Shown: positions 1-39,466 of the stretch, one piece after another | Layout of the letters: each line of letters opens with the position of its first letter | Position numbering within the stretch: position 1 is the first letter of the stretch | Sequence record: PZ445457.1 | From: a phage | Strand: one strand, 5' to 3' | DNA: 39,466 bases | Translations under genes and position numbers: made by a program | The notes under the pieces: model-generated | Seen by the model: only the letters and a program-made list of their open reading frames with translations | Databases searched by the model: none | Told to the model about the DNA's origin: nothing

Positions 1-59
1 TCAACGTGATTGGTTGTGGATGGGAAGGTAACTACCTACGACGCTCTTCTGGTATCTAA
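1..59 (+). CDS. gene 12: Tail tubular protein B (gene 12), C-terminal fragment; continues in frame from window end 39466
   Basis: Joining 39466 to 1 gives ...TTPLNVIGCGWEGNYLRRSSGI-stop (TAA 57-59), matching the recalled T7 gp12 C-terminus. Shows the window is a circular permutation. Confidence 0.85.
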   Translation, partial: NVIGCGWEGNYLRRSSGI

Positions 60-87
60 CCGTAAACACCCCGACTCAATAAGTGAA

Positions 88-110
88 CAATACGACTCAC
101 TATTGGGAAG
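88..110 (+). promoter_or_regulatory. Phage RNAP promoter (phi13-like)
   Basis: caatacgactcactattgggaag, 23-mer matching the T7 class III promoter core, between gene 12 stop and gene 13 start. Confidence 0.8.
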
Positions 111-137
111 GGGGTTTATACTTAAAGGAGAAACTCT

Positions 138-551
138 ATGTTAATAATCAGACCTACTAAAGAAACAGACTTCGAGAGATTCACTCCGTCACCTGAAGAC
201 ATCGCTGAGGCACATGCCTACGGGATTGAACCATCATTTCCACCAGCTAATGAGTGTGTCACTATGTCCCTTCATGGGATGCCAGTGGCTATAGGTGGCA
301 ATTGTGGCGACCAAGTGTGGTTCGTGACGTCCGCTCGTGTTTGGAAACTAAGCGTGAAGACCCGAAGAGAGTTCCGAAAGCTCATTCTGGAGTATCGTGA
401 TACCATGCTCAAACAGTATCCGATTATCTGGAACTACGTTTGGGTCGGCAACAAGTCCCACATTAGGTTCTTGAAGTCTATTGGTGCGGTGTTCCATAAT
501 GAGTTTACTGGTGACAGTAATCAATTCCAACTATTCACTATAGGAGGTTAA
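138..551 (+). CDS. gene 13: Internal virion protein gp13-like (137 aa)
   Basis: ORF in the syntenic slot between genes 12 and 14, T7 gp13-like size; assigned by position only. Confidence 0.7.
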   Translation: MLIIRPTKETDFERFTPSPEDIAEAHAYGIEPSFPPANECVTMSLHGMPVAIGGNCGDQVWFVTSARVWKLSVKTRREFRKLILEYRDTMLKQYPIIWNYVWVGNKSHIRFLKSIGAVFHNEFTGDSNQFQLFTIGG

Positions 552-553
552 CT

Positions 554-1159
554 ATGTGCTGGATGGCTGCAATCCCAATCGCCATGCAAGGTGCGTCTAT
601 GGTAATGGGCGGTATGCAGGGTGAACAGGCAAAGGCCGCACAGATTGACCAAGGTCGTCGACAAAGCTGGCAGATGATTAAGGAGATGAACTACAACGAT
701 GCTAACCTTAAGTTAGAATCCCGTGACCTCATCGACTCGACTGTCCAAGAGATGACCCAAGCGAATATGAACCGTGTGCGAAACATGGGGACTATCCGTG
801 CGGCAATCGGTGAAGGGATGCTTGAAGGTAACTCAATGGAACGTGTAGCTCGCGTTACTGAGGGTGACTTCCTTCGAGAGTCTCAAGGTCTCACCGAGAA
901 CTACCAACGTGACTACAGTGTCATCTTAGGGAAGCGATTGGCTAACCGTGAGAACACAGTAAGTCAAATCAATGAAATCAACAAGTCCGAACCGCGTCTG
1001 AAAGGCAAGCTGGAACAAATCATTGACCCATTAGGCTTAGGCTTAACGAAGCTGGTCGATGTGGCAACTGCTGGTAGCCCTCTGACTGACAAGCCGGGTA
1101 AGAAGGCAGCTTCCAAGGTTAAGGCTTCAGATGCTAAGTCTACCGGACAAGGCAGGTAA
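554..1159 (+). CDS. gene 14: Internal virion (core) protein gp14 (201 aa)
   Basis: N-terminus MCWMAAIPIA and motifs IRAAIGEGMLEG, RVTEG, ENYQRDY match recalled T7 gp14. Confidence 0.9.
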   Translation: MCWMAAIPIAMQGASMVMGGMQGEQAKAAQIDQGRRQSWQMIKEMNYNDANLKLESRDLIDSTVQEMTQANMNRVRNMGTIRAAIGEGMLEGNSMERVARVTEGDFLRESQGLTENYQRDYSVILGKRLANRENTVSQINEINKSEPRLKGKLEQIIDPLGLGLTKLVDVATAGSPLTDKPGKKAASKVKASDAKSTGQGR

Positions 1160-1176
1160 ACACAGGAGGTAACTGT

Positions 1177-3456
1177 ATGAGTAAGTTAGCACAAGCATTG
1201 GGTAACATGGGTGCTCCTGCCGCAAGCCGACTCCGTGGCACTGGTCGTATGGATGTTAAGGCTGCGACTGTCTATGAAGACCCTAGCTATGCCAATAAGT
1301 CTGCACTGATTGGGACTGTGGGTAAACTTGCTGAGATGGGTGCTGATGCGTACATGAAGTATGACCAGAAGCAGAAGGACAAGGCAGATGAGCGCTCCAA
1401 CGAGATTATCCGCAAGTTGACTCCTGAGCAACGCCGTGAGGCCATTAAGAATGGGACACTGCTGTATCAGGATGACCCTTACGCGATGGAAGCATTGAAG
1501 ATTAAGACTGGTCGTAATGCGGCCTACTTGGTTGACGATGAGGTTGCACAGAAGGTTAAGAACGGCGAGTTCCGTACTCGTCAAGAGTTGGAAGAGTTCC
1601 GTCACAGCCGACTACAAGAAGCCGCTAAGAACTATGCGGAACAGTTCGGTATCAATGAGTCCGATGAGTTTTATCAGAAGGGTTTCAACTCCGACATCAC
1701 TGAACGTAACATCGCCCTTTATGGTGCTCATGATAACTTCCTGAGCGACCAAGCTAAGAAAGGTGCTGTCATCAACAGTCGTGTAGAACTGAACTCTGTG
1801 CTCAACGACCCTGAGACCCTTCGTTCCCCTTATGCTGGTGAGTTCTTTGAGAACTACTTCAGTGCCGGATTGACTACAGGAAGTATCCCTAGTGATGACC
1901 AAGCGTTCACCATGATTAGCCAAGGTCTCTCTGACGTGGTTAACCGTGAGGGCGGTGGTCAGTTCCTGCAACAGATTGAGAACCGTAAGGTCAAACTGCA
2001 TGGCAAGGAGACTACCTTCAAGGAACTGATGGGTGCCGAACAGTGGAATAACTTGATGGTCAAGGCTCAACATAATGAGTTCCAACTGAACGCTAAGAAG
2101 ACCGAGGCGTTCCAGCTTAATGTGAACTCCGCGTTGAACCAAGAGAACGTCAACACTGGATGGGAACAGCTTCAGTCTATCAAGGCAGAACTGGACACGC
2201 TGCAACCGGGCGAAGAGATGACACCTGAACGTCAGGCTCTAATCAACGCGCAGATGCAGATGCAGGACCGGATGAAGCGAGAGACCGCTGAGTTAGCCAA
2301 GCAGATGGACAAGCAACAGAAGTCAATGAACAAGATGAACGTCATTGACGCACAGTTCCAGAAGCGACTCAATGGTCAGTATGTGTCTACTGCGTATGGC
2401 GATATGCCTACCAACGAGAACACTGGTGAGTTCACCCATAGTGATATGGTCAACTATGCTAACAAGAAGCTGGCTGACATCGACGCTATGGGTATTCCTG
2501 ATGCACAGAAGGACCGCATGAAGCTAGACTACCTCAAGGCTGACTCCGAGAAGGGTGCTTTCCGTACTGCGGTAGGTGAACTGATTGGTGACGCTGAGAA
2601 GGAATGGACGTCCGCTGTGATTAACGGGAAGATGCCTGAAGATGGCGGTGTGGCTCTTAACGCTCTTCGTCGTGTTCGTAATGCTGACCCTGAGTTATTT
2701 GCTGCGCTGTATCCTGATAAAGCCGAGATGTTCCTCACGATGGACATGATGGACAACCAAGGGATTGACCCGCAGATTCTCTTAGATGCAGACAAGGCTC
2801 GACAATCTCTGACCAAGGATATGCAGTATGAGGATGACAAGGCATGGGCTGCTCTTAAGAACAACTCACAGTCTCCTGAATTATCCCGTATGCCAGCCAC
2901 CTTGGATGCTGGTGCTCGTAAGATTTATGACTCTGTGAAGTACCGTACTGGCAATGCTGATATGGCGATGCAACAGGTCGATAAGTACCTCAAAGAGAAC
3001 ACAACGACTCTCACTGGTGATGATGTTGATGGTGATACCATTGGTGTCTTAACGAGAAACTCTCTACGTGTGACCGATGACCCGGACTCTTGGAAACAGG
3101 GTAAGGACATCATCGACCAAGCTGCGAAGAAACTCGCTGAGACTAACCCTTGGGTGACTAACAAGCAACTCACTGTGTTCGAGCGTGGTGACTCTATCTA
3201 CCTGATGGATACGACAGGACAGGTTAACGTAAGATATGACAAGCAGTTGCTCTCTAAGATGTACCAAGAGAATCAAGCTAAGTTGGATGCTACTGCCCGT
3301 GACAAGGCACTTAAAGATGCCAACAAGCGAACCCTACATACACGAGCTATGAACCGCAAGCGTGAACGTGAAGCTAAGAAGCCTAAACGCTCTGGCAGCA
3401 TGTACGATAGCGTAAGTGGCAAAGGTATTCTGGATACGCTGACTGGTAAAGACTAA
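1177..3456 (+). CDS. gene 15: Internal virion (core) protein gp15 (759 aa)
   Basis: Long collinear match to recalled T7 gp15 (ADERSNEIIRKLTPEQRREA, LLYQDDPYAMEAL, SIYLMDTTGQVNVRYDK). Confidence 0.95.
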   Translation: MSKLAQALGNMGAPAASRLRGTGRMDVKAATVYEDPSYANKSALIGTVGKLAEMGADAYMKYDQKQKDKADERSNEIIRKLTPEQRREAIKNGTLLYQDDPYAMEALKIKTGRNAAYLVDDEVAQKVKNGEFRTRQELEEFRHSRLQEAAKNYAEQFGINESDEFYQKGFNSDITERNIALYGAHDNFLSDQAKKGAVINSRVELNSVLNDPETLRSPYAGEFFENYFSAGLTTGSIPSDDQAFTMISQGLSDVVNREGGGQFLQQIENRKVKLHGKETTFKELMGAEQWNNLMVKAQHNEFQLNAKKTEAFQLNVNSALNQENVNTGWEQLQSIKAELDTLQPGEEMTPERQALINAQMQMQDRMKRETAELAKQMDKQQKSMNKMNVIDAQFQKRLNGQYVSTAYGDMPTNENTGEFTHSDMVNYANKKLADIDAMGIPDAQKDRMKLDYLKADSEKGAFRTAVGELIGDAEKEWTSAVINGKMPEDGGVALNALRRVRNADPELFAALYPDKAEMFLTMDMMDNQGIDPQILLDADKARQSLTKDMQYEDDKAWAALKNNSQSPELSRMPATLDAGARKIYDSVKYRTGNADMAMQQVDKYLKENTTTLTGDDVDGDTIGVLTRNSLRVTDDPDSWKQGKDIIDQAAKKLAETNPWVTNKQLTVFERGDSIYLMDTTGQVNVRYDKQLLSKMYQENQAKLDATARDKALKDANKRTLHTRAMNRKREREAKKPKRSGSMYDSVSGKGILDTLTGKD

Positions 3457-3479
3457 CAGACCACGATAGGAGGTTCCAA

Positions 3480-6400
3480 GTGGATAAGTATAACCCGAAC
3501 GAACCGCATGAATATGATGCGTTATTTCAACAAGCTGCTGACACACATGGAGTCTCCTATGGCCTTCTTCGGAAGGTCGGTTGGGTAGAGTCCCGCTTTA
3601 AACCTACGGCTCAATCACCAACAGGGCCGCGAGGTGTCATGCAGTTCACTAAGGCAACTGGTCAGGCTTATGGTCTCCAGAACGATGAGGACTTCACTGA
3701 CCCGGCTAAGTCCATTGATGCAGGTGCTCGTTACCTTGCAGACCTCGTTAAGAAGTACGATGGCGATGAACTTAAAGCTGCCCTAGCGTACAACCAAGGT
3801 GAAGGACGCAATGGTAAGCCACAACTGGAAGCCTACGATTCTGGCAACTTTGCCAACATTGGGGATGAAGGTCGTAACTATCTCCGCTCACTTCTGGATG
3901 TCGCTAAGTCTCCTAAGAGTGGTGACATTGAGTCCTTCGGTGGTATCACCCCAAAGGGTAAAGGGATTCCGTTCGATGCTGCTATGAGTGGTATCGGGAA
4001 GAAAGGAAAGGTAACTACAGAACTCCCTGAGTCTCACTCAATGTCCTTTCAAGGTAAAGAACAGGCCGCTCCCAATCAGCCGTTCGGAAAAGACTATTGG
4101 GAAGCAAAAGGAACTACACTCGACGAAGCCAATGAGCGTTCAACCTTCTTCGGATTCGGTAATGCTGCTGAAGCAGAACTCTCCAACTCAACCTTGGGTG
4201 TGGCCTTCCGTGCTGGTAAGCGTGATAATGGTTTCGATGTTGTTACTGATGTACTTCAACCGACACGGTTTAACAGCCACATTTGGTCGCCTGAAGAACT
4301 CGAAAGGATTCGCAACGAAGTGAAGAACCCGGCGTACATGAACGTAGTGCTTGGAGGTTCCTCTGAGAATCTGGATGAACTCATCAAGTTAGCTAACGAG
4401 AACTATGAGTTGGACTCTAAGGCCGCTGATGCTGGACTTGGTGCGAAACTATCTGCTGGGATTATTGGCGCTGGTGTTGACCCGTTGACCTACGTTCCTA
4501 TCGCTGGGACTGCGGCTAAAGGGTTCAAGCTGGTTAACAAGGCGTTGATTGTAGGTGCTCAAGCTGGCGCTCTTAATGTGGCCTCTGAGGGACTCCGCAC
4601 ATCGGTTGCTGGTGGTGATGCTCACTATGCTGAAGCTGCCCTTGCTGGTATGCTATTCGCTGGTGGCCTTACCGCTATTGCTGATGGTGTGGCTGCTGGT
4701 CTCCGTAAGTCCGGTGCCGAACAGATTGAGAACCCGTTTGCTGCTGCACAGATGCGCTTTGAGGCCCGTGAGACTGCCCGTAACACTGGTGGACATGACG
4801 CAAGTCGAATGCCTCCTAGTGAAGACCGAGTGTTCTCACAGCACAACGGCGTTGAGTATTCACCTCTTGAGACCGAACCGGGTGCCGTAGTGTTGCGTGA
4901 TGGTTCCATTATCAGTGACACCAACTTAGCTAACCCGATGACAGCCAAAGAGTTCGCCGAGGTGGACCCTGAACGTGCTGCATGGGGATTGCCTATGCGT
5001 GGACTGAGTGAAATCGGCTTGAGGACTTTACGTTCTGAACACGCTGAAATCCGTGGTCTCGCTAAGGACTTAGTGCGCTCACCTACAGGTATGGAGTCCG
5101 GTACTCATGGTAAGTTCGGTGCTACGGCATCTGACATCAAAGAGCGTCTGCACAATACGAACCAGCGAACCTACAACGACCTCTATAGTGCAATGAAGGA
5201 AGCGATGGCTGACCCTGAGTGGTCTGTGGGTATGTTCAAGCAGGGCGCTCAAGGTGCTCGTCAGGAAATCTATCGTCGTGCTGCAATCGCTATTGAGCGT
5301 CCAGAACTTCAGGCCAACTTAACGAAGGCTGAACGTAAGGTAATGGACATAATGAAGGAACACTTCGACCTCAAGCGTGAGATGATGGAGAACCCCTCTA
5401 TGTTCGGTAACAAGGCAACCTCTATCTTCCCCAATAGTCGCCACAAAGGGACTTACGTTCCTCATGTGTACTCACGGGAAGCAAAGCAGTTGTACTCACA
5501 GGCTCTTGGTGGTACTGACGGTTTACAGGAAGCTATTGTTGCAAGCTGGATGACATCATACCGTTCACGTCCTGAAGTTAAGGCTCGTGTGGATGAGCAT
5601 TTAGCGGAGACCTTGGGTATCGACCCTAAAGCTGTGACCGAAGAGATGGTGATGAAACATGCCAGCGACAAGGCTTATGGTATTGCGAAGACAGATGAGT
5701 TCAACTCTTCAAGTGTCATCGACGATAACATTGAGGGTCTCGTAGGGATTGAGAACAACTCGTTCCTTGAAGCCCGTAACCTGTTCGACTCTGACATGCC
5801 AGTCACCTTACCGAATGGACAACAGTTCTCTGTGAATGACCTCCGTGACTTCGATATGAAGCATGTGATGCCAGCCTATGACCGCCGTGTTGATGGTGAC
5901 ATCGCTATCATGGGTGGTACAGGAAAGACTACTGCTGAACTCAAGGATTCCATTATGGCTCTCGATAAGAAGTCTGAAGGCAAAGGCGCAATGAAAGGTG
6001 AAGTGGAGGCGCTCAAGGATACCATTAAGATTCTCACAGGCCGTGCTCGACGCAATCAGGATACTATGGGTGACACTATGGTTCGCGCTCTGTCCGATAT
6101 GTCCTTCTTTACGAAGAACGCATACATGGGCTTACAGAACCTAACTGAAATCTCCGGTCTCTTGGCGAAGGGTAACACCCGTGCGATGCTTCATGGCATC
6201 CCCGCTCTGCGTGACCTAGCGTTCCGTAACAAGCCAGTGTCCGGTAAGGAACTTAAGGAACTACACTCTATGGTGTTCGGTAAAGAGTTTGATGACTTAA
6301 TCAGACCGACACGTCAGGACATCATTCAGCGACTCCGTGAGTCAACCGATACTCCAGATTTGGCTGCTAAGGTTGTTGGGACTATCAAGCACACGACTCA

Positions 6401-7427
6401 AGAGTTAGCGGCTCGCTCCCCGTTCACCAAGTTCCTGAATGGTACATCAAACTACATTCTCGACATGGCTCGACAGGGTGTGATGGGAGATGTGGTCACT
6501 CATGCTATCACTGGCAAGGGTGCCAACAAGTGGATTAAGAAGGACATGCTGAAGTCTGCGAGTATCTCAAAGGAACAATGGGAAGGCATTCAGAACCTCA
6601 TCCGTGAGAACGTCACTCAAGGTGCTGACGGTAAGTACACCTTCAAGGACAAGCGCAAGCTGGCTAATGACCCTCGTGCTATGGACTTGTGGCGCTTAGC
6701 TGATAAGGTTGCCGATGAGACAATGCTGAGACCTCACAAGGTTTCACTTCAGGATTCTCATGCCTATGGTGCCGCTGCCAAGCTGGTGCTTCAGTTCAAG
6801 TCCTTTGTCATCAAGTCGATGAACGCTAAGTTTATTCGCTCCGGTCACGAGGCTATGAAGAACCATCGAGCTATGGACATGGCGTTAACCTATGCAATCT
6901 CTGGTGGCATCGCTGGTGCTTACTATGTTGCACAGGCGCATATGAAGGCTGCGGGTCTACCTAAAGAGCAACAGAAGGATTACTTGAAGAAAGCTCTTGA
7001 CCCTAAGATGATTGCGTATGCTGCTGCATCCCGTAGTTCACACTTAGGTTCCCCGTTGAGTATCGCCAACTTCGCTATGGGTGCTGCTGGTTACGACCAA
7101 GGTCTCATGGTGCGCTCTACGATTCTACCGAAAGGAGAAGACAAGCGTGACAGGAACAAAGCAGTGACCTCTCGTGATATGGGCGAATCCATCATGGGCG
7201 CTATTGGTGAACAGATTCCTGCTCTTGGTTTCGCTGGGGCAACTCTTGCTGCTGGTCGAAATGCTTATGGTGTCCTAACGGCTCCTAACAAAGTGACCGA
7301 GCGCGAGATGATGACTGGCTTGATGAATGCTCATCGTGAGATGGTTCCTAACGACCCTATCACTCAACAGATGCTCATTAAGTTCTATGAGGCTAACGGT
7401 GTTCACCTTAAGGCTGACAAGAAGTAA
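3480..7427 (+). CDS. gene 16: Internal virion protein gp16 with N-terminal lytic transglycosylase domain (1315 aa), GTG start
   Basis: GTG start; MDKYNP..., SLT-like segment GWVESRF...GVMQFTKATGQAYGL...ALAYNQGEG; collinear with recalled T7 gp16. Confidence 0.95.
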   Translation: MDKYNPNEPHEYDALFQQAADTHGVSYGLLRKVGWVESRFKPTAQSPTGPRGVMQFTKATGQAYGLQNDEDFTDPAKSIDAGARYLADLVKKYDGDELKAALAYNQGEGRNGKPQLEAYDSGNFANIGDEGRNYLRSLLDVAKSPKSGDIESFGGITPKGKGIPFDAAMSGIGKKGKVTTELPESHSMSFQGKEQAAPNQPFGKDYWEAKGTTLDEANERSTFFGFGNAAEAELSNSTLGVAFRAGKRDNGFDVVTDVLQPTRFNSHIWSPEELERIRNEVKNPAYMNVVLGGSSENLDELIKLANENYELDSKAADAGLGAKLSAGIIGAGVDPLTYVPIAGTAAKGFKLVNKALIVGAQAGALNVASEGLRTSVAGGDAHYAEAALAGMLFAGGLTAIADGVAAGLRKSGAEQIENPFAAAQMRFEARETARNTGGHDASRMPPSEDRVFSQHNGVEYSPLETEPGAVVLRDGSIISDTNLANPMTAKEFAEVDPERAAWGLPMRGLSEIGLRTLRSEHAEIRGLAKDLVRSPTGMESGTHGKFGATASDIKERLHNTNQRTYNDLYSAMKEAMADPEWSVGMFKQGAQGARQEIYRRAAIAIERPELQANLTKAERKVMDIMKEHFDLKREMMENPSMFGNKATSIFPNSRHKGTYVPHVYSREAKQLYSQALGGTDGLQEAIVASWMTSYRSRPEVKARVDEHLAETLGIDPKAVTEEMVMKHASDKAYGIAKTDEFNSSSVIDDNIEGLVGIENNSFLEARNLFDSDMPVTLPNGQQFSVNDLRDFDMKHVMPAYDRRVDGDIAIMGGTGKTTAELKDSIMALDKKSEGKGAMKGEVEALKDTIKILTGRARRNQDTMGDTMVRALSDMSFFTKNAYMGLQNLTEISGLLAKGNTRAMLHGIPALRDLAFRNKPVSGKELKELHSMVFGKEFDDLIRPTRQDIIQRLRESTDTPDLAAKVVGTIKHTTQELAARSPFTKFLNGTSNYILDMARQGVMGDVVTHAITGKGANKWIKKDMLKSASISKEQWEGIQNLIRENVTQGADGKYTFKDKRKLANDPRAMDLWRLADKVADETMLRPHKVSLQDSHAYGAAAKLVLQFKSFVIKSMNAKFIRSGHEAMKNHRAMDMALTYAISGGIAGAYYVAQAHMKAAGLPKEQQKDYLKKALDPKMIAYAAASRSSHLGSPLSIANFAMGAAGYDQGLMVRSTILPKGEDKRDRNKAVTSRDMGESIMGAIGEQIPALGFAGATLAAGRNAYGVLTAPNKVTEREMMTGLMNAHREMVPNDPITQQMLIKFYEANGVHLKADKK

Positions 7428-7428
7428 T

Positions 7429-7451
7429 CAATACGACTCACTAATGGGAAG
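7429..7451 (+). promoter_or_regulatory. Phage RNAP promoter (phi17-like)
   Basis: caatacgactcactaatgggaag immediately upstream of the tail fiber gene. Confidence 0.8.
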
Positions 7452-7498
7452 GCTCACACAGCTTCCCTCTATCCAACACATTCGAAAGGAGGCTACAG

Positions 7499-9466
7499 AT
7501 GGCTAACAAGATTCGTACTGTGATGACTTACCCGCTGAATGGTGCCGTGAACTTCACGATTACCTTTGATTATCTGGCTCGTAAGTTCATCCAAGTGACA
7601 CTTATTGGTAAAGACCGTAAAGAACTGGTTCTCAATCAGGACTACCGTTTTACCAGTAAGACTCAAATTACAACTACTCGTGCGTGGACTGCCGCTGATG
7701 GCTACCAGATGATTGAGATTCGTCGATTCACTTCGGCTACCGACCGTCTGGTTGATTTTGCTGATGGCTCAATCCTCCGTGCATATGACCTGAACATCTC
7801 GCAGATTCAAACCCTGCACGTTGCCGAAGAAGCACGAGACCTCACTGCGGATACCATTGGTGTCAACAATGATGGTCACTTAGATGCTCGTGGTCGTAAG
7901 ATTGTCAACTTGGCGTATGCCACAAATGACTATGATGCTGTTCCTTTAAAGCAGGTTAAAGAGCGTGAATCCTCTGCATGGAATGCTGTAACAAAGGCTA
8001 ACGAACATGCCGACCGTTCCAATAAGGAAGCAAACCGTTCTCGTGATGAGGCCAACCGTGCTCAACGTGAAGCTGACCGCTCAACTCAACAGGCAGGTGT
8101 CTCTACGCAACAAGCAGTTGAGTCCAAGAAGCAAGCTGACCGTTCCAACTCTGAGGCCAACCGAGCTAAAGGTTATGCTGAAAGTATGACCGCAAGTGTC
8201 GCTGAGGCTAAGAAACAGGCTGACCGTTCCAACTCTGAGGCTAATCGTGCTCGTGATGAGGCCAACCGTGCTGCTGGAGAAGTGACTAAAGCTGCCGCTG
8301 AGGTTGCCAAGGCTGCTGCACACGTTGAGACCGCTAAGGGCCATGCTGACCGAGCCAACACTGAGGCAAACCGCTCTAAGAGTGAAGCTGACCGTGCAAA
8401 GACCGAGGCTGACAAGTTGGGGAACATGAACTCACTGGCTGAGGCTATTGACAGGGTTGAGGCTCCTGATGTTTACTTCAAGAGGAATGTTATAGCCGGA
8501 CACAGATTGGAGACTTCTGGAGGCTCACATCTTCACCCTAATGAGATTAAATTGGTTAACAATAAATCTCCAGACCAGCACTTCATTGTACAAGCGTGGG
8601 GAACTGGAGATCCTAATAATAGGGCGCAGGTGTTTGAGGTGAAGGATAACTTGGGTCAATACGCATTCTATATCCAGCGCCAGAAGAAGACAGACCAAAC
8701 TTGGCAAATGAGTGTGAACGGCTCTCTATCCTGCCAAATAGTAAATTCAAACTTGGGAATAGAATCCACTAACGAGAAGGCCACTGTCAAGTTTAAGACG
8801 TGGGGTGGTGGGTGGGACCAATGGACTGGTGTTGGTGTCCCTAACGTGCAGCATGACATTGCGGGACAGGGAGATGTAGCGTATCTCCTTGAGAGGGCAA
8901 CGATATGGGGCAAGGAACATTTATATGCAAAGGCATTATATAACAACGGCAATGGGGCATCATTCTTCATTCGCCACTACCTGAGAGGGGCATACTTTGA
9001 CCTACGGTCCGATGGCACTCTTATCAGTTCGACTGGTTGGAATATCCCAGCCGATGGCAACCTGTACATCAGGAAGTATGGGCTGTACATTGACGCGTGG
9101 GTCAACAAACGCCTTGGCGAACATGCCTACAACAAGAGCGAGACAGACAACCTAGTGAATGGTCGATTGACACAAGCACAAGCTGATGGGCGATACGTCC
9201 GTAAGAATGCTGGGTGGGCTGAAGTGTGGGAAGGAAGTGCTGGAGGTGGTGTCTCGGTGGGTCTCTCTCAAGATGTCCGCTGGAGAACCATCTGGATTCA
9301 AACACAAGGTCGATGGAACCCTGTTCAAATTGGGGACAATGGGTCTTACTATATCTCATCGAACGGAGGTTGGCTACAGTTTACCATCTCGAATAACGGT
9401 AGAACATTCCGTAACGATGCGGATAGAGCCTCTGTTCCTACGAGAATCTTGGTTCAAAACCAATAA
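7499..9466 (+). CDS. gene 17: Tail fiber protein gp17 (655 aa); conserved N-terminal tail-attachment domain, expanded repetitive shaft, divergent C-terminal receptor-binding region
   Basis: N-terminal ~150 aa and C-terminal tip (WEGSAGGGVSVGLSQDVRWRTIWI...SNGGWLQFTISNNG) match recalled T7 gp17; middle contains ADRSNxEANRA repeats. Confidence 0.95.
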   Translation: MANKIRTVMTYPLNGAVNFTITFDYLARKFIQVTLIGKDRKELVLNQDYRFTSKTQITTTRAWTAADGYQMIEIRRFTSATDRLVDFADGSILRAYDLNISQIQTLHVAEEARDLTADTIGVNNDGHLDARGRKIVNLAYATNDYDAVPLKQVKERESSAWNAVTKANEHADRSNKEANRSRDEANRAQREADRSTQQAGVSTQQAVESKKQADRSNSEANRAKGYAESMTASVAEAKKQADRSNSEANRARDEANRAAGEVTKAAAEVAKAAAHVETAKGHADRANTEANRSKSEADRAKTEADKLGNMNSLAEAIDRVEAPDVYFKRNVIAGHRLETSGGSHLHPNEIKLVNNKSPDQHFIVQAWGTGDPNNRAQVFEVKDNLGQYAFYIQRQKKTDQTWQMSVNGSLSCQIVNSNLGIESTNEKATVKFKTWGGGWDQWTGVGVPNVQHDIAGQGDVAYLLERATIWGKEHLYAKALYNNGNGASFFIRHYLRGAYFDLRSDGTLISSTGWNIPADGNLYIRKYGLYIDAWVNKRLGEHAYNKSETDNLVNGRLTQAQADGRYVRKNAGWAEVWEGSAGGGVSVGLSQDVRWRTIWIQTQGRWNPVQIGDNGSYYISSNGGWLQFTISNNGRTFRNDADRASVPTRILVQNQ

Positions 9467-9510
9467 TGGAATACAACGAGACCACGGATGGCTGACATTA
9501 GGAGGACATA

Positions 9511-9717
9511 ATGTTGTCATTGGATTTTAACAACGAGGTAGTGAAGGCTGCTCCGATTGTAGGGACAGGTGTAGCCGATGGTGCTGCCAGACTGTTCTTC
9601 GGCCTATCACTTAACGAGTGGTTTTATGTAGCCGCAATTGCCTACACAGTGGCTCAAATTGGTGCCAAGGTAGTCGATGTGGTTATCAAATGGAAGAAGG
9701 AGGGTAGAGATGTCTAA
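9511..9717 (+). CDS. gene 17.5: Class II holin gp17.5 (68 aa)
   Basis: MLSLDFNNEVVKAAPIVGTGVADGAARLFFGLSLNEWFYVAAIAYTVAQIGAKVVD, near identical to recalled T7 gp17.5. Confidence 0.95.
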   Translation: MLSLDFNNEVVKAAPIVGTGVADGAARLFFGLSLNEWFYVAAIAYTVAQIGAKVVDVVIKWKKEGRDV

Positions 9718-9979
9718 CGATAAATCTTTGATTCAATTCCTTGAGATGCTGGATACTGAGATGGCCCAACGTATGCTGAAAGACCTTCAGGATGACGAGA
9801 AGCGCACACCTCAACTGTACAACGCAATCGGGAAACTATTAGAACGCCACAAGTTCCAAGTCTCCAAGTTACAGCCAGACCGTAACATCCTTGGTGGACT
9901 TGCTGATGGACTTCAGGAGTATCAGAACCTAGTAGGCTCCGATGGTCTAACTGAAGATGAGAAGTACACGCTGAACTGA
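9710..9979 (+). CDS. gene 18: Terminase small subunit gp18 (89 aa)
   Basis: Internal ATG at 9710 after RBS aggaggg; MSNDKSLIQFLEMLDTEMAQRML...LYNAIGKLLERHKFQ matches recalled T7 gp18; overlaps 3' end of 17.5. Confidence 0.9.
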   Translation: MSNDKSLIQFLEMLDTEMAQRMLKDLQDDEKRTPQLYNAIGKLLERHKFQVSKLQPDRNILGGLADGLQEYQNLVGSDGLTEDEKYTLN

Positions 9980-9990
9980 TGGTAATACTC

Positions 9991-10014
9991 AAGGCCACTA
10001 CATCTAGTGGTCTT
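9991..10014 (+). promoter_or_regulatory. RNA hairpin, candidate RNase III processing site (R18.5-like)
   Basis: aaggccacta-catc-tagtggtctt, 8-bp stem with one G-U pair, between genes 18 and 18.5. Confidence 0.4.
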
Positions 10015-10077
10015 TATGAATTATCAACACAACTCACGGTGACTCTACGTGAAATCTGAGAAATGGGGAGGGTAGTT

Positions 10078-10518
10078 ATGCTCAAGAATTTAAAGAGCTA
10101 CGCCATCGCTGTGGCCTTTGCCTTGGGACTGACCCTTGCGTACAACCACGGCTATGACAAGGCTGACACTAAATGGAAACTGGAGGTGCACAATGAGTAC
10201 GTTAAGAAAGTTGAGGCGACTGCGGATAAACAGGCTGCTCTCAATGAAGTCTCACGACAATACCAAGAAGACCTTGCGGCGCTGGAAGGCAGCACTGATA
10301 GGGTCATTAATGATTTGCGTAACGATGGTAAGCGGCTGCGTGTCAAACTATCAGCCACCTCACGAGAACTCCAAGCTAACGGTGGATGCCTCGTTGATGG
10401 TCGAGCCGAACTTGACGAAGAGTTTAGTAAGCGTCTTATCGGAGTAACACAAAGAGGGGATGCGTGGATTAGAGCGCTCCAAGGTACAATAACTGAAATG
10501 CAACGTAAGGAGAAATAA
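10078..10518 (+). CDS. gene 18.5: i-spanin (Rz-like) gp18.5
   Basis: N-terminal TM segment, then KWKLEVHNEYVKKVEA...YQEDLAALEGSTDRVINDLRNDGKRLRV...GDAWIRALQ matching recalled T7 gp18.5. Start at second ATG (10078) after RBS ggggagg; 10063 is an alternative. Confidence 0.85.
   Translation: MLKNLKSYAIAVAFALGLTLAYNHGYDKADTKWKLEVHNEYVKKVEATADKQAALNEVSRQYQEDLAALEGSTDRVINDLRNDGKRLRVKLSATSRELQANGGCLVDGRAELDEEFSKRLIGVTQRGDAWIRALQGTITEMQRKEK
10193..10447 (+). CDS. gene 18.7: o-spanin (Rz1-like lipoprotein) gp18.7, embedded in gene 18.5 in +1 frame
   Basis: MSTLRKLRRLR...LIGSLMICVTMVSGCVS (lipobox-like SGC) ...LTVDASLMVEPNLT matches recalled T7 gp18.7; start is an internal ATG of the 10136..10447 track ORF. 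Confidence 0.75.
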   Translation: MSTLRKLRRLRINRLLSMKSHDNTKKTLRRWKAALIGSLMICVTMVSGCVSNYQPPHENSKLTVDASLMVEPNLTKSLVSVLSE

Positions 10519-10519
10519 T

Positions 10520-11077
10520 ATGTCTACTGTAAACTCAAGAACCCGTACAATCTGGACTATCAATGGTCGCTCACCGGACAGCCGCGATATGTACGACCGA
10601 AACAATGTTGGCCTTCGTGTTGGGCGTATCGACATCCCGGCTTCAGAAATGGTCAAGGTAGATGGATACGACAAGGTTGAGTATGTGGTCCAACTGAGTG
10701 ATGGTACAACCGAGCAACATGCTACCTTTGAGATCCTGATGTCCACTTGGGGTGGCTCCGTCGAGTCTAAACCGGGTAGTGGGTTCATGACGGTATTCCT
10801 GAATGAGCAAAGCGCTGAGCGGCTCGGTATGGTTCGAATCGACGTATACAAAGAGTGGACTGGTGCCGACCCTGAACCAGAAGGTGGTTCTGCTTCGTTA
10901 GTTAGTGCAGCGCTTTCTGCGTCTGATAGTGCATTTGGTACACAGTTCGTGGATAGCGAAGGAAAGAGCGCTTCCGTTATGTTCCAACCTAGTAACATCG
11001 ACGGGGCTGTATCTAAGACCGACACTATCAAGGCTCTTGAGAAGCGAATCGCTGCTTTAGAGAAACCTACCGAGTAA
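10520..11077 (+). CDS. Hypothetical protein (185 aa), lineage-specific insertion between 18.5 and terminase large subunit; no recognisable motifs
   Basis: Strong RBS taaggag 7 nt upstream, natural-looking composition, no Cys/His motifs, C-terminal amphipathic helix KTDTIKALEKRIAALEK. No T7 counterpart at this position that I recall. Confidence 0.7.
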   Translation: MSTVNSRTRTIWTINGRSPDSRDMYDRNNVGLRVGRIDIPASEMVKVDGYDKVEYVVQLSDGTTEQHATFEILMSTWGGSVESKPGSGFMTVFLNEQSAERLGMVRIDVYKEWTGADPEPEGGSASLVSAALSASDSAFGTQFVDSEGKSASVMFQPSNIDGAVSKTDTIKALEKRIAALEKPTE

Positions 11078-11092
11078 CAATAGGAGGCCACA

Positions 11093-12853
11093 ATGTCGCA
11101 ATCCCAAGAAGCTAAGAATGCGCTCATCATTGCGCAACTTAAGGGTGACTTCGTGGCCTTCCTGTTCGTCTTATGGAAGGCTCTGAACTTACCTAAACCA
11201 ACCAAGTGTCAGATTGATATGGCACGTACACTCGCTAATGGCGACCACAAGAAGTTTATCCTACAGGCGTTCCGTGGTATCGGGAAGTCCTTTATCACCT
11301 GTGCGTTCGTCGTGTGGGTGCTATGGCGTGACCCTCAATTGAAGATACTCATCGTGTCTGCCTCCAAGGAACGTGCTGATGCTAACTCCATCTTCATCAA
11401 GAACATTATCGACCTCCTTCCGTTCCTCTCTGAGTTGAAACCTCGACCGGGACAGCGAGACTCCGTGATTAGCTTCGATGTGGGATTGGCTAAACCAGAC
11501 CACTCTCCCTCTGTGAAGTCTGTAGGTATCACTGGTCAGTTGACTGGTAGCCGTGCTGACATCATTATCGCAGATGACGTTGAGGTTCCCGGTAATAGCT
11601 CTACGAGTTCTGCCCGTGAGAAGCTCTGGACGTTGGTAACTGAGTTTGCTGCATTACTTAAGCCGCTGCCTACCTCTCGTGTTATCTACCTTGGCACACC
11701 TCAAACTGAGATGACGCTCTACAAGGAACTTGAGGATAACAAAGGGTACAGCACAGTAATCTGGCCGGCACAGTATCCTCGTAACAATGCTGAGGCTCTC
11801 TACTATGGGGACCGCTTGGCTCCGATGCTTAAGGCTGAATACGATGAAGGCTATGAGTTACTTCGTGGTCAACCTACTGACCCTGTTCGATTCGACATGG
11901 ATGACCTCCGTGAGCGTGAACTCGAATATGGTAAAGCTGGCTACACTCTTCAGTTCATGCTTAACCCGAACCTTAGTGATGCCGAGAAGTACCCGCTACG
12001 ACTCCGTGACGCTATCGTGTGCGCTGTGGACCCTGAACGTGCCCCATTGTCTTACCAGTGGTTGCCGAACCGTCAGAACCGCAATGAGGAACTCCCTAAC
12101 GTTGGTCTGAAGGGTGATGACATCCATGCGTTCCATACGTGCTCTTCTCGTACCGCTGAGTATCAGTCTAAGATTCTGGTCATTGACCCAAGTGGTCGTG
12201 GTAAGGATGAGACCGGGTATGCAGTCCTCTACTCACTGAACGGTTACATCTACCTGATGGAAGTCGGAGGGTTCCGTGGTGGCTACGATGATGCTACCCT
12301 AGAGAAGCTCGCTAAGAAGGCCAAGCAGTGGAAGGTACAGACAGTCGTCCACGAGTCCAACTTCGGTGACGGTATGTTCGGTAAGATTTTCTCTCCGATT
12401 CTCCTGAAGCACCATAAGTGTGCCTTAGAGGAAATCCGTGCTAAGGGCATGAAGGAGATGCGAATCTGCGATACTATCGAGCCGTTGATGGGTGCACACA
12501 AGCTGGTCATTCGTGATGAGGTTATCCGTGAGGACTACCAGACTGCTCGTGACCTTGATGGGAAACATGATGTCCGCTACAGTGCGTTCTATCAGATGAC
12601 CCGTATGACCCGTGAGCGAGGCGCTGTGGCACACGATGACCGCATTGATGCTATCGCATTGGGTATCGAGTTCCTTCGTGAAGGGATGCTTGTGGACAGC
12701 CGTGTAGGTGAAGAAGAGATGACCCTTGAGTTCCTTGAACACCACATGGAGAGACAGACCATTGGTGGTGATGCTATCCATAGCTACGAGGCTGGTGGCG
12801 TAGACATCTACTACGAGGACGATGGAGACTCTAGCTGCTTCATTGAGTGGTAA
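11093..12853 (+). CDS. gene 19: Terminase large subunit gp19 (586 aa)
   Basis: [34 protein letters not shown]... essentially collinear with recalled T7 gp19; ATPase and nuclease regions conserved. Confidence 0.97.
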
Positions 12854-12940
12854 TAGATAAGTATGCGGGAAAGGTGCATAGGTAAGCACTTAGTACCGCT
12901 ACGTTACCGTTAAGTAACTTACTGATATACATGAAGAAAT

Positions 12941-12963
12941 TAATACGACTCACTATTGGGAAG
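12941..12963 (+). promoter_or_regulatory. Phage RNAP promoter (phiOR-like), upstream of gene 19.5
   Basis: taatacgactcactattgggaag. Confidence 0.8.
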
Positions 12964-13120
12964 GGCACCCTAAGACAACTTAAAGACACTTAAAGACTGC
13001 ATATGCAAAGTGCATACTTAATGACTAACTCTTAGAGACCCTTACAGTGAGGGATGATGGTAATAGTAATTACATCCCTACTATCAGTGTAACCATCAAG
13101 TATAACAAGGAGGACGCTCT

Positions 13121-13276
13121 ATGCGCTTACTATCCGTACTCAAGACACTGGCAACGCATCGAGTGACTTACAAATTTCTCGTTGTACTTGCTGCTTCCAC
13201 TGGTCTCGCATCTAGTGCTGAACACATCGGTGAACTGGAGACTCTGCTTTGTTCTCTACTCACTTGTGTTCCTTAG
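13121..13276 (+). CDS. gene 19.5: gp19.5-like small membrane protein (51 aa)
   Basis: MRLLSVLKTLATHRVTYKFLVVLAASTGLASS...LLCSLLTCVP resembles recalled T7 gp19.5; RBS aaggagg upstream; below the track 60-aa cutoff. Confidence 0.65.
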   Translation: MRLLSVLKTLATHRVTYKFLVVLAASTGLASSAEHIGELETLLCSLLTCVP

Positions 13277-13738
13277 ACTGCTCATCGGCGCTTAGTGCGC
13301 TCTTAGTGATTATGGTCGATATATACATCTTCCCTATAATCACTGTAAGAAGTCAACTCTAAGAGTAACCCTTATGTACCACTCTCTATGGTCTACAGGG
13401 TCTCTTAGGGTCTCTCACGTAGTCTCACCGCTATGCTCCTGCGTAGCACCTTATGATAGAGCCTCTGTGGTTAACCTTATGAGCCTTGATGTACCCCCCT
13501 TTAAGAATCCTACAGAAAAATCTGAGAGGGTATCTCATAGTTCATACAAAGTGTTTCCCCCCTATGGCCTCCTTCAGTCCACTCAAAGAGTGCCACCCCT
13601 ATGGTAACTTTATGTTTACTTAATGTCAATCCTTATGTGAGACATTGGGATGACTTATGGTTCACCACTAGATGTGGTGCTTAGGGTGACTTAGTGATAC
13701 TATATGTAGTCCTCTATGTGTCCCTATCTGTAAGTGAC

Positions 13739-13868
13739 CTTTGAGTCATCACCTTATGTTTCCTCTTTGAGTCATCACCTTATGTTTCCTCTTTGAGTCA
13801 TCACCTTATGTTTCCTCTTTGAGTCATCACCTTATGTTTCCTCTTTGAGTTAACACCTTATGACCTCC
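13739..13868 (+). repeat. Tandem direct repeat, 26-bp unit ctttgagtcatcaccttatgtttcct, 4 exact copies plus 1 degenerate
   Basis: Directly visible at 13739-13842 with a diverged fifth copy to 13868; positionally analogous to the T7 left-end repeat array just inside the terminal repeat. Confidence 0.9.
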
Positions 13869-13982
13869 TTATGGCTGGCTATCCTTATGTTAACCTTCAG
13901 TCGGTGCCTTATGTTTATCAGTGACCAGTAGGCTACGTCACTAAGAGAGAATCACTATCTTACTCTGTTTAGCAGTCTCTGA

Positions 13983-14021
<39 letters not shown>

Positions 14022-14077
14022 AGTAGAATTGACTGAGTGCTTATAGTGCCTTAAAGCTGGTTTATAGTCAATAGCCT

Positions 14078-14100
14078 TTATACGACTCACTAATGGGATA
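14078..14100 (+). promoter_or_regulatory. Phage RNAP promoter (phiOL-like)
   Basis: ttatacgactcactaatgggata, first phage promoter after the genome-end region. Confidence 0.65.
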
Positions 14101-14184
14101 GGTTGATTATGGTCTAATTATAATCCCTCCTTATAGTGCTAACTTAAAGACCACTTAAAAGATAACTTAAAGTCTAACTAAGGG

Positions 14185-14213
14185 TTGACTCTAAGAAACA
14201 ACTATGTTCTAAT
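14185..14213 (+). promoter_or_regulatory. Host sigma70-type early promoter (A1-like)
   Basis: TTGACT, 17-nt spacer, TCTAAT. Confidence 0.6.
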
Positions 14214-14322
14214 GGCTACCAGTTGAGAGAGACACAACGCTACCAACTACCAGACAAGACCTAGAGTTATCTGGTAAGGCTGAAGGGTCTCAAGTAGTCA
14301 TCAACCAGACATACGAAAGTGG

Positions 14323-14351
14323 TTGACTCAACGAAAGCAATAACGTAGTAT
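14323..14351 (+). promoter_or_regulatory. Host sigma70-type early promoter (A2-like)
   Basis: TTGACT, 17-nt spacer, TAGTAT. Confidence 0.6.
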
Positions 14352-14416
14352 AGCAGTCGTCAACAACTGATCGCCCTCTGAAACAACATGAGGTGTCATG
14401 GTGAGAAACAAAGTAG

Positions 14417-14446
14417 TTGACAAGTAGTGACGATAAGATGTAAGAT
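14417..14446 (+). promoter_or_regulatory. Host sigma70-type early promoter (A3-like)
   Basis: TTGACA, 18-nt spacer, TAAGAT followed by GTACCAC as in recalled T7 A3. Confidence 0.6.
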
Positions 14447-14637
14447 GTACCACGACATAACGTTCTTGTGATGTCCCACACTGAAAGGGACTCGGTGCTA
14501 ACGAAGCCTGCACTTAAAGCTCTTTAACAATTTGGATGAATAGCACTCTTGAGATGACGACAACAGCGATTAACTCAAGGTGACTCGAAAGAGAGAAGCC
14601 TTTATGATAATCACTGCAACCACATAAGGTAATCATC

Positions 14638-15096
14638 ATGATTCACACTAAAGAGCAAGCTAACGTTTTCTATGTACTGGTAAGCGCATTCCGTTCTAAC
14701 CTCGACGATGAGGTCAACATGAGTCGCCACCGCCACATGGTTAATAATCTGCGCAACGCACCGGGTCTTTATGGTATCGTTGAGTCTACCGATTTAACTG
14801 GCTGTTACCGCGAAGCCATCTCAAGTGCACCGACTGAAGAGAAAACAATCCGTGTACGTTGTAAAGACAAGGCACAGGTTCTTAATGTCGCACGACTGGC
14901 CTGTAATGAGTGGGAACAAGATTGCGTACTGGTCTATAAGTCACAGACTCACACGGCTGGCTTAGTGTACGCTAAAGGCATTGACGGCTATAAGGCTGAA
15001 CGTCTGCAAGGTAGCTTCCAGCGCATCCCTAAAGGTGCACCAATCCAAGGCTGCTTCACGGTTGACGAGTTCGGCAAATACTGGCAGGTAGCATAA
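14638..15096 (+). CDS. gene 0.3: S-adenosyl-L-methionine hydrolase (SAMase), T3-type gene 0.3 anti-restriction protein (152 aa)
   Basis: ...VFYVLVSAFRSNL.DEVNMSRHRHMV...STDLTGCYREAISSAPTEEKT.RVRCKDKAQ.LNVARLACNEWEQDCVLVYKSQTHTAGLVYAKGIDGYKAERL matches recalled T3 SAMase, not T7 Ocr. Confidence 0.85.
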   Translation: MIHTKEQANVFYVLVSAFRSNLDDEVNMSRHRHMVNNLRNAPGLYGIVESTDLTGCYREAISSAPTEEKTIRVRCKDKAQVLNVARLACNEWEQDCVLVYKSQTHTAGLVYAKGIDGYKAERLQGSFQRIPKGAPIQGCFTVDEFGKYWQVA

Positions 15097-15097
15097 C

Positions 15098-15295
15098 ATG
15101 GTCGCACTCTTCGTAATCACGATGTACGCTCTGATTGGGGCGTACTTCCTTCGAGACTTCACAACGGGTCTCAAGGTACACAAGGCTAACTTCTCGCACC
15201 TGAAGTATGGCTTTCTACCACGATTCACAGTCCGTGAACGTAACGGGCGCTTTAAGGCTAACAAGGTTGGTATCTTCTATGTTGCAACACACTGA
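15098..15295 (+). CDS. Hypothetical small early protein with hydrophobic N-terminus (65 aa)
   Basis: ATG overlaps gene 0.3 stop (taacatg); N-terminal MVALFVITMYALIGAYFL is TM-like; in the T7 gene 0.4-0.6 region; weak RBS. Confidence 0.45.
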   Translation: MVALFVITMYALIGAYFLRDFTTGLKVHKANFSHLKYGFLPRFTVRERNGRFKANKVGIFYVATH

Positions 15296-15443
15296 TAGTT
15301 TAACTAAGAAAGTCCTGTACGCACTGGCATATGGTGCCACCAACAAGACGCTAATGAAGGTACTGAACACAGAGCGTCTACCTGCCAGAAAGGTAGCAAA
15401 GGCACGTAAAGAAGCACGTTTAATTCTTAATTCTCTCTCTTAA
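15279..15443 (+). CDS. Hypothetical small basic early protein (start uncertain; 15207 or 15356 possible)
   Basis: ORF in a different frame overlapping the previous one; basic C-terminus ARKVAKARKEARL; start codon ambiguous. Confidence 0.3.
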   Translation: MLQHTDSLTKKVLYALAYGATNKTLMKVLNTERLPARKVAKARKEARLILNSLS

Positions 15444-15463
15444 ACTCAATAGGACACAATCTA

Positions 15464-16567
15464 ATGAACTACACCGACATTCAGGCACGTCTGGCAATCA
15501 TCAAGTCACTCCCGATTAGCGAACTGGACAAGCGCCAGCCTCTTCTGGTTGCACTGGCTGCTGACATCGTGAACGGTGAGACAAGCGATGGCAACGACAC
15601 AGATGGGTCGCAGGGTCTTGAGTATCAGGACTATTGGCACACCTTGGGTGCACTGATGCGTGATGCAGGTTTCCGCATGTTAGGCAATGGTCACTTTAGC
15701 GCGGCTTACTCGCACGAAATGTTACCGGGTCGAGTCATCAAGGTTGGCTTTAAGAAAGAGGATTCAGGCGCTGCATACACTGCATTCTGTAGGATGCACC
15801 AAGGCCGAGCGGGTATCCCTAACGTCTATCACGTAGCACGTCATGCGGGTTGCTATACGGTCGTACTGGACCGCTTAAAAAGCTGTGACCGCTACGCTAA
15901 CGATGTTCACGCAAAGTATGCAAGTGCTGCGCAGGAGTTCATTGAGTGCTCTGGAGGTGATGCCGATTGGTACGCACAATATGTTAGCAAGGAGTTCATT
16001 GAGACATGCAAGATGATTCGTGAGTTCTTCCACGGTATTGCATCTTTCGACATGCACAGTGGGAACATTATGTTCGACGAGAACGATGTAGCTTACATCA
16101 CTGACCCTGTTAGTTTCTCTCATGACCGTGAACGTGAGGACGGTTTCCCTTTAGACCCTGATGCACTGATTGCCGAGGTCGAGGCGATAGCTAACGAGCG
16201 CATCATTGAACGGTGCCGGAACCGCAAGGCCAAATGTGACCCTAACGGAACCTTTCAGGTTAACCGCAAGGCCGCAATGAAACGCCGTAAGCGCAACCGC
16301 AAGTTACGTGCTAAACATGCAGCGGAAGGAATGCAACAGTTTGTCAAAGGGCGTCTTGAGCGTAGAGCTATTGACCGAAATGAACGCCGTGCTGAGATGT
16401 TCATGGGGTCTGGCTGGCATGACTTCTGGTTACGCAACGGTAACACACTGGTACGCAAGGTTGACCAAGTGAACGGCCTTAAGTGGCAACTAGGGGACCG
16501 ATTGGCAATACAGGCTGGTCGCCCTTTGAACATCGACAAGGTACTTGACGCTAAACTTATGGGCTGA
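15464..16567 (+). CDS. gene 0.7: Serine/threonine protein kinase and host transcription shutoff protein gp0.7 (367 aa)
   Basis: LGNGHFSAAYSH...RVIKVGFKKEDSGAAYTAFCRM.QGR.GIPNVY.V.RHAGCYTVVLD...IASFDMHSGNIMF...YITDPVSFS matches recalled T7 gp0.7. Confidence 0.95.
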   Translation: MNYTDIQARLAIIKSLPISELDKRQPLLVALAADIVNGETSDGNDTDGSQGLEYQDYWHTLGALMRDAGFRMLGNGHFSAAYSHEMLPGRVIKVGFKKEDSGAAYTAFCRMHQGRAGIPNVYHVARHAGCYTVVLDRLKSCDRYANDVHAKYASAAQEFIECSGGDADWYAQYVSKEFIETCKMIREFFHGIASFDMHSGNIMFDENDVAYITDPVSFSHDREREDGFPLDPDALIAEVEAIANERIIERCRNRKAKCDPNGTFQVNRKAAMKRRKRNRKLRAKHAAEGMQQFVKGRLERRAIDRNERRAEMFMGSGWHDFWLRNGNTLVRKVDQVNGLKWQLGDRLAIQAGRPLNIDKVLDAKLMG

Positions 16568-16581
16568 TAAGGTGTATCTTC

Positions 16582-16606
16582 AAGGTCGGCACTCACTGCT
16601 GGCCTT
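16582..16606 (+). promoter_or_regulatory. RNA hairpin, candidate RNase III site (R1-like), between 0.7 and gene 1
   Basis: aaggtcggc-actcact-gctggcctt; stem with G-U pairs. Confidence 0.45.
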
Positions 16607-16639
16607 CATAGATAAACTTTCTTAACAACGAGGCACACA

Positions 16640-19288
16640 ATGAACGTAATCAACGCACCAAAGAATGACTTCTCTGACATCGCTAACGCAATCCAGCCGT
16701 ACAACATTCTGGCTGACCATTACGGCGCACAGCTTGCAGCTACACAGCTTGAATTGGAACATGAAGCACACACTGAGGGCGAGAAGCGTTTTCTTAAGGC
16801 GATGGAACGTCAAATCAAAGCTGGTGAGTTCGGTGATAACGCAGTGGCTAAACCGCTCCTGTCATCCCTCGCACCGAAGTTCATCGAAGCGTGGAACACT
16901 TGGTTCACTGAGGTGGAAGCGAAGCGTGGTAAGCGTCCAGTAGCCTACAATCTGGTACAGAAGGTTGCACCCGAAGCTGCTGCTTTCATCACACTGAAGG
17001 TCACACTGGCTTGCTTGACGAAAGAAGAGTTTACCAACCTGCAATCGGTCGCAACTAAGATTGGTCGCAGTATTGAGGATGAACTGCGTTTTGGTCGCAT
17101 CCGTGACGAAGAAGCGAAGCACTTTAAGAACCACGTACAGGAGGCACTGAACAAGCGCGTTGGTATCGTTTACAAGAAAGCATTCATGCAAGCCGTAGAA
17201 GGCAAGATGTTAGACGCTGGTCAACTGCAAACCAAGTGGACTACATGGACACCTGAAGAATCAATTCACGTTGGTGTGCGCATGTTGGAACTGCTCATTG
17301 GCTCTACTGGTCTCGTTGAGTTACACCGACCGTTTGCTGGTAACGTTGAGAAGGATGGCGAGTACATCCAACTGACCGAACAATACGTTGACCTGTTATC
17401 TAAGCGTGCTGGTGCACTGGCTGCAATTGCTCCGATGTACCAACCATGTGTAGTTCCTCCGAAGCCTTGGACTTCTCCGGTCGGTGGTGGCTATTGGGCT
17501 GCTGGTCGCAAGCCTCTCTCTCTGGTTCGTACTGGTTCCAAGAAGGGACTTGAGCGTTACAACGATGTGTATATGCCTGAAGTCTACAAGGCGGTGAACA
17601 TCGCACAGAATACTCCTTGGAAGATTAACAAGAAGGTTCTGGCAGTGGTCAACGAGATTGTGAACTGGAAGCATTGCCCGGTTGAAGATGTACCTGCTCT
17701 GGAACGTGGTGAACTGCCTGTCAAACCTGATGACATCGACACCAACGAGGCATCACTCAAAGCGTGGAAGAAAGCGGCCTCCGCAATCTACCGCAAAGAG
17801 AAGGCACGAGTGTCACGCCGCATGAGCATGGAGTTCATGTTAGGTCAGGCCAATAAGTTCGCACAGTTTAAAGCTATCTGGTTCCCGATGAACATGGACT
17901 GGCGCGGTCGAGTGTATGCGGTCCCAATGTTTAACCCGCAAGGCAACGACATGACCAAAGGCTTGCTGACGCTCGCTAAAGGTAAACCAATCGGTGTCGA
18001 TGGGTACTACTGGCTGAAGATTCACGGTGCGAACACTGCTGGTGTGGACAAGGTGGACTTTGCTGAGCGCATCAAGTTCATTGATGACAACCACGAGAAC
18101 ATCATGAGCGTAGCGGCTGACCCGATTGCTAACACTTGGTGGGCTGAACAAGACTCTCCGTTCTGCTTCCTCGCGTTCTGCTTTGAGTATGCGGGAGTCC
18201 AGCACCACGGGATGAACTACAACTGCTCTCTACCTCTGGCGTTCGATGGCTCTTGCTCCGGTATTCAGCACTTCTCCGCGATGCTCCGTGATGAGGTTGG
18301 TGGTCGTGCGGTTAACCTGCTGCCGAGCAAGGAAGTACAGGACATCTACCGCATCGTTGCTGAACGTGTGAACGAGATGCTCCGCGAAGCGGTAGTCAAC
18401 GGCACTGATAACGAAGTGGAAACCGTGACAAACAAGGACACCGGAGAAATCACTGAGAAGCTCAAGCTGGGAACGAAAGAGTTAGCTGGTCAGTGGCTGG
18501 CCTACGGTGTGACTCGCAAGGTCACTAAGCGTTCGGTCATGACGTTGGCTTACGGCTCCAAAGAGTATGGCTTCCGCGACCAAGTTCTTGAGGACACCAT
18601 TCAGCCAGCTATCGACGATGGCAAGGGATTGATGTTCACTCAACCGAACCAAGCGGCTGGCTACATGGCTAAACTGATTTGGGAATCGGTAACGGTCACA
18701 GTTGTCGCAGCGGTTGAAGCGATGAACTGGTTGAAGTCTGCTGCTAAACTTCTGGCTGCTGAAGTCAAGGACAAAAAGACTAAAGAAGTCCTCCGCAAGC
18801 GTTGCGCAGTACATTGGGTTACTCCTGATGGCTTCCCGGTATGGCAGGAATACAAGAAGCCAGTACAGACCCGCTTGAATCTGATGTTCTTAGGCCAGAT
18901 TCGTCTACAGCCTACCGTGAACACCAACAAGGATAGCGGGATTGATGCTCGTAAACAGGAGTCAGGCATCGCACCTAACTTTGTCCACTCAATGGATGGA
19001 AGCCACCTGAGAATGACTGTAGTGCGCTCCAATGAGGTCTACGGTGTGGAATCCTTCGCACTGATTCATGACTCCTTTGGCACTATCCCGGCTGATGCTG
19101 GCAACCTGTTTAAAGCAGTGCGTGAAACGATGGTCAACACTTACGAAGAGAACGATGTACTTGCAGACTTCTATGAGCAATTTGCTGACCAGTTGCACGA
19201 GACACAGCTTGATAAGATGCCTGAGATGCCAGCTAAAGGCTCTCTGGACCTGCAAGAAATCCTTAAGTCAGACTTTGCGTTTGCCTAA
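16640..19288 (+). CDS. gene 1: DNA-directed RNA polymerase, single-subunit T7-type (882 aa)
   Basis: Collinear with recalled T7 RNAP: motif A PLAFDGSCSGIQHF, motif C ALIHDSFGT, specificity-loop region QPTVNTNKDSGIDARKQESGIAPNFVHS, C-terminus SDFAFA. Confidence 0.98.
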   Translation: MNVINAPKNDFSDIANAIQPYNILADHYGAQLAATQLELEHEAHTEGEKRFLKAMERQIKAGEFGDNAVAKPLLSSLAPKFIEAWNTWFTEVEAKRGKRPVAYNLVQKVAPEAAAFITLKVTLACLTKEEFTNLQSVATKIGRSIEDELRFGRIRDEEAKHFKNHVQEALNKRVGIVYKKAFMQAVEGKMLDAGQLQTKWTTWTPEESIHVGVRMLELLIGSTGLVELHRPFAGNVEKDGEYIQLTEQYVDLLSKRAGALAAIAPMYQPCVVPPKPWTSPVGGGYWAAGRKPLSLVRTGSKKGLERYNDVYMPEVYKAVNIAQNTPWKINKKVLAVVNEIVNWKHCPVEDVPALERGELPVKPDDIDTNEASLKAWKKAASAIYRKEKARVSRRMSMEFMLGQANKFAQFKAIWFPMNMDWRGRVYAVPMFNPQGNDMTKGLLTLAKGKPIGVDGYYWLKIHGANTAGVDKVDFAERIKFIDDNHENIMSVAADPIANTWWAEQDSPFCFLAFCFEYAGVQHHGMNYNCSLPLAFDGSCSGIQHFSAMLRDEVGGRAVNLLPSKEVQDIYRIVAERVNEMLREAVVNGTDNEVETVTNKDTGEITEKLKLGTKELAGQWLAYGVTRKVTKRSVMTLAYGSKEYGFRDQVLEDTIQPAIDDGKGLMFTQPNQAAGYMAKLIWESVTVTVVAAVEAMNWLKSAAKLLAAEVKDKKTKEVLRKRCAVHWVTPDGFPVWQEYKKPVQTRLNLMFLGQIRLQPTVNTNKDSGIDARKQESGIAPNFVHSMDGSHLRMTVVRSNEVYGVESFALIHDSFGTIPADAGNLFKAVRETMVNTYEENDVLADFYEQFADQLHETQLDKMPEMPAKGSLDLQEILKSDFAFA

Positions 19289-19295
19289 CGGAATC

Positions 19296-19318
19296 TAATA
19301 CGACTCACTATTGGGAGC
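19296..19318 (+). promoter_or_regulatory. Phage RNAP promoter (phi1.1A-like)
   Basis: taatacgactcactattgggagc, followed by gggagccttcgggcttcc stem-loop. Confidence 0.8.
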
Positions 19319-19377
19319 CTTCGGGCTTCCTAAACTTTAAGATACTTTAAGTTCTAACTTTAAGAGGAAACACAATC

Positions 19378-19935
19378 ATGTTTACTTTAATCACTTCAGT
19401 AGGCGCTCTCGTATCAACCATTCTTGCAGCAACATACTATAATCGTTCAAAGGTATTTCTCACTAAGCTAATCAAAGAAGAGAAGAACTCTCATGCACTC
19501 AAAGAGAGACTTGAAGATGGATGGCGAGAGAAGCAGGAACTAGCTGGTCGAATCCGTACCTTAGAGTTCGAACAACAATATGACATGTCGAACCAACGAG
19601 AACTCATTGAGCGTCTACGCGCTGAGGCAGTGGAGTACCGCAAGGAACTTAAAGAGGCAAAGAGTACCATCCGTGAGTACACTCACAGTGACATCACGTC
19701 TATCAAGTTTACTGCACACATACCGGATGATGGATGGAAGCGCACTGAGTTCAAGCTGGGTCTTGGCTCGTGCGGTAAGCAAGTCACCTGCCTACATTGG
19801 GTGGAACAAGCCGACCGCTACCTGCTGACGCAGACGTGCACTGATGGTGAGCGCAAAGAGTTCACCTATTATAAGAAAGATGTAGCGGGTCGCATTGAGA
19901 TTGCACGTAAGGTTGCAGACAATACGACTCACTAA
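19378..19935 (+). CDS. Hypothetical membrane-anchored coiled-coil protein (185 aa), in the slot between gene 1 and gene 1.1 (T3 gene 1.05-like position)
   Basis: RBS gagga plus repeated ctttaag motifs upstream; N-terminal TM helix MFTLITSVGALVSTILAATYY, central charged coiled-coil, Cys-containing C-terminal domain. T7 has no gene here as I recall. Confidence 0.7.
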   Translation: MFTLITSVGALVSTILAATYYNRSKVFLTKLIKEEKNSHALKERLEDGWREKQELAGRIRTLEFEQQYDMSNQRELIERLRAEAVEYRKELKEAKSTIREYTHSDITSIKFTAHIPDDGWKRTEFKLGLGSCGKQVTCLHWVEQADRYLLTQTCTDGERKEFTYYKKDVAGRIEIARKVADNTTH

Positions 19936-19942
19936 TGGGAAA
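19920..19942 (+). promoter_or_regulatory. Phage RNAP promoter (phi1.1B-like), embedded in the 3' end of the 19378..19935 ORF
   Basis: caatacgactcactaatgggaaa; the ORF terminal codons N-T-T-H-stop are encoded by the promoter itself. Confidence 0.75.
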
Positions 19943-19950
19943 CACTGAAA

Positions 19951-19993
19951 GTTAAACTCAAGGTCATCACAATTGGTGGCCTTCATGATTAAC
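19951..19993 (+). promoter_or_regulatory. Conserved hairpin element, candidate RNase III site (R1.1-like)
   Basis: gttaaactcaaggtcatcacaattggtggccttcatgattaac; 10-bp upper stem aaggtcatca/tggtggcctt plus flanking lower stem; one of three near-identical copies. Confidence 0.5.
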
Positions 19994-20026
19994 TGTCATT
20001 AACTACACACAAAAGGAAACAACATT

Positions 20027-20176
20027 ATGCGTACCAACTTTGAACCAACCACTAAGCGCAACAACGTAATCAATGAACACGGTGCTGAATGGCAGGAACG
20101 TAAAGACCGCATGAAGAAACGCCACAAGACACAGCGTGGCAACGCTGAGAAACGCAACTGGAAGGAGGCACTCTAA
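20027..20176 (+). CDS. gene 1.1: gp1.1-like small basic protein (49 aa)
   Basis: MRTNFEPTTKRNNVINEHGAEWQERKDRMKKRHKTQRGNAEKRNWKEAL; RBS aaaaggaaa; resembles recalled T7 gp1.1 in size and character; stop overlaps gene 1.2 start. Confidence 0.6.
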   Translation: MRTNFEPTTKRNNVINEHGAEWQERKDRMKKRHKTQRGNAEKRNWKEAL

Positions 20177-20448
20177 TGGGTCGCTTATACAGTGGTAACT
20201 TAATGGCGTTCAAGGATGCCATCGCGAGACTTAAAGAAGACCACGATGTGAGTGTGGTCGTTGAGACTTTCCGCTATGAGAACTATGCGAGGATGCGCTG
20301 GGTATCCGGTGAGACTCTTCGAGTGGTCTTGCGGAATGGCTTAGTGTTAACCTCCAAGTGTTTCGAACAGGACGATGAAGACGTTCGCTGCAATGCACAG
20401 ACTGAATGGCTTCGTAAGGTACACAGTGACCTGAAGCACTGGAAGTAA
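20176..20448 (+). CDS. gene 1.2: gp1.2, inhibitor of host dGTP triphosphohydrolase (90 aa)
   Basis: MGRLYSGNL.AFK...DEDV...WL...DLK.WK matches recalled T7 gp1.2 N- and C-termini. Confidence 0.8.
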   Translation: MGRLYSGNLMAFKDAIARLKEDHDVSVVVETFRYENYARMRWVSGETLRVVLRNGLVLTSKCFEQDDEDVRCNAQTEWLRKVHSDLKHWK

Positions 20449-20468
20449 TACGACTCACTATTGCGAAA
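20446..20468 (+). promoter_or_regulatory. Phage RNAP promoter (phi1.3-like; +2 C variant)
   Basis: taatacgactcactattgcgaaa. Confidence 0.6.
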
Positions 20469-20470
20469 GA

Positions 20471-20513
20471 GTTAAACTAAAGGTCATCTATACGGTGGCC
20501 TTTGTGATTAACT
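20471..20513 (+). promoter_or_regulatory. Conserved hairpin element, candidate RNase III site (R1.3-like)
   Basis: gttaaactaaaggtcatctatacggtggcctttgtgattaact; second copy of the element family. Confidence 0.5.
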
Positions 20514-20549
20514 TTTGTTTACTTAATAACCAACAATAGGAGTTCCATC

Positions 20550-21569
20550 ATGGAAATCACATTCAAGACTAACCCTTTTAAAGCTGTATCCTACGTTGAG
20601 TCTGCCATTAAGAAAGCACTCGACAAAGCTGGCTACCTGATTGCTGACACTAAGCATGATGGTGTACGTGGTAACATCGTGGTTGACAATACGGCTGACT
20701 GCCTGTGGCTATCCCGTGTCTCCAAGACCATCCCCGCGCTTGAGCACCTTAATGGGTTCGACCAACGCTGGGCTAATGTTCTCAAAGATGACCGCTGGAT
20801 TTTCCCTGATGGCTTCATGCTTGATGGTGAACTGATGGTCAAAGGCGTAGACTTCAACACAGGGTCTGGCCTACTGCGTACCAAGTGGCTCAAGAAGACA
20901 AACTGTGGATTTGATATTGGTGGAGTAGAGCCTCTCAAGGGGAGTAAAGTAGACTTCTGCTTAGACCCTAAGAAACTTAAGGTTGTCCTATATGCTGCTA
21001 TGCCATATCACGATATGATAGAAGGCAAAGAGTATGGCGTTATGTCCCTCCTGATGCAAGAGCATGTGCGTTCCCTCATTCCGGTTCTTAGTGAACACTT
21101 CCCGGAAATCACTTGGGAACTATCTGAGGCCAAAGAAGTCTACGACATGGTAGAACTTCAGGAACTCTACGAGAAAGCTCGCGCTGATGGGCATGAAGGT
21201 CTTGTCGTCAAAGACCCGCTGGAAGTCTACAAGCGAGGCAAGAAGTCTGGCTGGTGGAAGATGAAGCCTGAGAATGAAGCTGATGGTATCATCGTTGGTA
21301 TCAATTGGGGGACTAAAGGTCTCGCTAATGAAGGCAAAGTGATTGGCTTTGAGGTTCTCTTGGAGTCCGGTCGTGTAGTTAACGCCAACAACATTAGTCA
21401 AGAGTTGATGAATGAGTTCACTAACACAGTGAACATTGAGGGTGCTACCTTCTACAATGGACATCAATGTCAGGTAGCCTACATGGAGGAAACTCCTGAT
21501 GGTTCTCTGCGTCACCCATCGTTCGTTATGTTCCGTGGTGTCGAGTCAGACCCAACGGTCAAGATGTAA
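20550..21569 (+). CDS. gene 1.3: ATP-dependent DNA ligase gp1.3 (339 aa)
   Basis: Adenylation motif KHDGVRG; ...WLSRVSKTIPALEHLNGFD..., GFMLDGELMVKGVDFNTGSGLLRTKW, SGWWKMKPENEADGII, MEETPDGSLRHPSFVMFRG match recalled T7 ligase. Confidence 0.97.
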   Translation: MEITFKTNPFKAVSYVESAIKKALDKAGYLIADTKHDGVRGNIVVDNTADCLWLSRVSKTIPALEHLNGFDQRWANVLKDDRWIFPDGFMLDGELMVKGVDFNTGSGLLRTKWLKKTNCGFDIGGVEPLKGSKVDFCLDPKKLKVVLYAAMPYHDMIEGKEYGVMSLLMQEHVRSLIPVLSEHFPEITWELSEAKEVYDMVELQELYEKARADGHEGLVVKDPLEVYKRGKKSGWWKMKPENEADGIIVGINWGTKGLANEGKVIGFEVLLESGRVVNANNISQELMNEFTNTVNIEGATFYNGHQCQVAYMEETPDGSLRHPSFVMFRGVESDPTVKM

Positions 21570-21579
21570 ATAAATCAAC

Positions 21580-21614
21580 GGTCAGTCCTTAGCGGGGCTG
21601 GCCTTTTTGCGTTT
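21580..21614 (+). terminator. Rho-independent terminator (TE-like early terminator) after the ligase gene
   Basis: ggtcagtcc-ttagc-ggggctggcc stem (with G-U pairs) followed by tttttgcgttt. Confidence 0.6.
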
Positions 21615-21636
21615 CTATACGACTCACTATGGAGGA
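21615..21636 (+). promoter_or_regulatory. Degenerate phage promoter-like sequence (one nt short around the start site)
   Basis: ctatacgactcactatggagga; upstream half conserved, initiation region deviates. Confidence 0.4.
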
Positions 21637-21644
21637 ACAACCTC

Positions 21645-21725
21645 ATGCTATTTCTTATTGCTGCTGTTATCTTTGCCACGTTCGCCTTCGTTATCATTGA
21701 CGACAACTGCTGGCCTGATTGCTAA
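21645..21725 (+). CDS. Hypothetical hydrophobic peptide (26 aa)
   Basis: RBS ggagga 8 nt upstream; MLFLIAAVIFATFAFVIIDDNCWPDC; T7 gene 1.4/1.5 region. Confidence 0.3.
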   Translation: MLFLIAAVIFATFAFVIIDDNCWPDC

Positions 21726-21745
21726 TACGACTCACCTATGGAGGA
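21723..21745 (+). promoter_or_regulatory. Degenerate phage promoter-like sequence
   Basis: taatacgactcacctatggagga; -17 to -5 perfect, -4 to +4 diverged. Confidence 0.35.
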
Positions 21746-21752
21746 AACACTT

Positions 21753-22016
21753 ATGTTACGACTACACTTCAACAAATCAAATGGCATCTTCTCTGCCCGT
21801 GGCGCTGACCGTTCAACCGTTCTGGCCTCTGAGAAACATGCAGTCATCCCTAAAGTGCTTGGCTCGACCATTGAGTTAGCACCTCGTGTTCATGCTGTAA
21901 TCACCACTGGCTTATATAAAGAAGCGACCACTGGCTCCCGGCCTTTCATTCCGGTTCTCGTCACCCGTTTCCCTAAAGTCCGTCTGGTAATTGCGCGTAT
22001 CAAGGAGGTGTTCTAA
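21753..22016 (+). CDS. gp1.6-like protein (87 aa)
   Basis: ATG after RBS ggagga; MLRLHFNKSNGIFSARGADRS...; assigned by position and size in the gene 1.6 slot. Confidence 0.6.
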   Translation: MLRLHFNKSNGIFSARGADRSTVLASEKHAVIPKVLGSTIELAPRVHAVITTGLYKEATTGSRPFIPVLVTRFPKVRLVIARIKEVF

Positions 22017-22327
22017 TGGTCTGCATGGCATGTTTAGAGAATGATGACCGCTACCCACATACCTGTGAACCTGTAGCTAAACCACAAGATATAGAGGGTG
22101 TTCGCAAGCCGAGCCACTATATGTTGTTTGATGACATTGAGGCTATCGAAGTGATTGCCCGTTCGATGACCCGTGAACAGTTCAAAGGTTACTGCTTAGG
22201 GAACATCCTTAAGTATCGCCTACGTGCTGGGAAGAAATCCGAACTGGCATTCTTAGAGAAGGACATGGCGAAAGCTGGGTTCTATGGTGAACTGTACGAG
22301 AAACATAAGGACAAGTGCCATGCTTAA
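22016..22327 (+). CDS. gene 1.7: gp1.7-like protein, short form (103 aa) of the T7 nucleotide kinase
   Basis: CLENDDRYPHTC and KPSHYMLFDDIEAIEVIARSMTREQFKGYCLGNILKYRLRAGKKSELAFLEKDMAKA match recalled segments of T7 gp1.7 (about 196 aa); central region absent. Confidence 0.8.
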   Translation: MVCMACLENDDRYPHTCEPVAKPQDIEGVRKPSHYMLFDDIEAIEVIARSMTREQFKGYCLGNILKYRLRAGKKSELAFLEKDMAKAGFYGELYEKHKDKCHA

Positions 22328-22427
22328 TGACATTCTGTATTTTGTACTCATCTGTGCTGGAATGGGTACACTACTTCGTTTAATGTATTGGGCTATAGAG
22401 GTGGAATATGGTAAAACCAAGTGAATG
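22320..22427 (+). CDS. Hypothetical small membrane peptide (35 aa), gene 1.8 position
   Basis: ATG overlapping the 3' end of gene 1.7; MLNDILYFVLICAGMGTLLRLMYWAIEVEYGKTK. Confidence 0.3.
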
Positions 22428-22502
22428 GTGTGAACGTATGTTCGAAAAGACGGGCAACGTTGACTATCTCGAAATGTATAACTATTGGAAAGGGAAAGGA
22501 CT

Positions 22503-22694
22503 ATGAGCAACTTAAACAAAGGGTCACTAGTAAACGGTGACAAGAAGTTCTTCGCAACGGTCGAAGGCCAAGGCCAATCGTTCGAAGTCCCTGTGTTCGC
22601 TGCGTCTCTTGAAGAGGCCAACGAGTTAGCTGAATGGCAGTATGTTCCGGCTGGCTTCGCAGTGACACGCATCCGTCCAGACCGAAAGGTTTAA
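22503..22694 (+). CDS. gene 2: gp2, inhibitor of host RNA polymerase (63 aa)
   Basis: [59 protein letters not shown] matches recalled T7 Gp2; start is an internal ATG of the 22485 track ORF. Confidence 0.9.
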
Positions 22695-22714
22695 TAGGAC
22701 TCACTATTGGGAGA
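22692..22714 (+). promoter_or_regulatory. Phage RNAP promoter (phi2.5-like; -12 G variant)
   Basis: taataggactcactattgggaga. Confidence 0.7.
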
Positions 22715-22763
22715 CACATCGTTTCCCAACTTTTAACTTTCAGAAACTTTAAGGAGAAACATC

Positions 22764-23462
22764 ATGGCTTTCAACAAACGTAAAGTATTCACTTCCGCTC
22801 GTGGCGTTGCTGAACCATACTGCTATCTGGCTAAACCGGACTTCGGTAGCGGTGACTTCAAGAACGAACGCGGTGTCTACAAGGTGTCACTTACTGTATC
22901 CAACGACGACCCTCGCTGTCAGAAAATGATTGACGAGATTGTCGAAGCCCATGAAGCGGACTATGCTGCTCGTCTCGAAGAGTATGAAGCGAACCCGCCG
23001 AAAGTTGTCAAGGGTAAGAAACCGCTGAAGCCGTATGTTGGCGACATGCCTTTCATGGATAACGAAGACGGAACCACTACGTTCAACTTCAAGTGCTACG
23101 GCTCGTTCACTGACAAGAAGACTGGTGAGAACAAACCAATCGACTTGGCTATCGTGGACTCCAAGGGCAAGCGCATTCGTGGCGAACGTCCAGCTATCTC
23201 TGGCGGCTCTGAACTGAAAATCAAATACACCCTGTTCCCTTATGGCTGGTCTGCTGTGGCTGGTGCATCCGTTAAGCTGCAACTGGATTCTGTGATGCTG
23301 ATTAAGCTGGTCGAGTTCGGCGGTGGTGATGATGATTGGGGTGATGAAGTCGAAGAAGACGGTTATGTAGCTGATGAAGCACAGACCCGCACGCCGCAGA
23401 ACGACTCTGGCTGGGACGAAGAACCAGAAGAGGACGATGAAGACGAAGACGGTGACTTCTAA
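22764..23462 (+). CDS. gene 2.5: Single-stranded DNA-binding protein gp2.5 (232 aa)
   Basis: Collinear with recalled T7 gp2.5; acidic C-terminal tail ending ...DEDEDGDF with terminal Phe. Confidence 0.97.
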   Translation: MAFNKRKVFTSARGVAEPYCYLAKPDFGSGDFKNERGVYKVSLTVSNDDPRCQKMIDEIVEAHEADYAARLEEYEANPPKVVKGKKPLKPYVGDMPFMDNEDGTTTFNFKCYGSFTDKKTGENKPIDLAIVDSKGKRIRGERPAISGGSELKIKYTLFPYGWSAVAGASVKLQLDSVMLIKLVEFGGGDDDWGDEVEEDGYVADEAQTRTPQNDSGWDEEPEEDDEDEDGDF

Positions 23463-23908
23463 TGGCTAAGGGTTATGCAGGTCGAGGCACTCGTGTGGGT
23501 GCCTTTCGCTCTGGCTTGGAGGATAAGGTAAGCAAGCAACTCGAAGGGAAGAACATTAAGTTCGACTACGAGCGTTGGCGTGTACCATATGTTGTTCCTG
23601 CAAGCAACCATACCTATTGCCCGGACTTCCTGTTACCTAATGGCATCTTTGTGGAAACAAAGGGTCTGTGGGATAGTGACGACCGCAAGAAACACTTACT
23701 GATTCGTGAACAGTATCCTGAACTTGATGTGCGCATCGTGTTCTCTTCTAGTCGCTCCAAGCTGTACAAAGGGTCTCCGACCAGTTATGGCGAGTGGTGT
23801 GAGAAGCATGGCATTCTGTTTGCTGACAAATTAATTCCAGTTGATTGGCTTAAAGAGCCTTCTAAGGATGTTCCATTCGATAAATTTAAAGAGGTGAAGA
23901 AGAAATGA
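23462..23908 (+). CDS. gene 3: Endonuclease I (Holliday junction resolvase) gp3 (148 aa)
   Basis: VGAFRSGLEDKVSKQLE...PASNHTY.PDFLLPNGIFVETKGLW.SDDRKKHLLIREQ matches recalled T7 gp3. Confidence 0.97.
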   Translation: MAKGYAGRGTRVGAFRSGLEDKVSKQLEGKNIKFDYERWRVPYVVPASNHTYCPDFLLPNGIFVETKGLWDSDDRKKHLLIREQYPELDVRIVFSSSRSKLYKGSPTSYGEWCEKHGILFADKLIPVDWLKEPSKDVPFDKFKEVKKK

Positions 23909-24360
23909 GTAAGGTACAATTCAAACCACGCGCTGTGACAGAAGCAATCTTTGTGCACTGTAGCGCAACTAAGGCGACCATGAACGTGGGTCTGCGTGAA
24001 ATCCGTCAGTGGCATAAAGAACAGGGCTGGCTTGATGTAGGCTACCACTTCATTATTCGCCGCGATGGTACAATCGAAGAAGGCCGTCCGGTCGATGTCG
24101 TTGGGTCTCACGTTAAGGACTGGAACAGTAAGTCAGTCGGTGTGTGCCTCGTTGGTGGTATCGACGATAAGGGCAGACACGAAGCTAACTTTACGCCAGC
24201 ACAGATGCACTCTCTGAAAGAGAAACTTGCAGACCTGCTGGACATGTATCCAGATGCTGAAGTGAAAGCTCACCATGACGTTGCACCTAAAGCGTGTCCG
24301 TCTTTCAACTTGAGTCGCTGGCTGAAAACTGGCGAATTAGTAACTAGTGATTGGGGTTAA
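23905..24360 (+). CDS. gene 3.5: N-acetylmuramoyl-L-alanine amidase (T7 lysozyme) gp3.5 (151 aa)
   Basis: AIFVHCSATK...REIRQWHKEQGWLDVGYHFII.RDGT...SIGVCLVGGIDDKG...ANFTPAQM...HH.VAPKACPSF matches recalled T7 gp3.5. Confidence 0.97.
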   Translation: MSKVQFKPRAVTEAIFVHCSATKATMNVGLREIRQWHKEQGWLDVGYHFIIRRDGTIEEGRPVDVVGSHVKDWNSKSVGVCLVGGIDDKGRHEANFTPAQMHSLKEKLADLLDMYPDAEVKAHHDVAPKACPSFNLSRWLKTGELVTSDWG

Positions 24361-24365
24361 ACACT

Positions 24366-24458
24366 ATGATGATTATTCACGAGATGGGCCTGTACGATTT
24401 GATTTATCGCCTCGCGTTCATGCTGGCAATGGTCTACATTCTGACCCGCAAGGATTAA
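24366..24458 (+). CDS. Hypothetical small hydrophobic peptide (30 aa)
   Basis: MMIIHEMGLYDLIYRLAFMLAMVYILTRKD; between lysozyme and primase genes; no strong RBS. Confidence 0.25.
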   Translation: MMIIHEMGLYDLIYRLAFMLAMVYILTRKD

Positions 24459-24478
24459 TAGAACTCACTATGGGAGGA
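24456..24478 (+). promoter_or_regulatory. Degenerate phage promoter-like sequence (phi3.8/phi4-like)
   Basis: taatagaactcactatgggagga; deviates at -12/-11 and is one nt short before GGGA. Confidence 0.4.
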
Positions 24479-24528
24479 CCGAAAGGTTTCTCCCTTTGTT
24501 CGCTAAAATTGTATAAGGAGTAACCACT

Positions 24529-26338
<1,810 letters not shown>

Positions 26339-26403
26339 TAGCAATTGGGTAGACCAGTGGGAAGAACTGAACGAGCGCGAACAGGCGCTCTACAGAAAGC
26401 AAT

Positions 26404-26426
26404 CAATACAACTCACTAATGGGACA
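26404..26426 (+). promoter_or_regulatory. Phage RNAP promoter (phi4.3-like; -11 A variant)
   Basis: caatacaactcactaatgggaca, followed by a 5' stem-loop (acaga-cac-tctgt). Confidence 0.6.
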
Positions 26427-26469
26427 GACACTCTGTTCCCACTTATCAATCCACTTAAGGAGAATCACA

Positions 26470-26682
26470 ATGTTTAAATTCATCAACACTCTTGGTAAGC
26501 TGGTAGTTAAAATGTACTTCCGTGAAGCTAAACGTCTGAACGACAAGGCACGTAAGGATGCAGAACAGGCTCAACGCTTGGCGAAACAGGCACGTCTACT
26601 GTCTGAAGATGCAAGTGCTGGCGTTACGTCTGCTGCTAAGATTGCAGCGAAAGCAACCGACCTGAACAAGTTCTTCCTGTAA
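26470..26682 (+). CDS. gene 4.3: gp4.3-like protein (70 aa)
   Basis: MFKFINTLGKLVVKMYFREAKRLNDKARKDAEQ... resembles recalled T7 gp4.3; RBS taaggag. Confidence 0.75.
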   Translation: MFKFINTLGKLVVKMYFREAKRLNDKARKDAEQAQRLAKQARLLSEDASAGVTSAAKIAAKATDLNKFFL

Positions 26683-26861
26683 TGGTTACGATAACCCTTG
26701 TGCTCACTCTGATAACTGTGAGCGGACAAACAATAAGTCAAGTCCCTATCACGGCACCAAAGGCTGAGGCATACGAGATATGCGAACAGCAAGGGCGCTC
26801 GTGGTCTAAGGACTTGATGAAGAACGGCAGGGTTTTCACTGCCAACTACAACTGTATCTAA
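26682..26861 (+). CDS. Hypothetical small protein with signal-peptide-like N-terminus (59 aa)
   Basis: ATG overlaps upstream stop (taatg); MVTITLVLTLITVSGQTISQVP... hydrophobic N-terminus then polar domain with 2 Cys. Confidence 0.45.
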   Translation: MVTITLVLTLITVSGQTISQVPITAPKAEAYEICEQQGRSWSKDLMKNGRVFTANYNCI

Positions 26862-26875
26862 TAGGAGTACACAAC

Positions 26876-27178
26876 ATGGCTATTAAATTCCCCGGCAACA
26901 CAATCCGTCTGTCTGACACCATCGACCAGTATGCTCGCCGAGTGCACATCAACGTTCGCAACGGCAAGGTAACTCTGGTCTATCGCTGGAAGGACAGTAA
27001 GTCCACCAAGGCGCACACACAGCGTGTGACTCTGGATGACACACAGGCAGGTCGTCTGCTGGCCTCCGTTGCTGTAGCTGCTACTGTGGCTGTAGGTGAA
27101 GACAATGTTCGTCAGGTTCTGCTGGGTAAGACAGTAGAGTCTGAGGGCAACATGCTTGCTGACAAGTGTGAAGAGTAA
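26876..27178 (+). CDS. Hypothetical protein (100 aa), gene 4.5/4.7 region
   Basis: RBS taggag; ORF in the + strand operon context; no motif recognised. Confidence 0.6.
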   Translation: MAIKFPGNTIRLSDTIDQYARRVHINVRNGKVTLVYRWKDSKSTKAHTQRVTLDDTQAGRLLASVAVAATVAVGEDNVRQVLLGKTVESEGNMLADKCEE

Positions 27179-27180
27179 GA

Positions 27181-27223
27181 GTTAAACTAAAGGGCATCTA
27201 CATGGTGGCCTTCGTGATTAACT
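27181..27223 (+). promoter_or_regulatory. Conserved hairpin element, candidate RNase III site
   Basis: gttaaactaaagggcatctacatggtggccttcgtgattaact; third copy of the element family. Confidence 0.5.
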
Positions 27224-27234
27224 TTTGTATGGAA

Positions 27235-27257
27235 TCTATTCAACTCACTAATGGGAG
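27235..27257 (+). promoter_or_regulatory. Degenerate phage promoter-like sequence
   Basis: tctattcaactcactaatgggag; -10 to +4 conserved, AT-rich upstream part diverged. Confidence 0.3.
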
Positions 27258-27265
27258 AACAACAC

Positions 27266-27445
27266 TATGCGTAATCGTAATGTAATCGAAGCTGAAATCG
27301 CTAAACTGGAAGCTGAACTGGCAGACGTTAAAGAGTATGAATGTGCTCGTGATTCTGCGGTACACATCCTGAAGAACTTAGGGTGGACTCGTGTTCGCGG
27401 TAAGTGGGGTGAAACCTACCAAGGCAAACACCAAGCTGTTCGATA
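27266..27445 (+). CDS. Hypothetical protein (59 aa)
   Basis: MRNRNVIEAEIAKLEAELADVKEYE... short coiled-coil then basic tail; below track cutoff. Confidence 0.4.
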
Positions 27446-27453
27446 AGGACACC

Positions 27454-27666
27454 ATGACCCACATTAAGGCTGGTGACTTCTGCGCATCAACTGAGACATC
27501 CTCTCTATGGTACGTGCGCGCTGTCGCTGGCAACATCTGCTGGTGCTCACGAGTGTCCCGCATTGCTCCTAATGGAACCTTAGTAACCAGCAACAACGTT
27601 GGCATCAAAGCTGAGAACCTGAAGGTAATCAACGTGAAAGACTATATGGGATACACCCATCGTTAA
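27454..27666 (+). CDS. Hypothetical protein (70 aa)
   Basis: Internal ATG of track ORF 27391..27666 preceded by taaggac; immediately upstream of DNA polymerase. Confidence 0.45.
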   Translation: MTHIKAGDFCASTETSSLWYVRAVAGNICWCSRVSRIAPNGTLVTSNNVGIKAENLKVINVKDYMGYTHR

Positions 27667-27685
27667 ACTTTAAGGAGTAAACACA

Positions 27686-29800
27686 ATGTTACTATCCGAC
27701 ATCGAAACAAACGGGTTGCTGCACAACGTTAGTCAATTTCACTGTGCGGTGACTTACGACTACACAACTGACCAGTACATCCGTTACCGACCTGATGACT
27801 TTGGGGCATACATTGATGCACTCGAAGCCGAGGTTGCTCGTGGTGGTCTCATTGTGTTCCACAACGGTCACAAGTATGACGTTCCTGTTATCGAGAAGCT
27901 GGCGAAGCTGATTCTGAATCGTGACGTTAAGTTCCCGAAAGAGAACGTCTTGGACACCTTAGTGATGTCCCGACTGATTTACTCTAACATCAAAGACACT
28001 GATGCTGGTCTGCTGCGTTCTGGCAAGCTGCCGGGTAAACGCTTTGGCTCTCACGCTCTTGAGGCGTGGGGCTACCGCTTAGGCGAAATGAAGGGTGAGT
28101 ACAAGGACGACTTTAAGAAGTCACTGGAAGAGTCTGGTGATGAATACGAAGAGGGGATGGAGTGGCTGTTCTTCAACGAAGACATGATGGAGTATAACGT
28201 TCAAGACGTTGTAGTTACCAAGGCACTCTTTGAGAAACTGTGTAGTAACACTTTCTATTTCCCGAACGAGACACCCGCTGGAAGCACAGAAGCAGAACGT
28301 TTCTGGAACGGTAGCCTTGAGGCTGTCAAGCTGGAACATGATGCTGCTTGGTTGTTAGCTAAGATGGAACGTAACGGTTTCCCTATTGACATCAAGTCCT
28401 TAGAGAATCTTTACGCTGAACTAGCTGGTCGCCGTGGTGAACTTCTGGTCGAACTGACCAACACTTTCGGTTCGTGGTATCAGGCCAAGGGTGGCGTTGA
28501 GGCGTTCCGTCATCCGAGAACTGGTAAGCCGCTCACTAAGTATCCTCGTGTGAAGTATCCGAAACAGGGTGGCATATTTAAGAAGCCAAAGAACAAGAAG
28601 CAACGTGAAGGTCTGGAACCTTGTGAACTGGACACTCGCGATTATGTAGAGGGCGCTCCGTATACGCCTGTAGAGCACGTTGTGTTTAACCCTGCAAGTC
28701 GTGAACACATCACCCGTGTGCTTACCAAAGCTGGATGGGTTCCCGTTGAGTTCACTCCGAGTGGTGCACCAAAGGTAGACGATGAGGTATTGGAACACGT
28801 TAAGGTAGACGACCCGGATGCACAGCGTTGCATTGAGTTGATTAAAGAATACCTTATGATTCAGAAACGTATCGGTCAGGTTGCTGAAGGTGATAACGGC
28901 TGGCTCCGAATGATTGGAGACGATGGTCGTATTCACGGTAGCGTTAACCCGAACGGTGCGGTAACTGGACGTGCAACTCATAGTTTCCCTAACGTGGCAC
29001 AGGTGCCTTCAATCCGTGCTGCATATGGTGAACCTTGCCGTGCTGCTTTCGGTGCCGAGCACAACATGAAAGACGGTAAGCCAGACCCTTGGATTCAAGT
29101 TGGTGTGGATGCGTCCGGCCTTGAGCTACGCTGCTTGGGTCACTTCATGTATCGCTATGATGAGGGAGAGTACGTTGAGACCATCCTCACTGGTGACATC
29201 CATACGAAGAACCAATTGGCTGCGGGTCTACCGACTCGTGACAACGCTAAGACGTTTATCTATGGGTTCCTCTATGGTGCTGGTGCTGCGAAGATTGGAC
29301 AGATTGTTGGTGGTACTGCCGAAGATGGTAAGCGCCTCATCAAGAACTTCCTTGAGCAAACTCCGGCTATCGCTGCGTTGCGTGAAGCAATCACAGGTAC
29401 ACTCGTCAAGGACTCTAAGTGGGTTGGCGGTGAACAGAAAGTAACTTGGAAACGCCGTTGGGTTCGTGGCTTGGATGGTCGTAAAGTACACGTCCGTAGT
29501 CCCCACGCTGCGTTGAACACCTTGTTGCAATCTGCTGGTGCTCTGATTTGTAAACTGTGGATTGTAGAGACTGAGCGTCTGTTACTGGAAGCTGGCCTGA
29601 AGCATGGCTGGGATGGTGACTTTGCGTACATGGCTTGGGTCCACGACGAAATTCAGGTAGCTGCTCGTACACAAGAGATTGCCGATAAGATTGTCAAGTT
29701 GGCACAACAAGCGATGCGTAATGTGGGAGACCACTTTAACTTTAGATGTCAGTTAGATACCGAAGGTAAGACTGGCGCAAACTGGAAAGATTGTCACTAA
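27686..29800 (+). CDS. gene 5: DNA polymerase gp5 (704 aa), family A with 3'-5' exonuclease
   Basis: Exo motif SDIETNGL; thioredoxin-binding region; pol motifs YGFLYGAG and HDEIQV; collinear with recalled T7 gp5. Confidence 0.98.
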   Translation: MLLSDIETNGLLHNVSQFHCAVTYDYTTDQYIRYRPDDFGAYIDALEAEVARGGLIVFHNGHKYDVPVIEKLAKLILNRDVKFPKENVLDTLVMSRLIYSNIKDTDAGLLRSGKLPGKRFGSHALEAWGYRLGEMKGEYKDDFKKSLEESGDEYEEGMEWLFFNEDMMEYNVQDVVVTKALFEKLCSNTFYFPNETPAGSTEAERFWNGSLEAVKLEHDAAWLLAKMERNGFPIDIKSLENLYAELAGRRGELLVELTNTFGSWYQAKGGVEAFRHPRTGKPLTKYPRVKYPKQGGIFKKPKNKKQREGLEPCELDTRDYVEGAPYTPVEHVVFNPASREHITRVLTKAGWVPVEFTPSGAPKVDDEVLEHVKVDDPDAQRCIELIKEYLMIQKRIGQVAEGDNGWLRMIGDDGRIHGSVNPNGAVTGRATHSFPNVAQVPSIRAAYGEPCRAAFGAEHNMKDGKPDPWIQVGVDASGLELRCLGHFMYRYDEGEYVETILTGDIHTKNQLAAGLPTRDNAKTFIYGFLYGAGAAKIGQIVGGTAEDGKRLIKNFLEQTPAIAALREAITGTLVKDSKWVGGEQKVTWKRRWVRGLDGRKVHVRSPHAALNTLLQSAGALICKLWIVETERLLLEAGLKHGWDGDFAYMAWVHDEIQVAARTQEIADKIVKLAQQAMRNVGDHFNFRCQLDTEGKTGANWKDCH

Positions 29801-29815
29801 TACAGGAGGCCGCTT

Positions 29816-30043
29816 ATGGCATGGCGATACAGGATTCGGGAAGTCCGAATAACTACAGGTGAGACTTTATACTACCCACAGTTCCGTCATGCGTGGCTAC
29901 CATTCTGGTTCCACTTTAAGGGCTACACAGAAGAACGTAGGGTGTCATTCACTTATTATTCCGAAGCATTGGGGTTCATCAATGAATGTAAACTAAATGA
30001 TGAACCTGAGGAACGGAATGTTATCAGAAACCACTATCTTTAA
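29816..30043 (+). CDS. Hypothetical protein (75 aa), gene 5.3 position
   Basis: RBS aggagg; aromatic-rich sequence; no recognised motif. Confidence 0.55.
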   Translation: MAWRYRIREVRITTGETLYYPQFRHAWLPFWFHFKGYTEERRVSFTYYSEALGFINECKLNDEPEERNVIRNHYL

Positions 30044-30055
30044 AGGAGAAACATC

Positions 30056-30349
30056 ATGGTTATTACTAAACGTTTTAAAGTATCGTTCGAAATGACTGTT
30101 AAGGTGGACTCTGAGACCGAAGTTATGATTCAGGAACGTATCTTAGACTTGGCTCGCAGTGTACGTGATGGCGAGAAAGTCAGTGCACAGGACAAAGAGT
30201 TGCTTGTTCAGGCTCTGACTTACGGTGCAGATGGTGCTGTGGCCTTTGCTGTTAAGCAGGGTGTCCGTAATGAAATCCGTGAGATGGGCATTGAGCACCA
30301 CGGAGAAGGCATTAAGTTTGCACCAGCAACTATCCGTGAGGTGAAGTAA
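30056..30349 (+). CDS. gene 5.5: gp5.5, H-NS-binding protein (97 aa)
   Basis: M.ITKRFKVSF..T.K...E......ATIREV. resembles recalled T7 gp5.5. Confidence 0.8.
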   Translation: MVITKRFKVSFEMTVKVDSETEVMIQERILDLARSVRDGEKVSAQDKELLVQALTYGADGAVAFAVKQGVRNEIREMGIEHHGEGIKFAPATIREVK

Positions 30350-30558
30350 TGGGTGAATATCTACGTGTACTGGCGGCTATCAAAAGCTGCCCTAAGACCT
30401 TTCAGTCGAACTATGTGCGCAACAATGCGTCACTGGTGGCTGAGGCTGCGAGCCGTGGTCATATCTCTTGCCTATCAGTCGATGGGCGTAATGCTGGCGC
30501 TTGGGAAGTAACAGGCGCTGGTGTCCGATTCCTGAAGAAGATGGGAGGTTGCGTATGA
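30349..30558 (+). CDS. gene 5.7: gp5.7 (69 aa)
   Basis: ...YL.VL.AIKSCPKTFQSNYVRNNASLVAEAASRGHISCL...GGCV nearly identical to recalled T7 gp5.7. Confidence 0.9.
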   Translation: MGEYLRVLAAIKSCPKTFQSNYVRNNASLVAEAASRGHISCLSVDGRNAGAWEVTGAGVRFLKKMGGCV

Positions 30559-31469
30559 GTGCAATTACACTGAAGGAGTTCTATGAGTTACGCCAAGGCA
30601 AATCTGATAAGGGTGTCTTGGTCATGGATGGTGACTGGCTGGTATTCCAAGCGATGGCAGCAAGTGAAGTCGAAACCGATTGGGGTGACGATGTGTGGAC
30701 CTTAGAGTGTGACCATGCGAAAGCGTGGAATATCCTCGTGGATTCCATTAAGTCCTATGCGAGCCGTAAGAAGGCTTGGCGTGATGCACCTATCGTATTG
30801 GCCTTCACTGACTCTGTGAACTGGCGTAAGGAACTGGTGGACCCAACCTATAAGGAGAACCGTAAGGCATCCCGTAAGCCTGTAGGCTACCGTGCGTTCG
30901 TCGAGCGTGTTCAAGCCTGTGAGGACTGGACGTCTATCCTTGAGGACCGACTTGAGGGCGATGACGTAATGGGAATCATTGGGTCTGGTGCTAAACACTT
31001 TGGTTTCAAGAAGGCTGTGCTGGTCTCCTGTGATAAGGACTTTAAGACCATCCCTGATTGTGACTTCTTGTGGTGCACTACTGGTAACATCTTGACTCAA
31101 GACCAGACTACTGCTGACTACTGGCACATCTATCAGACCATTAAAGGTGACTTGACTGATGGCTATGGTGGCATTCCGGGCTGGGGAGAGACTACCGCTG
31201 AGTGGCTTGAGAACCCATATGCCTTTGAACAGGTTGAGAAAACCTTTAAGTCTGGTGCCCGTAAGGGTCAGACGGTTCTCGAATGGAAGAAGGTCGACAT
31301 GGGTGAGCGAACCTTATGGGAAGCGATTGTGACCCTCGGTGCCAAAGCTGGGATGACCGAAGAGGAAATCATTAAGCAAGGCCAGATGGCTCGCATCCTG
31401 CGTTTCGAAGAGTACAACTTTATCGACAAGGAGATTTACCTATGGTCGCCGGAACAGTTGCGTTCGTAA
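30555..31469 (+). CDS. gene 6: 5'-3' exonuclease gp6 (304 aa)
   Basis: Internal ATG overlapping the 5.7 stop; ...KGVLVMDGDWLVFQAM..., APIVLAFTDSVNWRKELVDPTYK.NRK, SCDKDFKTIPDCDFLWCTTGNILTQ, GMTEEEIIKQGQMARILRFEEYNFIDKEIYLW match recalled T7 gp6. Confidence 0.95.
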   Translation: MSAITLKEFYELRQGKSDKGVLVMDGDWLVFQAMAASEVETDWGDDVWTLECDHAKAWNILVDSIKSYASRKKAWRDAPIVLAFTDSVNWRKELVDPTYKENRKASRKPVGYRAFVERVQACEDWTSILEDRLEGDDVMGIIGSGAKHFGFKKAVLVSCDKDFKTIPDCDFLWCTTGNILTQDQTTADYWHIYQTIKGDLTDGYGGIPGWGETTAEWLENPYAFEQVEKTFKSGARKGQTVLEWKKVDMGERTLWEAIVTLGAKAGMTEEEIIKQGQMARILRFEEYNFIDKEIYLWSPEQLRS

Positions 31470-31555
31470 TGTTCGCAATCGTAGCCTTCGCTATGGTGTG
31501 GGCTGCATTTATAGCTAAGAGTGTGTAACTCTAGGCATTCTTCTCTACGTGAAAT

Positions 31556-31578
31556 CAATACGACTCACTATTGGAGAG
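31556..31578 (+). promoter_or_regulatory. Phage RNAP promoter (phi6.5-like)
   Basis: caatacgactcactattggagag. Confidence 0.7.
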
Positions 31579-31631
31579 GGGTGCCTATATGATACCTACT
31601 TTAAGTTCTAACTTTAAGGAGAACATTAATT

Positions 31632-31877
31632 ATGTTAACCCCTATCAAGAAGTATATGGAGAACCCACAAGATATTCCTAATGTTCCTCGGAGTGTTATG
31701 GAGTATCTACAGGTTCAATACAATGCTGGATATGCTATTCAGTCAGGTCTAATCAACCGATTGAAACAGGCTGGATGGTCTGAAAGCTACATTGCTGGGT
31801 TCCTTGCGGGTCTCAACTATGCGTCCCAAACTCTGGATGACATGGAGGCAATCCGTAAGGAACAGGCTGAGTCCTAA
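31632..31877 (+). CDS. gene 6.5: gp6.5-like protein (81 aa)
   Basis: RBS taaggag; positional equivalent of T7 gene 6.5. Confidence 0.7.
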   Translation: MLTPIKKYMENPQDIPNVPRSVMEYLQVQYNAGYAIQSGLINRLKQAGWSESYIAGFLAGLNYASQTLDDMEAIRKEQAES

Positions 31878-31892
31878 TCATATGGAGGTCTT

Positions 31893-32165
31893 ATGTGCTT
31901 TTCACCAAAGATTAAGACACCTAAAGTAAATACAGATACTGTCCGAGCTATTGACCCAGCGCCACTGACTGAGGAACCGAAAGGTATTCTCTTTGGAGGC
32001 GATGAGGACACCGATAGCGGAACCTCGTCTGAGGTGCCAACGGGCGGCAAGAAGTCGCTTAAGGTGAAACTGGATGACTCCGTTGAGAAATCCAAGAAGG
32101 CTGATGATGCAGCCAAGAAGAAGTCCAAGTCTGGTATTCGTACCAGTGTCTTTAAGAAGAAATAA
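31893..32165 (+). CDS. gene 6.7: gp6.7 virion protein (90 aa)
   Basis: MCFSPKIKTPK....T...RA..PAPLT.E matches recalled T7 gp6.7 N-terminus; lysine-rich C-terminus. Confidence 0.85.
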   Translation: MCFSPKIKTPKVNTDTVRAIDPAPLTEEPKGILFGGDEDTDSGTSSEVPTGGKKSLKVKLDDSVEKSKKADDAAKKKSKSGIRTSVFKKK

Positions 32166-32179
32166 TTAGGAGGTGTATC

Positions 32180-32536
32180 ATGGGTTGGGGCAAAAAGATT
32201 CGCAAATCAGTCAAGAAGGCTGTCAGGAAAGTAACCAAGCCTGTAGAGAAAGCTGTTAAGCAGGTCGGTAAGGCTGGTGAAGACATCGTTAAAGGTGCTG
32301 CTGGTGTCGTTAGTGGTGTTCTGGCTGGTGGTAAGCCTGATGTACAAGTCGTTGAGACCCCTGCTGCTGCTGTACAGGCTGCACCTCCGGCTGCACAGAT
32401 TATCGAGCCACCGAGTAAAGACGATGTAGACTCCGATGATGGTGCACAGACTGAATCAGGTAAGAAGAAAGCCCGTGCTGGCGGTAAGAAATCTCTAAGT
32501 GTCGCTCGCAGTTCTGGCGGTGGTCTTAACATTTAA
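32180..32536 (+). CDS. gene 7.3: gp7.3 virion/tail-associated protein (118 aa)
   Basis: C-terminus AQTESGKKKARAGGKKSLSVARSSGGGLNI matches recalled T7 gp7.3. Confidence 0.9.
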   Translation: MGWGKKIRKSVKKAVRKVTKPVEKAVKQVGKAGEDIVKGAAGVVSGVLAGGKPDVQVVETPAAAVQAAPPAAQIIEPPSKDDVDSDDGAQTESGKKKARAGGKKSLSVARSSGGGLNI

Positions 32537-32548
32537 TAAGGAGGCACT

Positions 32549-34150
32549 ATGGCAAGCTCACAGAAACGTGAAGGCTTTGCGGAGAATGGTGCCAAGGCTG
32601 TGTATGACGCATTGAAGAACGATCGGAACTCCTATGAGACCCGTGCGGAAAACTGTGCGAAGTACACAATCCCCTCGTTGTTCCCTAAAGACTCCGACAA
32701 CGCATCAACCGACTACACCACTCCGTGGCAAGCAGTAGGTGCTCGTGGACTGAACAACTTGGCCTCTAAGCTCATGCTCGCTCTGTTCCCTATGCAGACT
32801 TGGATGAAGCTGACCATCTCTGAGTTCGAAGCGAAACAATTGGTTGCACAACCTGCTGAACTGGCGAAGGTCGAAGAGGGTCTCTCAATGGTCGAGCGTA
32901 TCTTGATGAACTACATCGAGTCAAACTCATACCGTGTGACACTCTTTGAGACCCTGAAGCAGTTGGTCGTAGCGGGTAACGCTCTGCTCTACATCCCGGA
33001 ACCTGAAGGTACTTACAATCCCATGAAGTTATACCGACTGTCTTCTTATGTTGTCCAACGAGACGCATTCGGCACGGTACTACAGATTGTGACCTTGGAT
33101 AAGACTGCCTATGCAGCACTACCAGAAGACGTAAGGAACTCTATGGACTCCGGTACGGAACATAAAGGCGATGAAATGATTGACGTGTATACTCACATTT
33201 ATCTCGATGAGGAATCAGGCGAATACCTGAAGTACGAAGAGATTGATGGAGTCGAAGTTGATGGTACAGATGCTTCTTATCCGGTGGACGCTTGTCCTTA
33301 TATCCCGGTTCGCATGGTACGCATTGATGGGGAATCATACGGTCGTTCATACTGTGAGGAATACTTGGGTGACTTACGTTCCCTTGAGAACCTTCAGGAA
33401 GCTATCGTCAAGATGTCCATGATTAGTGCAAAGGTTATCGGCTTGGTAAACCCTGCTGGCATCACACAGGTTCGACGCTTGACCAAAGCACAGACTGGTG
33501 ACTTCGTGTCCGGTCGTCCAGAAGACATCTCGTTCCTGCAACTCGAAAAGGCCGCTGACTTCTCCGTGGCTCGTGCTGTTAGTGAACAGATTGAAGGCCG
33601 ACTGTCCTATGCCTTTATGCTGAACTCCGCTGTGCAACGTACTGGTGAGCGTGTGACTGCCGAAGAGATTCGTTATGTTGCATCTGAACTCGAAGATACC
33701 CTTGGTGGTGTCTATTCGATTCTCTCACAGGAACTTCAGTTGCCAATGGTGCGTGTCCTGCTGAAACAACTTCAAGCAACCAATCAGATTCCTGAGTTAC
33801 CGAAAGAGGCCGTTGAGCCTACTATCAGTACCGGGATGGAAGCATTGGGTCGTGGTCAAGACCTCGATAAGCTGGAACGCTGTATTGCTGCGTGGTCTGC
33901 TCTTGCTCCTATGCAGAATGACCCGGACATCAACATTGCGACCATTAAGTTGCGCATTGCGAACGCTATCGGCATCGACACTTCTGGTATCCTTAAGACA
34001 CCTGAAGAGAAGCAACAAGAGATGGCTGAGGCCGCTCAAGGCACTGCTATGGAGAACGCTGCTGCGTCTGCTGGTGCTGGTGCTGGTGCTCTGGCTACCG
34101 CAAGCCCTGAGAACATGCAAGCTGCGGCTGAACAGGCTGGCATGATTTAA
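32549..34150 (+). CDS. gene 8: Portal (head-tail connector) protein gp8 (533 aa)
   Basis: Long collinear identity with recalled T7 gp8 (YTIPSLFPKDSDNASTDY.TPWQAVGARGLNNLASKLMLALFPMQTWM, GESYGRSY.EEYLGDLRSLENLQEAIVKMSMIS). Confidence 0.98.
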   Translation: MASSQKREGFAENGAKAVYDALKNDRNSYETRAENCAKYTIPSLFPKDSDNASTDYTTPWQAVGARGLNNLASKLMLALFPMQTWMKLTISEFEAKQLVAQPAELAKVEEGLSMVERILMNYIESNSYRVTLFETLKQLVVAGNALLYIPEPEGTYNPMKLYRLSSYVVQRDAFGTVLQIVTLDKTAYAALPEDVRNSMDSGTEHKGDEMIDVYTHIYLDEESGEYLKYEEIDGVEVDGTDASYPVDACPYIPVRMVRIDGESYGRSYCEEYLGDLRSLENLQEAIVKMSMISAKVIGLVNPAGITQVRRLTKAQTGDFVSGRPEDISFLQLEKAADFSVARAVSEQIEGRLSYAFMLNSAVQRTGERVTAEEIRYVASELEDTLGGVYSILSQELQLPMVRVLLKQLQATNQIPELPKEAVEPTISTGMEALGRGQDLDKLERCIAAWSALAPMQNDPDINIATIKLRIANAIGIDTSGILKTPEEKQQEMAEAAQGTAMENAAASAGAGAGALATASPENMQAAAEQAGMI

Positions 34151-34170
34151 TACGACTCACTAATGGGAGA
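34148..34170 (+). promoter_or_regulatory. Phage RNAP promoter (phi9-like)
   Basis: ttaatacgactcactaatgggag overlapping the gene 8 stop. Confidence 0.8.
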
Positions 34171-34222
34171 GACACCACGTCCTCCCTTTGAGTTCAAACT
34201 TTAATTGAAGGAGATTACAATT

Positions 34223-35134
34223 ATGGCTGGTGAATCTAACGCTGATGTATACGCATCTTTTGGTGTGAACTCTGCGGTTGTCGGTGGGTCTACTCCTACT
34301 GACCACGAACAGGCTATGCTTGAACTCGACGTTGCTGCCCGTGATGGTGATGATGCAATCGAGTTAGTAAGTAATGATGACCCGTATGGCAATCCAGACC
34401 CGTTCGGTGAGGAAGACGAAGACCGCACTGAGATTCGTATCTCCACTGATGGTGAACCTGAAGTAAGCGAAGATGGCGAAATCGAATACGAAGAGGCAGA
34501 AGGTGACGAAGCTGATGGTTTCGAACCAGTTGGTGACATTCCGGCTGAACTGAATGAAGCCTCAAGTCAACTCGAAGAGCATGAAGCTGGCTTTGAAGAG
34601 ATGGTCAATCAGGCTGCTGAACGTGGTCTGTCAGAAGAGACCATTGTCCGTATCCAACAGGAGTATGGCGAAGATGGCCTGTCAGAAGAGTCTTATGAAG
34701 AACTGGCGAAGGCTGGTTACTCTAAGTCCTTTGTTGACTCCTACATCCGTGGTCAGGAAGCTCTGGTAGACCAGTACGTTAAGTCTGTCATGCAGTTCGC
34801 TGGTGGTGAAGAACAGTTCCAAGCAATCTATAGTCACCTCGAAGTATCAAACCCTGATGCTGCCGAGTCTCTGATTAGTGCTCTGGAAAATCGTGACATC
34901 GCTACAGTGAAGGCTATCGTAAATCTCGCTGGTGCAAGCCGTGCGAAGACTTTCGGTAAACCTGCTGCTCGCAGTATCTCTAAACGTGCCGTACCTGCTG
35001 CACCTGTGCGCACCAAACAGTCTGGCTTTGAGTCACAGGCTGAGATGATTAGTGCAATGTCTGACCCTCGCTACCGCACGGACTCTAAGTTCCGAGCAGA
35101 AGTTGAGCGCAAGATGATGTACAGTCAGTTCTAA
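34223..35134 (+). CDS. gene 9: Capsid assembly (scaffolding) protein gp9 (303 aa)
   Basis: MAGESNADVYASFGVNSAV... and C-terminal AMSDPRYRTDSKFRAEVERKMMYSQF match recalled T7 gp9; start is an internal ATG after RBS gaaggag. Confidence 0.95.
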   Translation: MAGESNADVYASFGVNSAVVGGSTPTDHEQAMLELDVAARDGDDAIELVSNDDPYGNPDPFGEEDEDRTEIRISTDGEPEVSEDGEIEYEEAEGDEADGFEPVGDIPAELNEASSQLEEHEAGFEEMVNQAAERGLSEETIVRIQQEYGEDGLSEESYEELAKAGYSKSFVDSYIRGQEALVDQYVKSVMQFAGGEEQFQAIYSHLEVSNPDAAESLISALENRDIATVKAIVNLAGASRAKTFGKPAARSISKRAVPAAPVRTKQSGFESQAEMISAMSDPRYRTDSKFRAEVERKMMYSQF

Positions 35135-35137
35135 AAT

Positions 35138-35160
35138 TAATACGACTCACTATTGGGAGA
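35138..35160 (+). promoter_or_regulatory. Phage RNAP promoter (phi10-like), full consensus match
   Basis: taatacgactcactattgggaga followed by 5' stem-loop gggaga...tctccc and a leader containing ttaaactttaa plus RBS aaggag. Confidence 0.85.
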
Positions 35161-35261
35161 GACATTACGTTCTCCCACTTTGAGTGATACACAATGAGAA
35201 CCAACTCGTTTCAAGTAGTACCTCACACATTAAACTTTAAATCAACAGAAGGAGATTCAAC

Positions 35262-36305
35262 ATGGCTAAGATGAATGGTGGTCAGCAAATTGGTAAAGAC
35301 CAAGGTAAAGGTATGTCTGCTGGTGATAAACTGGCTCTGTTCCTGAAAGTGTTCGGTGGTGAAGTTCTTACCGCGTTTACTCGTACCTCTGTTACCATGA
35401 ACAAACACCTCGTGCGTTCCATTCAGTCCGGTAAGTCCGCGCAGTTCCCTGTGCTGGGTCGTACCAAAGCTGCTTACCTGCAACCGGGTGAGAACCTCGA
35501 TGACAAACGTAAAGACATGAAGCACACTGAGAAGGTCATCAACATCGATGGTCTGCTGACTGCTGACGTTCTGATTTACGACATCGAAGACGCAATGAAC
35601 CACTATGACGTGCGCTCCGAGTATACCGCACAGTTGGGTGAATCTCTTGCGATGGCTGCTGATGGCGCGGTTCTGGCTGAAATGGCTAAACTGTGTAACC
35701 TGCCGTCTGCGTCTAATGAGAACATCGCTGGTCTCGGTAAGGCTTATGTACTGGAAGTTGGCAAGCAGTCTGATCTTCAGGGAGACCAAGTTAAGCTGGG
35801 TCAGGCTATTATCGCACAGTTAACTCTGGCTCGTGCCAAGCTGACTAGCAACTATGTTCCGTCTGCTGACCGTGTGTTCTACACCACTCCAGACAACTAC
35901 TCTGCTATTCTGGCTGCTCTGATGCCTAACGCTGCAAACTATCAGGCTCTGATTGACCCGTCTACTGGCTCTATCCGCAACGTTATGGGCTTCGAAGTTA
36001 TTGAGGTTCCGCATCTGACTGCTGGTGGTGCTGGCGAAGACCGTCCAGAAGAGGGTGTAAATCCGACTGGTCAGAAACATGCGTTCCCTGAGACTTCCTC
36101 TGGTGACACCCGTGTTGCTCTGGACAACGTTGTCGGTCTGTTCAATCACCGCTCTGCCGTTGGTACTGTTAAGCTGAAAGATATGGCACTGGAACGTGCT
36201 CGTCGAGCTAACTTCCAAGCAGACCAGATTATCGCTAAGTACGCTATGGGTCACGGTGGTCTGCGCCCTGAAGCATGTGGTGCGCTGGTTTTCAACAAGG
36301 CTTAA
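35262..36305 (+). CDS. gene 10A: Major capsid protein gp10A (347 aa)
   Basis: Collinear with recalled T7 gp10A (GDKLALFLKVFGGEVLTAF.RTSVT, DKRKD.KHTEKVI.IDGLLTADVLIYDIEDAMNHYDVRSEYT, ERARRANFQADQIIAKYAMGHGGLRPEA). Confidence 0.98.
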   Translation: MAKMNGGQQIGKDQGKGMSAGDKLALFLKVFGGEVLTAFTRTSVTMNKHLVRSIQSGKSAQFPVLGRTKAAYLQPGENLDDKRKDMKHTEKVINIDGLLTADVLIYDIEDAMNHYDVRSEYTAQLGESLAMAADGAVLAEMAKLCNLPSASNENIAGLGKAYVLEVGKQSDLQGDQVKLGQAIIAQLTLARAKLTSNYVPSADRVFYTTPDNYSAILAALMPNAANYQALIDPSTGSIRNVMGFEVIEVPHLTAGGAGEDRPEEGVNPTGQKHAFPETSSGDTRVALDNVVGLFNHRSAVGTVKLKDMALERARRANFQADQIIAKYAMGHGGLRPEACGALVFNKA

Positions 36306-36439
36306 CTTCTCGCAAACTCGTAGGGGACACTGAGTCCCTTACTGAAGTTGAGCAAGAGCTAACGCCACAACAGAAAGCTGCCCGTACCCGTGCGGCAAAC
36401 AAGGCTCGAAAGGAAGCTGAGTTAGCTGCTACTGAATGA
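35262..36439 (+). CDS. gene 10B: Minor capsid protein gp10B, predicted -1 frameshift product of gene 10 (about 392 aa)
   Basis: Extension after the shift: QQGLTSRKLVGDTESLTEVEQELTPQQKAARTRAANKARKEAELAATE; analogous to T7 10B by established knowledge. Confidence 0.45.
36287..36293 (+). promoter_or_regulatory. Putative -1 programmed ribosomal frameshift slippery site (G GTT TTC) near the end of gene 10A
   Basis: Heptamer GGTTTTC six codons before the 10A stop; the -1 frame is open for 48 more codons to TGA at 36437-36439. Confidence 0.5.
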
Positions 36440-36449
36440 TAACTATATG

Positions 36450-36494
36450 AAACCCCTTGGGTGCCTTCGCGGGTGCTTGAGGGGTTTTTTTTCG
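36450..36494 (+). terminator. Tphi-like terminator for phage RNAP after the capsid gene
   Basis: aaaccccttgggtgcc-ttcgc-gggtgcttgaggggttt long stem with several G-U pairs followed by a T8 tract, like recalled T7 Tphi. Confidence 0.75.
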
Positions 36495-36500
36495 TACCAC

Positions 36501-36523
36501 TAATAGACTCACTAATGGGAGGA
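36501..36523 (+). promoter_or_regulatory. Degenerate phage promoter-like sequence upstream of gene 11
   Basis: taatagactcactaatgggagga; one nt missing relative to consensus at -12. Confidence 0.3.
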
Positions 36524-36530
36524 AATCACT

Positions 36531-37121
36531 ATGCGTTCCTATGAGACTACCCTAGAGACTGGCGAAGAGTTGGCTGCGGTCAATGACATCTTGGCCTCTA
36601 TCGGTGAACCACCTGTGTCCACTTTGGAAGGTGATGCTAACGCCGATGTTACCAATGCTCGTCGAGTTCTCAATAAGATTAACCGACAGATTCAGTCCAA
36701 GGGCTGGACGTTCAACATTGAGGAAGACCAACAGTTGCTACCTGATGTGTTCAACGGATTGATTCCTTACATGTCCGATTACCTGTCTGTGATGACACCG
36801 GGAGGCGCTACTGCCTATGTCAACCGAGGTGGTTACGTGTTTGACCGGACTACTGGAACTGACGTGTTTAAAGAACCAATCACTGTGACCATTATCAAGC
36901 TGAGAGAGTTCTACGAGATGCCTGAGTGTTTCCGCTTCTGGATTGTCACCAAAGCTGCCCGTCAGTTTAACAACAGGTTCTTTGGTGCTCCTGAGATTGA
37001 CGCAGTGTTAGCTGAAGAAGAGCAAGAAGCAAAGATGCAGTGTCACGAGTATGAATTGGACTTTGGTAACTTCAACATGCTTGATGGTGATGCCTTCACT
37101 GGCGGTCTGCTATCTCGCTAA
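36531..37121 (+). CDS. gene 11: Tail tubular protein A gp11 (196 aa)
   Basis: MRSY......[51 protein letters not shown] matches recalled T7 gp11. Confidence 0.97.
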
Positions 37122-37146
37122 TGATAACAACTTAAGGAGGTCTCTA

Positions 37147-39466
37147 ATGGCTCTTATTTCACAATCCGTCAAGAACCTGAAGGGCGGTATCAGTCAACAG
37201 CCAGACATCTTAAGGTTCCCCGAACAGGGTTCCGAACAGATTAACGGCTGGTCTTCGGAGACTGAGGGTCTTCAGAAGCGTCCACCTTTTGTCTTCACTA
37301 AGACCATTGGAGACCAGAATGCCCTTGGTGCAAAACCACTCATCCATTTAATCAACCGCGATAGTGTAGAACAGTATTACGTTGTGTTCACAGGACAGGC
37401 AGTCCGAGTGTTCGACCTCAATGGCAAGGAGTACACCGTGAAAGGTGACTTGAGCTACGTGAAGGTAGGAAACCCGCGTGATGACCTGCGAATGGTGACG
37501 GTTGCTGACTATACGTTTATCGTCAACCGCAACATGGTGGTTCGTGCCGATAAGACACCGCTCTATACTCTGAAAGAGAACGGAGACTGTTTGATTAACG
37601 TTCGAGGTGGACAGTATGGGAGAACGCTTGCATTCACAATAAACAACGTCCGTATTGAGTACAAGATTGCACAAGGTGACAAGCCTGAACATGTGCAAGA
37701 GACCGATGCGCAGTGGCTCGTTAAGAAACTGGCAGGTCTTGCTCGTGCTCACGATTCCTTCAAGGACTGGAAGTTCAACGAGGGGTCTGGCTTCATACAC
37801 GTAATCGCTCCGGGCAACAGTCAGATTAACCAGTTGTCCACCGAGGATGGCTATGCTAACCAGTTGATGAACGCTGTGATGCACACAAGCCAGTCATTCA
37901 GTAAGTTGCCAATCGAGGCTCCTAATGGATACACTGTGAAGATTGTGGGTGACACCTCTAAGACTTCCGATATGTTCTATGTCCAATATGACAACGTGAA
38001 GAAAGTCTGGAAGGAAGTCGCAGGATGGGGAGTTGAGAAGGGTCTCAATAGTGCCACTATGCCACACGCTTTGGTCCGTCAATCAGATGGCTCATTCGCT
38101 ATGCAGGTTCTACCGTGGGCACAGCGCTCTTGTGGGGATATGGATACTAACCCAACTCCGTCTATCGTAGACCAGAAGATTAACGATGTGTTCTTCTTCC
38201 GTAACCGCTTAGGGTTCCTCGCTGGTGAGAACATTGTGATGTCTCGTACCTCCAAGTATTTCTCACTGTTCCCTGCGTCAGTGGCTAACCTGTCAGATGA
38301 TGACCCGATTGATGTGGCTGTATCCCACAACCGTATCTCAATCCTGAAGTATGCCGTACCGTTCTCCGAAGAGTTGCTGCTATGGTCTGACCAAGCACAG
38401 TTCGTTCTGTCTGCCTCTGGCATCCTCTCACCGAAGTCTGTAGAGTTGAACCTTACGACTGAGTTCGATGTGTCCGACCGCGCACGTCCTTATGGTGTTG
38501 GTCGTGGTGTGTACTTTGCGTCACCTCGTGCCTCTTATACATCACTGAACCGCTACTATGCTGTACAGGACGTAAGTTCCGTTAAGTCTGCTGAGGATAT
38601 GAGTGCTCACGTTCCAAGCTATATCCCCAACGGTGTGTTCTCCATTCGTGGTTCTGGTACTGAGAACTTTATCTCTGTGCTCTCTGCGAACGCCCCTAGT
38701 AAAATCTTCCTGTACAAATTCCTGTATCTAAACGAAGAGATTACACAACAGGCGTGGTCACATTGGGAACTTGGAAGTAACGTAACGGTTCTGGCTTGTG
38801 ACTCTATTGGCTCAACTATGTACCTTGTGTTGCGCAATCAGTCACACACTTGGATGTGCCGAGCACACTTCACGAAGAACAGCATTGACTTCGATAGCGA
38901 GCCTTACCGCTTGTATATTGACAACAAGATAAAGTATGTGATTCCTAAAGGTGCCTACAACGATGACACTTACACGACCACTATCAAGCCTGTGGACATC
39001 TACGGGATGAAGTATTGGAAGGGTAAGTTCTACATCGTAGCCTCTGACGGTCTGGTATCGTGGTTCGAGCCACCTCGTGGTGGATGGCCTAATGGTGTCC
39101 CTGTGTTGTCAATGAGTGGGAACCGAGAGGGTGAGACTATTTACATTGGGTTGGCTATAGACTTCCGTTATGTGTTCTCTAAGTTCCTCATTAAGAAGAC
39201 CGCCGATGATGGTTCAACAGCTACCGAGGATATTGGGCGCTTGCAGCTTCGCCGTGCGTGGGTCAACTATGAGGACTCCGGTGCATTCACTGTGGAGGTT
39301 GAGAACACCTCTCGACTCTTCAGCTACGACATGGCTGGTGCTCGCTTGGGTTCCAATGCTCTACGTGCTGGTGGACTTAATGTTGGTACTGGTCAGTTCA
39401 GATTCCCGGTTGCTGGCAACGCGCAGTTGAACGAAGTAAGGATTATCTCTGACCACACTACACCGC
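37147..39466 (+). CDS. gene 12: Tail tubular protein B gp12, N-terminal 773 codons; continues at window position 1
   Basis: MALISQSVKNLKGGISQQPDILRFPEQGS.Q.NGWSSETEGLQKRPP matches recalled T7 gp12; no stop before window end; completes at 1..59. Confidence 0.95.
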   Translation, partial: MALISQSVKNLKGGISQQPDILRFPEQGSEQINGWSSETEGLQKRPPFVFTKTIGDQNALGAKPLIHLINRDSVEQYYVVFTGQAVRVFDLNGKEYTVKGDLSYVKVGNPRDDLRMVTVADYTFIVNRNMVVRADKTPLYTLKENGDCLINVRGGQYGRTLAFTINNVRIEYKIAQGDKPEHVQETDAQWLVKKLAGLARAHDSFKDWKFNEGSGFIHVIAPGNSQINQLSTEDGYANQLMNAVMHTSQSFSKLPIEAPNGYTVKIVGDTSKTSDMFYVQYDNVKKVWKEVAGWGVEKGLNSATMPHALVRQSDGSFAMQVLPWAQRSCGDMDTNPTPSIVDQKINDVFFFRNRLGFLAGENIVMSRTSKYFSLFPASVANLSDDDPIDVAVSHNRISILKYAVPFSEELLLWSDQAQFVLSASGILSPKSVELNLTTEFDVSDRARPYGVGRGVYFASPRASYTSLNRYYAVQDVSSVKSAEDMSAHVPSYIPNGVFSIRGSGTENFISVLSANAPSKIFLYKFLYLNEEITQQAWSHWELGSNVTVLACDSIGSTMYLVLRNQSHTWMCRAHFTKNSIDFDSEPYRLYIDNKIKYVIPKGAYNDDTYTTTIKPVDIYGMKYWKGKFYIVASDGLVSWFEPPRGGWPNGVPVLSMSGNREGETIYIGLAIDFRYVFSKFLIKKTADDGSTATEDIGRLQLRRAWVNYEDSGAFTVEVENTSRLFSYDMAGARLGSNALRAGGLNVGTGQFRFPVAGNAQLNEVRIISDHTTP

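Follow-up and report, generated by a model that had tools for sequence, protein, structure and literature searches.

A Berlinvirus genome with a T7-style set of 17 predicted promoters and T as the usual base at position -1

Genome Identity and the Promoter Set

The stretch of DNA analysed here (39,466 nucleotides, record PZ445457.1, hereafter the window) is very probably, with a likelihood of about 0.93, the complete, circularly permuted genome of a podophage of the T7 group, genus Berlinvirus, in which 17 23-mers are the promoters of its own RNA polymerase (RNAP). Gene content and order are of the T7 type, the gene 1 DNA is 94–97% identical to the Berlinvirus records SPLA4, S523, Kvp1 and BA14, and outside the RNAP gene the genome is ~90–93% identical to Berlinvirus records. 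Gene 0.3 encodes a SAM lyase (Pfam), as it does in T3. By comparison with annotated relatives, the promoter set is an ordinary and already known one, as the same 23-mers are annotated at the same positions in BA14 and Kvp1. The T that most of these promoters carry at -1 is, on alignment, the consensus of the genus. The value of the set is mainly that of a correct annotation: the window can be labelled as a Berlinvirus, its T7-style transcription map being complete with 17 phage promoters and the terminators TE and Tphi.

A position weight matrix was built from the 11 strong sites and both strands of the window were scanned with it. The scan returned 17 sites of 17.8–39.3 bits, all of them on the + strand, which bears out the roughly 11 strong and six further 23-mers that an earlier sequence-only reading had listed, proposing such a scan as a check. 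The next best site reached 3.0 bits and the best one on the minus strand 1.3 bits; given the gap between 17.8 and 3.0 bits, no member of the set is missing, and chance, which would give none, is far from explaining it. The string ACTCACTA occurs 16 times in the window against 1.8 expected, and the 17th site (21723) reads ACTCACCTA in its place. Every site has CTCAC at -9 to -5, and GACTC is found in 13 of them. All are motifs of ~23 bp (-17 to +6) located at gene junctions of a single coding strand, and for each a promoter is annotated at the corresponding place in one or more of T7, T3, BA14 and Kvp1, so that they can be named as the orthologues of phiOL, 1.05, 1.1, 1.3, 1.5, 1.6, 2.5, 3.8, 4.3, 4.7, 6.5, 9, 10, 11, 13, 17 and phiOR.

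The closest relatives are BA14 (EU734171), in which 16 of the window sites have an annotated promoter (nine identical, the others different at 1–3 positions), and Kvp1 (FJ194439), in which 14 are annotated, identical or near-identical. Gene junctions, the TA(T/A)T before the start and the polymerase are the same in both phages as in the window. Their promoters differ from those of the window by a few single bases, e.g., in phiOL, phi1.3, phi2.5 and phi17 at -2 and in phi1.05 at +6, while the genomes are ~7–10% different overall. Sequence logos of the Kvp1 and Berlin promoters have been published (Lingohr et al. 2008, PMC2579914). Literature searches on Berlinvirus and Kvp1 promoters yielded in silico predictions only, with neither mapped transcript 5' ends nor in vitro transcription among the results for any Berlinvirus, and a literature search for the exact string ACTCACTATTGGGAG gave no match. 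Rfam and tRNA scans of the window gave no matches, and scans for sigma-70 and terminator consensus sequences stayed at background level overall; TE and Tphi alone were retained as terminators, as both coincide with annotated terminators of relatives.

The Phage RNA Polymerase

Gene 1 (16640..19288, + strand) encodes a T7-type single-subunit RNAP of 882 aa (Pfam RNA_pol and RPOL_N), with 76% identity to T7 RNAP and 98% to BA14 gp1; its top match among solved structures is T7 RNAP 1cez, over the full length. The four base-contacting residues of the T7 enzyme, R746, N748, R756 and Q758, are all conserved and agree with the T7-type GACTC at -11 to -7. R96, K98, V237, W422 and the catalytic D537/D812 are conserved as well. 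These recognition residues support the earlier proposal that the sites are promoters of a T7-type RNAP encoded in the same genome. The T7-like specificity that had been read from the motif NTNKDS also holds, but this motif, although present, corresponds to T7 residues 762–767 and is not the recognition motif. The N-terminal domain is 64% identical to that of T7 RNAP, and the intercalating hairpin (T7 residues 230–245) differs at nine of its 16 positions.

By analogy with T7, this RNAP would bind the duplex from -17 to -5 through its AT-rich recognition loop and its specificity loop, the contact residues of both being conserved in the window enzyme. Melting would follow over the AT-rich bases -4 to -1 (TA(T/A)T in the window, TATA in T7), and RNA synthesis would begin with GTP at the G at +1. 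The near-consensus sites would drive the late structural genes (phi6.5, 9, 10, 13 and 17) and the first middle genes, and act as end promoters (phiOL and phiOR). Start sites, relative strengths and timing are in this scheme predictions from the sequences and their relatives, as is the assignment of the window promoters to class II or class III. The late promoters of the window are not identical to each other, and T7 has five identical class III 23-mers, so that the class boundary is less sharp in the window. In T7, the gene 3.5 product inhibits the phage RNAP, so that class III promoters take over from those of class II. A homologue is present (gene 3.5, amidase/lysozyme, 23905..24360, + strand; PHROG 822 amidase, E = 2e-78) in a genome whose deviant sites lie in the middle region, and we infer a regulatory role for it from the known biology of T7.

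The Strong Sites

phi10 (35138..35160; TAATACGACTCACTATTGGGAGA; 39.3 bits) equals the consensus, precedes the major capsid gene (35262–36305, Pfam Gp10A-like match) and is identical in BA14, Kvp1, Berlin, SPLA4, S523 and 285P. It had been singled out as the only site matching the full consensus, but phi9 (34148..34170; TAATACGACTCACTAATGGGAGA; 38.4 bits), which is identical to phi9 of BA14 and Kvp1 and whose transcript has a 5' hairpin of -12.2 kcal/mol, fits the same degenerate consensus equally. Three further promoters score in this range: phi13 (88..110; CAATACGACTCACTATTGGGAAG; 38.7 bits), identical to phi13 of BA14 and Kvp1; phi17 (7429..7451; CAATACGACTCACTAATGGGAAG; 37.8 bits), the orthologue of phi17 in both, upstream of a tail-fibre gene (Pfam Phage_T7_tail match); and phiOR (12941..12963; TAATACGACTCACTATTGGGAAG; 39.3 bits), identical to BA14 phiOR, to Kvp1 'phi19.2' and to the Berlin site at 37621. 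phiOL (14078..14100; TTATACGACTCACTAATGGGATA; 33.8 bits) is the orthologue of the annotated BA14 phiOL. It lies to the right of the terminal-repeat region that is located at ~13533–13725.

Behind gene 1 follow phi1.05 (19296..19318; TAATACGACTCACTATTGGGAGC; 37.2 bits), which is annotated in BA14 and Kvp1 and whose transcript can form a hairpin of -12.4 kcal/mol at +1, and phi1.1 (19920..19942; CAATACGACTCACTAATGGGAAA; 38.3 bits), identical to phi1.1 of the same two phages. phi1.3 (20446..20468; TAATACGACTCACTATTGCGAAA; 37.0 bits) carries C at +2, and its GCGA start is common to Berlin, SPLA4, S523, 285P, BA14 and Kvp1. phi2.5 (22692..22714; TAATAGGACTCACTATTGGGAGA; 36.1 bits) has G at -12, which is kept in the same six genomes, and its transcript has a 5' hairpin of -10.6 kcal/mol. 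phi6.5 (31556..31578; CAATACGACTCACTATTGGAGAG; 32.6 bits) is the orthologue of phi6.5 in BA14 and Kvp1. A GGGA start had been ascribed to all strong sites; this does not apply to phi1.3, starting with GCGAAA, nor to phi6.5, starting with GGAGAG.

T at -1 across T7-Type Phages

With the register fixed relative to ACTCAC, the base at -1 is T in 15 of the 17 window sites, G in two and A in none, while -2 is T in nine and A in eight. Berlin, SPLA4, S523, 285P, BA14 and Kvp1 hold 9–12 copies of ACTCACTAWTGG each and zero of ACTCACTAWAGG, the sites of the first four having been read by string search instead of the matrix, with their weak sites left untabulated. T7 has 12 of the A type (ACTCACTAWAGG) and none of the TGG type. 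The window thus shows the Berlinvirus type of promoter, in which the core is T7-like, the bases -4 to -1 are TA(T/A)T and A is never found at -1. The strict T7 (Teseptimavirus) form, with A at -1 as TATA before GGGAGA, occurs at none of its sites, the closest of which has one mismatch to the T7 23-mer. A realignment that gives A at -1, which had been named beforehand as the alternative to consider, was rejected, since the element from -17 to -5, which aligns to T7 ungapped, would then have to move by two bases.

Otherwise, the T7 class II/III promoters (TAATACGACTCACTATAGGGAGA) have the same consensus as the window at positions -17 to -2 and +1 to +6, and T7 has the same number and layout of promoters, including TE, Tphi, the short-leader class II promoters and the 5' hairpins of the transcripts. 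Unlike the window, T7 has A at -1 in 16 of its 17 promoters. The contrast drawn earlier between a T at -1 here and an A in T7 is therefore real and consistent, but T7 does not always have A. Its phi2.5 reads TAATACGACTCACTATT followed by AGGGAA, i.e., with T at -1. The phi2.5 position of the T7-like phage NC-A reads ATACGACTCACTATTGGGAGA (TATTGGGAGA), amid promoters with A at -1. T7 phi2.5 and the NC-A variant (…ACTATTGGGAGA) share -17 to -1 with the window, including the T, and are likewise read by a T7-type polymerase; T7 phi2.5 starts with A, and T at -1 is a lone exception in T7 and NC-A but the rule in the window. In IME15, A, T and C are mixed at -1.

T at -1 is thus not foreign to T7-type enzymes, which accept it. 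In vitro, T7 phi2.5 is reported to give RNA yields similar to those of class III promoters (PMC3683919). On TAATACGACTCACTATTGG, T7 RNAP gave an RNA/DNA ratio of 73.3 compared to 169 ± 19 for the wild type, so that the A-1T promoter works at ~43% of wild type, a figure that comes from a single barcode (PMC5937735).

Does the Polymerase Prefer T at -1?

It can be argued that promoter and enzyme have shifted together, T at -1 supporting measurably better initiation by the Berlinvirus RNAP than A does, as the mirror of T7 RNAP; we regard this as possible, if rather less probable than its opposite. T7 and Berlinvirus promoters would then be partly non-equivalent at melting and initiation, with an identical binding region. 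No promoter of seven Berlinvirus genomes has A at -1. Of 16 orthologous groups, 4 contain both T and A at -2, and at -1 the only replacement is G, a pattern that resembles selection against A at -1. Since T7 RNAP loses about half of its activity on A-1T, retention of T by a strong late promoter would be surprising if the enzyme were no different, and the divergence of the N-terminal domain and of the intercalating hairpin described above would offer room for such a difference. However, the seven genomes are related by descent, which exaggerates how constant -1 appears, and T7-type phages use T, A and C side by side, so that this position carries little information for the enzyme family. W422 and V237, which we take to be the residues nearest to the melted -1 to -4 region, are conserved, and searching the literature for structural information about W422 and the template base at -1 gave nothing usable.

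The stronger claim, that the Berlinvirus RNAP prefers T over A at -1 two-fold or more, in reverse of T7 RNAP, is doubtful, and a little more so than a shift of any measurable size. Such a preference would stem from the divergent N-terminal domain together with the changes in the intercalating hairpin. If it were true, the T7 and Berlinvirus RNAPs would have the same binding specificity and differ in the step of promoter melting and initiation, a minor addition to the promoter code of T7 RNAP with a possible use in tuning expression systems.

Deviant Sites and Terminators

Six sites, phi1.5, 1.6, 3.8, 4.3, 4.7 and 11, deviate from the consensus and are conserved promoters, probably of lower strength, in the middle (class II) region, together with a re-start promoter behind the late terminator. 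The early terminator TE (21580..21613, + strand), a hairpin with a 10-bp stem followed by TTTTTGCGTT with its T run, lies directly upstream of phi1.5, at the position of the annotated TE of BA14, Kvp1, T7 and T3. phi1.5 (21615..21637; CTATACGACTCACTATGGAGGAA; 22.3 bits; annotated in BA14 and Kvp1) has G at -1 and a short leader, and so has phi1.6 (21723..21745; TAATACGACTCACCTATGGAGGA; 21.6 bits) a short leader, this site being identical to the annotated BA14 phi1.6 and also found in Kvp1, at 8149. phi3.8 (24456..24478; TAATAGAACTCACTATGGGAGGA; 18.9 bits), annotated in BA14 and in Kvp1, where it is named phi4A, has G at -1 and a 5' hairpin in its transcript. phi4.3 (26404..26426; CAATACAACTCACTAATGGGACA; 28.4 bits) is the orthologue of the annotated BA14 phi4.3 and has a 5' hairpin of -9.8 kcal/mol, and phi4.7 (CTATTCAACTCACTAATGGGAGA; 24.0 bits), with a short leader, is identical to BA14 phi4.7 and lies at 27236..27258, one base to the right of the start given previously (27235).

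The leaders account for part of these deviations. The ATG lies at +14 in phi1.5 and phi1.6 and at +15 in phi4.7 and phi11, so that the GGAGG or GGGAG with which the transcript begins must double as the ribosome-binding site, and the departure from GGGAGA in these four sites is in part explained by this; in phi1.5, GGAGG serves as the Shine–Dalgarno sequence. An ATG at +14/+15 is also found in T7 phi1.5, 1.6, 4.3 and 4.7 and in T3 phi11. The deviations are kept across the genus and some of them are present in T7, such as the upstream part CTATTC of phi4.7 and the G at -12 with A at -11 of phi3.8.

In the two TATGG sites, phi1.5 and phi3.8, a base may have been lost, which would bring the binding element one base nearer to the start, as the length difference suggested earlier implies. 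We consider this unlikely. The BA14 record does shift the phi3.8 23-mer by one, putting GGGAGA at +1, but the ungapped alignment needs a single substitution, T to G at -1, with the register unchanged. Exactly this change separates the window phi6.5, TATTGGAGAG, from the otherwise identical Kvp1 phi6.5, TATGGGAGAG, so that substitution explains these sites at least as well as a loss. It is highly improbable that the deviant sites are remnants in decay that have lost their promoter activity, 'dead' promoters in the earlier wording: they do score only 18–28 bits against 33–39 for the strong ones, several are changed at -11, -12 or -4 to -1, and single-substitution variants in a published T7 library range widely in activity, its authors naming -9 to -7 as the most important positions; but every one occupies the position of an experimentally known T7 or T3 promoter, their sequences are conserved among Berlinvirus genomes ~10% apart overall and partly between genera, CTCAC at -9 to -5 is intact in all six, and the exact placement of four makes the next gene's ribosome-binding site the beginning of the transcript.

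The probable re-start promoter, phi11 (36500..36522, not 36501 as first given; CTAATAGACTCACTAATGGGAGG; 17.8 bits), has a weak upstream half and a short leader. Its sequence is that of the phi11 annotated in Kvp1, and BA14 lacks this promoter. It follows the late terminator for the phage RNAP, Tphi (36449..36496, + strand; 18-bp stem and T run), which lies after gene 10 at the position of the annotated Tphi of BA14, T7 and T3. The window has phi1.05 and phi11, as T3 does, and, unlike T7, no phi4c and no phi1.1A/B pair. T3 also has the same layout of Tphi, phi11 directly behind it, Shine–Dalgarno sequence and gene 11. The T3 promoter core is AATTAACCCTCACTAAAGGGAGA, and the CCCTCAC observed in T3 differs from the T7-type GACTCAC of the window.

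Promoter set and orthology

The repeated 23-mers, taken for phage promoters by the sequence-only reading, are the usual promoters of an established phage genus, Berlinvirus, and the public records of close relatives already annotate them. The ORF at 16640-19288 (882 aa) encodes a T7-type single-subunit RNA polymerase whose DNA is 94-97% identical to that of SPLA4, S523, PhiV-1, Kvp1, 285P and BA14, all classified as Berlinvirus, and outside this gene the window shares about 90-93% identity with these phages. GenBank holds 16 promoter annotations for BA14 (EU734171) and 14 for Kvp1 (FJ194439), and a gene-by-gene line-up with both makes each window site orthologous to an annotated promoter: phiOL (start at 14078), phi1.05 (19296), phi1.1 (19920), phi1.3 (20446), phi1.5 (21615), phi1.6 (21723), phi2.5 (22692), phi3.8 (24456), phi4.3 (26404), phi4.7 (27236), phi6.5 (31556), phi9 (34148), phi10 (35138), phi11 (36500), phi13 (88), phi17 (7429) and phiOR (12941). 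The sequence is identical in BA14 at nine of these promoters, and phi11 is identical in Kvp1. A 2008 paper that shows logos of the Kvp1 phage-specific promoters found them closest to those of phage Berlin (PMC2579914), and in 2024 promoters were predicted at T7-homologous positions in the Berlinvirus ETEP21B (PMC11267873).

A weight matrix derived from the 11 strong sites of the earlier reading, with both strands scored, recovers 17 sites at 17.8-39.3 bits; the runner-up reaches 3.0 bits and no minus-strand site exceeds 1.3, and since these scores set the 17 apart from all else, the list is complete and real. The T7 23-mer with at most three mismatches has six matches in the window, where chance predicts none, and ACTCACTA has 16 copies, all on the plus strand, against 1.8 expected; the site at 21723, with the sequence ACTCACCTA, is the seventeenth. 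The promoter interpretation is essentially right, with some corrections of detail. Two starts had been placed one base off and lie at 27236 and 36500, the GGGA start ascribed to the strong sites fails at 20446 (GCGAAA) and 31556 (GGAGAG), and the degenerate consensus, said to fit 35138 only, fits 34148 as well. Compared with T7, the late promoters of the window differ among themselves, at -17, -2 and +3 to +6, and phi10 alone matches the strict consensus exactly. As in T7 and T3, the early terminator TE (21580-21613) lies directly 5' of phi1.5, and the late terminator Tphi (36449-36496) directly 5' of phi11.

T at position -1 and the polymerase

In a fixed register, position -1 of the 17 sites is T in 15 and G in two, and position -2 is T in nine and A in eight. 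Judging by motif counts, T at -1 is a property of the genus: ACTCACTAWTGG occurs in 9-12 copies each in Berlin, SPLA4, S523, 285P, BA14 and Kvp1, and a motif search found no copy of ACTCACTAWAGG in these six genomes, whereas in T7 the A type occurs 12 times and the TGG type is absent. The exact 20-mer ATACGACTCACTATTGGGAG was found in 25 IMG/VR stretches, 24 of them on contigs of 38.5-40.8 kb, like T7-like genomes. T7-type enzymes can also use promoters with T at -1. T7 phi2.5 carries it (TAATACGACTCACTATT, followed by AGGGAA), and its RNA yields in vitro were reported to be comparable to those of class III promoters (PMC3683919). At the phi2.5 position of the T7-like Escherichia phage NC-A stands ATACGACTCACTATTGGGAGA, amid promoters with A at -1, and the Stenotrophomonas phage IME15 combines promoters with A, T and C at -1. 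When T7 RNAP transcribed a barcoded library, the RNA/DNA ratio was 73.3 for TAATACGACTCACTATTGG versus 169 +/- 19 for the wild type, about 43%, and 161 with T-to-A at -2 (PMC5937735). Position -1 therefore holds little information within the TATA stretch that melts, and Berlinvirus phages have T there.

The window polymerase shares 76% identity with T7 RNAP and 98% with BA14 gp1, and aligns from end to end with T7 RNAP structures. In T7 numbering, the conserved residues include R746, N748, R756 and Q758 in the specificity loop and R96 and K98 in the AT-rich loop, as well as V237 and W422, in keeping with an element from -17 to -5 that is unchanged. The NTNKDS stretch, cited earlier as a T7-like specificity feature, is present; it corresponds to T7 residues 762-767, outside the base-contacting set. 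It has to be considered whether the Berlinvirus polymerase itself favours T at -1. The N-terminal domain is its most divergent part (64% identity to that of T7), and the intercalating hairpin differs from T7 RNAP at 9 of 16 positions, leaving room for a changed preference; in addition, A at -1 is wholly absent although -2 flips freely. Such an altered preference seems rather unlikely and would be a minor matter; a literature search found no experiments on any Berlinvirus polymerase. As a separate observation, the Berlin-type TATTGGGAGA stands at the phi2.5 position, amid A(-1) promoters, in T7-like phages outside Berlinvirus, among them NC-A (locus L026, 8919-8939) and locus L029 (5042-5062).

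Deviant promoters

Six sites deviate from the others: phi1.5, phi1.6, phi3.8, phi4.3, phi4.7 and phi11. All lie within the DNA-metabolism (class II) region except phi11, which lies behind Tphi. They had been proposed to be weak, regulated or dead; their deviations are conserved, so that they are most likely functional, weaker promoters, and dead sites are unlikely. The BA14 copies of phi4.7 and phi1.6 are identical to those of the window, and phi1.6 is also present in Kvp1; T7 phi4.7 has CTATTC in common with its window counterpart, and T7 phi3.8 has the same G at -12 and A at -11. By analogy with T7, their regulation would be by the lysozyme gp3.5, a homologue of which is encoded in the window.

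The coding ATG stands at +14 or +15 of phi1.5, phi1.6, phi4.7 and phi11 (within 21632-21648, 21740-21756, 27253-27270 and 36517-36534, respectively), so that the initial transcribed bases, GGAGG or GGGAG, would double as a Shine-Dalgarno ribosome-binding site. The same dual use is found in T7 phi1.5, phi1.6, phi4.3 and phi4.7 and in T3 phi11, and it accounts in part for the departure from GGGAGA. The one base seemingly missing at phi1.5 and phi3.8 may instead reflect T-to-G at -1, exactly the change that also distinguishes phi6.5 of the window (TATTGGAGAG) from that of Kvp1 (TATGGGAGAG).

Transcript starts

Position +2 is G or A in all window promoters except phi1.3 (20446-20468, before the DNA ligase gene), which has C and the start GCGA both in the window and in each of the six Berlinvirus relatives compared. 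At seven promoters, starting at 7429, 19296, 22692, 24456, 26404, 34148 and 35138, the transcript is predicted to form a stable 5' hairpin exactly at +1 (within +1 to about +22, -9 to -12 kcal/mol), in which the GGGAG start sequence makes up the 5' arm. Several T7 promoters also have a transcript hairpin at +1, and the 5' stem-loops of the T7 phi10 and phi3.8 transcripts resemble those of the window.

Genome layout

The genes and their order follow the T7 and T3 pattern. The 807-aa ORF of gene 12 (tail tubular protein B) spans the window end and start (37100-39466 joined to 1-200), so the assembled window represents a linear genome in circularly permuted form, with the cut lying within gene 12. 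Homology to the terminal repeats (194 bp) of BA14 and Kvp1 places the physical genome ends at about 13533-13725, a region present in single copy between phiOR and phiOL, so that the packaged genome would exceed the window by about 190 bp.

Between phiOL and gene 0.3, three sigma-70-like sites lie on the plus strand (14323-14351, 14417-14446 and 14580-14608), in a scan that was at background level as a whole; T7, T3 and BA14 have their early host-RNAP promoters A1-A3 at this place. The product of gene 0.3 (14638-15096) is a SAM lyase like that of T3 (Pfam S-AdoMet_lyase, E = 2e-43) and not a T7-type Ocr. A 185-aa ORF (10520-11077) between genes 18.5 and 19, where T7 has no gene, has a counterpart in BA14 (36655-37212) annotated as 'unknown product'.

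Follow-up and report, generated by a model that had tools for sequence, protein, structure and literature searches.

A longer, mosaic form of the T7 tail fibre, with a shaft of constant length, in the Berlinvirus phage CarlSpitteler

The lateral tail fibre protein of T7, gp17, is known structurally from residues 371-553 (PDB 4A0T) and from its N-terminus (7BOZ, 7EY9), and its proximal region has been reported as a triple coiled coil from AFM imaging, AlphaFold prediction and MD simulation. Closer relatives of the protein studied here are the gp17 proteins of the Escherichia phages PhiV-1, ETEP21B and BA14 (genus Berlinvirus), each of 655 aa. For the ETEP21B fibre, a four-domain AlphaFold2-multimer model has been published, and the phage depends on the LPS core (PMC11267873). 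A Berlinvirus-type fibre has also been described in a Teetrevirus, Sxt1 (Sekstaphage-1), whose 667-aa “extended” protein, compared with T3 and T7, has six insertions within its pyramid domain and one of 27 aa within its helical linker (PMC11680406); its presence in another genus illustrates the movement of fibres between genera.

We analysed gene 17 in the window, by which we mean the whole 39,466-nucleotide stretch of sequence record PZ445457.1; all features given below lie on the + strand unless stated otherwise. The ORF call places gene 17 at 7499..9466, encoding a lateral tail fibre protein of 655 aa plus stop, which matches the “tail fiber protein” profile phrog_4242 end to end (E 1.8e-243, spanning aa 1-655 of the protein and all 628 profile positions). 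It shows 100% identity to the tail fiber protein deposited for Escherichia phage CarlSpitteler (GenBank QXV76844.1). From this exact protein match and the BASEL supplementary table, the phage is identified by sequence as CarlSpitteler (BASEL Bas68, MZ501055), and the owner of gene 17 is a T7-like podovirus belonging to Berlinvirus. Its gp17 equals those of PhiV-1, ETEP21B and BA14 in length and domain order and aligns with them without gaps (91%, 90% and 87% aa identity, respectively), and the shaft of 21 heptads, the tip and the insertion in the linker are common to all four. Identity to the Sxt1 fibre is 70% over the full length, and the two differ in their central cassette as well as in phage genus. 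In a 15-sequence alignment, the window protein shows both hallmarks of the Berlinvirus-type extended fibre, namely a shaft that exceeds those of T7 and T3 by 42 aa and the 27-aa insertion in the linker.

The genomic setting is that of a T7-type fibre gene. Gene 17 sits between gene 16 for internal virion protein D (gp16 at 3480..7427) and the class II holin gene 17.5 (a holin-like ORF at 9511..9717), an order that agrees with T7, PhiV-1 and BA14. Upstream lies the phage RNA-polymerase promoter phi17 (cAATACGACTCACTAATGGGAag, 7429..7451). The window contains 13 matches to TACGACTCACTAWWGGGA, of which this is one; every match is on the + strand, against a chance expectation of 0, and a promoter is annotated at the equivalent position in BA14, ETEP21B, FE44 and T7. 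Direct reading of the sequence places a ribosome-binding site, AAGGAGG, 6 nt 5′ of the ATG (7486..7492), where ETEP21B likewise has an annotated site. Scans for sigma-70 promoters and terminators flanking gene 17 returned background level only.

A preliminary description of this DNA had put gp17 at 655 aa against about 553 in T7, and both lengths were confirmed (ORF 7499..9466; T7 gp17, 553 aa, at 34624..36285 of NC_001604). The difference could in principle be an artefact of an erroneous T7 length, an incorrectly placed start codon or two genes fused into one. We found nothing in favour of such an artefact. The ribosome-binding site and phi17 promoter ahead of the start codon speak against it, and it is refuted by the 553-aa T7 entry, an alignment with T7 running from the first to the final residue, and the gap-free co-linear 655-aa proteins of PhiV-1, BA14 and ETEP21B. 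Of the 102 extra residues, 42 (six heptads) lie in the shaft and about 60 in the central beta region and linker, each of which is longer than its T7 counterpart.

The N-terminal tail-attachment domain (aa 1-163, 7499..7987) was delimited by Pfam, phmmer and identity to T7. Pfam PF03906 (Phage_T7_tail) matches aa 1-154 with an E value of 1.8e-50 and 171 bits (cut-off 25.2), phmmer retrieves the solved T7 gp17 N-termini (7BOZ, 8E4G) with E up to 5e-101, and the 163 residues are 68% identical to T7. As the preliminary description had it, this domain and the C-terminal tip are conserved (the last 87-88 aa are 52-53% identical to T7, 46/88), and the region following the shaft diverges.

The attachment domain is followed by a proximal shaft of 21 unbroken heptads (aa 164-310, 7988..8428), a predicted alpha-helical coiled coil; the T7 shaft has 15. 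Heptad position 1 is A or V in 21/21 heptads and position 4 is A or S in 19/21, whereas position 4 of the core holds Phe, Trp or Tyr in many T7 heptads. AlphaFold2 returned one helix spanning aa 150-316 with a pLDDT of 93-97. By analogy with T7, aa 164-310 would form a trimeric coiled coil, in which the six additional heptads would lengthen the T7-type shaft by roughly 6 nm. Two minus-strand ORFs within the shaft (8081..8344 and 8173..8427) were dismissed, given that 83% of codon-shuffled shafts give an antisense open stretch of 87 codons or more.

Imperfect nucleotide repeats of about 54 bp had been claimed for the shaft. Repeats above chance are indeed present, but their true period is 21 nt: nucleotide autocorrelation of the shaft peaks solely at lags that are multiples of 21 (z = 3 to 8). 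Lag 54 gives z = -0.5, which led us to reject a period of 54 nt; that figure is the length of the motif. The motif ADRSN[KS]EANR[AS]RDEANRA occurs exactly twice, as ADRSNKEANRSRDEANRA (copy 1, aa 171-188, 8009..8062) and ADRSNSEANRARDEANRA (copy 3, aa 241-258, 8219..8272). A shorter, partial copy, ADRSNSEANRA, starts at aa 213 (copy 2, aa 213-223, 8135..8167), and a degenerate one, ADRANTEANRSKSEADRA, at aa 283 (copy 4, aa 283-300, 8345..8398). Two exact direct repeats of 23 nt were found (the first 23 nt of copy 2 equal 8219-8241, and 8250-8272 equal 8040-8062), exceeding the mean of 9.6 nt and the maximum of 15 nt obtained in codon shuffles. The copies are dispersed at 84- to 126-nt spacing with 65-82% identity to the reference copy, and Tandem Repeats Finder, run on gene 17 at a minimum score of 30, returned 0 rows and thus no tandem array. 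An internal duplication of 70 aa (10 heptads, aa 171-240 against 241-310) reaches 28/70 identity, a value equalled in 694 of 20,000 heptad-order shuffles (p ~0.035), and is weakly supported.

The shaft had also been called prone to recombination or slippage, and the corresponding rival explanation holds that its repeats promote slippage or unequal recombination and that the resulting changes in fibre length drive host-range change. The two 23-nt repeats are spaced 84 and 210 nt apart, and because both distances are multiples of 21, a deletion or duplication between copies would keep the reading frame and the heptad register; in relatives, exact repeats with the same 84-nt spacing reach 34-37 nt, and across the wider family shaft lengths do vary, mostly falling into classes of 116 or 158 residues with a few of 134, 136 and 151. 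Against this, shaft length is identical in 12/12 aligned Berlinvirus-type fibres from phages of E. coli, Yersinia, Erwinia, Enterobacter and Pectobacterium. The ADKLGNMN motif, located by motif search, lies at aa 304 in nine Berlinvirus-type fibres and at aa 305 in IME390, compared with 263 in T7. Shaft-length class 158 recurs in 29 further database proteins, and about 15 database proteins beyond the 12 aligned (~80% identical in the N-terminal half) show only 1-2 gap positions in that half, one of them 7. The 28-aa or 70-aa deletion that the repeats predict was seen in no natural isolate. Synonymous sites have diverged between repeat copies (the KKQADRSNSEANRA copies agree at only 37/45 nt, the differences including, by direct reading, 5 synonymous ones over 14 identical codons), the same repeat pattern recurs in the distant phages Yepe2 and PcCB251, and a dN/dS of 0.05-0.07 indicates strong purifying selection on the shaft. 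With shaft length constant and no tandem array, the label slippage-prone is therefore unsupported; nor did the claim of recombination within the shaft hold, as junctions map just past it and inside the C-terminal half of the gene, not between its repeats. We accordingly consider repeat-driven length change very unlikely. As part of the overall explanation that we favour with high confidence, the shaft repeats are old blocks of heptads, in register with one another, within a structural coiled coil that selection keeps constant in length, and not an unstable tract.

Where the shaft ends, a conserved joint (NSLAEAIDRVEAPDVYFKRN, aa 311-330, 8429..8488; 55% identity to T7) marks the helix-to-beta transition, the model helix stopping at aa 316, and serves as the main junction for module exchange. 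N-terminal homology ends within aa 300-349 in 52/124 family members, and homology to S523, Carena and P483 collapses at the joint itself. The CarlSpitteler allele is a recombinant mosaic, with recombination acting 3′ of the shaft. Its first 600 nt are of the Carena-like lineage (99.3% identity to phage Carena), not PhiV-1-like, whereas aa 316-390 are 94-95% identical to PhiV-1 and ETEP21B at the nucleotide level. The main difference from the PhiV-1, ETEP21B and BA14 alleles falls in aa 391-500, at ~70% nt identity or lower (70% to the best relative); this stretch is unlike any sequenced relative, the remainder being generic Berlinvirus sequence. Within it lies a hypervariable patch (aa 391-445, 8669..8833) that has no close relative in the phage collection, with nearest relatives at 50-76% nt identity in sliding windows.

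The patch belongs to an enlarged pyramid-like beta region (aa 331-530, 8489..9088), the variable cassette of the fibre, which is 43 aa longer than in T7, only 26% identical to it, and present in at least five types among relatives. No Pfam domain matched the C-terminal part of the protein, this region included. AlphaFold2 models it as mainly beta, with pLDDT below 50 at aa 439-489 and, beyond this region, at aa 544-564; as the fibre is an obligate trimer and both models are of the monomer, they resolve the architecture of the central module only partly. A structure search with the model of aa 300-655 ranked T7 gp17 371-553 first, followed by other phage fibre or receptor-binding proteins. A depolymerase or esterase role for the module was rejected, as no family matched and the leading structural matches were such fibre or receptor-binding proteins. 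An IMG/VR scan with the central module found three loci only, each probably from an already known phage. With the C-terminal 348 aa, a word-indexed protein search gave 5 matches, and in an exhaustive representative search nearly all matches beyond the protein's own 50%-identity cluster covered only the last 100-150 aa, that is, tip and linker.

The concentration of change in this module raises the question of whether the enlarged pyramid, notably the patch, is a second receptor site that sets Berlinvirus host range instead of the tip. Among the 655-aa alleles, change is focused in the patch (dN = 0.36 and dN/dS 0.54-0.58 against PhiV-1 and ETEP21B), compared with a dN/dS of 0.03-0.11 in the tip and 0.03-0.19 elsewhere in the gene in segments with estimable dS; the module occurs as exchangeable cassettes, the tip is near-invariant among phages of differing host genera, and the authors of the ETEP21B study predicted additional ligand-interface regions in the pyramid domain and proposed the enlarged pyramid as a second binding site (PMC11267873). 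That proposal is, however, a prediction, and no second receptor was found there (PMC11267873). A dN/dS under 1 fits relaxed constraint as well as positive selection, the fold matches are confined to fibre and receptor-binding proteins with no lectin, enzyme or non-fibre fold among them, the loops of the tip determine host range in T7 and T3, and the plating of CarlSpitteler on LPS mutants and an O16 strain resembles that of T7. We therefore regard it as unlikely that such a site sets host range in place of the tip. Likewise improbable is the proposal that the patch, of which CarlSpitteler would carry a so far unique allele, is a second glycan- or protein-binding surface tuning host range independently of the conserved tip.

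The reading that we prefer assigns receptor binding to the tip. It is reached through a linker (aa 531-568, 9089..9202) in which alignment reveals about 27 aa that T7 lacks (NKRLGEHAYNKSETDNLVNGRLTQAQADGRY). The linker forms short helices in the AlphaFold2 model and weakly matches the long-tail-fibre repeat phrog_19966; the same 27-aa insertion has been described in the Sxt1 fibre (PMC11680406), and two extra helices at the linker in that of ETEP21B (PMC11267873). The tip domain (aa 569-655, 9203..9463) is a homologue of the T7 receptor-binding tip, and the window protein has the C-terminal pyramid and tip domains seen in PDB 4A0T. The Pfam models for these domains, PF20744 (gp37_trimer, pyramid) and PF12604 (gp37_C, tip), did not match it even at E up to 10, although they match T7 gp17 (E 1.6e-40 and 1.1e-15, respectively). 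Since the T7 tip, compared directly, gives a highly significant match, the two models appear too narrow, and the homology of the C-terminal half is based on comparing sequences and folds directly.

In its tip, the T7 fold is retained, as are those residues intolerant of substitution that we checked (G476, G510, G522, G532 and S543), whereas three positions known for their role in specificity are changed (N501 to Q, D520 to N and R542 to A). In the BASEL tables the receptor of Bas68 is given as “rough LPS”, and the published plating shows dependence on the LPS core: EOP falls to 0.0016-0.0039 with the rfaC (waaC) mutant and to 0.0004-0.017 with the rfaG (waaG) mutant, and wbbL(+), with restored O16 antigen, gives zero plaques, a complete block. 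ETEP21B, whose fibre is 90% identical, shows a 3-log drop on waaC (PMC11267873). From the published plating of CarlSpitteler, the receptor class is the same as that of T7, the rough LPS core. The tip would bind this core via outward loops, as in T7. The altered receptor specificity proposed in the preliminary description thus stands weakly, in the replacement of N501, D520 and R542, and is opposed by the T7-like plating on LPS-core mutants and O16; from that plating and a conserved tip with replaced specificity positions it follows that fine specificity may differ from T7, but receptor class does not. CarlSpitteler has also been observed to lyse E. coli CFT073 without forming plaques.

Taken as a whole, gene 17 very probably encodes a Berlinvirus lateral tail fibre laid out as attachment domain, 21-heptad helix, joint, pyramid, linker and T7-type tip, in the form of a mosaic allele. 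It is a longer mosaic form of the T7 fibre that is already annotated and already known from close relatives; with the gene in GenBank, the receptor class of the phage published and the extended Berlinvirus architecture known from ETEP21B and Sxt1, the result has little importance beyond bookkeeping. What the analysis adds is the location of the extra residues, a map of the recombination junctions, and a shaft length fixed across the genus despite long exact in-register repeats. It also singles out the 55-aa patch as a candidate for fibre engineering and host-range swaps and, should the patch prove to be a second binding surface, its unique allele could relate to the plaque-less lysis of CFT073.

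By Megablast the window was assigned to the genus Berlinvirus (Autographiviridae, Studiervirinae), with S523, PhiV-1, BA14, 285P and Carena as its nearest genomes; these relatives were drawn from a phage GenBank collection whose matches did not include CarlSpitteler's own record. The 655-aa product of the tail-fibre ORF (7499..9466, + strand), which contains all of the repetitive and divergent stretch, matches GenBank QXV76844.1, 'tail fiber protein [Escherichia phage CarlSpitteler]', with 100% identity. In the BASEL supplementary table this phage appears as Bas68 (MZ501055; 39466 bp), a Berlinvirus with PhiV-1 as its closest relative and 'rough LPS' as its receptor. Gene 17 is therefore already public and annotated, a known gene of known kind. 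The window is a complete genome in permuted form. Position 39459 of the 39461-nt PhiV-1 record, at its right end, aligns to window position 13562, and from this alignment the physical genome ends and terminal repeat should lie near 13.56 kb and not at the window ends.

Gene 17 follows a ribosome-binding site (AAGGAGG, 7486-7492) and a phage-polymerase promoter (7429-7451, core 7432-7449, + strand) matching TACGACTCACTAWWGGGA. Its 5′ neighbour is a gp16 homologue of 1315 aa (3480..7427, +; GTG start in the ORF listing), as long (3948 nt) as the gp16 genes annotated in other phages, among them PhiV-1 and BA14, and its 3′ neighbour is a holin-like ORF of 68 aa (9511..9717), an order common to the window, T7, PhiV-1 and BA14. 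Matches to TACGACTCACTAWWGGGA number 13 in the window, all on the + strand, against a chance expectation of 0, and share the core TACGACTCACTA[AT][AT]GGGA (for example at 91-108, 7432-7449, 12944-12961, 14081-14098 and 35141-35158). They are T7-like, but carry TAATGGGA or TATTGGGA where the T7 promoter consensus has TATAGGGA. An ORF of 185 aa (10520..11077, +), flanked by the genes for an Rz-like spanin (10063..10518) and the terminase large subunit, matches phrog_20446 'unknown function' over its full length (E 2e-121), and a Pfam search with it returned no match; PhiV-1 has a counterpart as a hypothetical protein, whereas no comparable gene is annotated at this position in T7 and T3.

T7 gp17 has 553 aa (NC_001604), so the reference length of about 553 aa given in the preliminary description was right. 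The BLASTP alignment of the window protein with T7 gp17 spans both proteins completely, with 37% identical residues and 122 gap positions. Identity is 68% in the N-terminal domain (aa 1-163; 163 aa vs 164 aa in T7), 36% in the shaft (aa 164-310; 147 vs 105 aa), 55% in the joint (aa 311-330; 20 aa in both), 26% in the central region (aa 331-530; 200 vs 157 aa), 39% in the linker (aa 531-568; 38 vs 18 aa) and 53% in the tip (aa 569-655; 87 vs 89 aa). The extra length is thus real, but its place had to be corrected, since the segment lengths of 147 and 105 aa give the shaft just 42 of the 102 residues beyond T7, and about 63 come from the central region and linker. The claimed divergence of the central region agrees with its 26% identity to T7.

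The shaft motif quoted in the preliminary description occurs in two exact copies (aa 171-188, nt 8009-8062, and aa 241-258, nt 8219-8272), with a short copy from aa 213 and a degenerate one from aa 283. Two pairs of 23-nt exact direct repeats, at 8135/8219 (spacing 84 nt) and 8040/8250 (spacing 210 nt), exceed the longest found in codon shuffles (≤15 nt), confirming that the shaft is repetitive at the nucleotide level. The repeat unit, however, is not the proposed 54 bp or so: autocorrelation of the shaft gave peaks (z = 3.2 to 8.4) solely at lags divisible by 21 nt, the strongest at 21, 105 and 210 nt, and no 54-nt period (lag 54, z = -0.5). Residues 164-310 form 21 unbroken heptads, in which position 1 is Ala/Val in 21/21, position 4 is Ala/Ser in 19/21, and positions 3 and 7 are mostly Arg/Lys and Glu/Gln, respectively. 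AlphaFold2 (monomer, 41-sequence alignment) predicted aa 150-316 to be a single unbroken helix (pLDDT 93-97); this model and that of the C-terminal half are both monomers of a trimeric fibre. T7 has 15 heptads at the position of these 21, and its proximal half-fibre has been reported to be a triple coiled coil from AFM images, an AlphaFold prediction and MD simulation (bioRxiv 10.1101/2025.10.22.683886). Judging from the usual rise per residue, the rod should gain roughly 6 nm over that of T7 from its six additional heptads. Two antisense ORFs in the shaft-coding region (8081..8344, -, 87 aa; 8173..8427, -, 84 aa) were rejected as genes and regarded as composition artefacts, because 83% of codon-shuffled shafts contained an antisense open stretch of 87 codons or more.

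A slippage-prone shaft, as had been suggested, finds no support in these data. Tandem Repeats Finder reported no tandem array in the gene, and shaft length is identical in 12/12 Berlinvirus-type fibres of a 15-sequence alignment, from phages of E. coli, Yersinia pestis, Erwinia, Enterobacter and Pectobacterium and including IME390, a Teseptimavirus with a Berlinvirus-type fibre; the ADKLGNMN motif lies at aa 304 wherever the motif search located it, and at aa 305 in IME390. Among 144 database proteins most shafts measure either 116 (T7/T3 type) or 158 residues (Berlinvirus type), and about 15 proteins with roughly 80% identity in the N-terminal half have 1-2 gap positions in it, with 7 in one. 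Shaft dN/dS is 0.05-0.07. The two KKQADRSNSEANRA copies have 37/45 nt in common, with five synonymous differences over 14 identical codons by direct reading, the repeat pattern is also found in the distant phages Yepe2 and PcCB251, and the copies are old. The exact repeat at 84-nt spacing, which measures 23 nt in the window (8135-8157/8219-8241), reaches up to 34-37 nt in BA14, ETEP21B, P483, S523 and FE44 (nt about 626-660/710-744 of their gene 17). It is kept despite synonymous divergence in the remainder of the shaft, and this exactness might reflect gene conversion between the copies. No in-frame 28-aa deletion between these repeats was seen in any relative compared. With length fixed, dN/dS low, copies old and no deletions seen, the repeats look like building blocks of a length-constrained structural rod.

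Sliding-window and segment identities indicate that gene 17 is a mosaic. Nucleotide identity is 99.3% to Carena over nt 1-600 (aa 1-200), 90-93% to the five closest relatives over nt 601-945 (aa 201-315), 95% to PhiV-1 and 94% to ETEP21B over nt 946-1170 (aa 316-390), about 70% to the best relative over nt 1171-1500 (aa 391-500), and 76-88% to Carena, S523, PhiV-1, ETEP21B and BA14 over nt 1501-1965 (aa 501-655). The conserved joint after the shaft is the main module boundary, since similarity to S523, Carena and P483 breaks down at aa 316-330 and N-terminal similarity to the window protein stops at aa 300-349 in 52/124 family proteins. Downstream of the joint the 15-sequence alignment contains at least five cassette types, and in other family members the C-terminal modules are of quite another kind, matching Pfam domains such as Peptidase_S74 (PF13884) or the tail-collar domain (PF07484).

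The 655-aa alleles differ in amino acids chiefly at aa 391-445, a hypervariable patch of the enlarged pyramid region that may contribute to host recognition. In it dN is 0.36 and dN/dS 0.54-0.58 versus PhiV-1 and ETEP21B; outside this patch dN/dS is 0.03-0.19 where dS is estimable, all values being pairwise Nei-Gojobori estimates on short segments, with dS saturated at aa 446-530. The AlphaFold2 monomer model of aa 300-655 (mean pLDDT 76) has high confidence at aa 339-430 and the tip (85-94), and pLDDT below 50 at aa 439-489 and aa 544-564. The tip keeps T7 residues G476, G479, G510, G522, G532, D540 and S543, but differs at the specificity-switching positions N501, D520 and R542 (eLife 2021, PMC8043750), which are Q603, N622 and A644 (Arg at 643) in the window.

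The preliminary description had asked for experiments and models that largely exist already, since BASEL plating data, an ETEP21B model and the Sxt1 fibre have been described. The ETEP21B fibre, 90% identical to the window protein, has a published AlphaFold2-multimer model with four domains, namely an adaptor, a coiled coil, a pyramid of increased size for which a role as second binding domain was proposed, and a tip attached through two additional helices, and the phage shows a 3-log drop on waaC (PMC11267873). The 'extended' Berlinvirus-type fibre of Sxt1 was described with six insertions in its pyramid and one of 27 aa in its linker (PMC11680406). In the BASEL raw data, CarlSpitteler plates on the rfaC, rfaG and wecB mutants with an EOP of 0.0016-0.0039, 0.0004-0.017 and about 1-4, respectively, gives zero plaques once O16 antigen is restored, and forms plaques on E. 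coli B; according to the BASEL paper, all of its Autographiviridae use the LPS core (PMC8594841). By the LPS-core mutant and O16 plating data, the receptor class of CarlSpitteler is that of T7. Of the interpretation first proposed, the longer fibre and divergent central region stand and the slippage-prone shaft does not; an altered specificity may concern fine specificity, but not the receptor class. CFT073 was lysed by CarlSpitteler in 4/4 experiments, with plaque counts not recorded (BASEL supplementary data); lysis without plaques may represent lysis from without or abortive infection, and this phenotype possibly bears on fibre specificity.

Follow-up and report, generated by a model that had tools for sequence, protein, structure and literature searches.

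A selected, optional gene between the spanin and large terminase genes of Berlinvirus phages may encode an accessory virion fibre or decoration

Results and Discussion

A 185-aa ORF located between the i-spanin gene (gp18.5) and the gene for the large terminase (TerL) of a T7-like phage is a real, functional coding gene under purifying selection and, within the genus, a presence/absence polymorphism. Its product may well be, at a confidence that we place just short of an even balance, a fibre, whisker or decoration that the virion carries as a dispensable accessory, built on a new anchor domain; this proposal draws on module homologies in related proteins. The window, i.e., the whole stretch of 39,466 bp that was analysed, is a circularly permuted phage genome of the genus Berlinvirus (Autographiviridae, Studiervirinae).

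Genomic context and evidence for coding

The 2.1 kb surrounding the junction ORF share 92-95% identity with the phages ETEP21B, PhiV-1, BA14 and 285P (Escherichia), FE44 (Erwinia) and BSP161 (Salmonella), and in a 25-kb comparison the best record reached only ~93-94% identity. The features of the locus are listed in Table 1.

Table 1. Coordinates of the junction ORF, its parts and the neighbouring features in the window
Feature	Position	Strand	Remarks
gp17 tail fibre	7499..9466		Local order: gp17, holin, small terminase, i-spanin, 185-aa ORF, TerL
i-spanin gp18.5	10063..10518		o-spanin embedded; TAA stop at 10516-10518
Shine-Dalgarno AAGGAG	10507..10512	+	Inside the final gp18.5 codons, 7 nt 5' of the ATG
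Junction ORF	10520..11077	+	Complete; 185 aa, 20.05 kDa, pI 4.8
N-terminal domain, aa 1-121	10520..10882	+	Conserved, closes with the invariant DPEPE; proposed virion anchor
Variable middle, aa 122-156	10883..10987	+	Gly/Ser/Ala-rich linker and short predicted beta-hairpin module (AFGTQFVDSEGKSASVMF)
C-terminal helix-turn-helix or short coiled coil, aa 157-185, with stop	10988..11077	+	Ends in ...TIKALEKRIAALEKPTE
Large terminase TerL	11093..12853		Own AGGAGG at 11082-11087; start 15 nt past the junction ORF

The initial annotation, made from the letters of the window alone, had described a well-formed ORF with a strong Shine-Dalgarno sequence and a natural-looking composition, and our analysis bore this out. 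The GC content of the ORF is 0.503 versus 0.487 for the genome, and its codon-usage index of 0.69 falls inside the range of the neighbouring genes. Since the Shine-Dalgarno sequence lies within the end of gp18.5, and the gp18.5 stop ends 1 nt before the ATG of the junction ORF, translation of the two genes is coupled. Between gp18.5 and TerL, the plus strand was found to contain no sigma-70-like promoter or terminator-like site. The same annotation had suggested "a moron or accessory protein". The accessory part of that suggestion stands, with about half of the close relatives lacking the gene, while a moron in the strict sense was rejected: the gene lacks both a promoter and a terminator of its own, is native in GC content and codon usage, and is coupled inside the late operon.

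When the ORF was compared with those of BA14, FE44 and BSP161, dN/dS values of 0.14-0.18 were obtained, the comparisons of the window ORF with orthologues comprising 31-37 synonymous and 19-24 non-synonymous substitutions, which identifies the junction ORF as coding sequence maintained by selection rather than a fortuitous reading frame. A chance or decaying ORF devoid of function could be suspected from the dispensability of the gene and from the internal deletion carried by one relative (Carena); it is effectively refuted by these dN/dS values, and is further contradicted by the strong ribosome-binding site, by a confidently predicted fold and by an ORF that has stayed intact in almost every one of the 57 phage records that carry it, as well as in metagenomic contigs. 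We give this explanation practically no weight.

Distribution of the gene and of the empty junction

A tblastn search with the 185-aa protein returned 57 phage records, comprising Yersinia, Escherichia, Erwinia, Salmonella and Enterobacter phages. Genus assignment covers the inspected records, which belong to Berlinvirus with the addition of one Helsettvirus (YpEc11), in accordance with the lineage-specific distribution first proposed. Orthologues with 91-96% identity are present in ETEP21B, PhiV-1, BA14, FE44, 285P, P483, S523, BSP161 and PZJ0206. In every inspected cultured-phage locus the gene is located at the spanin/TerL junction, where it is labelled "unknown product" or hypothetical, and the same placement was observed in metagenomic T7-like contigs of ~39 kb. 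The distant metagenomic members of the family added no cultured-phage hosts beyond the same 57 records.

A comparison of this junction across T7-like genomes had been suggested together with the initial annotation. Using the empty junction of phage ErnstBeyeler as the query, we counted the records listed with flanks at least 90% identical; among these matches, ~30 have the spanin gene abutting TerL directly and ~30 carry the insert. A direct spanin-TerL junction is found in ErnstBeyeler, P694, vB_ShiP-A7, Kvp1, PP74 and BP12A. T7 itself has a direct 18.5-19 junction, as do many T7 relatives, which agrees with the statement in the annotation that gene 19 of T7 directly follows 18.5/18.7. Escherichia phage Carena (locus L003, 1013-1240) has undergone a 330-bp in-frame deletion between GCTTC microhomologies, leaving a 75-aa remnant composed of 42 N-terminal and 33 C-terminal residues. 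That about half of the close relatives have an empty junction, and that Carena carries its deletion, indicates that the gene is dispensable for plaque formation, a property in keeping with decoration or whisker proteins.

The first 200 aa of TerL (11093..11692) are 100% identical between the window and ErnstBeyeler (locus L008), which lacks the 185-aa gene; both begin with MSQSQEAKN, in contrast to MSTQANKN in BA14 and Carena. Unlike the TerL N-terminus, the junction ORF is closest to those of ETEP21B and PhiV-1, and this discrepancy suggests that a recombination boundary lies at the junction or close to it. The same data bear on the question of whether the gene serves lysis or packaging, for example as a regulator of spanin, holin or terminase. 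It adjoins the i-spanin gene, is coupled to it, ends 15 nt upstream of TerL and keeps this position at all inspected loci. The spanin and TerL flanks, however, have at least 90% DNA identity in phages that lack the gene, with the N-terminus of TerL indistinguishable from that of the non-carrier ErnstBeyeler, and the 185-aa sequence contains no signal peptide, transmembrane segment or lipobox. The fibre-type modules of its relatives, described below, would have no obvious role in either process, and we consider a lysis or packaging function improbable.

The junction is also occupied by other inserts. In Yersinia phage fPS-54-ocr, a 131-aa HNH-like ORF (g043; locus L010, 1634-2029) is found in the same place, with no sequence homology to the 185-aa protein, and the Dickeya Aarhusviruses fill the same Rz/TerL junction with a 204-aa protein. 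Further downstream in fPS-54-ocr (L010, 2001-4486), TerL is seemingly split into g044 and g046 with the HNH endonuclease g045 between them, which could be an interruption of the homing-endonuclease or intron type. For the window protein itself, an HNH or homing-endonuclease identity was rejected, in agreement with the annotated absence of cysteine and of nuclease-like motifs: the protein has one His and no Cys, and no Pfam match.

A junction that acts as an insertion hot spot, as the HNH-like ORF of fPS-54-ocr illustrates, would also suit an intracellular host-interaction or counter-defence factor, i.e., "moron-like" cargo that is useful only in hosts with particular defence systems. The patchy presence of the gene among close relatives, its restriction to one lineage and its small, acidic (pI 4.8), soluble product are all compatible with such a role. 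Against it stand the native composition and the lack of an own promoter or terminator, as well as the location of the gene in the late region, given that the host-takeover and anti-defence genes known in the T7 group are early or middle genes. In addition, the repeated gain of tail-fibre and head-fibre modules would be hard to explain for a cytoplasmic inhibitor, and no PADLOC-type or Pfam signature appeared in a scan consisting of Pfam and PHROGs only. We therefore regard a host-interaction factor as not very likely.

Searches for a known family

Two PHROG families, both labelled function unknown, were the only ones found. The protein matched phrog_20446 over its entire length (E 1.9e-121; residues 1-185 versus profile positions 1-185 of 185) and phrog_27102 over the N-terminal domain (E 2.8e-47; residues 4-127). 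Members of PHROGs 20446 and 27102 are orthologues that belong to the same family and have the same genome position; they include the BA14 protein ACF15774.1, an "unknown product" between genes 18.7 and 19, and hypothetical proteins of FE44, 285P, P483 and the Yersinia phages Berlin, Yepe2 and Yep-phi, the Yep-phi orthologue being 201 aa long. As databases have long listed this sequence as a hypothetical protein, the ORF itself is not a discovery, and the earlier description of the gene as undescribed does not hold for its sequence.

The statement that no family could be recognised was upheld in the sense that profile, PDB and structure searches led to no characterised family. A Pfam scan with E values up to 10 gave no match, the PF03906 (Phage_T7_tail) domain included. 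A profile search of PDB sequences returned noise only, with designed coiled coils at E ~1, and a Foldseek comparison of the AlphaFold2 (AF2) model with the PDB gave nothing with E <0.03. Beyond orthologues, the structure search of BFVD retrieved only proteins of comparable length that are themselves uncharacterised, the Dickeya junction protein among them. A search of 5.8 billion proteins yielded 16 clusters, and an exhaustive profile search of 1.84 billion representatives revealed only ~20 proteins that share the N-terminal domain, all of 188-270 aa. In these searches, no known family of head-fibre or decoration proteins was matched by sequence or by fold.

Two apparent similarities were rejected. 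A resemblance to the gp17 N-terminus (MANKIRTVMTYPLNG versus MSTVNSRTRTIWTINGR) was dismissed, as BLAST and hhalign found nothing against gp17 and 17 other proteins of the window, with a probability of 0.1% in hhalign for the family profile against the window gp17. A weak match between the C-terminal part and PHROG 1857 ("head-tail connector"; E 0.22) was attributed to coiled-coil noise. Among the accessible papers, our literature search found none on the junction gene and no virion proteomics or structure for carrier phages; the one Berlinvirus virion proteome among them, from vB_ShiP-A7 (PMC8427288), is that of a phage without the gene.

Protein anatomy and predicted structure

The N-terminal domain is predicted by AF2 to form a beta-sandwich with one helix, with pLDDT values of ~80-93 across most of residues 1-120 and weaker blocks near residues 41-50 and 81-90. 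Alignment of 17 homologues revealed 33 invariant columns in this domain, the sole part common to all family members. Its dN/dS is 0.09-0.14, compared with 0.23-0.45 for aa 122-185. The middle region is poorly predicted (pLDDT <50, with poor confidence across residues 123-166) and corresponds to the position at which relatives carry cassettes derived from tail fibres. The Gly/Ser-rich linker of the initial annotation was found here, residues 120-150 containing 8 Ser, 5 Ala and 4 Gly, and so was the C-terminal amphipathic helix: the helical hydrophobic moment of the protein peaks in its last 18 residues, with I-L-I-L at heptad a/d positions, and AF2 predicts helices at residues 157-164 and 167-181. 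The heptad helix (...IKALEKRIAALEKPAE) is kept in most alleles whatever the middle cassette, and the predicted element of aa 157-185 is probably an oligomerisation element.

Fibre modules in related proteins

The window allele is a short form, with a beta-hairpin module, a helix of only two heptads and no fibre cassette, and the fibre interpretation rests on its relatives. Long alleles of 250-300 aa (the Yersinia Yepf type, pEa_SNUABM_57 and metagenomic members) contain ~100 extra aa in the middle that match tail-fibre PHROG 6578, with E values of 1e-6 to 2e-4 for the members P0007, P0012 and P0016; a Yersinia-type allele with the tail-fibre domain has 256 aa. The scanned proteins outside the family that have the same ~100-aa domain mostly belong to PHROGs of tail-fibre, minor-tail or virion structural proteins.

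The one relative with a gp17 shaft is P0017, whose residues 114-219 match positions 140-245 of PHROG 4242 (E 5.5e-9), the PHROG to which the gp17 of the window belongs. This match starts at a DPDAVDL / DYDAVPL motif aligned with gp17 residue 144. In T7 gp17, the tail-attachment domain comprises residues 1-149 and is followed by the shaft, the start of which corresponds to this match point. As the match begins where the gp17 shaft starts, the N-terminal domain of the family takes the place of a known virion-anchor domain. A third module is present in P0028, the C-terminal end of which corresponds to PHROG 5004 (E 5e-15); the same module is found in the 204-aa junction protein of Dickeya phages Katbat and Dagda, whose C-terminus matches PHROG 4366, "head fiber protein" (E 7e-5). 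It should be noted that "tail fiber" and "head fiber" are names given in PHROG annotation and not experimental findings. Taken together, a conserved N-terminal domain where gp17 has its anchor, fibre modules that can be swapped and a helix for oligomerisation make up the layout of a virion-attached fibre. Among the roles listed in the initial annotation (virion decoration, packaging accessory or host-interaction factor), it is virion decoration that is favoured by these module homologies.

The metagenomic T7-like contig ERR11558579_1687 (locus L013, 348-2823) encodes a 279-aa family member, and its receptor-binding proteins are a 266-aa T7-tail adaptor and a 566-aa pectate-lyase tailspike, with no gp17 fibre. 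The presence of a family member beside a tailspike system shows that the junction protein does not depend on which type of fibre a phage has.

This independence weighs against another explanation, in which the product would be a non-virion morphogenetic helper, i.e., a chaperone or assembly factor for gp17 or another late structure that stays in the infected cell. Such a helper would be consistent with late expression ~1 kb downstream of gp17, with the observation that all phages whose gp17 is closest to that of the window carry the gene, and with the existence of optional fibre chaperones among phages. Yet gp17 proteins of PHROG 4242 with 60-80% identity work in Sekstaphage-1, vB_SEqdws-315 and PcCB251, all of which have an empty junction, and the family member of the tailspike contig occurs in a genome where adaptor and pectate-lyase tailspike replace the fibre. 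A tail-fibre assembly chaperone (Caudo_TAP and related) was rejected for want of any chaperone match in Pfam or PHROG and of co-variation with the fibre tip, the ORF being at least 91% identical where gp17 ranges from 68% to 91%. Furthermore, a gp17 shaft of its own, as in P0017, is typical of a fibre and not of a chaperone. We consider a morphogenetic helper unlikely.

A model for an accessory virion protein

Returning to the accessory fibre, whisker or decoration, the sequence context shows transcription of the gene together with the class III late genes, and translation coupled to that of the spanin gene; at all inspected loci its setting is the late structural, packaging and lysis block. 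The N-terminal beta-sandwich of ~120 residues would then dock on a conserved part of the particle, which may be the capsid, the neck or the proximal tail, and the C-terminal heptad helix would join the chains into an oligomer, probably a trimer. The module homologies show that the segment between these two parts is a cassette slot, which holds only the beta-hairpin in the window allele and a gp17-type coiled-coil shaft or a tail-fibre domain in relatives. Virion incorporation, attachment site, oligomeric state and physiological role are thus aspects that we infer. An argument against the fibre interpretation is that T7 and T3-type phages build the same kind of particle without this gene.

In phages that infect E. 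coli, Salmonella, Enterobacter or Erwinia, the short allele keeps 91-96% identity, whereas their gp17 proteins, the most divergent among the compared proteins of carrier phages, share 68-91% identity. An allele that remains this constant while gp17 drops to 68% probably has a conserved partner, for example the particle itself, the base of gp17 or a common component of the envelope. From these patterns, it is unlikely that the junction protein determines host range at the strain level; a fibritin-like or head-fibre-like helper in adsorption, stability or fibre deployment appears more likely than a strain-specific adhesin.

More tentatively, and as a possibility that we hold with less confidence than the virion location itself, Berlinvirus, Helsettvirus and possibly Aarhusvirus may carry a second, dispensable fibre system with a new beta-sandwich anchor and a slot that trades modules with gp17. 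The window allele would then be a fibritin-like whisker or head fibre that modulates adsorption, gp17 deployment or stability, and not strain specificity.

Comparison with known fibre and decoration systems

Compared with the T7/T3-type gp17, which consists of a PF03906 N-terminal domain, a coiled-coil shaft and a distal tip, the window allele lacks the PF03906 domain, the shaft and a receptor-binding domain. The proposed arrangement resembles that of T4 fibritin (wac), the phi29 head fibre gp8.5 and the PhiM1 alpha-paw, which are dispensable and combine a small anchor with a coiled-coil or fibrous extension. The window protein, however, has no sequence or fold similarity to fibritin, gp8.5 or the alpha-paw, and its location on the particle is one that we only infer. 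Cryo-EM of Pectobacterium phage PhiM1 revealed two capsid decoration proteins, one of which bears a fibre (PMC11440229). Directly downstream of TerL, the PhiM1 genome (locus L011, 15734-16472) contains two small genes whose sizes fit these decoration proteins (PMC11440229), and these two genes beside TerL offer a positional precedent, by analogy, for the junction gene. In KP34, only ORFs of 124 and 52 aa were found beside TerL, with no Sibilus-like 205-aa protein.

The 204-aa protein of the Dickeya phages Katbat, Dagda, Luksen and Mysterion (Aarhusvirus) resembles the window protein in its junction, its similar size, its N-terminal beta domain, its low-complexity linker and its C-terminal helices, and the Dagda protein was a weak Foldseek match of the window model (E 3e-3). 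No sequence homology was detectable between the Katbat and window proteins (hhalign probability 2.5%), and the Katbat/Dagda protein may be a functional analogue in another genus. The Katbat gene (L009:1022-1636, identical in Dagda) encodes a coiled coil with ERVAALEEAL and a C-terminal helix-turn-helix, the latter matching PHROG 4366. A relationship of the Katbat C-terminal module to the PhiM1 alpha-claw was rejected, the two having no sequence similarity and belonging to different PHROGs, which leaves a positional analogy only.

Implications

T7 serves as the textbook example of a minimal podovirus, and the usual description gives it a smooth capsid and one set of six fibres. If confirmed in its close relatives, an additional, optional fibre or decoration would alter this picture, and the N-terminal domain would represent a new virion-anchor domain usable for display or for host-range engineering. 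To the deposited sequence, our analysis adds that the gene is polymorphic for presence or absence and that its family trades modules with gp17, and it proposes as a hypothesis that T7-like phages have a second fibre system, the anchor of which has a novel fold. The carriers include the Yersinia pestis phages Berlin and Yep-phi, as well as PhiV-1, a phage used in studies of anti-phage defence. The gene could help to explain phenotype differences between near-identical pairs such as P483 and P694 or PhiV-1 and ErnstBeyeler. Natural carrier/non-carrier pairs and a natural in-frame deletion mutant (Carena) already exist. Should the protein be absent from virions, the gene would still be a late accessory gene under selection that awaits characterisation and encodes a new fold.

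Additional features of the window

An antisense ORF of 281 aa (10360..11205, minus strand) covers the whole junction ORF and enters both neighbours, without homologue support; as the pattern at synonymous sites matches the plus-strand frame, it is a shadow ORF. Antisense "proteins" of a similar kind have been reported from MS data in vB_ShiP-A7 (PMC8427288), and such reports deserve scepticism. The small-terminase ORF was listed at 9677..9979 (100 aa), whereas annotated orthologues have 89 aa, and on this basis its true start is ATG 9710 (MSNDKSL...), with an 8-nt overlap with the end of the holin gene. Downstream of TerL, a stretch of ~1.7 kb (12890..14637) extends to the first early gene with no ORF of at least 80 aa on either strand; this segment presumably comprises the genome ends, the terminal repeat, the early promoter region and small genes such as 19.5. 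The shaft of the window gp17 (7499..9466) contains many near-repeats of ADRSN(S/K)EANR(A/S).

Follow-up and report, generated by a model that had tools for sequence, protein, structure and literature searches.

A predicted T3-type SAM lyase at the gene 0.3 locus of a Berlinvirus with T7-like promoters

What does the first early gene of this phage encode, and does its presence beside T7-like promoters make the genome a hybrid of T7 and T3? In a first-pass annotation the gene was taken for a T3-type S-adenosylmethionine (SAM) hydrolase rather than the Ocr DNA mimic of T7 and, the promoters and RNA polymerase being judged T7-like, the genome was described as mosaic between the T7 and T3 paradigms. 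We examined both proposals in the window, by which we mean the whole 39,466-nt stretch of record PZ445457.1; the features under discussion are collected in Table 1. Our reading, which we hold to be very probably correct, is that gene 0.3 of this phage, Bas68, encodes a functional T3-type SAM lyase in an ordinary Berlinvirus and not in a T7/T3 hybrid.

The locus has a published background. The BASEL study (2021) places Ocr at the gp0.3 locus in Teseptimavirus and a T3-like SAM hydrolase there in all other Studiervirinae genera, and its supplement lists Bas68 CarlSpitteler as MZ501055, a Berlinvirus of 39466 bp with PhiV-1 as nearest relative (PMC8594841); PhiV-1 was also the best match, at 93.4%, in our genome relative search. 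The Kvp1 paper (2008) describes T3-like gp0.3, 0.6 and 0.7 together with promoters that most resemble those of phage Berlin (PMC2579914), and a literature search on the SAMase of BA14 found nothing. The combination of a gene 0.3 SAM lyase with T7-like promoters is already known for Berlinvirus, and effectively for CarlSpitteler too.

Table 1. Features of the window, with coordinates and the basis of each assignment
Feature	Coordinates	Strand	Size or sequence	Basis or remarks
Gene 17, tail fibre	7499..9466		655 aa
Tandem array of a 26-bp unit	13739..13862		CTTTGAGTCATCACCTTATGTTTCCT	4.8 copies, 97% match
GA run	13988..14019		(GA)16, perfect	Non-coding left end, between terminal-repeat region and phiOL
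Phage promoter phiOL	14078..14100	+	TTATACGACTCACTAATGGGATA	Pattern search; one of 17
Other phage promoters (start positions)	88, 7429, 12941, 19296, 19920, 20446, 21615, 21723, 22692, 24456, 26404, 27236, 31556, 34148, 35138, 36500	+		Pattern search
Putative host sigma-70-type promoter, A1-like	14185..14213	+	TTGACT, 17 nt, TCTAAT	-35 aligns with T3 A1 -35; consensus match only
Host promoter-like site	14323..14351	+	TTGACT, 17 nt, TAGTAT	Consensus scan
Putative host promoter, A3-like	14417..14446	+	TTGACA, 18 nt, TAAGAT	10/12 consensus; aligns with T3 and T7 A3
Stem-loop, putative RNase III site R0.3 homologue	14563..14616	+		Aligns with annotated T3 R0.3 (T3 822-875)
Shine-Dalgarno-like site	14626..14630	+	AAGGT	7 nt before ATG; aligns with GAGGT of T3 and T7
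Gene 0.3, predicted SAM lyase (SAMase)	14638..15096	+	152 aa	ORF, T3 identity, Pfam, exact QXV76803.1 sequence
Allelic cassette, gene 0.3 body	14700..15097	+	~codon 22 to stop	Kvp1/BA14-type allele between PhiV-1-type flanks
Putative in-frame internal start Met28 (0.3B-like)	14719..15096	+	125 aa	GAGG at 14710-14713, 5 nt upstream
Gene 0.6 homologue	15098..15295	+	65 aa	63% to T3 gp0.6, 97% to Kvp1 gp0.6
Gene 1, single-subunit RNA polymerase	16640..19288	+	882 aa	76% to T7, 75% to T3, ~100% to Kvp1
RNA polymerase specificity loop	18851..18946	+	Residues 738-769 (= T7 739-770), YKKPVQTRLNLMFLGQIRLQPTVNTNKDSGID	Alignment

Identity and predicted mechanism of the gene 0.3 product

The reading frame runs on the + strand from the ATG at 14638 to the TAA at 15094-15096, exactly as first proposed. 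Its product aligns without gaps to the 152-residue gp0.3 of T3 (UniProt P07693; structures 7OCK and 8BB1) over residues 1-151, with 135 of the 151 positions identical (89%; E 5e-107). The PDB entries 7OCK_L/8BB1, described as 'SAM hydrolase | S-adenosylmethionine lyase', are matched with E 2.6e-91, and the Pfam profile S-AdoMet_lyase (PF23780) is covered over positions 1-132 of its 133 with a score of 147.9 bits, the cut-off being 28. Neither NCBIfam nor PADLOC gave a match for the protein. The sequence is exactly that of GenBank QXV76803.1 from Escherichia phage CarlSpitteler, which is labelled 'SAM hydrolase / restriction inhibitor'.

Ocr of T7 occupies the same genomic slot in the same expression context and acts against the same targets, namely type I restriction-modification and BREX, but it has no sequence similarity to the window protein (BLASTP E 39). 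The two also differ in charge, Ocr being acidic (pI 4.05; 34 acidic residues, 6 basic) and gp0.3 of the window basic (pI 8.27; 17 acidic residues, 19 basic), and in strategy, which is DNA mimicry for Ocr and metabolite depletion for a SAM lyase. The lack of similarity and the basic pI rule out Ocr as the identity of gp0.3, and the alignments to both proteins bear out the view that the gene belongs to the T3 type over nearly its full length.

The name given to the product in the first-pass annotation needs correction. The term hydrolase is outdated, the family having been shown by Guo et al. to consist of lyases with MTA and homoserine lactone as products (PMC7877911). A different label, 'SAM-dependent methyltransferase', is attached by RefSeq and PHROG 2226 to homologues that include T3 gp0.3 itself. 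Taken at face value, the RefSeq product names and the PHROG description would make gp0.3 a methyltransferase, a reading to which we attach practically no weight: S-AdoMet_lyase is the sole Pfam match of the protein at E <=1, with no methyltransferase domain found, the homologue of known structure is a SAM lyase, and the mechanism has been demonstrated (PMC7877911). The methyltransferase label is a misannotation passed along from one homologue to the next, and the proper name for the product is SAM lyase, neither hydrolase nor methyltransferase.

Mutagenesis and structural work has assigned roles to the SAM-binding residues of this family (PMC7877911; bioRxiv 10.1101/2023.02.27.530186). All five T3 residues that bind SAM or hold it in the reactive conformation (G55, Y57, E68, Q94 and D95) are identical in the window protein, as is E67. 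Of these, E68 is the counterpart of the key Glu69 of Svi3-3 (Guo et al., PMC7877911), and the change E68Q/Q94A abolishes catalysis by T3 SAMase (Andriianov et al., bioRxiv 10.1101/2023.02.27.530186). The same authors describe a 4:4 complex that T3 SAMase forms with MetK, in which the contacts are made by the N-terminal tail (M1, I2, F3, T4, K5, A8 and N9) and by the β4-β5 loop (Q103, T104 and T106), while H105 stabilises the tail through E6. Nine of the ten contact residues are identical in the window protein, the sole change being F3H; the E6/H105 pair is conserved, and the strictly conserved T4, N9, Q103, T104 and H105 are all found. MetK inhibition has been shown independently by Simon-Baram et al., and both activities contribute to the evasion of BREX by T3 SAMase (Andriianov et al., bioRxiv 10.1101/2023.02.27.530186).

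As the SAM-binding residues and, save for F3H, the contact residues are identical to those of T3, we infer the same dual mechanism for the window protein. By homology to T3 gp0.3 and in keeping with its 89% identity to this characterised enzyme, it would cleave SAM to 5'-methylthioadenosine and homoserine lactone, and its N-terminal tail and β4-β5 loop would bind the host SAM synthetase MetK and thereby block SAM synthesis. The ensuing depletion of SAM is predicted to leave type I restriction-modification and BREX, both of them defences that depend on SAM, disabled before the remaining genome enters the cell, a defence phenotype likewise assigned by homology to T3. The one altered contact, F3H, sits in the MetK-contacting tail, and the affinity of the window protein for MetK could differ from that of its T3 counterpart. 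The proposed anti-restriction role, combining SAM depletion with inhibition of SAM synthesis, agrees with the published work on T3.

It is conceivable that a protein of this kind might have lost its lyase activity and serve only as a stoichiometric MetK inhibitor, or in some other non-enzymatic anti-defence role, given that the E68Q/Q94A form of T3 SAMase keeps partial anti-BREX activity via MetK binding. For the window protein we regard this as very improbable, as the residues implicated in SAM binding or catalysis are all preserved and the gene-wide dN/dS is very low (0.075, the lowest value among the genes where it could be estimated, pointing to the strongest purifying selection there). 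A catalytically dead variant was rejected on the conservation of these residues, and a functional SAM lyase is the reading that we retain.

More distant members of the family, the SAM lyases Svi3-3 and Orf1 from environmental phages, catalyse the same reaction and share a few SAM-binding residues (G, Y, E, Q-D/E) with the window protein, but their sequence similarity to it is barely detectable. Svi3-3 further differs in forming a trimer whose active sites lie at the subunit interfaces and in having no MetK-binding residues.

Early leader and expression of gene 0.3

The + strand has no ORF of 30 aa or more between the left-end promoters and position 14638, which makes gene 0.3 the first early gene and the first such ORF after the host promoters, in agreement with the first-pass annotation. 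The leader is alignable with those of T3 and T7 all the way to the ATG of gene 0.3, the features in register being phiOL, the A1-like and A3-like promoters and the R0.3-like stem-loop. A sigma-70 consensus scan gave 5 sites against 4.4 expected, a number not exceeding that in shuffled sequences, and the main argument for the promoters is their positional homology to T3. The R0.3-like hairpin is seen in the minimum free energy fold of the leader, with a fold energy no better than that of shuffles (z -0.76). Both the sigma-70 and the RNase III assignments are putative ones drawn from homology and consensus, and an Rfam scan of 13600-16700 (E <=1) returned no family. By analogy with T3, in which gp0.3 is likewise the product of the first early gene behind A1-A3 and R0.3, host RNA polymerase would transcribe gene 0.3 first, from the A1-A3-like early promoters, and the transcript would probably be processed at the R0.3-like RNase III site.

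The likeness to T3 extends into the gene, where the T3 annotation has an in-frame internal start (0.3B) at the codon corresponding to Met28. The window shares this ATG and the GAGG before it with Kvp1, T3, SH1 and Keithstache, and both are conserved in the Teetrevirus alleles; PcCB251 and K11 lack them, and residue 28 is I or L in the allele of PhiV-1 and PcCB251, and E in K11. The T3 annotation and this conservation make internal initiation at Met28 possible in the window phage, and the 125-aa product would be without the MetK-binding tail.

Downstream the arrangement departs from that of T3. The ATG of gene 0.6 lies 1 nt past the stop codon of gene 0.3 (TAAcATG, 15094-15100), and the RNase III site R0.5 is absent between the two genes, whereas T3 has a 70-nt spacer that holds R0.5. 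Genes 0.3 and 0.6 would remain together on a single processed mRNA, possibly with translational coupling.

The left end of the genome has some peculiarities of its own. The window presents the genome in circularly permuted form: the first position of Kvp1 aligns near ~13535 of the window, whose own first position is a short way upstream of the phi13 promoter (88-110). The sequence record probably holds a single copy of the terminal repeat. At the place of the perfect GA run of the window, Kvp1 has only (GA)4, which indicates that the tract has expanded in the window. The unit CTTTGAGTCATCACCTTATGTTTCCT is present in ~1-2 copies in Kvp1, and phage Berlin has a different array; left-end repeat arrays thus differ among relatives.

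Phage promoters and the question of a T7/T3 mosaic

A search for ACGACTCACTA with at most two mismatches gave 24 matches against 12.4 expected, a count reached by none of 100 shuffles, and 17 + strand sites yield the 23-bp consensus TAATACGACTCACTATTGGGAGA. At positions -12 to -10 this consensus reads CGA as in T7, where T3 has ACC, with G at -11 in 14 of the 17 sites and A at -10 in all of them. Residue 748 of the RNA polymerase sets the preference for promoter bases -11 and -10 in T7 and T3. The specificity loop of the window polymerase reads QTRLNL, in which N747 (codon 18878-18880) is the equivalent of T7 N748, T3 having D at this place. The T7-like character of the promoter core and of the specificity region, noted in the first-pass annotation, is thereby upheld, and it distinguishes the setting of gene 0.3 from that in T3, whose promoters are T3-like. 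Membership of the polymerase in the T7 lineage was rejected: the enzyme is 76% identical to that of T7 and 75% to that of T3, T7 and T3 being 82% identical to each other, and the promoters have T at -1 in 15 of 17 sites, a position at which both T7 and T3 have A. Kvp1, classified as Berlinvirus Kvp1, has the same consensus in its annotated promoters. The T7-like promoters and the matching RNA polymerase determinant are an independent, genus-typical character of Berlinvirus.

Such a constellation could in principle have arisen by recombination between a T7-type and a T3-type phage, with the anti-restriction gene coming from T3 and the transcription system from T7. Several observations speak for an origin of this kind: gene 0.3 encodes the most T3-like protein of the genome (89%, the remaining proteins ranging over 36-83%), T3 but not T7 has homologues of genes 0.6 and 1.05, the promoters and N747 are T7-like, and transfer of gene 0.3 between genera occurs elsewhere (Carena versus SH2, Ebrios versus T3). 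They are outweighed by the lack of any segment close to T7 or T3, the highest protein identity to either being the 89% of gp0.3. In a set of 14 core proteins, the identities of the window to T7 or T3 span 54-83%; with genes 0.7 and 3 excepted, they are 62-83%, as against 72-97% between T3 and T7. In 11 of the 14 proteins the T3-T7 identity exceeds that of either phage to the window, by as much as ~34 points; the exceptions are genes 0.7, 3 and 10A, where it ties or is lower. On protein identities, the window phage is an outgroup to both T3 and T7, a position that agrees with the published rooting of the Studiervirinae tree (BASEL, PMC8594841).

Synonymous divergence leads to the same answer. 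Between the window and T3, pS of gene 0.3 is 0.60 overall and 0.64 from codon 22 to the end, compared with 0.66 for the RNA polymerase, 0.64 for the portal and 0.69 for the DNA polymerase, other genes ranging over 0.50-0.88. As gene 0.3 is at the level of the backbone, its high protein identity reflects constraint and not recent transfer; a recent acquisition from T3 was rejected, the synonymous divergence being no less saturated here than elsewhere in the genome. The pairing of gene 0.3 with T7-like promoters is, moreover, the usual condition across Berlinvirus, as in Kvp1, BA14 and 285P. Derivation of the phage as a T7 x T3 recombinant, which has largely been refuted already, seems to us most unlikely, and the description of the genome as mosaic between the two paradigms falls on the equidistance of the polymerase and on the ordinary synonymous divergence of gene 0.3. 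We therefore treat the phage as an ordinary Berlinvirus in what follows.

The most diverged of the structural proteins is the tail fibre encoded by gene 17 (36-37% identity to T7 and T3), which shows 57% identity to Kvp1 over only about half its length. This pattern suggests a swapped receptor-binding domain.

SAMase homologues are present in 494 phage records, a sample of which spans four promoter types. The first five relatives sampled at the DNA level all belonged to Teetrevirus; Przondovirus, Foetvirus and Teseptimavirus were reached by a protein-level search. In this sample SAMase occurs with N at residue 748 and the promoter core CGACTCACTA in Berlinvirus and in Teseptimavirus Ebrios, with D and ACCCTCACTA in Teetrevirus, with K and GGGCACACTA in Przondovirus K11, and with D and ACCCACACTA in Foetvirus SRT7. 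Yersinia phage Berlin has an N-type polymerase and no gene 0.3.

Two of these genomes deserve mention in their own right. Escherichia phage Ebrios, of the genus of T7 itself, carries in its early region (971-2194) an 'ocr-like anti-restriction' gene as well as a SAMase of T3 type (91% to T3), so that the division between Ocr in Teseptimavirus and SAMase in the other genera does not hold without exception. In Yersinia phage Berlin, the type species of its genus, the region 855-1230 holds the conserved leader, 90% identical to window 14519-14615, and after it an unrelated 77-aa ORF; homology to the window is regained in the 3' part of gene 0.6.

Allelic exchange at slot 0.3 and the restriction phenotype

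The closest relatives of the window gene are those of the Kvp1 group. Kvp1 gp0.3 differs by a single residue, I47S, at 97.6% nucleotide identity, and gene 0.3 is found at 95-98% nucleotide identity in 17 records, for example Kvp1, BA14, 285P, BP12A, FE44, JSS1 and BSP161. Kvp1 also has the promoter consensus and, at ~100% identity, the RNA polymerase of the window, but it differs in the immediate leader (14566-14636), which is 65-68% identical to that of Kvp1 and, being of PhiV-1 type, 96-100% identical to that of PhiV-1. The comparison with PhiV-1 changes abruptly within the gene: nucleotide identity is 92-100% over 14400-14699, 60-84% over 14700-15099 and again 92-98% over 15100-15349, and pS is 0.00 for codons 1-21 and 0.62 for the rest of gene 0.3, against 0.17 for the RNA polymerase gene. 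The allele of PhiV-1, ErnstBeyeler and PcCB251 thus occupies the same locus between near-identical flanks, shares the first 22 residues with the window and keeps the catalytic and MetK-contact residues, but has an overall identity of 67-68%, falling to 62% from codon 22 onwards, and is without Met28.

Among the Berlinviruses compared, whose RNA polymerases are 97-100% identical, four states of the locus were seen: the allele of the window and Kvp1; the second allele, in PhiV-1, ErnstBeyeler and PcCB251; a Teetrevirus-type allele in Carena, 100% identical in amino acid sequence to that of SH2; and absence of the gene in Yersinia phage Berlin. Berlinvirus SAMases accordingly comprise at least three alleles, with mutual identities from 62-68% to 89%, besides the null state. 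The pS between Carena and SH2 is 0.13 for gene 0.3 and 0.67 for the RNA polymerase gene, and that between Ebrios and T3 is 0.31 and 0.65, respectively. These pairs record recent transfers of gene 0.3 between genera. The real mosaicism at gene 0.3 of the window phage is among Berlinvirus SAMase alleles and not between T7 and T3.

The comparisons show that SAM-lyase alleles are exchanged, very probably by homologous recombination between the conserved flanks. T7-like phages typically display mosaicism of this kind in their early regions, and the allelic cassette is a modest addition to the known picture. One might further propose that the turnover of alleles is driven by selection and is not neutral, be it through escape from host systems that sense or neutralise SAM lyase or through tuning to variants of the host MetK, a proposal that we regard as rather doubtful.

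The published restriction data on Bas68 bear on the expected phenotype. The BASEL study found type I restriction-modification ineffective against its Studiervirinae and attributed type I resistance in the genera other than Teseptimavirus to the gene 0.3 SAM hydrolase (PMC8594841). According to its supplement, wild-type Bas68, which has 5 recognition sites for each system, plates with an efficiency of 0.85 on EcoKI and of 0.10 on EcoCFT_I (PMC8594841); the low value on EcoCFT_I indicates that type I protection is incomplete. These figures are consistent with a SAM-lyase mechanism and describe the wild-type phage as a whole, the share of gene 0.3 not being isolated in them.

The same supplement shows that, its SAM lyase notwithstanding, Bas68 is strongly restricted by the type III systems, with efficiencies of plating of ~1.5e-14 on EcoPI (142 recognition sites) and ~6e-4 on EcoCFT_II (116 recognition sites). 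SAM depletion evidently gives Bas68 no protection against these two systems.

The SAM lyase having been published for the genus and annotated for CarlSpitteler, the significance of the gene 0.3 finding is small beyond the correct annotation of the product. Slot 0.3 nevertheless emerges as a hot spot of exchange whose breakpoints are sharply defined, and Bas68, Bas67, PhiV-1 and Carena offer a natural allele series in which the effects of sequence differences between SAM lyases could be studied. Across the Studiervirinae the anti-restriction gene carried at slot 0.3 and the specificity of the promoters change independently of each other, and T7 and T3 are poor paradigms by which to classify their relatives.

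Follow-up and report, generated by a model that had tools for sequence, protein, structure and literature searches.

Phage T3 (NC_003298) carries two small early genes, 0.6 (1430-1627) and 0.65 (1614-1781), upstream of its kinase gene 0.7, in the slot that is also occupied by the pair of reading frames described here. In phage T7 the same slot upstream of 0.7 holds gene 0.6A and a possible gene 0.6B, and in phiYeO3-12 a gp0.6B was annotated as a frameshift product because the second frame has no AUG there. The Berlinvirus phages FE44, BP12A, vB_CECAV_058, SPLA4, ErnstBeyeler, and PC192 show the identical gene order, with hypothetical proteins following gene 0.3. A study by Molshanski-Mor et al. 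(2014; cited in PMC6965359) reportedly identified T7 gp0.6 as a growth inhibitor directed at MreB. Under laboratory conditions, T7 can do without its 0.3-0.7 region (PMC8923235). A transmembrane segment was reported for gene 0.6 of phage AP5 (PMC4283147), and the record of phage ETEP21B likewise gives one for its gene 0.6.

The DNA analysed here (the window) is the whole 39,466-nt stretch of record PZ445457.1, a permuted Berlinvirus (T7/T3-like) genome, and positions 14300-16600 are laid out like the early, left-hand end of T7-like genomes. Megablast of the segment 14600-15500 matched 99 phage records; the top full-length matches were the Berlinvirus phages vB_CECAV_058, ETEP21B, BP12A, and FE44 at 93-95% identity, and the order 0.3 / 0.6 / 0.65 / 0.7 is common to the Berlinvirus relatives and T3. 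An earlier sequence-only reading had placed small early genes here in a slot known from T7, and this placement holds; they are small early genes of class I in a T7-like phage and occupy its 0.3-0.7 slot, in the following setting:

14323 and 14417: sigma-70-like promoters upstream of the gene 0.3 ORF (promoter scan)
14638..15096, plus strand: gene 0.3, SAM hydrolase (SAMase), 152 aa (ORF list, relatives)
15098..15295, plus strand: gene 0.6 homolog (T3 gp0.6 / phiYeO3-12 gp0.6A type), 65 aa, pI 10.5 (ORF list, PHROG 2385); here ORF1
15279..15443, plus strand: gene 0.65 homolog (T3 gp0.65 type), 54 aa, pI 10.5 (PHROG 10380, T3 similarity); here ORF2, a name that also covers its longer mechanical version
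15464..16567, plus strand: gene 0.7, protein kinase, 367 aa (ORF list, relatives)
16640-19288: RNA polymerase gene, 882 aa

As judged by sequence comparison, 0.6 (15098-15295) and 0.65 (15279-15443) are very probably two separate early-operon genes of Berlinvirus, with 0.65 translated from AUG 15279, a longer 78-aa frame left unused, and a probable coupling between the two. Both are ordinary and already known genes, the homologs of T3 0.6 and 0.65 that are annotated in several close relatives. [quoted passage not shown] In the window, gene 0.6 starts 1 nt past the gene 0.3 stop; a promoter and terminator scan found neither element within 15098-15443, and an Rfam scan of 13500-17000 returned no RNA family. 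A 100-aa antisense ORF (14962-15264, minus strand) extends across the 0.3/0.6 boundary; since T7-like phages are expressed from one strand only, it is probably spurious.

ORF1 matches PHROG 2385 over its full length (residues 1-65, E 8e-28), is 63% identical to T3 gp0.6 (E 5e-32), and is 94-97% identical to its counterparts in Kvp1, BA14, FE44, and vB_CECAV_058 (the four compared), which are annotated as 0.6, 0.6A, or hypothetical protein. Relatives of gp0.6 were found by tblastn in 789 phage records, mostly of Klebsiella, Escherichia, and Salmonella T7-like phages. Within the 3' half of ORF1, variation sits mainly at codon position 3, with entropies of 0.32/0.22/0.97 at codon positions 1/2/3 among 71 unique sequences. 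The hydrophobic N-terminus that had been read from the letters of this 65-aa ORF (15098-15295) was recovered by calculation; residues 2-18 have a 17-residue Kyte-Doolittle mean hydropathy of 2.24. The AF2 model (pLDDT 90; helix 2-27, strands 31-36, 40-46, and 52-57) predicts for gp0.6 (7.5 kDa) a single membrane helix at the N-terminus and, after it, a small basic three-stranded beta domain; by the positive-inside rule, the beta domain is probably cytoplasmic. ORF1 thus combines the traits of a T3-type gp0.6: full-length similarity, a position between 0.3 and 0.7 on the same strand, and an N-terminal transmembrane segment.

The 54-aa gp0.65 aligns with its residues 1-54 to positions 1-55 of the 55 positions of PHROG 10380 (E 1e-25), and ORF2 is 41% identical to T3 gp0.65 (E 1e-8). 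The family was found in 14 phage records by tblastn, and gp0.65 also aligns with 56-aa and 77-aa relatives of Klebsiella phages; the family core consists of the AYGA and (P/T)AR motifs, with G19 and R37 invariant and A17, Y18, and A36 nearly invariant. ORF2 shows what characterizes this family, namely whole-length similarity including the motifs, a +1-frame start within the last ~17 nt of 0.6, and an end just before 0.7 (stop at 15441-15443, gene 0.7 start at 15464). The predicted structure is a 6-kDa basic three-helix bundle (AF2 model, pLDDT 88). The window allele (…MKVLNTERLP…) diverges furthest within the Berlinvirus group (pS about 0.3 vs. the others), and among deposited phages its best match does not exceed 91%; an identical protein is encoded on 34 Logan contigs. 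In three other proteins (P0028, P0064, P0066), the body of the 0.65 family is joined to another N-terminal part (M[IV]KYG[IL]T…YR) with a pre-computed Pfam annotation, PF26807; these fusions point to further recombination inside the AYGA region.

A short frame of this kind could in principle be a chance opening in the spacer between 0.6 and 0.7, propagated by annotators. ORF2 has no known function, it is missing from the close relatives BA14, 285P, and S523, where 0.7 follows about 100 nt after 0.6, and it is left unannotated in ETEP21B and PhiV-1. Yet its conservation at the protein level spans Berlinvirus, Teetrevirus, and Klebsiella phages, with 26-47% protein identity across genera despite diverged DNA. 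An exhaustive profile search of 1.84 billion representatives retrieved 16 proteins and among them a coherent gp0.65 family of 54-77-aa proteins; 14 of the 16 were small (45-77 aa). The two exceptions, of 556 and 362 aa, are long and repetitive and align solely with profile positions 6-32, each in 6-7 stretches. The pooled pN/pS of ORF2 (non-overlapping part, Berlinvirus group) was 0.32, which amounts to only moderate constraint, as one control frame gave 0.47. Together with the confident fold prediction, and with the persistence of the gene after its relocation in phage P1338 (see below), these observations make it most improbable that ORF2 is no gene.

Translation start and extent of gene 0.65 have to be considered with respect to these elements:

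15082..15090, plus strand: Shine-Dalgarno-like stretch UGGCAGGUA for ATG 15098, within the 3' end of gene 0.3
15207-15443, plus strand: mechanical second ORF, 78 aa, +1 frame, basic C-terminus (ORF list)
15207..15278, plus strand: 5' extension of the 78-aa ORF, +1 frame, judged untranslated as part of gp0.65
15248..15295, plus strand: conserved 3' end of gene 0.6, a junction common to T7-like genera (junction alignment, 75-locus survey)
15262..15272, plus strand: Shine-Dalgarno-like stretch CAAGGUUGGUA for ATG 15279, within gene 0.6

The second ORF between the SAMase and kinase genes, in another frame and with a basic C-terminus, exists as the sequence-only reading had described it, and the overlap of about 90 nt that was given there is correct for the mechanical ORFs (89 nt). 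The conserved gene, however, starts at ATG 15279, and the true 0.6/0.65 overlap measures 17 nt (ATG 15279 to TGA 15295); the longer overlap of 89 nt reflects how ORFs are listed and follows from the protein sequence of gp0.6. Nor is the start ambiguous, as had been supposed; Shine-Dalgarno complementarity, the extent of PHROG 10380, the annotation of relatives, and gene calls on Logan contigs agree on ATG 15279. Its duplex with the 16S 3' end (-6.8 kcal/mol, spacing 6) equals the value for ORF1, where UGGCAGGUA forms a duplex of -6.8 kcal/mol at a spacing of 7, and is stronger than those of genes 0.3 and 0.7. The 55 positions of PHROG 10380 cover only residues 25-78 of the 78-aa ORF. In FE44, vB_CECAV_058, SPLA4, and PC192 the annotated start is the ATG equivalent to 15279, in ErnstBeyeler it is a TTG codon adjoining the junction ATG, and the Logan-contig gene calls for the identical 54-aa protein also begin at ATG 15279. 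An ATG occupies the junction position in 52 of 71 unique relatives. RNA around 15279 folds less well than shuffled controls (z = +1.68), and folding of the junction revealed no structure able to stimulate frameshifting or to mask the start.

Translation of the full 78-aa protein from ATG 15207, with a genuine 89-nt overlap, would have an in-frame ATG and an open frame at its disposal, and the extension is open in the closest Berlinvirus relatives as well. This ATG, however, lacks Shine-Dalgarno complementarity (-0.5 kcal/mol), its extension lies outside PHROG 10380, and no annotator or gene caller has used it, either in the records of relatives or on the Logan contigs. Stops interrupt the +1 stretch 15207-15278 in 27 of the 71 unique relatives; in phage P694 (L017), the same gp0.65 is preceded by a stop 3 codons upstream of the ATG. 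The pattern of variation argues in the same direction: entropies of 0.22/0.15/1.05 at ORF1 codon positions 1/2/3 of 15207-15278 (71 unique relatives) show that only the ORF1 frame is constrained in this segment. Codon position 3 of ORF1 coincides with position 2 in the +1 frame, so that the +1 frame varies freely in its amino acids whereas the ORF1 residues are fixed; the extension peptide reads 'smafyhdsqsvnvtgalrltrlvss' in the window vs. 'sgasclallygcpmaalrqtkwgys' in Klebsiella phages. When ORF1 was randomly recoded with synonymous codons drawn from the phage's own codon usage, 74% of the recodings kept the +1 frame open over 25 codons or more, and an open frame upstream of 15279 is therefore expected by chance. 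A start at 15207 is very unlikely on these grounds, and the frame between 15207 and 15278 would be chance-open and unused. Conservation in related phages, which the sequence-only reading had made a touchstone for either frame, holds for the ORF1 frame and for the 54-aa gp0.65, but not for the +1 extension at 15207-15278.

The comparison with the 0.6A/0.6B arrangement, for which frameshifting has been assumed, was appropriate in so far as the same arrangement is annotated in this way in phiYeO3-12 ('putative +1 frameshift afford gp0.6B') and in T7 ('possible gene 0.6B'). A programmed +1 frameshift of the 0.6B type within 15204-15295 would join gp0.65 to gp0.6 in a fusion protein, anchored in the membrane and at most about 115 aa long; ORF2 lies in the +1 frame of ORF1, which is open from 15204, and the succession of UUU and CUA at 15212-15217 permits perfect re-pairing (UUU to UUC), CUA being a rare codon that is decoded slowly. 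The open frame by itself carries little weight, as it is expected by chance at the frequency given above (74%) and is closed by stops in the 27 relatives already mentioned; P694 and the T3 group, which have the same 0.65 gene, leave only 3 open codons. The UUU-CUA site is not conserved, since the 71 sequences have TTT in 17 cases, TTC in 32, and a codon not for Phe in 22, and TTG or CTG predominates at the codon after the UUU equivalent. The sole stretch that is open in all carriers consists of the final 7 codons of 0.6; by general re-pairing rules, they include no codon suited to a +1 shift. Folding found no downstream RNA structure (z = +1.68), ORF2 has its own ATG and Shine-Dalgarno sequence, and in P1338 it is unlinked from 0.6.

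Fusions of the gp0.6 N-terminus to gp0.65 have been gene-called in metagenome assemblies, which would speak for frameshifting, but they stem from a single-nucleotide change within a TGGGG run; the window has no such run and reads TATGGC at this place. The two Logan proteins concerned (P0032 and P0056, 116 and 119 aa) consist of the gp0.6 N-terminus, a +1-frame spacer, and gp0.65, and could be assembly errors or natural frameshift mutants. The downstream frame has initiation signals of its own, and a conserved shift site combined with an open +1 frame was not found among the relatives. A frameshift arrangement, as the sequence-only reading had considered possible, is thus unlikely; by the comparative data, a +1 frameshift is neither required nor supported. 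Low-level +1 shifting may occur as a minor add-on that tethers gp0.65 to the membrane via gp0.6.

In the preferred arrangement of two separate genes, AUG 15279 and its Shine-Dalgarno-like sequence would both act from within the last 34 nt of gene 0.6 (15262-15295); gene 0.65 would be initiated from this AUG of its own, and ribosomes ending gene 0.6 would terminate 14 nt past it. Given this short distance from AUG 15279 to the 0.6 stop, translation of the two genes is probably linked by termination-coupled initiation. Such linkage is not universal in the family. In Escherichia phage vB_EcoS_P1338 (L080, 860-1065), the 0.65 homolog is found two genes downstream of 0.6; it is free-standing behind another gene, with a 0.7-type leader and the N-terminus MNYTD, and therefore the protein works without any N-terminus derived from 0.6. 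This homolog is preceded by a duplicated gene 0.7 leader with the first codons, and the fusion of MNYTD to SLTKK… suggests recombination at a short shared ACnGA(T/C) motif. The metagenomic homolog P0007 begins with MTERTD, the junction peptide of T7-type 0.6A, and continues with the 0.65 body; it shows this body joined to a different upstream gene. T3 and phiYeO3-12 have ACA in place of the junction AUG and need a UUG start or another mechanism; the family has no single uniform solution for initiation.

A role as host-takeover peptides, as proposed in the sequence-only reading, is plausible from position alone. By analogy with the corresponding T7 region, which is dispensable, and from their position, gp0.6 and gp0.65 are most likely non-essential accessory proteins that act on the host early in infection; the dispensability in T7 would fit such a host-directed role without defining it. 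Scans of both proteins against Pfam and NCBIfam gave no hit above threshold, PDB sequence searches with the family profiles gave no significant match, and an informative fold or family match was not found for either protein; for gp0.65, helix-turn-helix DNA-binding domains (sigma region 4 / LuxR-NarL type) were among the candidates considered. The literature on 0.6B frameshifting and on gp0.65 function yielded no usable evidence. The MreB activity of T7 gp0.6 does not appear transferable to the gp0.6 of the window, because T7 gp0.6A resembles ORF1 only in its last 13-20 residues. For annotation, it follows that the start of gene 0.65 belongs at the junction ATG, that Berlinvirus genomes should not inherit the 0.6B frameshift label, and that T3-type gp0.6 should not be labelled an MreB inhibitor on the model of T7 gp0.6. 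Both gp0.6, with relatives in about 790 sequenced phages, and gp0.65 could reasonably be included, though they do not stand out, in screens of early proteins directed at the host.

A mildly interesting by-product of the analysis is the 3' end of gene 0.6, a shared junction that serves as the starting point of many unrelated early-gene cassettes. Over its final ~48 nt, the DNA of gene 0.6 is nearly identical across genera (75 loci), being conserved in Berlinvirus, Teetrevirus, Klebsiella T7-like phages, and partly T7, and the DNA homology ends at the 0.6 stop codon (15293-15295 in the window). At least six unrelated downstream cassettes begin at the same in-gene ATG among the 75 loci; they include the 0.65 family, the T7-0.6B/Kvp1-0.62 family, 59-aa and 77-aa proteins, and, by Pfam, an Endonuclease_7 protein (PF02945, E 1.6e-25) and a Bro-N protein (PF02498, E 3e-10). 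The synonymous sites of 15248-15262 (CGC TTT AAG GCn AAC) are almost invariant in the 71 unique sequences, with an entropy of 0.1-0.25, whereas most other third positions reach about 1 or more; the segment includes a TAAGG motif, located 23 nt before the junction ATG. To judge from its sequence, the junction seems to serve both for initiation and as a patch for recombination. A further and tentative suggestion, to which somewhat less than even weight is given, is that the last ~48 nt of 0.6 serve as a portable linker of ribosome-binding site, start codon, and homology patch, through which early accessory genes are swapped within several T7-like genera and each is translationally coupled to gp0.6. 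In BA14 (L003) and three further loci (L009, L013, L015), the 0.65 cassette is absent, and the junction ATG opens a 27-31-aa hydrophobic ORF (MLQHIKRN.GFYMVFVVWPTLCIIFMK) before 0.7, which the BA14 record leaves unannotated.

Compared with the described systems, the window has the gene order of its Berlinvirus relatives, whose ORF2 is 85-91% identical and, where annotated from the junction ATG, has the same 17-nt overlap. T3 shares with the window the +1-frame overlap at the end of 0.6, a gp0.6 of 65 aa, and a gp0.65 of similar size (55 aa vs. 54 aa in the window); it differs by the ACA at the junction, with 0.65 annotated from a UUG one codon downstream and hence with a 14-nt overlap, and by having an RNase III site and a spacer that separate 0.3 from 0.6. 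phiYeO3-12 has a homologous 0.6A, and the C-terminal part of its annotated 0.6B belongs to the 0.65 family and lies in the +1 frame; in contrast to its second frame, that of the window has an AUG and a Shine-Dalgarno sequence. T7 shares the junction sequence (…TATGnnnnAACnCACTGA) and a +1-frame ATG 17 nt before the end of 0.6A, but T7 gp0.6A lacks the membrane helix of ORF1, and similarity across the whole protein was not found; in a one-to-one comparison the alignment was confined to the last 13-20 residues (E 0.005-0.02), and the ORF1 residues concerned are those encoded by the conserved junction DNA. The statement of the sequence-only reading that the two ORFs do not resemble the T7 proteins of this region is accurate for gp0.4 (FtsZ inhibitor) and gp0.5, which gave no BLASTP alignment with either ORF at E <= 10, but has to be amended for gp0.6A, which matches over at most the last 20 residues. 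The C-terminal part of T7 0.6B is unrelated to ORF2 and related instead to gene 0.62 of Kluyvera phage Kvp1. In Kvp1, gp0.6 is 97% identical to that of the window and the junction ATG is the same, yet the cassette downstream is a T7-0.6B-like 72-aa protein and not a member of the 0.65 family. When the T7 region 837-1173 (L006) was compared with Kvp1 1276-1494 (L002), the N-terminal part of Kvp1 gp0.62 matched the T7 +1 frame, and its C-terminus (…ERAAWHRRKEKVKAQKLAALEQAL…) matched the T7 0.6A frame downstream of the 0.6A stop; an internal frameshift therefore separates T7 and Kvp1 in the 0.6B/0.62 gene.

Follow-up and report, generated by a model that had tools for sequence, protein, structure and literature searches.

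The window analyzed here (i.e., the whole 39,466-nt stretch of phage DNA; sequence record PZ445457.1) carries an open reading frame (ORF) at positions 19378 to 19935 on the plus strand, which starts with ATG, spans 558 nt, and encodes 185 aa according to a program-made ORF list. The ORF is flanked upstream by the gene for an 882-aa T7-type RNA polymerase (RNAP; gene 1; positions 16640 to 19288) and downstream by a 49-aa gene 1.1 homolog (positions 20027 to 20176). The features of the locus are listed below.

19296-19318, plus strand: phage RNAP promoter phi1.05 (TAATACGACTCACTATT followed by GGGAGC; +1 at G19313), an exact match to the 14-nt core, driving gene 1.05.
19313-19330, plus strand: 5' stem-loop of the phi1.05 transcript (7-bp stem, UUCG loop; RNA fold of 19313-19377), followed by a CTTTAAG-repeat leader.
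19362-19368, plus strand: Shine-Dalgarno-like sequence AAGAGGA, 10 nt 5' of the ATG.
19365-19372 and 20014-20021, plus strand: AGGAAACA repeats bounding a 649-bp cassette, as seen by comparison with phage Berlin.
19378-19935, plus strand: coding sequence of gene 1.05 (185 aa, 21.6 kDa, pI 8.7; ORF list, homology, and dN/dS).
19378-19443, plus strand: N-terminal transmembrane (TM) anchor, aa 1-22 (predicted N-out/C-in).
19444-19686, plus strand: charged alpha-helical coiled-coil stalk, aa 23-103 (about 12 nm if straight).
19687-19917, plus strand: six-stranded beta-domain PF25755 (Phage_T3_1_05), aa 104-180 (Pfam, AlphaFold2 [AF2] strands, and conservation).
19918-19935, plus strand: low-confidence tail, aa 181-185 (DNTTH), and stop codon.
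19920-19942, plus strand: phage RNAP promoter phi1.1 (CAATACGACTCACTAAT followed by GGGAAA; +1 at G19937), overlapping the end of gene 1.05.
19946-19998, plus strand: hairpin with an internal loop (fold dG, -18.1 kcal/mol; z, -2.4), similar in sequence to the promoter interval between genes 1 and 1.1 of T3 and T7.

The original prediction had placed a 185-aa ORF with a good ribosome-binding site (RBS) between gene 1 and gene 1.1, and both statements hold exactly. An 801-bp region of the locus shares 93 to 98% DNA identity with the Berlinvirus phages SPLA4, S523, D226, 285P, BA14, Kvp1, and PhiV-1, and the records of BA14, 285P, Kvp1, and PhiV-1 name the same ORF gene 1.05 or gp1.05. The protein is 95 to 99% identical to the annotated gp1.05 of D226, 285P, and BA14. 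Pfam family PF25755 ("Enterobacteria phage T3 gene 1.05 protein") matched aa 106 to 176 with 102.2 bits against a cutoff of 27 (E value, 1.5e-29), and the alignment spanned profile positions 2 to 72 of 73. The ORF is near-certainly gene 1.05 of a BA14/Kvp1-type Berlinvirus, and the architecture described below is near-certain as well. Both the gene and its family are thus already known, i.e., annotated in GenBank records from 2008 onward and as a Pfam family. A correspondence with gene 1.05 of T3-like phages had also been proposed, and the Pfam score and the annotations of the four relatives support it, except that T3 gp1.05 consists of the C-terminal domain only.

Homologs of the domain are numerous. 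A tblastn search detected PF25755 in 543 phage records, a profile search of 5.8 billion proteins yielded 373 family proteins, and an exhaustive HMM search of 1.84 billion cluster representatives yielded 259 clusters at 50% identity, of which the 150 listed are all small proteins (59 to 242 aa). The Pfam profile matched all 73 of the diverse family members that were scanned. For comparison, the C terminus of T7-type RNAP was found in about 1,424 phage records, so that the 543 records with a detectable 1.05 domain correspond to about 38%; the carriers include most Klebsiella K11-type phages. Three PHROGs (8103, 6440, and 6379) matched gp1.05, and all three are of no known function. Searches of Pfam, PHROGs, NCBIfam, PADLOC, and PDB sequence profiles revealed no link beyond PF25755 and these PHROGs; there was no match to the window gp1.05 among PADLOC models and no meaningful one in NCBIfam. 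The papers searched for gp1.05, gene 1.05, and PF25755, including ones on phage JSS1 and on an accessory-gene screen, contained genome-table mentions only, with no function reported.

Among six Berlinvirus orthologs, dN/dS was 0.06 to 0.11 with dS up to 0.84, and both halves of the gene were constrained (N-terminal, 0.04 to 0.19; C-terminal, 0 to 0.09). It could be argued that the frame is spurious or decaying, a by-product of a spacer carrying only promoters and an RNase III site, given that T7 and Yersinia phage Berlin manage without gene 1.05 and that the final codons are dictated by a promoter. The low dN/dS at such divergence, the 259 clusters of the family, the confident AF2 fold, and the residues that are invariant among members at ≤50% identity all speak against this argument, and we give it a negligible probability. 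Judged from its sequence evolution, gene 1.05 is a genuine protein-coding gene, and a reading as "not a gene" is excluded. A second copy of gene 1.05 was sought in the window, and none was found.

The phage promoter core AATACGACTCACTA occurs 15 times in the window (≤2 mismatches), always on the plus strand, against 0.24 copies expected by chance, and two of the 15 copies flank the gene 1.05 ORF on either side. Both phi1.05 and phi1.1 are annotated in the BA14 and Kvp1 records, with the same overlap of gene end and promoter. The gene ends with GAC AAT ACG ACT CAC TAA, its TAA (19933-19935) occupying promoter positions -4 to -2 and the codons for NTTH plus stop (19921-19935) lying inside the promoter. 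Because the ORF reads through phi1.1, the terminal N-T-T-H-stop is promoter sequence, which bears out an earlier proposal that the next promoter encodes the last codons. NTTH is present at the same place in 21 of 24 close homologs of gp1.05, and residues 182 to 185 are disordered in the AF2 model (pLDDT, <50). After the +1 position, several of the window's other promoters show hairpins similar to the 5' stem-loop of the phi1.05 transcript; given the analogy with T7 transcripts, this stem-loop may have a stabilizing role. The T7/T3 region resembling the hairpin at 19946-19998 is known in T7 as the R1.1 RNase III site. An Rfam search of this hairpin gave no family matches, and by the same resemblance it is a probable 3' processing site of the 1.05 mRNA, where RNase III would cleave.

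On a larger scale, three sigma-70-like promoters (14323-14608, i.e., about 14.3 to 14.6 kb) precede the early genes. Directly after the ligase gene comes a strong hairpin with a T-run (21580-21603) that resembles a terminator. This hairpin is probably the early terminator, TE. From the positions of these promoters and of the terminator-like hairpin, we conclude that the window is a full genome in circularly permuted form, with its left end near 14 kb. Gene 1.05 is located inside the host-RNAP early unit that extends from the sigma-70-like promoters to the TE-like terminator at 21580. By analogy with T7 genes 1.1 to 1.3, we infer that it is transcribed first by the host RNAP and then by the phage RNAP from phi1.05. 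Given this layout (i.e., the early-unit position and its own promoter), synthesis of gp1.05 probably starts in the first minutes of infection and continues from then on.

The gene is present in some phages of this group and absent from others. In Yersinia phage Berlin, the type species of the genus, only 113 bp separate gene 1 from gene 1.1 and there is no gene 1.05. There, a phi1.05-type promoter and the same CTTTAAG leader and RBS lead straight into gene 1.1 (junction ...CTTTAAGAGGAAACAACATCATG-gene 1.1; L014:113-250). Relative to Berlin, the window contains an extra 649 bp that comprise gene 1.05, phi1.1, and the hairpin; the two AGGAAACA copies bounding this cassette sit within the two ribosome-binding regions. 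The arrangement suggests that the cassette was gained or lost by recombination at this short repeat. In the Kvp1 paper, 1.05 is among the regions dissimilar to Berlin, and several such genes are absent from Berlin (PMC2579914).

T7 has phi1.1A, the R1.1 hairpin region, and phi1.1B only between gene 1 and gene 1.1, in agreement with an earlier statement that T7 has only promoters and an RNase III site there. In T7 (5830-6010; L015:130-310), a promoter and R1.1-type hairpin come first, followed by a promoter and CTTTAAG-repeat leader. The order in the window (19296-20026) is the opposite: promoter and leader, gene 1.05, and then promoter and hairpin. The tandem phi1.1A/phi1.1B of T7 was considered as a simple scar of a lost 1.05 and rejected, because the modules are the same but their order differs. 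The gene had originally been described as inserted, which is correct relative to T7 and Berlin. Since Studiervirinae widely carry the domain beside gene 1, we regard presence versus absence as a polymorphism and not as a novel insertion. By its distribution, gene 1.05 is a dispensable accessory gene.

The predicted protein has three parts, which agree with the original prediction of an N-terminal TM helix, a charged coiled coil of about 80 residues, and a Cys-containing C-terminal domain. Residues 1 to 22 contain no charge, are hydrophobic (Kyte-Doolittle, 1.79 over 19 aa), and precede NRSK. TM-type segments occur in 187 of 283 family sequences and start at residue 1 in 173 of these 187. Among the TM-bearing members, K/R counts average 0.02 in the N-flank versus 3.9 in the 15 aa after the TM, and the positive-inside rule is obeyed by 186 of 187, so that an N-out/C-in topology with a cytoplasmic stalk and domain is predicted. 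The charge of gp1.05 itself lies only C-terminal of the TM, as predicted for a single-pass N-out/C-in inner-membrane protein. A Sec-type cleavable signal peptide was rejected, because neither the window protein nor 173 of the 187 TM-bearing homologs have a charged residue ahead of the hydrophobic stretch and because the AF2 helix runs unbroken into the stalk. An i-spanin of the Rz or T7 gp18.5 type was likewise rejected: its topology would be the opposite of that predicted from the charge distribution, and the gene is located beside gene 1 in the early unit, upstream of the TE-like terminator, and not in the late lysis cluster.

In the AF2 model (40-sequence alignment; mean pLDDT, 89), residues 2 to 102 form one continuous helix. 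The stalk was modeled with a pLDDT of 90 to 97, and its hydrophobicity has a periodicity peak at 3.5 residues. It probably oligomerizes, as judged by the heptads. In the 59 TM-bearing representatives, the distance from the TM end to the invariant Cys is mostly 90 to 120 residues, with a minor short class, and its mode across unrelated stalk sequences is 100 to 110 residues. Profile-scan matches of the stalk to HIP1, ZorB, SMC, and similar proteins were dismissed as coiled-coil composition noise.

The C-terminal domain is composed of six beta-strands (residues 106 to 115, 119 to 126, 135 to 143, 147 to 154, 159 to 165, and 169 to 177), and the same six were obtained when the domain was modeled alone (pLDDT, 83). 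It holds all three Cys residues of gp1.05 (132, 138, and 154). Conservation was computed over 147 cluster representatives at ≤50% identity. G128, C132, and Q152 are conserved in 100% of these; G130 and G133 in 99%; F162 and G171 in 98%; R172 in 97%; and K160, Y164, and V136 in 95%. Position 154 is Cys in 44%, His in 40%, and Thr in 13%. The PF25755 signature (F-x-L-G-x-G-P/S-C-G ... Q ... D-G-x-x-K-x-F-x-Y ... G-R-I/V-E) is complete in gp1.05 (F125, L127, G128, G130, C132, G133, Q152, D156, G157, K160, F162, Y164, G171, R172, and E174).

Several biochemical readings of the domain were considered. A Walker-A reading of GLGSCGKQ was rejected, because its Lys is replaced by Leu in 17% of the representatives (including Klebsiella and Aeromonas phages) and because the context is all-beta. 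The domain is near-neutral (median net charge, +1; pI 7.9), so its charge gives no hint of the kind of ligand, and nucleic-acid binding inferred from charge was rejected. A zinc site is only a possibility: a single Cys is invariant, and although position 154 is Cys or His in 84%, Thr at this position in 13% of members, T3 included, weakens the metal-site reading.

In the homology and structure searches, the PF25755 family was recovered and no known fold relative reached significance. PDB sequence profiles contained no relative of the domain, and the best Foldseek match in PDB, a WYL domain (E value, 0.09), was below significance. In BFVD, significant matches were limited to uncharacterized Autographiviridae proteins (hosts: Salmonella, Klebsiella, Pectobacterium, Dickeya, Pseudomonas, Ralstonia, Delftia, Erwinia, Aeromonas, and Vibrio). 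In view of these negative searches, the domain is an orphan small fold. Small beta-barrel domains (Hfq/Sm, WYL, SspB, and SH3-like) are among the nearest known folds, and a resemblance to an Sm/WYL-type barrel is possible and not established. The domain occurs alone (about 75 to 130 aa) in T3 and in most of the more divergent members listed, and it contains the invariant residues; we therefore consider it to be, on these comparisons, the conserved functional core of gp1.05.

Two kinds of variants were observed. In four loci (L035:3980-4540, L038:1274-1831, L039:3944-4516, and L040:3923-4516), proteins of 185 to 197 aa carry about 100 extra residues within the domain, placed after the strand that ends in ...TQ.SR and before the strand K-x-F-V-Y-K; this insertion looks like a subdomain in the beta4-beta5 loop. 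A 110-aa metagenomic protein (P0029) retains the BA14-type TM, stalk, and tail GRIEIARKVADNTTH and lacks the whole beta-domain, i.e., an internal deletion variant.

The N-terminal half behaves differently from the domain. Compared with BP12A and PP74 (L012 and L013), nucleotide identity is 90 to 100% in gene 1, the promoter, and the leader, falls to 33 to 55% across 19378-19680, and returns to 75 to 97% in the domain and beyond. For 22 close homologs, the median identity is 23% in the N-half and 84% in the domain; their N-halves fall into 11 types at 50% identity, and purifying selection still acts on the N-half within a single type. Taken together, the drop in identity, the 11 types among 22 homologs, and the selection within types indicate that the TM and stalk form an exchangeable cassette kept as many alleles. 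The exchange pattern suggests conflict or specificity. As far as these comparisons reach, the TM and stalk are an added module, found in BA14-type, K11/KP32-type, and Aeromonas phages. Many family members lack a TM (T3, Cornix, and the stand-alone forms), so that the core activity cannot depend on membrane tethering.

The position of the domain gene relative to gene 1 varies among lineages. In enterobacterial and Aeromonas phages, it is located immediately downstream of the RNAP gene. In Pseudomonas Studiervirinae (vB_PaeM-G11 and PspYZU08) and in IMG/VR loci, it is located immediately upstream, at a distance of about 110 to 190 bp (L041:3480-3767 and L042:3306-3635; IMG/VR L022, L025, L028, L029, L031, L032, L035, and L038 to L040). 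In two Studiervirinae clades, the gene thus adjoins gene 1 from opposite sides, which may reflect a link with the polymerase or, equally, a small early region. In phiKMV-like-looking contigs (with a primase/helicase-like pair downstream) and in two viral contigs of 83 kb and 115 kb, the domain gene is found among other early/DNA-metabolism genes, and no RNAP match was found within 4 kb of it. Stand-alone PF25755 proteins were observed on the two viral contigs (L030, 83 kb; L036, 115 kb), which are far above T7-like size, and on the high-GC contigs L027 and L033 (GC, 0.63 to 0.65), beside a 262-aa ORF starting with MTTQLLIDAD. Given these large and high-GC contigs, the family is not strictly confined to T7-like podoviruses.

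The original prediction had suggested a role in host takeover, superinfection exclusion, or anti-defense. All three are compatible with early expression, dispensability, and a hypervariable N-module, and no PADLOC, NCBIfam, PDB, or literature result favors any one of them. We tentatively propose, as the preferred but low-confidence reading, that gp1.05 sequesters or relocalizes a conserved cytoplasmic factor at the membrane. The N-terminal 22 residues would anchor the protein in the inner membrane by a single pass, leaving almost no part of it periplasmic, and the stalk of about 80 residues, a probable oligomer, would hold the C-terminal beta-domain (about 75 residues) in the cytoplasm up to about 12 nm off the membrane. 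The domain would probably bind a single conserved ligand in the cytoplasm (a protein of the host or phage, possibly a metal) through a surface formed by the invariant G-x-G-P-C-G loop, Gln152, Cys/His154, Asp156, Lys160, and Arg172. The exchangeable TM and stalk would multimerize the domain and keep it and its bound ligand at the membrane, so that the ligand would be relocalized or sequestered during host takeover. Against this proposal stand the near-neutral charge of the domain (+1), the many members without a TM, the Thr at position 154 in 13%, and an oligomerization deduced from heptads alone. In outline, sequestration of this kind resembles phi29 p16.7 and membrane-anchored anti-sigma factors, which are unrelated. 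We think it unlikely that a more far-reaching version applies, in which PF25755 is a new small beta fold whose Cys loop captures a conserved host factor (or a metal at an oligomer interface) and which has been repeatedly fused to swappable anchor/coiled-coil cassettes that pull the factor from the cytoplasm. If true, it would amount to a previously undescribed membrane-sequestration mechanism of host takeover or counter-defense in one of the best-studied phage groups.

The variability of the N-module could instead reflect an arms race between phages, with gp1.05 in the inner membrane hindering genome entry or early development of a second, related T7-like phage. Unrelated N-half alleles in otherwise 90 to 100% identical genomes (11 types among 22) are typical of conflict loci, and an early-expressed, dispensable gene with a predicted membrane anchor would suit such competition. 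However, the TM starts at residue 1 and leaves almost no periplasmic part, the conserved part is predicted to be cytoplasmic, many phages have a soluble stand-alone form, and Pfam, PHROGs, and NCBIfam scans revealed no similarity to known exclusion proteins; superinfection exclusion is quite improbable in our estimation. Early genes 0.3 and 1.2 counter restriction enzymes and dGTPase, respectively, and the beta-domain might similarly bind and neutralize a host immune component, possibly a membrane-associated one. Gene 1.05 sits among early counter-defense genes (0.7 and 1.2), its distribution is patchy and accessory, and its N-module is rapidly exchanged. Nevertheless, an effector domain so conserved would be unusual for an inhibitor of fast-evolving defenses, and neither a PADLOC match nor a paper tying 1.05 to a defense system was found. 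The family motifs (KFTAH, GPCGK, GSCGK, and GPCGL) were also not found in the supplementary files considered from one accessory-gene screen. An anti-defense role seems distinctly unlikely to us. Very improbable, finally, is a membrane organizer of the phi29 p16.7 kind, whose domain would hold entering or replicating DNA, RNA, or the phage RNAP: the plan of a TM, a coiled coil, and a C-terminal binding domain is shared with p16.7, there are weak fold matches to nucleic-acid-binding small barrels (e.g., Hfq/Sm and WYL), and two Studiervirinae clades have the gene directly beside the RNAP gene, each on a different side, but the domain is not basic, the fold scores are below significance, the adjacency may only reflect a small early region, and the phiKMV-like-looking and larger viral contigs had no RNAP match within 4 kb.

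T7-like phages are among the main models of phage biology and often provide the chassis in phage therapy and engineering, and gene 1.05 is still without a function in them. It is a well-defined target for study, with a domain of invariant residues, presence/absence variants within one genus, and a swapped N-module. For genome annotation, the ORF is a known gene and not a new insertion. The present analysis provides useful leads (i.e., the consensus topology, the loop with its invariant Cys, the N-module resembling a cassette, and the location of the gene on either side of gene 1) and no discovery of a new kind.

Among known systems, phi29 p16.7 is an early, dispensable, membrane-anchored organizer of DNA replication, with an N-terminal TM, a coiled coil, and a cytoplasmic C-terminal binding domain that is helical and binds DNA. 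Only its overall plan is like that of gp1.05, whose C-terminal domain is all-beta and near-neutral; membership in a p16.7-like group was rejected, there being no sequence or fold relation. T3 gp1.05 occupies the same slot after gene 1, has a homologous C-terminal beta-domain (48.6% identity over aa 106 to 174), and also has its stop codon within the next promoter; it differs from the window protein in its length of 90 aa, in having neither a TM nor a stalk, and in having Thr in place of Cys/His at the equivalent of position 154. The "fusion protein" of Klebsiella K11/KP32-type phages (Przondovirus) and the Aeromonas Studiervirinae homologs have the same TM, helix of about 80 to 90 aa, and PF25755 domain, encoded after gene 1, but their N-module is unrelated in sequence and their loop reads GPCGL, compared with GSCGK in the window. 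The gp1.05 of BA14, 285P, and Kvp1 shows no structural or contextual difference from that of the window: it is the same 185-aa gene product (96.8% identity to 285P and four substitutions relative to BA14), encoded between the same phi1.05 and phi1.1 promoters with the same overlap of stop codon and promoter.

Follow-up and report, generated by a model that had tools for sequence, protein, structure and literature searches.

Three near-identical hairpins at the R1.1, R1.3, and R4.7 positions of a Berlinvirus-group phage as very probable RNase III processing sites

Hairpins, promoters, and genes of the window

The DNA analyzed here (sequence record PZ445457.1; the window, 39,466 nucleotides) is a T7-family phage genome of the Berlinvirus group, complete and circularly permuted. 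Its gene order is that of T7, T3, and BA14, and by sequence search the region 19500-21500 is 94 to 96% identical to BA14, vB_CECAV_058, and PhiV-1. Gene identities were assigned by synteny with annotated relatives. Three hairpin elements, here called E1, E2, and E3, lie next to phage promoters as follows; scores are those of the covariance model described below.

19920..19942, + strand: phage promoter phi1.1, a member of the promoter repeat family; the BA14 record has phi1.1 at the corresponding place
19946..19998, + strand: E1, R1.1 orthologue with a 4-nt loop, between phi1.1 and gene 1.1 (model score, 67.5 bits)
20446..20468, + strand: phage promoter phi1.3, from the promoter repeat family and the BA14 annotation
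20467..20516, + strand: E2, at the R1.3 position, between phi1.3 and the ligase gene 1.3 (model score, 63.8 bits)
27176..27227, + strand: E3, R4.7 orthologue, between gene 4.5 and phi4.7 (model score, 58.7 bits)
27234..27256, + strand: phage promoter phi4.7, a member of the promoter repeat family, annotated in BA14

The transcript start of phi1.1 lies about 9 nt ahead of E1, which occupies positions +10 to +62 of phi1.1 transcripts, and the start of phi1.3 lies 4 nt ahead of E2, which begins at +5. The 5' arm of E3 and the gene 4.5 stop codon overlap. Since phi4.7 is downstream of E3, the element is absent from phi4.7 transcripts and is present in read-through transcripts only. A terminator scan of 19000-28000 places the early terminator TE at 21580-21603, past the ligase gene.

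A first-pass annotation had described E1 to E3 as three near-identical elements of about 43 bp, and the family is real. The consensus GTTAAACT.AAGG.CATC(4-7 nt)GGTGGCCTT..TGATTAAC, searched with a variable loop length, matches the window at exactly three places, each on the + strand, and matches none of 100 dinucleotide-preserving shuffles (zero expected against three observed):

19951-19993, + strand: E1 consensus match, 43 nt
20471-20512, + strand: E2 consensus match, 42 nt
27181-27222, + strand: E3 consensus match, 42 nt

The earlier coordinates and length hold for E1; the ends given for E2 and E3 (20513 and 27223) were one base too far, and both elements, having 5-nt loops, are 42 nt long. 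E2 and E3 are 91% identical, and a repeat finder independently recovers them as a 52-nt direct repeat (20467-20518 and 27177-27228; 92% identical) that stops at the hairpin base. A pattern with a fixed 6-nt loop and up to three mismatches matched E1 alone, missing E2 and E3 because their loops are 5 rather than 6 nt long.

Four further sites were placed on the genome:

16565..16624, + strand: R1 orthologue, a full two-tier hairpin (-21.6 kcal/mol; z, -4.9; 53.2 bits)
9977..10029, + strand: R18.5 orthologue, between genes 18 and 18.5 (-17.8 kcal/mol; z, -4.2; 56.8 bits)
14564..14616, + strand: R0.3 orthologue, upstream of gene 0.3 (-16.6 kcal/mol; z, -4.3; 57.2 bits)
31513..31607, + strand: candidate diverged R6.5-type site (-35.1 kcal/mol; z, -5.4; weak partial model match, 9.8 bits)

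The R1 orthologue lies in the interval that separates gene 0.7 from the RNA polymerase gene (gene 1), the position of T7 R1 and of the annotated T3 R1. The upper stem of the R18.5 orthologue is identical to that of T7 R18.5, and the R0.3 orthologue is homologous to T7 R0.3 and to the annotated T3 R0.3. Hairpins at 16582-16606 and 9991-10014 had been listed as simpler relatives of E1 to E3 with AAGG...CCTT stems. Both exist, but they carry the same full architecture (z, -4.9 and -4.2), and the 3' arm of the hairpin at 9991 is GGTCTT, not CCTT. All five hairpins of the first-pass annotation are, as it had it, intergenic and at the T7 slots R1, R1.1, R1.3, R4.7, and R18.5; its list lacked the R0.3 site (14564-14616), the R6.5-type site (31513-31607), and R3.8- and R13-like promoter-proximal hairpins. 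Assignment of 31513-31607 as an R6.5-type site is less certain. It aligns with T7 and T3 R6.5 and retains the lower stem and internal loop of the family, with a long upper stem that holds promoter phi6.5 inside its loop; its first upper-stem pair is swapped (UAGG/CCUA, not AAGG/CCUU), and the hairpin forms on read-through transcripts only. The family thus comprises at least six, and probably seven, sites in this genome. No R0.5 equivalent was found in the window by the covariance model, nor in BA14 or Kvp1.

Fold and covariation of the family

Folded as RNA, E1 to E3 reach z values of -3.1 to -5.1 against shuffles, on the + strand only: -18.1 kcal/mol for E1 (z, -4.1), -20.8 kcal/mol for E2 (z, -5.1), and -17.1 kcal/mol for E3 (z, -3.1), against z values of -0.85 to -1.2 for the three on the - strand. 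A fold confined to the + strand is as expected for an RNA element. The elements share one plan, in which an asymmetric internal loop joins a lower stem of 6 to 10 pairs to a 10-bp upper stem, and so present about two helical turns of double-stranded RNA on the transcribed strand. RNA folding agrees with the earlier description of a 10-bp upper stem with G-U pairs plus a flanking lower stem: the upper stems of E1 and E2 each contain two U.G wobbles, and in E3 the fifth upper-stem position (G at 27194) is a G.G mismatch, which may lower the reactivity of this element.

The centroid folds of E1, E3, and the R1, R18.5, and R0.3 orthologues have a 4/5-nt internal loop, which in E1 reads ACUC / CAUGA. 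E2 shares this asymmetric loop in part; A-U, U.G, and C-G pairs close most of it and leave one U bulged, so that the helix runs almost unbroken for about 22 bp. With the loop nearly closed in the folding model, E2 may be cut on both strands. T7 R1.1 has an asymmetric 4/5-nt internal loop and is cut at its primary site in vivo and in vitro, with reported cleavage products of 47 and 13 nt; the internal loop confines RNase III to one bond, leaving a protective 3' hairpin.

The reported proximal-box rules for RNase III call for an A-U pair at position 2 and bar G-C and C-G from position 4. All sites of the family have A-U at position 2, and none has G-C or C-G at position 4, which is C.C in E1, A-U in E2, and A.C in E3. 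The AAG/CUU pairs of the box are invariant or nearly so (A-U in 13 of 13, G-C in 13 of 13).

Our covariance model was trained on T7 and window sites, with T3 and T7 R6.5 left out, and the scores of 53 to 67 bits for window sites come from sites within this training set. Searched with it, the window yields exactly six strong matches, all on the + strand, the next match scoring 14.7 bits. In T3, the model found eight of the ten stem-loops annotated as "RNase III recognition site" (R0.3, R0.5, R1, R1.1, R1.3, R4.7, R6.5, and R18.5) and nothing else; the two missed, R3.8 and R13, are a different hairpin type. T7 R6.5, likewise outside the training set, was also recovered, so that homology to established sites extends to data on which the model was not built.

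Pairing is maintained by compensation. Across 13 T7 and window sites, which share one structure, 93% of cells are paired, against 30 to 53% when partners are slid, and 13 of 19 pairs are compensatory, values reached by none of 500 shuffles. In sequences outside the training set, pairing stands at 92.5%, compared with 28 to 56% in slid controls, and 15 of 19 pairs are compensatory. One U.G wobble is kept in 28 of 32 distinct sequences. Across the family, the lower stem covaries (8 of 9 pairs) rather than being conserved in sequence, and among close relatives the stems are invariant and the loops differ in both sequence and length. Rfam returned no match at gathering thresholds for the whole window and none at E <= 1 for 19900-20560; it appears to contain no family for these sites.

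Relation to the sites of T7, T3, and Berlinvirus phages

The T7 sites R1.1, R1.3, and R4.7 occupy slots equal to those of E1 to E3 relative to promoters phi1.1, phi1.3, and phi4.7 and genes 1.1, 1.3, 4.5, and 4.7, and positional orthology with the R sites of T3 holds for all three elements as well. T7 and window sites are built alike: a 4/5-nt internal loop separates the lower stem from a 10-bp upper stem, which is capped by a small loop. They have in common the core ACUCAAGGUC...GUGGCCUUyAUGAUU, with U.G wobbles at matching upper-stem positions; written as DNA, the core common to window elements and T7 sites is CAAGGTC..GTGGCCTT.ATGA. Outside the loop, identity between T7 and the window is 47 to 68%, and the lower stems differ via compensatory changes. 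The three T7 sites are 51 to 60% identical to one another, whereas the three in the window reach 75 to 91%. The window genome also lacks phi1.1B, the second promoter that follows R1.1 in T7.

T3 R1.1 (NC_003298, 6003-6053) shares GAGUUAAACU.AAGGUCAUC...GGUGGCCUU.GUGAUUAACUUU with the window and is 83% identical to E1 and 85% to E2. This sequence type is found in T3 at R1.1 and R0.5 only; T3 R1.3 and R4.7 are of other types (58 to 70% identical to those of the window), and the T3 R0.5 site has no window counterpart. The Berlinvirus phages BA14, Kvp1, 285P, and BSP161 carry hairpins of 87 to 100% identity at matching positions, with freely differing loops. E1 is 100% identical outside the loop to the R1.1 site of both BA14 and Kvp1, and E2 and E3 are 94% and 92% identical to BA14 R1.3 and R4.7, respectively. 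BA14 carries the six sites found in the window by model search and has U.G where E3 has its G.G mismatch. In Kvp1, R4.7 was not matched by the model; the record has a gene 2.8 endonuclease there. RNase III sites are unannotated in the BA14 and Kvp1 records, though promoters and terminators are labelled, and the T7 records NC_001604 and V01146 as retrieved contain no RNase III features. A literature search for BA14 together with RNase III found nothing, and the Kvp1 genome paper does not mention RNase III.

The RNase III sites of T7 have been textbook material since the 1970s-1980s. Cellular and lambda substrates (rRNA precursor stems, the rnc and pnp leaders, and the lambda N leader) are recognized by the same enzyme and also offer about two turns of double-stranded RNA, many of them fully paired and cut on both strands. 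They are not known to have sequence homology to the T7-group sites, which form a distinct homologous family whose internal loop directs a single cut.

Predicted processing, alternative readings, and exchange among positions

Position, the core shared with T7, the test of the model on T3, and the + strand-specific fold together support the RNase III interpretation proposed in the first-pass annotation. From these sequence comparisons, E1, E2, and E3 are very probably the R1.1, R1.3, and R4.7 processing sites of a T7-family phage. This kind of feature is already known, and nothing about it here is biologically unexpected.

In this reading, all phage genes are transcribed rightward into long polycistronic RNAs in which each element folds into about two helical turns, with lower stem, asymmetric internal loop, and 10-bp upper stem. 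Host RNase III would bind this helix via the conserved A-A-G/C-U-U pairs of the proximal box, beside the loop. The internal loop breaks the helix, and for this reason the enzyme would cleave one strand only, at the loop's 3' side. The predicted cuts, at ..CCUUyrU^GAUUAAC, are 19986/19987 in E1 (..CCUUCAU^GAUUAAC), 20505/20506 in E2, and 27215/27216 in E3; further cuts are predicted at 16609/16610 (R1), 10017/10018 (R18.5), and 14605/14606 (R0.3). The cut positions depend on T7 coordinates, which we take to be those of Dunn and Studier (1983); that of E1 is set by homology to T7 R1.1. All these assumed T7 coordinates except that of R1.3 fall at ..CCUUnnU^G/A, three bases past the upper stem, and the predicted cuts are only indirectly consistent with the reported products of 47 and 13 nt. 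After cleavage, the upstream mRNA would end in the stable upper hairpin, shielded from 3'-to-5' exonucleases, and a new 5' end would be created on the downstream mRNA, which carries genes 1.1-1.2, ligase gene 1.3, or genes 4.7-5. Cutting by RNase III, the exact bond, and any effect on mRNA stability or translation are inferred for these sites. The T7 sites are cut in vivo by RNase III, and T7 grows without the enzyme, which makes the sites nonessential and their selective value indirect.

It is improbable that the hairpins are instead RNA structures that escape cleavage, serving as passive 3' exonuclease barriers or as RNase III-bound but uncut sites that tune the stability or translation of neighboring cistrons. 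Such structures would be expected to show an equal strand-specific, covarying fold; RNase III-binding, cleavage-resistant substrates are documented, and the G.G mismatch of E3 and the altered loop of E2 could change reactivity. However, the features required for cleavage are kept (A-U at position 2, never G-C or C-G at position 4), and the elements are homologous to T7 sites cut in vivo, with 83 to 85% identity to the annotated T3 R1.1.

We consider it very improbable that the elements work at the DNA level, as mobile or recombination cassettes or as protein-binding inverted repeats, with an incidental RNA fold. The stems need G.U pairs, and the reverse strand, hence a DNA cruciform, is far weaker (z of about -1). 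The U.G wobble kept in 28 of 32 sequences, the covariation of 8 of 9 lower-stem pairs in place of conservation across the family, and the synteny of positions across genera also speak against it, even though E2 and E3 form a 92% identical 52-nt direct repeat ending at the hairpin base, site types are mosaic among positions and genomes, and the lower stems are inverted repeats. We reject a DNA-level function on strand asymmetry and the conserved G.U pairs. A search of 185,579 species genomes of bacteria and archaea gave no exact match to the motif, and the IMG/VR matches lie in genomes of T7 size (about 36-40 kb) or in short contig fragments, with one to three copies each; a host repeat or miniature mobile element is rejected on these grounds.

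It is hardly credible that the hairpins make the RNA polymerase of host or phage terminate or pause. They are stable and intergenic, and a somewhat U-rich stretch (ACUUUUGU) comes after E2 and E3. The bases of this stretch, however, pair within the lower stem; what comes after the G+C-rich upper stem is an internal loop and lower stem, with no U tract; and the essential genes downstream need read-through. The scan of 19000-28000 calls no terminator at E1 to E3, yet finds TE, which led us to reject an intrinsic terminator.

Taking E1 to E3 as RNase III sites, their resemblance to one another differs from the pattern in T7 and T3. Identity between R1.3 and R4.7 is 91% in the window, 58% in T3, and 51% in T7, and both window sites are closer to T3 R1.1 than to the sites at their own positions in other phages. 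The R1.3 site of the window (E2) is 85% identical to T3 R1.1, 58% to T3 R1.3, and 47% to T7 R1.3, with T3 R1.3 and T7 R1.3 being mutual best matches; T3 R4.7 is closest to T7 R0.5. Several genomes in IMG/VR hold three copies of this exact variant, and two loci (L011 and L012) combine a gp1.2 that is 88% identical to that of the window with T7-type flanking sites. The apparent homogenization of sites at different positions suggests that hairpins have been exchanged by recombination in this lineage. We see an even chance that Berlinvirus sites are copyable cassettes, such that R1.3, and perhaps R4.7, would have been replaced by an R1.1-type copy via short-homology recombination, with types shuffled among positions in T7-like phages and not strictly inherited in place. 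Copying of the R1.1 type would lead to three near-identical sites in one genome.

This apparent evolutionary homogenization is the sole modestly new point of the analysis. The value of the analysis is chiefly in annotation, since the model picks the sites out cleanly and could transfer the mRNA processing map to the whole group. The sites are expected to set where mature phage mRNAs end and to influence how stable they are, which would be useful for modelling and engineering gene expression in T7-like phages.

Genome context and fold of the hairpin elements

The window (39,466 bases) is a complete T7-family phage genome, circularly permuted with respect to the standard T7 map, with long ORFs on the plus strand throughout, in the same order as in T7, and 16 copies of a T7-type promoter (ATACGACTCACTA..GGGA). 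Region 19500-21500 matches 369 phage records, with Escherichia phage BA14 as the top match (96%) and Salmonella phage vB_CECAV_058, PhiV-1, 285P, and Kluyvera phage Kvp1 as other top matches. The best-matching phages all belong to the subfamily Studiervirinae, and BA14 and Kvp1 are assigned to Berlinvirus by their own records.

Genes of the window
138, + strand, start of gene 13
9979, + strand, end of gene 18
10063, + strand, start of gene 18.5
14638, + strand, start of gene 0.3
16640-19288, + strand, gene 1 (RNA polymerase)
19378-19935, + strand, gene 1.05
20027, + strand, start of gene 1.1
20176, + strand, start of gene 1.2
20550, + strand, start of gene 1.3 (ligase)
26876-27178, + strand, gene 4.5
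27686, + strand, start of gene 5

In the window, gene 4.7 is broken into two ORFs that overlap (27267-27446 and 27391-27666, together spanning 27267-27666); relative to the single 138-aa gene 4.7 of BA14, we observe a 1-base insertion and then a 12-base deletion near 27405-27420, 3' of which the sequence has diverged. BA14 carries a gene 2.8 endonuclease between genes 4.7 and 5, which the window lacks; in Kvp1 (locus L006, 12690-13150), the ORF of gene 2.8 (homing endonuclease) extends to promoter phi4.7, and genes 4.3 and 4.5 are not annotated in its record. Between genes 18.5 and 19 lies a 185-aa ORF (10520-11077), the homologous position being labelled "unknown product" in BA14 and holding no gene in T7 and T3. 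A 26-bp unit (CTTTGAGTCATCACCTTATGTTTCCT) is present five times in tandem at 13739-13868, the fifth copy diverged, between phiOR (12945) and phiOL (14082) in the genome-end/concatemer-junction region, and the tail-fibre gene 17 (7499-9466) contains four diverged ~105-bp repeats at 7995-8398, the final interval being 126 bp. Short hairpins starting at transcript +1 (GGGAGA...UCUCCC type) directly follow many phage promoters (7445-7467, 22708-22729, 26420-26442, 34164-34186, and 35154-35176) and would form 5'-terminal stem-loops on phage RNA polymerase transcripts.

The three near-identical elements described in the first-pass annotation are real: its consensus, with a variable loop, matches exactly three times, on the plus strand only (19951-19993, 20471-20512, and 27181-27222), and never in 100 shuffles. 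Two copies are 42 nt long rather than 43, so their end coordinates had been placed 1 base too far. A repeat finder independently paired E2 with E3 as copies of a 52-nt repeat (20467-20518 versus 27177-27228; 92% identical) ending at the hairpin base.

Hairpin elements
19946-19998, + strand, E1, flanked by promoter phi1.1 and gene 1.1; positions +10 to +62 of the phi1.1 transcript
20467-20516, + strand, E2, flanked by phi1.3 and the ligase gene; starts at +5 of the phi1.3 transcript
27176-27227, + strand, E3, between gene 4.5 and phi4.7

RNA folding of each element reproduced the proposed 10-bp upper stem with G-U pairs plus lower stem, the predicted structure comprising a lower stem, an internal loop, the upper stem (including U.G wobbles), and a terminal loop of 4-5 nt, at -18.1, -20.8, and -17.1 kcal/mol for E1, E2, and E3 (z = -4.1, -5.1, and -3.1). 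The reverse complements fold no better than shuffles (z -0.85 to -1.2), an asymmetry that is due to the G.U pairs and marks the signal as an RNA structure of the transcribed strand. A 4/5 internal loop is present in the centroid folds of E1 and E3; the loop of E2 is nearly closed by A-U, U.G, and C-G pairs. E3 carries G at 27194, versus T in BA14 R4.7, resulting in a G.G mismatch at a conserved upper-stem U.G wobble and thus in the weakest fold of the three. The hairpins at 16582 and 9991, previously regarded as simpler, display the same two-tier architecture as E1-E3 (z -4.9 and -4.2) and are therefore full members of the family.

Orthology and covariation of the sites

E1, E2, and E3 occupy the positions of R1.1, R1.3, and R4.7 in T7, and those of the T3 stem-loops annotated under these names as "RNase III recognition site." With the 16582 hairpin in the R1 slot and the 9991 hairpin in the R18.5 slot, all five hairpins lie where T7 has RNase III sites, as had been proposed. 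Such sites are unlabelled in the BA14 and Kvp1 records and in the Kvp1 paper, and Rfam contains no model for them.

An alignment of six window hairpins and seven T7 sites reveals a common core, ACUCAAGG...CCUUyAUGA. On either side of this core, the lower-stem arms vary in sequence from site to site and keep their complementarity. In the common structure of these 13 sites, 93% of cells are paired, versus 30-53% with partners slid, and compensatory changes are seen in 13 of 19 pairs; none of 500 shuffles reaches any observed pairing or covariation measure. A covariance model built from this alignment, searched against the entire window with filters off, gives exactly six strong matches (53-67 bits), all on the plus strand, the next scoring 14.7 bits. 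Since these six are training sequences, the real test is T3, which was kept out of the training set and where eight matches correspond one to one to the annotated R0.3, R0.5, R1, R1.1, R1.3, R4.7, R6.5, and R18.5, with no match beyond them. The annotated T3 R3.8 and R13, both promoter-proximal hairpins of another type, were missed by the model. In addition, the model recovered T7 R6.5 (outside the training set), the same six sites in BA14 as in the window, and five sites in Kvp1, with no match for R4.7 there, in the region where the Kvp1 record has the gene 2.8 endonuclease.

Across 39 non-training matches from T3, BA14, Kvp1, and 14 IMG/VR loci, 92.5% of cells are paired (28-56% in slid controls), 15 of 19 pairs are compensatory, and 28 of 32 distinct sequences retain the U.G wobble at upper-stem position 5. 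Among close relatives, stems are essentially invariant and apical loops are free to differ in both length and sequence, the pattern expected of a substrate recognised via its helix. Judged from sequence, E1-E3 are orthologues of the classic T7/T3 RNase III processing sites, a kind already known; slots, core, fold, covariation, and model matches to annotated T3 sites all support the interpretation made in the first-pass annotation. Its five sites (E1-E3, 16582, and 9991) stand, and it had missed four others.

Further sites in the window
64-117, + strand, R13-like hairpin enclosing promoter phi13; z -5.7
14564-14616, + strand, R0.3-type RNase III hairpin upstream of gene 0.3, with E1-E3 architecture; 57 bits, z -4.3
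24472-24494, + strand, R3.8-like 5' hairpin just after promoter phi3.8 (GGGAGGACC..GGUUUCUCCC); z -2.2
31513-31607, + strand, diverged R6.5-type site, a long hairpin; z -5.4

In the R6.5-type site, the first upper-stem pair is swapped from A-U to U-A, giving UAGG/CCUA. Its loop contains promoter phi6.5, as do those of T7 and T3 R6.5, and the modelled hairpin can form only on transcripts reading through from upstream. The 24472-24494 and 64-117 hairpins are counterparts of the annotated T3 R3.8 and R13 and differ from E1-E3 in structural class. No R0.5 equivalent was found by the covariance model in the window, BA14, or Kvp1.

Predicted cleavage and alternative readings

R1.1 of T7 is a hairpin whose internal loop is asymmetric (4 nt/5 nt) and which has a single primary cleavage site, used in vivo and in vitro (PMC6121014). 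Internal loops limit RNase III to one phosphodiester, the single cut leaving a 3' hairpin that shields the processed RNA from 3'-to-5' exonucleases, and in a fully paired variant of R1.1 both strands are cut (PMC1540722). By analogy, both strands of E2, with its loop almost closed, might be cut too. Published rules for the proximal box name positions 1-3 as positive determinants, A-U being the pair at position 2, and catalysis is blocked by G-C or C-G at position 4. The AAG/CUU proximal-box pairs are invariant or nearly so in our sites, and position 4 of the window elements is C.C, A-U, or A.C; in these respects, and in the 4/5 loop of E1 and E3, the elements fit the published RNase III substrate rules.

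Homology with the T7 cut sites predicts cleavage at ..CCUUyrU^GAUUAAC (19986/19987, 20505/20506, and 27215/27216). The T7 cuts, at the coordinates attributed to Dunn and Studier (1983), fall three bases past the upper stem at every checked site except R1.3. These coordinates are consistent with the 47- and 13-nt products of PMC6121014. After the predicted cuts, the upstream messages (gene 1 plus 1.05; genes 1.1-1.2; genes 4.3-4.5) would end in a stable hairpin. T7 can grow without RNase III (PMC6938266), and thus the sites adjust expression rather than being essential.

There is a small possibility that the hairpins bind RNase III without being cleaved, chiefly in the case of E3, which has the G.G mismatch. 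Terminators were rejected: a terminator scan called none at E1-E3, the real early terminator was found at 21580-21603, and the U-rich stretch following E2 and E3 forms part of the paired lower stem. DNA-level or mobile elements were likewise rejected, given the strand asymmetry, conserved wobble pairs, covarying lower stems, and synteny across genera. In addition, no exact copy of the motif occurs among 185,579 bacterial and archaeal genomes, and its IMG/VR matches lie in T7-sized genomes (about 36-40 kb) or short contig fragments.

Likeness between RNase III sites at different positions

Outside the loops, in alignments that span only 53 columns, R1.3 and R4.7 are 91% identical in the window, 87% in BA14, 58% in T3, and 51% in T7. 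The R1.3 of the window is 85% identical to T3 R1.1, 58% to T3 R1.3, and 47% to T7 R1.3, and both its R1.3 and its R4.7 resemble T3 R1.1 more than they do their positional orthologues. When T3 and T7 are compared, most sites, including R1, R1.3, R6.5, and R18.5, are mutual best matches by position; the nearest site to T3 R4.7 is T7 R0.5. Since across the family lower stems may covary freely, copying explains the identical lower stems of E1-E3 better than convergence. In two IMG/VR contigs, L011 (3300045988_000100) and L012 (2974585177_000001), a gp1.2 88% identical to that of the window is flanked by R1.1 and R1.3 hairpins of T7 type rather than Berlinvirus type, and on sequence comparison a mosaic junction seems to lie in or near the intergenic hairpins.

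The covariance model finds such sites cleanly, and the practical value of this work lies in the annotation and the model. The kind of site being known, what is mildly new is the likeness of hairpins across positions. This likeness suggests, as a hypothesis given the 53 aligned columns, that in the Berlinvirus lineage hairpins may have been exchanged between positions via recombination or gene conversion, pointing to paralogue homogenisation or cassette copying.

Follow-up and report, generated by a model that had tools for sequence, protein, structure and literature searches.

The short gene 1.7 and the lack of genes 5.9 and 7, three features by which a T7-like phage was predicted to differ from T7, are very probably ordinary accessory-gene states of the genus Berlinvirus. 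The combination is already known from published relatives, such as phage 285P. The analysis covered the whole 39,466-nt stretch of DNA (PZ445457.1), referred to here as the window; the features concerned are listed in Table 1.

Table 1. Positions of the features at the three sites in the window
Feature	Position	Strand	Basis
Gene 1.7, short form, 103 aa, annotated as nucleotide kinase	22016..22327	+	ORF; PHROG match
N-terminal Cys/His knuckle of gp1.7 (CxxC...HxC; C3, C6, H15, C17)	22022..22066	+	T7 gp1.7 match
DUF3310 core domain of gp1.7, residues 29-90	22100..22285	+	Pfam PF11753
Gene 5.7	30349..30558	+	81% identical to T7 gp5.7, all 69 aa (tblastn)
5.7/6 junction TATGAGTG, empty 5.9 slot	30553..30560	+	Comparison with vB_CECAV_058 and ErnstBeyeler
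Gene 6 (5'-3' exonuclease)	30555..31469	+	65% identical to T7 gp6 residues 1-300 (tblastn)
Gene 6.7	31893..32165	+	Pfam T7-like_gp67, E 4.1e-27; tblastn
14-bp 6.7/7.3 spacer TTAGGAGGTGTATC / YTAGGAGGTDTATC with ribosome-binding site, empty gene 7 slot	32166..32179	+	
Gene 7.3	32180..32536	+	Pfam VirionAssem_T7, E 7.4e-25

Genome and genus assignment

The window comprises, in circularly permuted form, the complete genome of a T7-like phage belonging to the known genus Berlinvirus (Autographiviridae, Studiervirinae). Gene 12 leaves the right end and is completed at positions 3-56 (tblastn), and the terminal repeat is collapsed in the contig. Because the window is the whole genome, the absences of 5.9 and gene 7 are genome-wide. 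Nucleotide identity to Berlinvirus records, including 285P, BA14, S523, ErnstBeyeler, and vB_CECAV_058, was 90-96% over most of the genome, and intergenomic similarity to two complete members, vB_CECAV_058 and ErnstBeyeler, was approximately 87%. Membership in the genus was judged by two criteria, a genome-wide nucleotide similarity of about 70% or more and a layout collinear with that of recognised members, and the window showed both; its gene map, obtained by tblastn with T7 proteins, is in T7 order.

The original prediction was correct in the three differences from T7 that it named, but its list was incomplete. T7 genes 0.4, 0.5, 0.6, 1.4, 2.8, 3.8, 4.1, 5.3, and 7.7 were also found to have no counterpart in the window, and T7 gene 0.3 is replaced by a T3-type SAM hydrolase.

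Gene 1.7

The product of gene 1.7 had its best PHROG match to phrog_2585 'nucleotide kinase' (E 5.6e-58). Its identity was 100% with the protein of Salmonella phage vB_CECAV_058 and 96% with that of 285P. T7 gp1.7 is 196 aa long; in tblastn, its residues 21-35 matched window positions 22022-22066 with 87% identity and residues 96-196 matched positions 22043-22324 with 75% identity. In the alignment with T7, the motif C(M/I)ACLExDDRYPHTC runs straight into the C-terminal core, with T7 residues 1-19 and about 36-115 being absent. The short 103-aa form with an N-terminal Cys-rich and a C-terminal segment, as predicted, was thus borne out by the ORF, tblastn, and the alignment.

A complete DUF3310 domain (PF11753) was detected with 79.5 bits over profile positions 1-58 of 60, the Pfam gathering cut-off being 24 bits, which places the protein in the gp1.7/DUF3310 nucleotide kinase family. 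Among 21 gp1.7 variants compared, this core was nearly invariant while the N-terminal part varied freely, and across Berlinvirus the length ranged from 97 to 169 aa around it. The Cys/His knuckle occurs in most Berlinvirus variants; it is absent in A7, P483, and T3 and is therefore dispensable in nature. No solved structure was found for the gp1.7 family. The C-terminal half of T7 gp1.7 is reportedly enough for dideoxythymidine sensitivity.

On this comparison gp1.7 is modular, an invariant C-terminal DUF3310 core of ~80 aa being combined with a freely shuffled N-terminal half, and the window phage has a minimal version consisting of the knuckle and the core. The core is the part implicated in the dTMP/dGMP kinase activity of T7; DUF3310 has been linked to the kinase activity of T7 gp1.7 (PMC9339283). 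Such activity, which comes without any nucleotide-binding motif that can be recognised, has been established for T7 gp1.7 only (cited in PMC11897194 and PMC9339283). Judged by its sequence, the 103-aa protein most likely still acts as a nucleotide kinase. That it is instead a relic of the T7-type enzyme, decaying and no longer functional, might be supposed from the ~93 missing residues, which include the second Cys cluster of T7, but this is very unlikely: the core hardly changes while the N-terminus does, the DUF3310 match is full length, the same 103-aa protein is kept in vB_CECAV_058, a phage otherwise only ~92% identical, and gp1.7 proteins as short or shorter are widespread among 1,256 phage records.

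The 5.7/6 junction

Gene 5.9 encodes a DNA-mimic inhibitor of RecBCD. As predicted, there is no room for it between 5.7 and 6, since gene 6 starts at the stop of gene 5.7: the gene 6 ATG at position 30555, within GGGAGGTTGCGTATGAGTGCA, overlaps the TGA stop of 5.7 as ATGA (30555-30558). Phage S523 encodes the same gene 6 protein (100% identity). At exactly this junction, vB_CECAV_058 and ErnstBeyeler carry a gene 5.9 of 182 and 176 bp, respectively. In these relatives, 5.9 opens with TATGAGT and TATGAG(T/C) then marks the start of gene 6, so that the window lacks 5.9 exactly between two TATGAG(T) repeats. The identical empty junction was found in eleven other distinct Berlinvirus isolates.

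The 5.9 proteins of vB_CECAV_058 (61 aa) and ErnstBeyeler (59 aa) match PHROGs annotated as RecBCD inhibitors, and over the first 30 aa they share 47-50% identity with T7 gp5.9 (E about 1e-10). Within Berlinvirus, a diverged 5.9 lies between 5.7 and 6 in both of these nearest relatives and in all Yersinia members including phage Berlin; it is absent in 285P, BA14, S523, and others. Searches of the whole window by tblastn with gp5.9 of T7, T3, and the Berlinvirus type gave chance-level matches only (E at least 0.1). Profile HMMs for the 5.9 and gene 7 families were run on all 1,435 ORFs that the six frames contain at a minimum length of 15 aa, the circular junction included; the best hit to the 5.9 profile had an E value of 0.5, indicating no homologue among these ORFs. 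Accordingly, no member of the gp5.9 RecBCD inhibitor family (PF25708; phrog_9014, 4790, 6234) was recognised anywhere in the genome.

The 6.7/7.3 spacer

Gene 6.7 ends at position 32165 and gene 7.3 starts at 32180, and the predicted 14-bp spacing with no room for gene 7 was therefore confirmed. The same 14-bp spacer is kept in 12 of 16 Berlinvirus genomes, with a 17-bp variant in BP12A, and a gene 7 (128 aa) is present at this site in the other three (P694, Shigella phage A7, and one metagenome contig). Gene 7 is outside the usual Berlinvirus gene set, most members of the genus having the 14-bp spacer. Over the window, T7 gp7 gave a best tblastn E value of 0.44, which is at chance level, and the profile based on the gene 7 proteins of T7, A7, and P694 reached a best E value of 1 among the six-frame ORFs, with no homologue found; the window thus has no recognisable member of the T7 gene 7 'host range' family (phrog_2746). 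A diverged 5.9 or 7 elsewhere in the genome, the finding that could have overturned the prediction, did not appear in either kind of search.

Both absences might be ascribed to a collapsed or mis-joined contig, considering that the contig is circularly permuted with a collapsed terminal repeat and that gene 4.7 has a suspicious +1 frameshift in a G-run (27400-27410). An assembly or sequencing artefact is, however, extremely improbable. The two junctions match a dozen independently sequenced isolates base for base, their translational coupling and ribosome-binding sites are intact, and an artefactual loss of 176-182 bp with ends precisely at two start codons is implausible.

Probable loss of gene 5.9

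The 200 nt upstream of the 5.7/6 junction are 100% identical to those of ErnstBeyeler, which has 5.9, and the 200 nt downstream are 97% identical to those of P694, which also has it, and at most 91% to those of any phage lacking it. In trees of the flanks, empty and filled states interleave, with 285P/Kvp1, P483/P694, and S523-BSP161/ErnstBeyeler as sister pairs without and with the gene. Flanks nearest to 5.9-carrying phages, together with the interleaving, point to recurrent clean loss. Recombination among such phages is rampant, and part of the interleaving could stem from flanks reshuffled around one old deletion instead of from several separate losses.

As to direction, the change is inferred to be a loss and not a gain. 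In T7, T3, and phages of Klebsiella, Citrobacter, and Serratia, homologues of 5.9 are found at this very site, and its presence is therefore ancestral. The opposite reading takes the empty junction as the ancestral Berlinvirus state, with 5.9 acquired in relatives through insertion or horizontal transfer. It draws on the capacity of the site to accept other cassettes: FE44 has an HNH endonuclease there, and the BP12A group an unrelated acidic protein of 97 aa. With homologues at the same place in other genera, 5.9 in Berlin and every other Yersinia member, and the flanks of the window closest to 5.9-carrying genomes, such a gain is distinctly unlikely.

Under the preferred reading of loss, a clean deletion would have removed an ancestral 5.9 from the 5.7/6 position. 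Genes 5.9 and 6 both start with ATGAG(T) within translationally coupled ATGA junctions, and recombination or slippage between the 6-7-bp repeats would delete exactly one gene and rejoin gene 6 to the 5.7 stop. Such loss has probably occurred several times in members infecting E. coli, Salmonella, and Shigella. The repeat is short and exists because both genes begin with Met-Ser; it permits a clean deletion and is no proof of that mechanism.

RecBCD inhibition might be retained if a non-homologous countermeasure elsewhere in the genome offset the missing 5.9. Small conserved genes without known function are available for this role (26682-26861, 29816-30043, 10520-11077, and 19378-19935), and Chi sites are over-represented in the window (9 sites, 8 of which lie on the + strand, against an expectation of 1.65). 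Compared with the two complete 5.9-carrying genomes, however, no DNA is specific to the window except the tail-fibre tip and the 185-aa ORF at 10520-11077, and this ORF is present in phages with and without 5.9; compensation by a window-specific gene was thus rejected. The 5-fold Chi enrichment was likewise rejected as a phage-specific defence against RecBCD, being equal in T7, T3, and 5.9-carrying relatives, and is probably a consequence of GCU-GGU-GG codon use in the coding strand. Overall, compensation is considered unlikely.

Implications for host defence and classification

T7 gp5.9 inhibits RecBCD and MukBEF and has been reported to trigger retron Ec48 and type III Sir2-HerA, and T7 gp1.7 has been reported to activate Avs5. 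Given these reported effects of the T7 homologues on host systems, the predicted interplay of 5.9 and 1.7 with host defence appears reasonable by analogy. A possible scenario, put forward tentatively and with more doubt than confidence, is that the Berlinvirus 5.7/6 junction serves as a slot for swap or loss of one gene, from which 5.9 would be repeatedly deleted via the ATGAG(T) repeats of the coupled starts. In E. coli, Salmonella, and Shigella hosts, selection would favour the loss since gp5.9 is sensed by abortive-infection systems (retron Ec48, type III Sir2-HerA), and phages lacking 5.9 would escape these guards at the cost of exposure to RecBCD. In T7, gene 5.9 is conditionally dispensable in a host-dependent manner (PhageMaP preprint).

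A phage without 5.9 and with a minimal gp1.7, together with close relatives differing at these sites, forms a natural comparison set that could test the effect of gp5.9 and gp1.7 on sensitivity to those defence systems, which gives the observation modest practical value. The pattern is already visible in the annotated public genomes of 285P, BA14, and S523 and carries little weight alone. The suggestion that the three traits are informative for lineage placement found no support: gp1.7 length, 5.9, and gene 7 all vary within Berlinvirus, and therefore none is a lineage marker. Placing the phage by them adds nothing beyond whole-genome similarity.

Comparison with known phages

Escherichia phage 285P (GQ468526 / NC_015249), a Berlinvirus with ~93.5% nucleotide identity over the region, has the same state as the window at all three sites: a 103-aa gp1.7, the ATGA overlap of the 5.7 stop and gene 6 start with no 5.9, and a 14-bp 6.7/7.3 spacer with no gene 7. 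It differs in lacking the 75-aa ORF found in the window between genes 5 and 5.5 and in having an intact gene 4.7, and its 5.7/6 flanks are less like those of the window than are the flanks of 5.9-carrying phages.

The highest similarity over the region was to two other Berlinvirus members, Salmonella phage vB_CECAV_058 (PQ356389; 94.4%) and Escherichia phage ErnstBeyeler/Bas67 (MZ501064; 96.1%). Like the window, both have no gene 7 and carry the 75-aa ORF after gene 5; unlike the window, both have between 5.7 and 6 a 5.9-like gene annotated 'host RecBCD nuclease inhibitor'. The gp1.7 of ErnstBeyeler is 147 aa long and has a different N-terminal module.

Escherichia phage T7 (NC_001604; Teseptimavirus) is collinear with the window, with 5.7, 6, 6.7, and 7.3 conserved, and possesses the 196-aa form of gp1.7, gp5.9 (52 aa), gp7 (133 aa), Ocr, and genes 2.8, 3.8, 5.3, and 7.7, none of which is in the window. 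Enterobacteria phage T3 (NC_003298; Teetrevirus) lacks gene 7, as does the window, and both carry SAM hydrolase 0.3 (89% identity) and homologues of genes 0.6, 1.05, and 1.1. This is different from the remaining two sites, where T3, unlike the window, has a gp5.9 that is 98% identical to that of T7 and a 163-aa gp1.7 without the Cys knuckle.

Genome identity and placement

The window is the entire genome of a T7-like phage; the assembly is circularly permuted, and all T7 core genes were found in the same order as in T7. The contig ends (39465-39466 / 1-56) lie inside tail gene 12; in tblastn, residues 1-775 of T7 gp12 matched 37147-39465 and residues 777-794 matched 3-56. The true genome ends and the terminal repeat are probably in a largely non-coding stretch around 13300-14600. 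In megablast, the region containing genes 1.7, 5.7, 6, 6.7 and 7.3 showed 90-96% identity to Berlinvirus members, the top matches being Salmonella phage vB_CECAV_058 (94.4%, full coverage) and Escherichia phage ErnstBeyeler/Bas67 (96.1%), followed by 285P, BA14, PYPS50, S523 and others; the remaining half of the genome gave the same pattern. The two nearest complete genomes had ~87% intergenomic similarity to the window. This phage is a distinct, mosaic member of the well-sampled genus Berlinvirus (Autographiviridae, Studiervirinae). It was compared with T7, T3 and 15 Berlinvirus genomes (2 full records, 12 isolate genomes and 1 metagenome contig fetched via gp6), and a partial BA14 record supplied one extra gp1.7 sequence.

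Coordinates of genes and ORFs in the window
Feature	Position	Strand	Remarks
SAM hydrolase gene	14638-15096		T3-like
185-aa protein, early region	19378-19935		PF25755
Gene 1.7	22016-22327	+	ORF, 103 aa
Gene 4.7	27267-27666		ORFs 27267-27446 and 27391-27666
75-aa ORF	29816-30043		phrog_18049
Gene 5.7	30349-30558	+	TGA stop overlaps gene 6 ATG
Gene 6 start	30555	+	ATG; GGAGG ribosome-binding site upstream
Gene 6.7 end	32165	+	followed by spacer TTAGGAGGTGTATC
Gene 7.3 start	32180	+	
185-aa ORF before gene 19	10520-11077		phrog_20446

Absence and probable loss of gene 5.9

The original prediction that the 5.7/6 and 6.7/7.3 junctions leave no room for genes 5.9 and 7 agreed with the gene boundaries in the table, and no diverged homologue of either was detected elsewhere. 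Searches of the window by tblastn with T7, T3 and Berlinvirus-type 5.9 and with T7 gp7 gave only chance matches (E at least 0.1), and profile HMMs built from six 5.9 and three gp7 proteins gave best E values of 0.5 and 1, respectively, against all 1,435 ORFs of 15 aa or longer from the six frames, circular junction included. Unlike the window, vB_CECAV_058 and ErnstBeyeler have a gene between 5.7 and 6 (61 and 59 aa, respectively), annotated in each as 'host RecBCD nuclease inhibitor'. The first 30 residues of this Berlinvirus-type 5.9 were 47-50% identical to T7 gp5.9 (E ~1e-10), and the protein hit three PHROG families that carry a RecBCD-inhibitor annotation.

After removal of duplicate GenBank/RefSeq records from the top 60 rows of a megablast search with the 5.7-6 segment, the empty junction exactly as in the window was present in about 11 distinct phages (S523, Carena, 285P, nasanit, vB_SEqdws-315, D226, P483, BSP161, BA14, Shigella A7, and RN5i1), a 5.9-like insert of 172-182 bp in about 29 (all Yersinia phages, Berlin among them, together with Kvp1, P694, PhiV-1, and others), and other, longer inserts in about 7. 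All 5.9-less isolates in these rows were from E. coli, Salmonella or Shigella, which is descriptive only, the Yersinia phages being nearly clonal. The FE44 slot (9613-10000 of its fetched locus, L014) encodes a 128-aa HNH endonuclease instead of 5.9, and that of BP12A (9708-10001 of L016) an unrelated, very acidic 97-aa protein of unknown function (phrog_18166), which in the BP12A group could be a different DNA mimic. Further alternative cassettes were seen in SWJM-03, LPST144, DS_BP2, JSS2, and P151 among the same rows.

In genomes carrying 5.9, the start of this gene reads ...GCGTATGAGTCTG and the gene 6 start then reads ...CTTATGAG(T/C)GCA, whereas the window reads ...GCGTATGAGTGCA at the junction. 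Judged from these repeat-bearing sequences, the difference appears to be the precise deletion of one gene, bounded by direct repeats of 6-7 bp that belong to two ATGA-coupled start sites. Since T7, T3 and many Klebsiella, Citrobacter and Serratia phages have a 5.9 homologue in this slot, presence of the gene would be ancestral and the empty state a loss. The 200 nt upstream of the window junction were 100% identical to ErnstBeyeler and the 200 nt downstream 97% identical to P694, both carriers of 5.9, with at most 91% downstream identity to any 5.9-less phage; flank trees gave the empty/filled sister pairs 285P/Kvp1, P483/P694, and S523-BSP161/ErnstBeyeler. Repeated losses within Berlinvirus fit these observations; alternatively, the flanks may have recombined around fewer loss events. 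The repeat-bounded, apparently recurrent loss of 5.9, with reuse of the slot by alternative cassettes, is the sole point here that seems mildly new.

T7 gp5.9, a coiled-coil mimic of DNA, blocks the DNA-binding site of RecBCD (PMC9836394), and how important it is to T7 is determined by the host (PMC11482910). Type III Sir2-HerA is reportedly triggered by gp5.9 (PMC13434337), which, according to Millman et al. 2020 as cited in PMC9836394, also sets off the Ec48 retron. Because gp5.9 both blocks RecBCD and reportedly triggers such guards, a 5.9-less phage may plausibly give up its protection against RecBCD in return for escaping detection by Ec48 and type III Sir2-HerA.

No compensation for the missing gene was found in window-specific DNA or Chi counts. 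Relative to the two complete 5.9-carrying genomes, window-specific DNA was limited to the tip of the tail fibre and an ORF of 185 aa that lies between the spanin genes and terminase gene 19. This ORF, of unknown function and with no Pfam match, is not present in vB_CECAV_058 or ErnstBeyeler, is found in about 10 other Berlinviruses, and is truncated in Yersinia phages. Its presence showed no correlation with the 5.9 state, and it was rejected as a substitute since phages that have 5.9 and phages that lack it both carry the ORF. There are 9 copies of the Chi octamer GCTGGTGG (for example at 4608, 4659, 12791, 21250, and 32324) versus 1.65 expected, a five-fold excess, with 8 on the coding strand. 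Excess and strand bias were likewise observed in T7 (7/7), T3 (11/12) and 5.9-carrying relatives; the excess is shared across the family, possibly stems from codon usage, and is not linked to 5.9 loss.

Gene 7

Absence of gene 7, also a feature of T3, is the normal Berlinvirus state (13 of 16 genomes). The 14-bp spacer YTAGGAGGTDTATC was conserved in 12 of these 13, window included, BP12A having a 17-bp variant. Gene 7 (128 aa, 44-46% identity to T7 gp7) was confined to P694, Shigella phage A7 and one metagenome contig, where it is accompanied by a T7-like gp7.3 N-terminus, which suggests block exchange. Just 206 phage records contained a T7 gp7 homologue, most of them Teseptimavirus.

Gene 1.7

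The gene 1.7 product had been predicted to be a short form keeping the Cys-rich and C-terminal segments of the 196-aa T7 protein, and tblastn and alignment recovered both blocks. Residues 21-35 of T7 gp1.7 matched 22022-22066 (87% identity) and residues 96-196 matched 22043-22324 (75%), MVCMACLENDDRYPHTCE being fused straight onto the C-terminal core. Lengths of gp1.7 in Berlinvirus were 97, 103, 104, 114, 121, 123, 140, 147, 159, and 169 aa. The C-terminal ~80 aa (KPQDIEGVR.PSHYMLFDD...KHK.KC) are essentially invariant in the genus, and this portion corresponds to full-length DUF3310 (PF11753, 79.5 bits vs. a cut-off of 24); the top PHROG was 'nucleotide kinase'. The N-terminal half is a shuffled module set: the first 19 T7 residues only (A7 and P483), the Cys/His knuckle only (window, 285P, vB_CECAV_058, and PYPS50), both (Kvp1), the knuckle plus a second Cys cluster (BA14 and S523), an unrelated module (ErnstBeyeler and PP74), or a duplication (P694). 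In T3, the knuckle is wholly missing.

Core-only matches were common among 1,256 matching phage records, one being annotated 'lacks the N-terminal region'. Tran et al. reportedly found in 2010 that the C-terminal half of T7 gp1.7 is sufficient for dideoxythymidine sensitivity. Since the full-length DUF3310 core is invariant and tied to T7 gp1.7 kinase activity (PMC9339283), and core-only forms are widespread, the 103-aa protein is best read as a minimal yet functional enzyme. That it is a remnant was set aside, given the intact domain, the invariant core and an identical protein in vB_CECAV_058. EfAvs5 is reportedly activated by T7 gp1.7 (PMC11897194).

Other genome features

The early region resembles that of T3, not that of T7. 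A SAM hydrolase with 89% identity to T3 gp0.3 is situated where T7 has Ocr, and a 185-aa protein has the T3 gene 1.05 domain at its C-terminus. A single additional G in the run at 27406-27409 (GGGG vs. GGG in 285P, vB_CECAV_058, and ErnstBeyeler) breaks gene 4.7 into two ORFs that overlap, in a sequence otherwise near-identical to vB_CECAV_058; the additional G reflects either a sequencing error in the homopolymer or a genuine frameshift. The 75-aa ORF between genes 5 and 5.5, in the slot of T7 5.3, is of unknown function with no Pfam match; it is shared with vB_CECAV_058 and ErnstBeyeler ('putative homing endonuclease' in the latter) but not 285P. T7 genes 2.8, 3.8, 5.3, and 7.7, (HNH) endonucleases in the T7 record, had no counterparts genome-wide, and the ErnstBeyeler putative homing endonuclease after gene 19 had no match in the window. 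The genome appears free of both kinds of element.

Comparison with known phages

As a list of differences from T7, the original prediction was correct in its items but incomplete, since 0.3/ocr, 0.4, 0.5, 0.6, 1.4, 2.8, 3.8, 4.1, 5.3, and 7.7 are also absent. The proposed use for lineage placement was not borne out, as all three traits vary within Berlinvirus; they are within-genus polymorphisms, the ordinary kind of variation in accessory genes for a genus that has been densely sampled. BA14, S523, BSP161, and P483 each share two of the three states, and 285P (GQ468526) has all three exactly as in the window, so that the combination is already known from a deposited phage genome.
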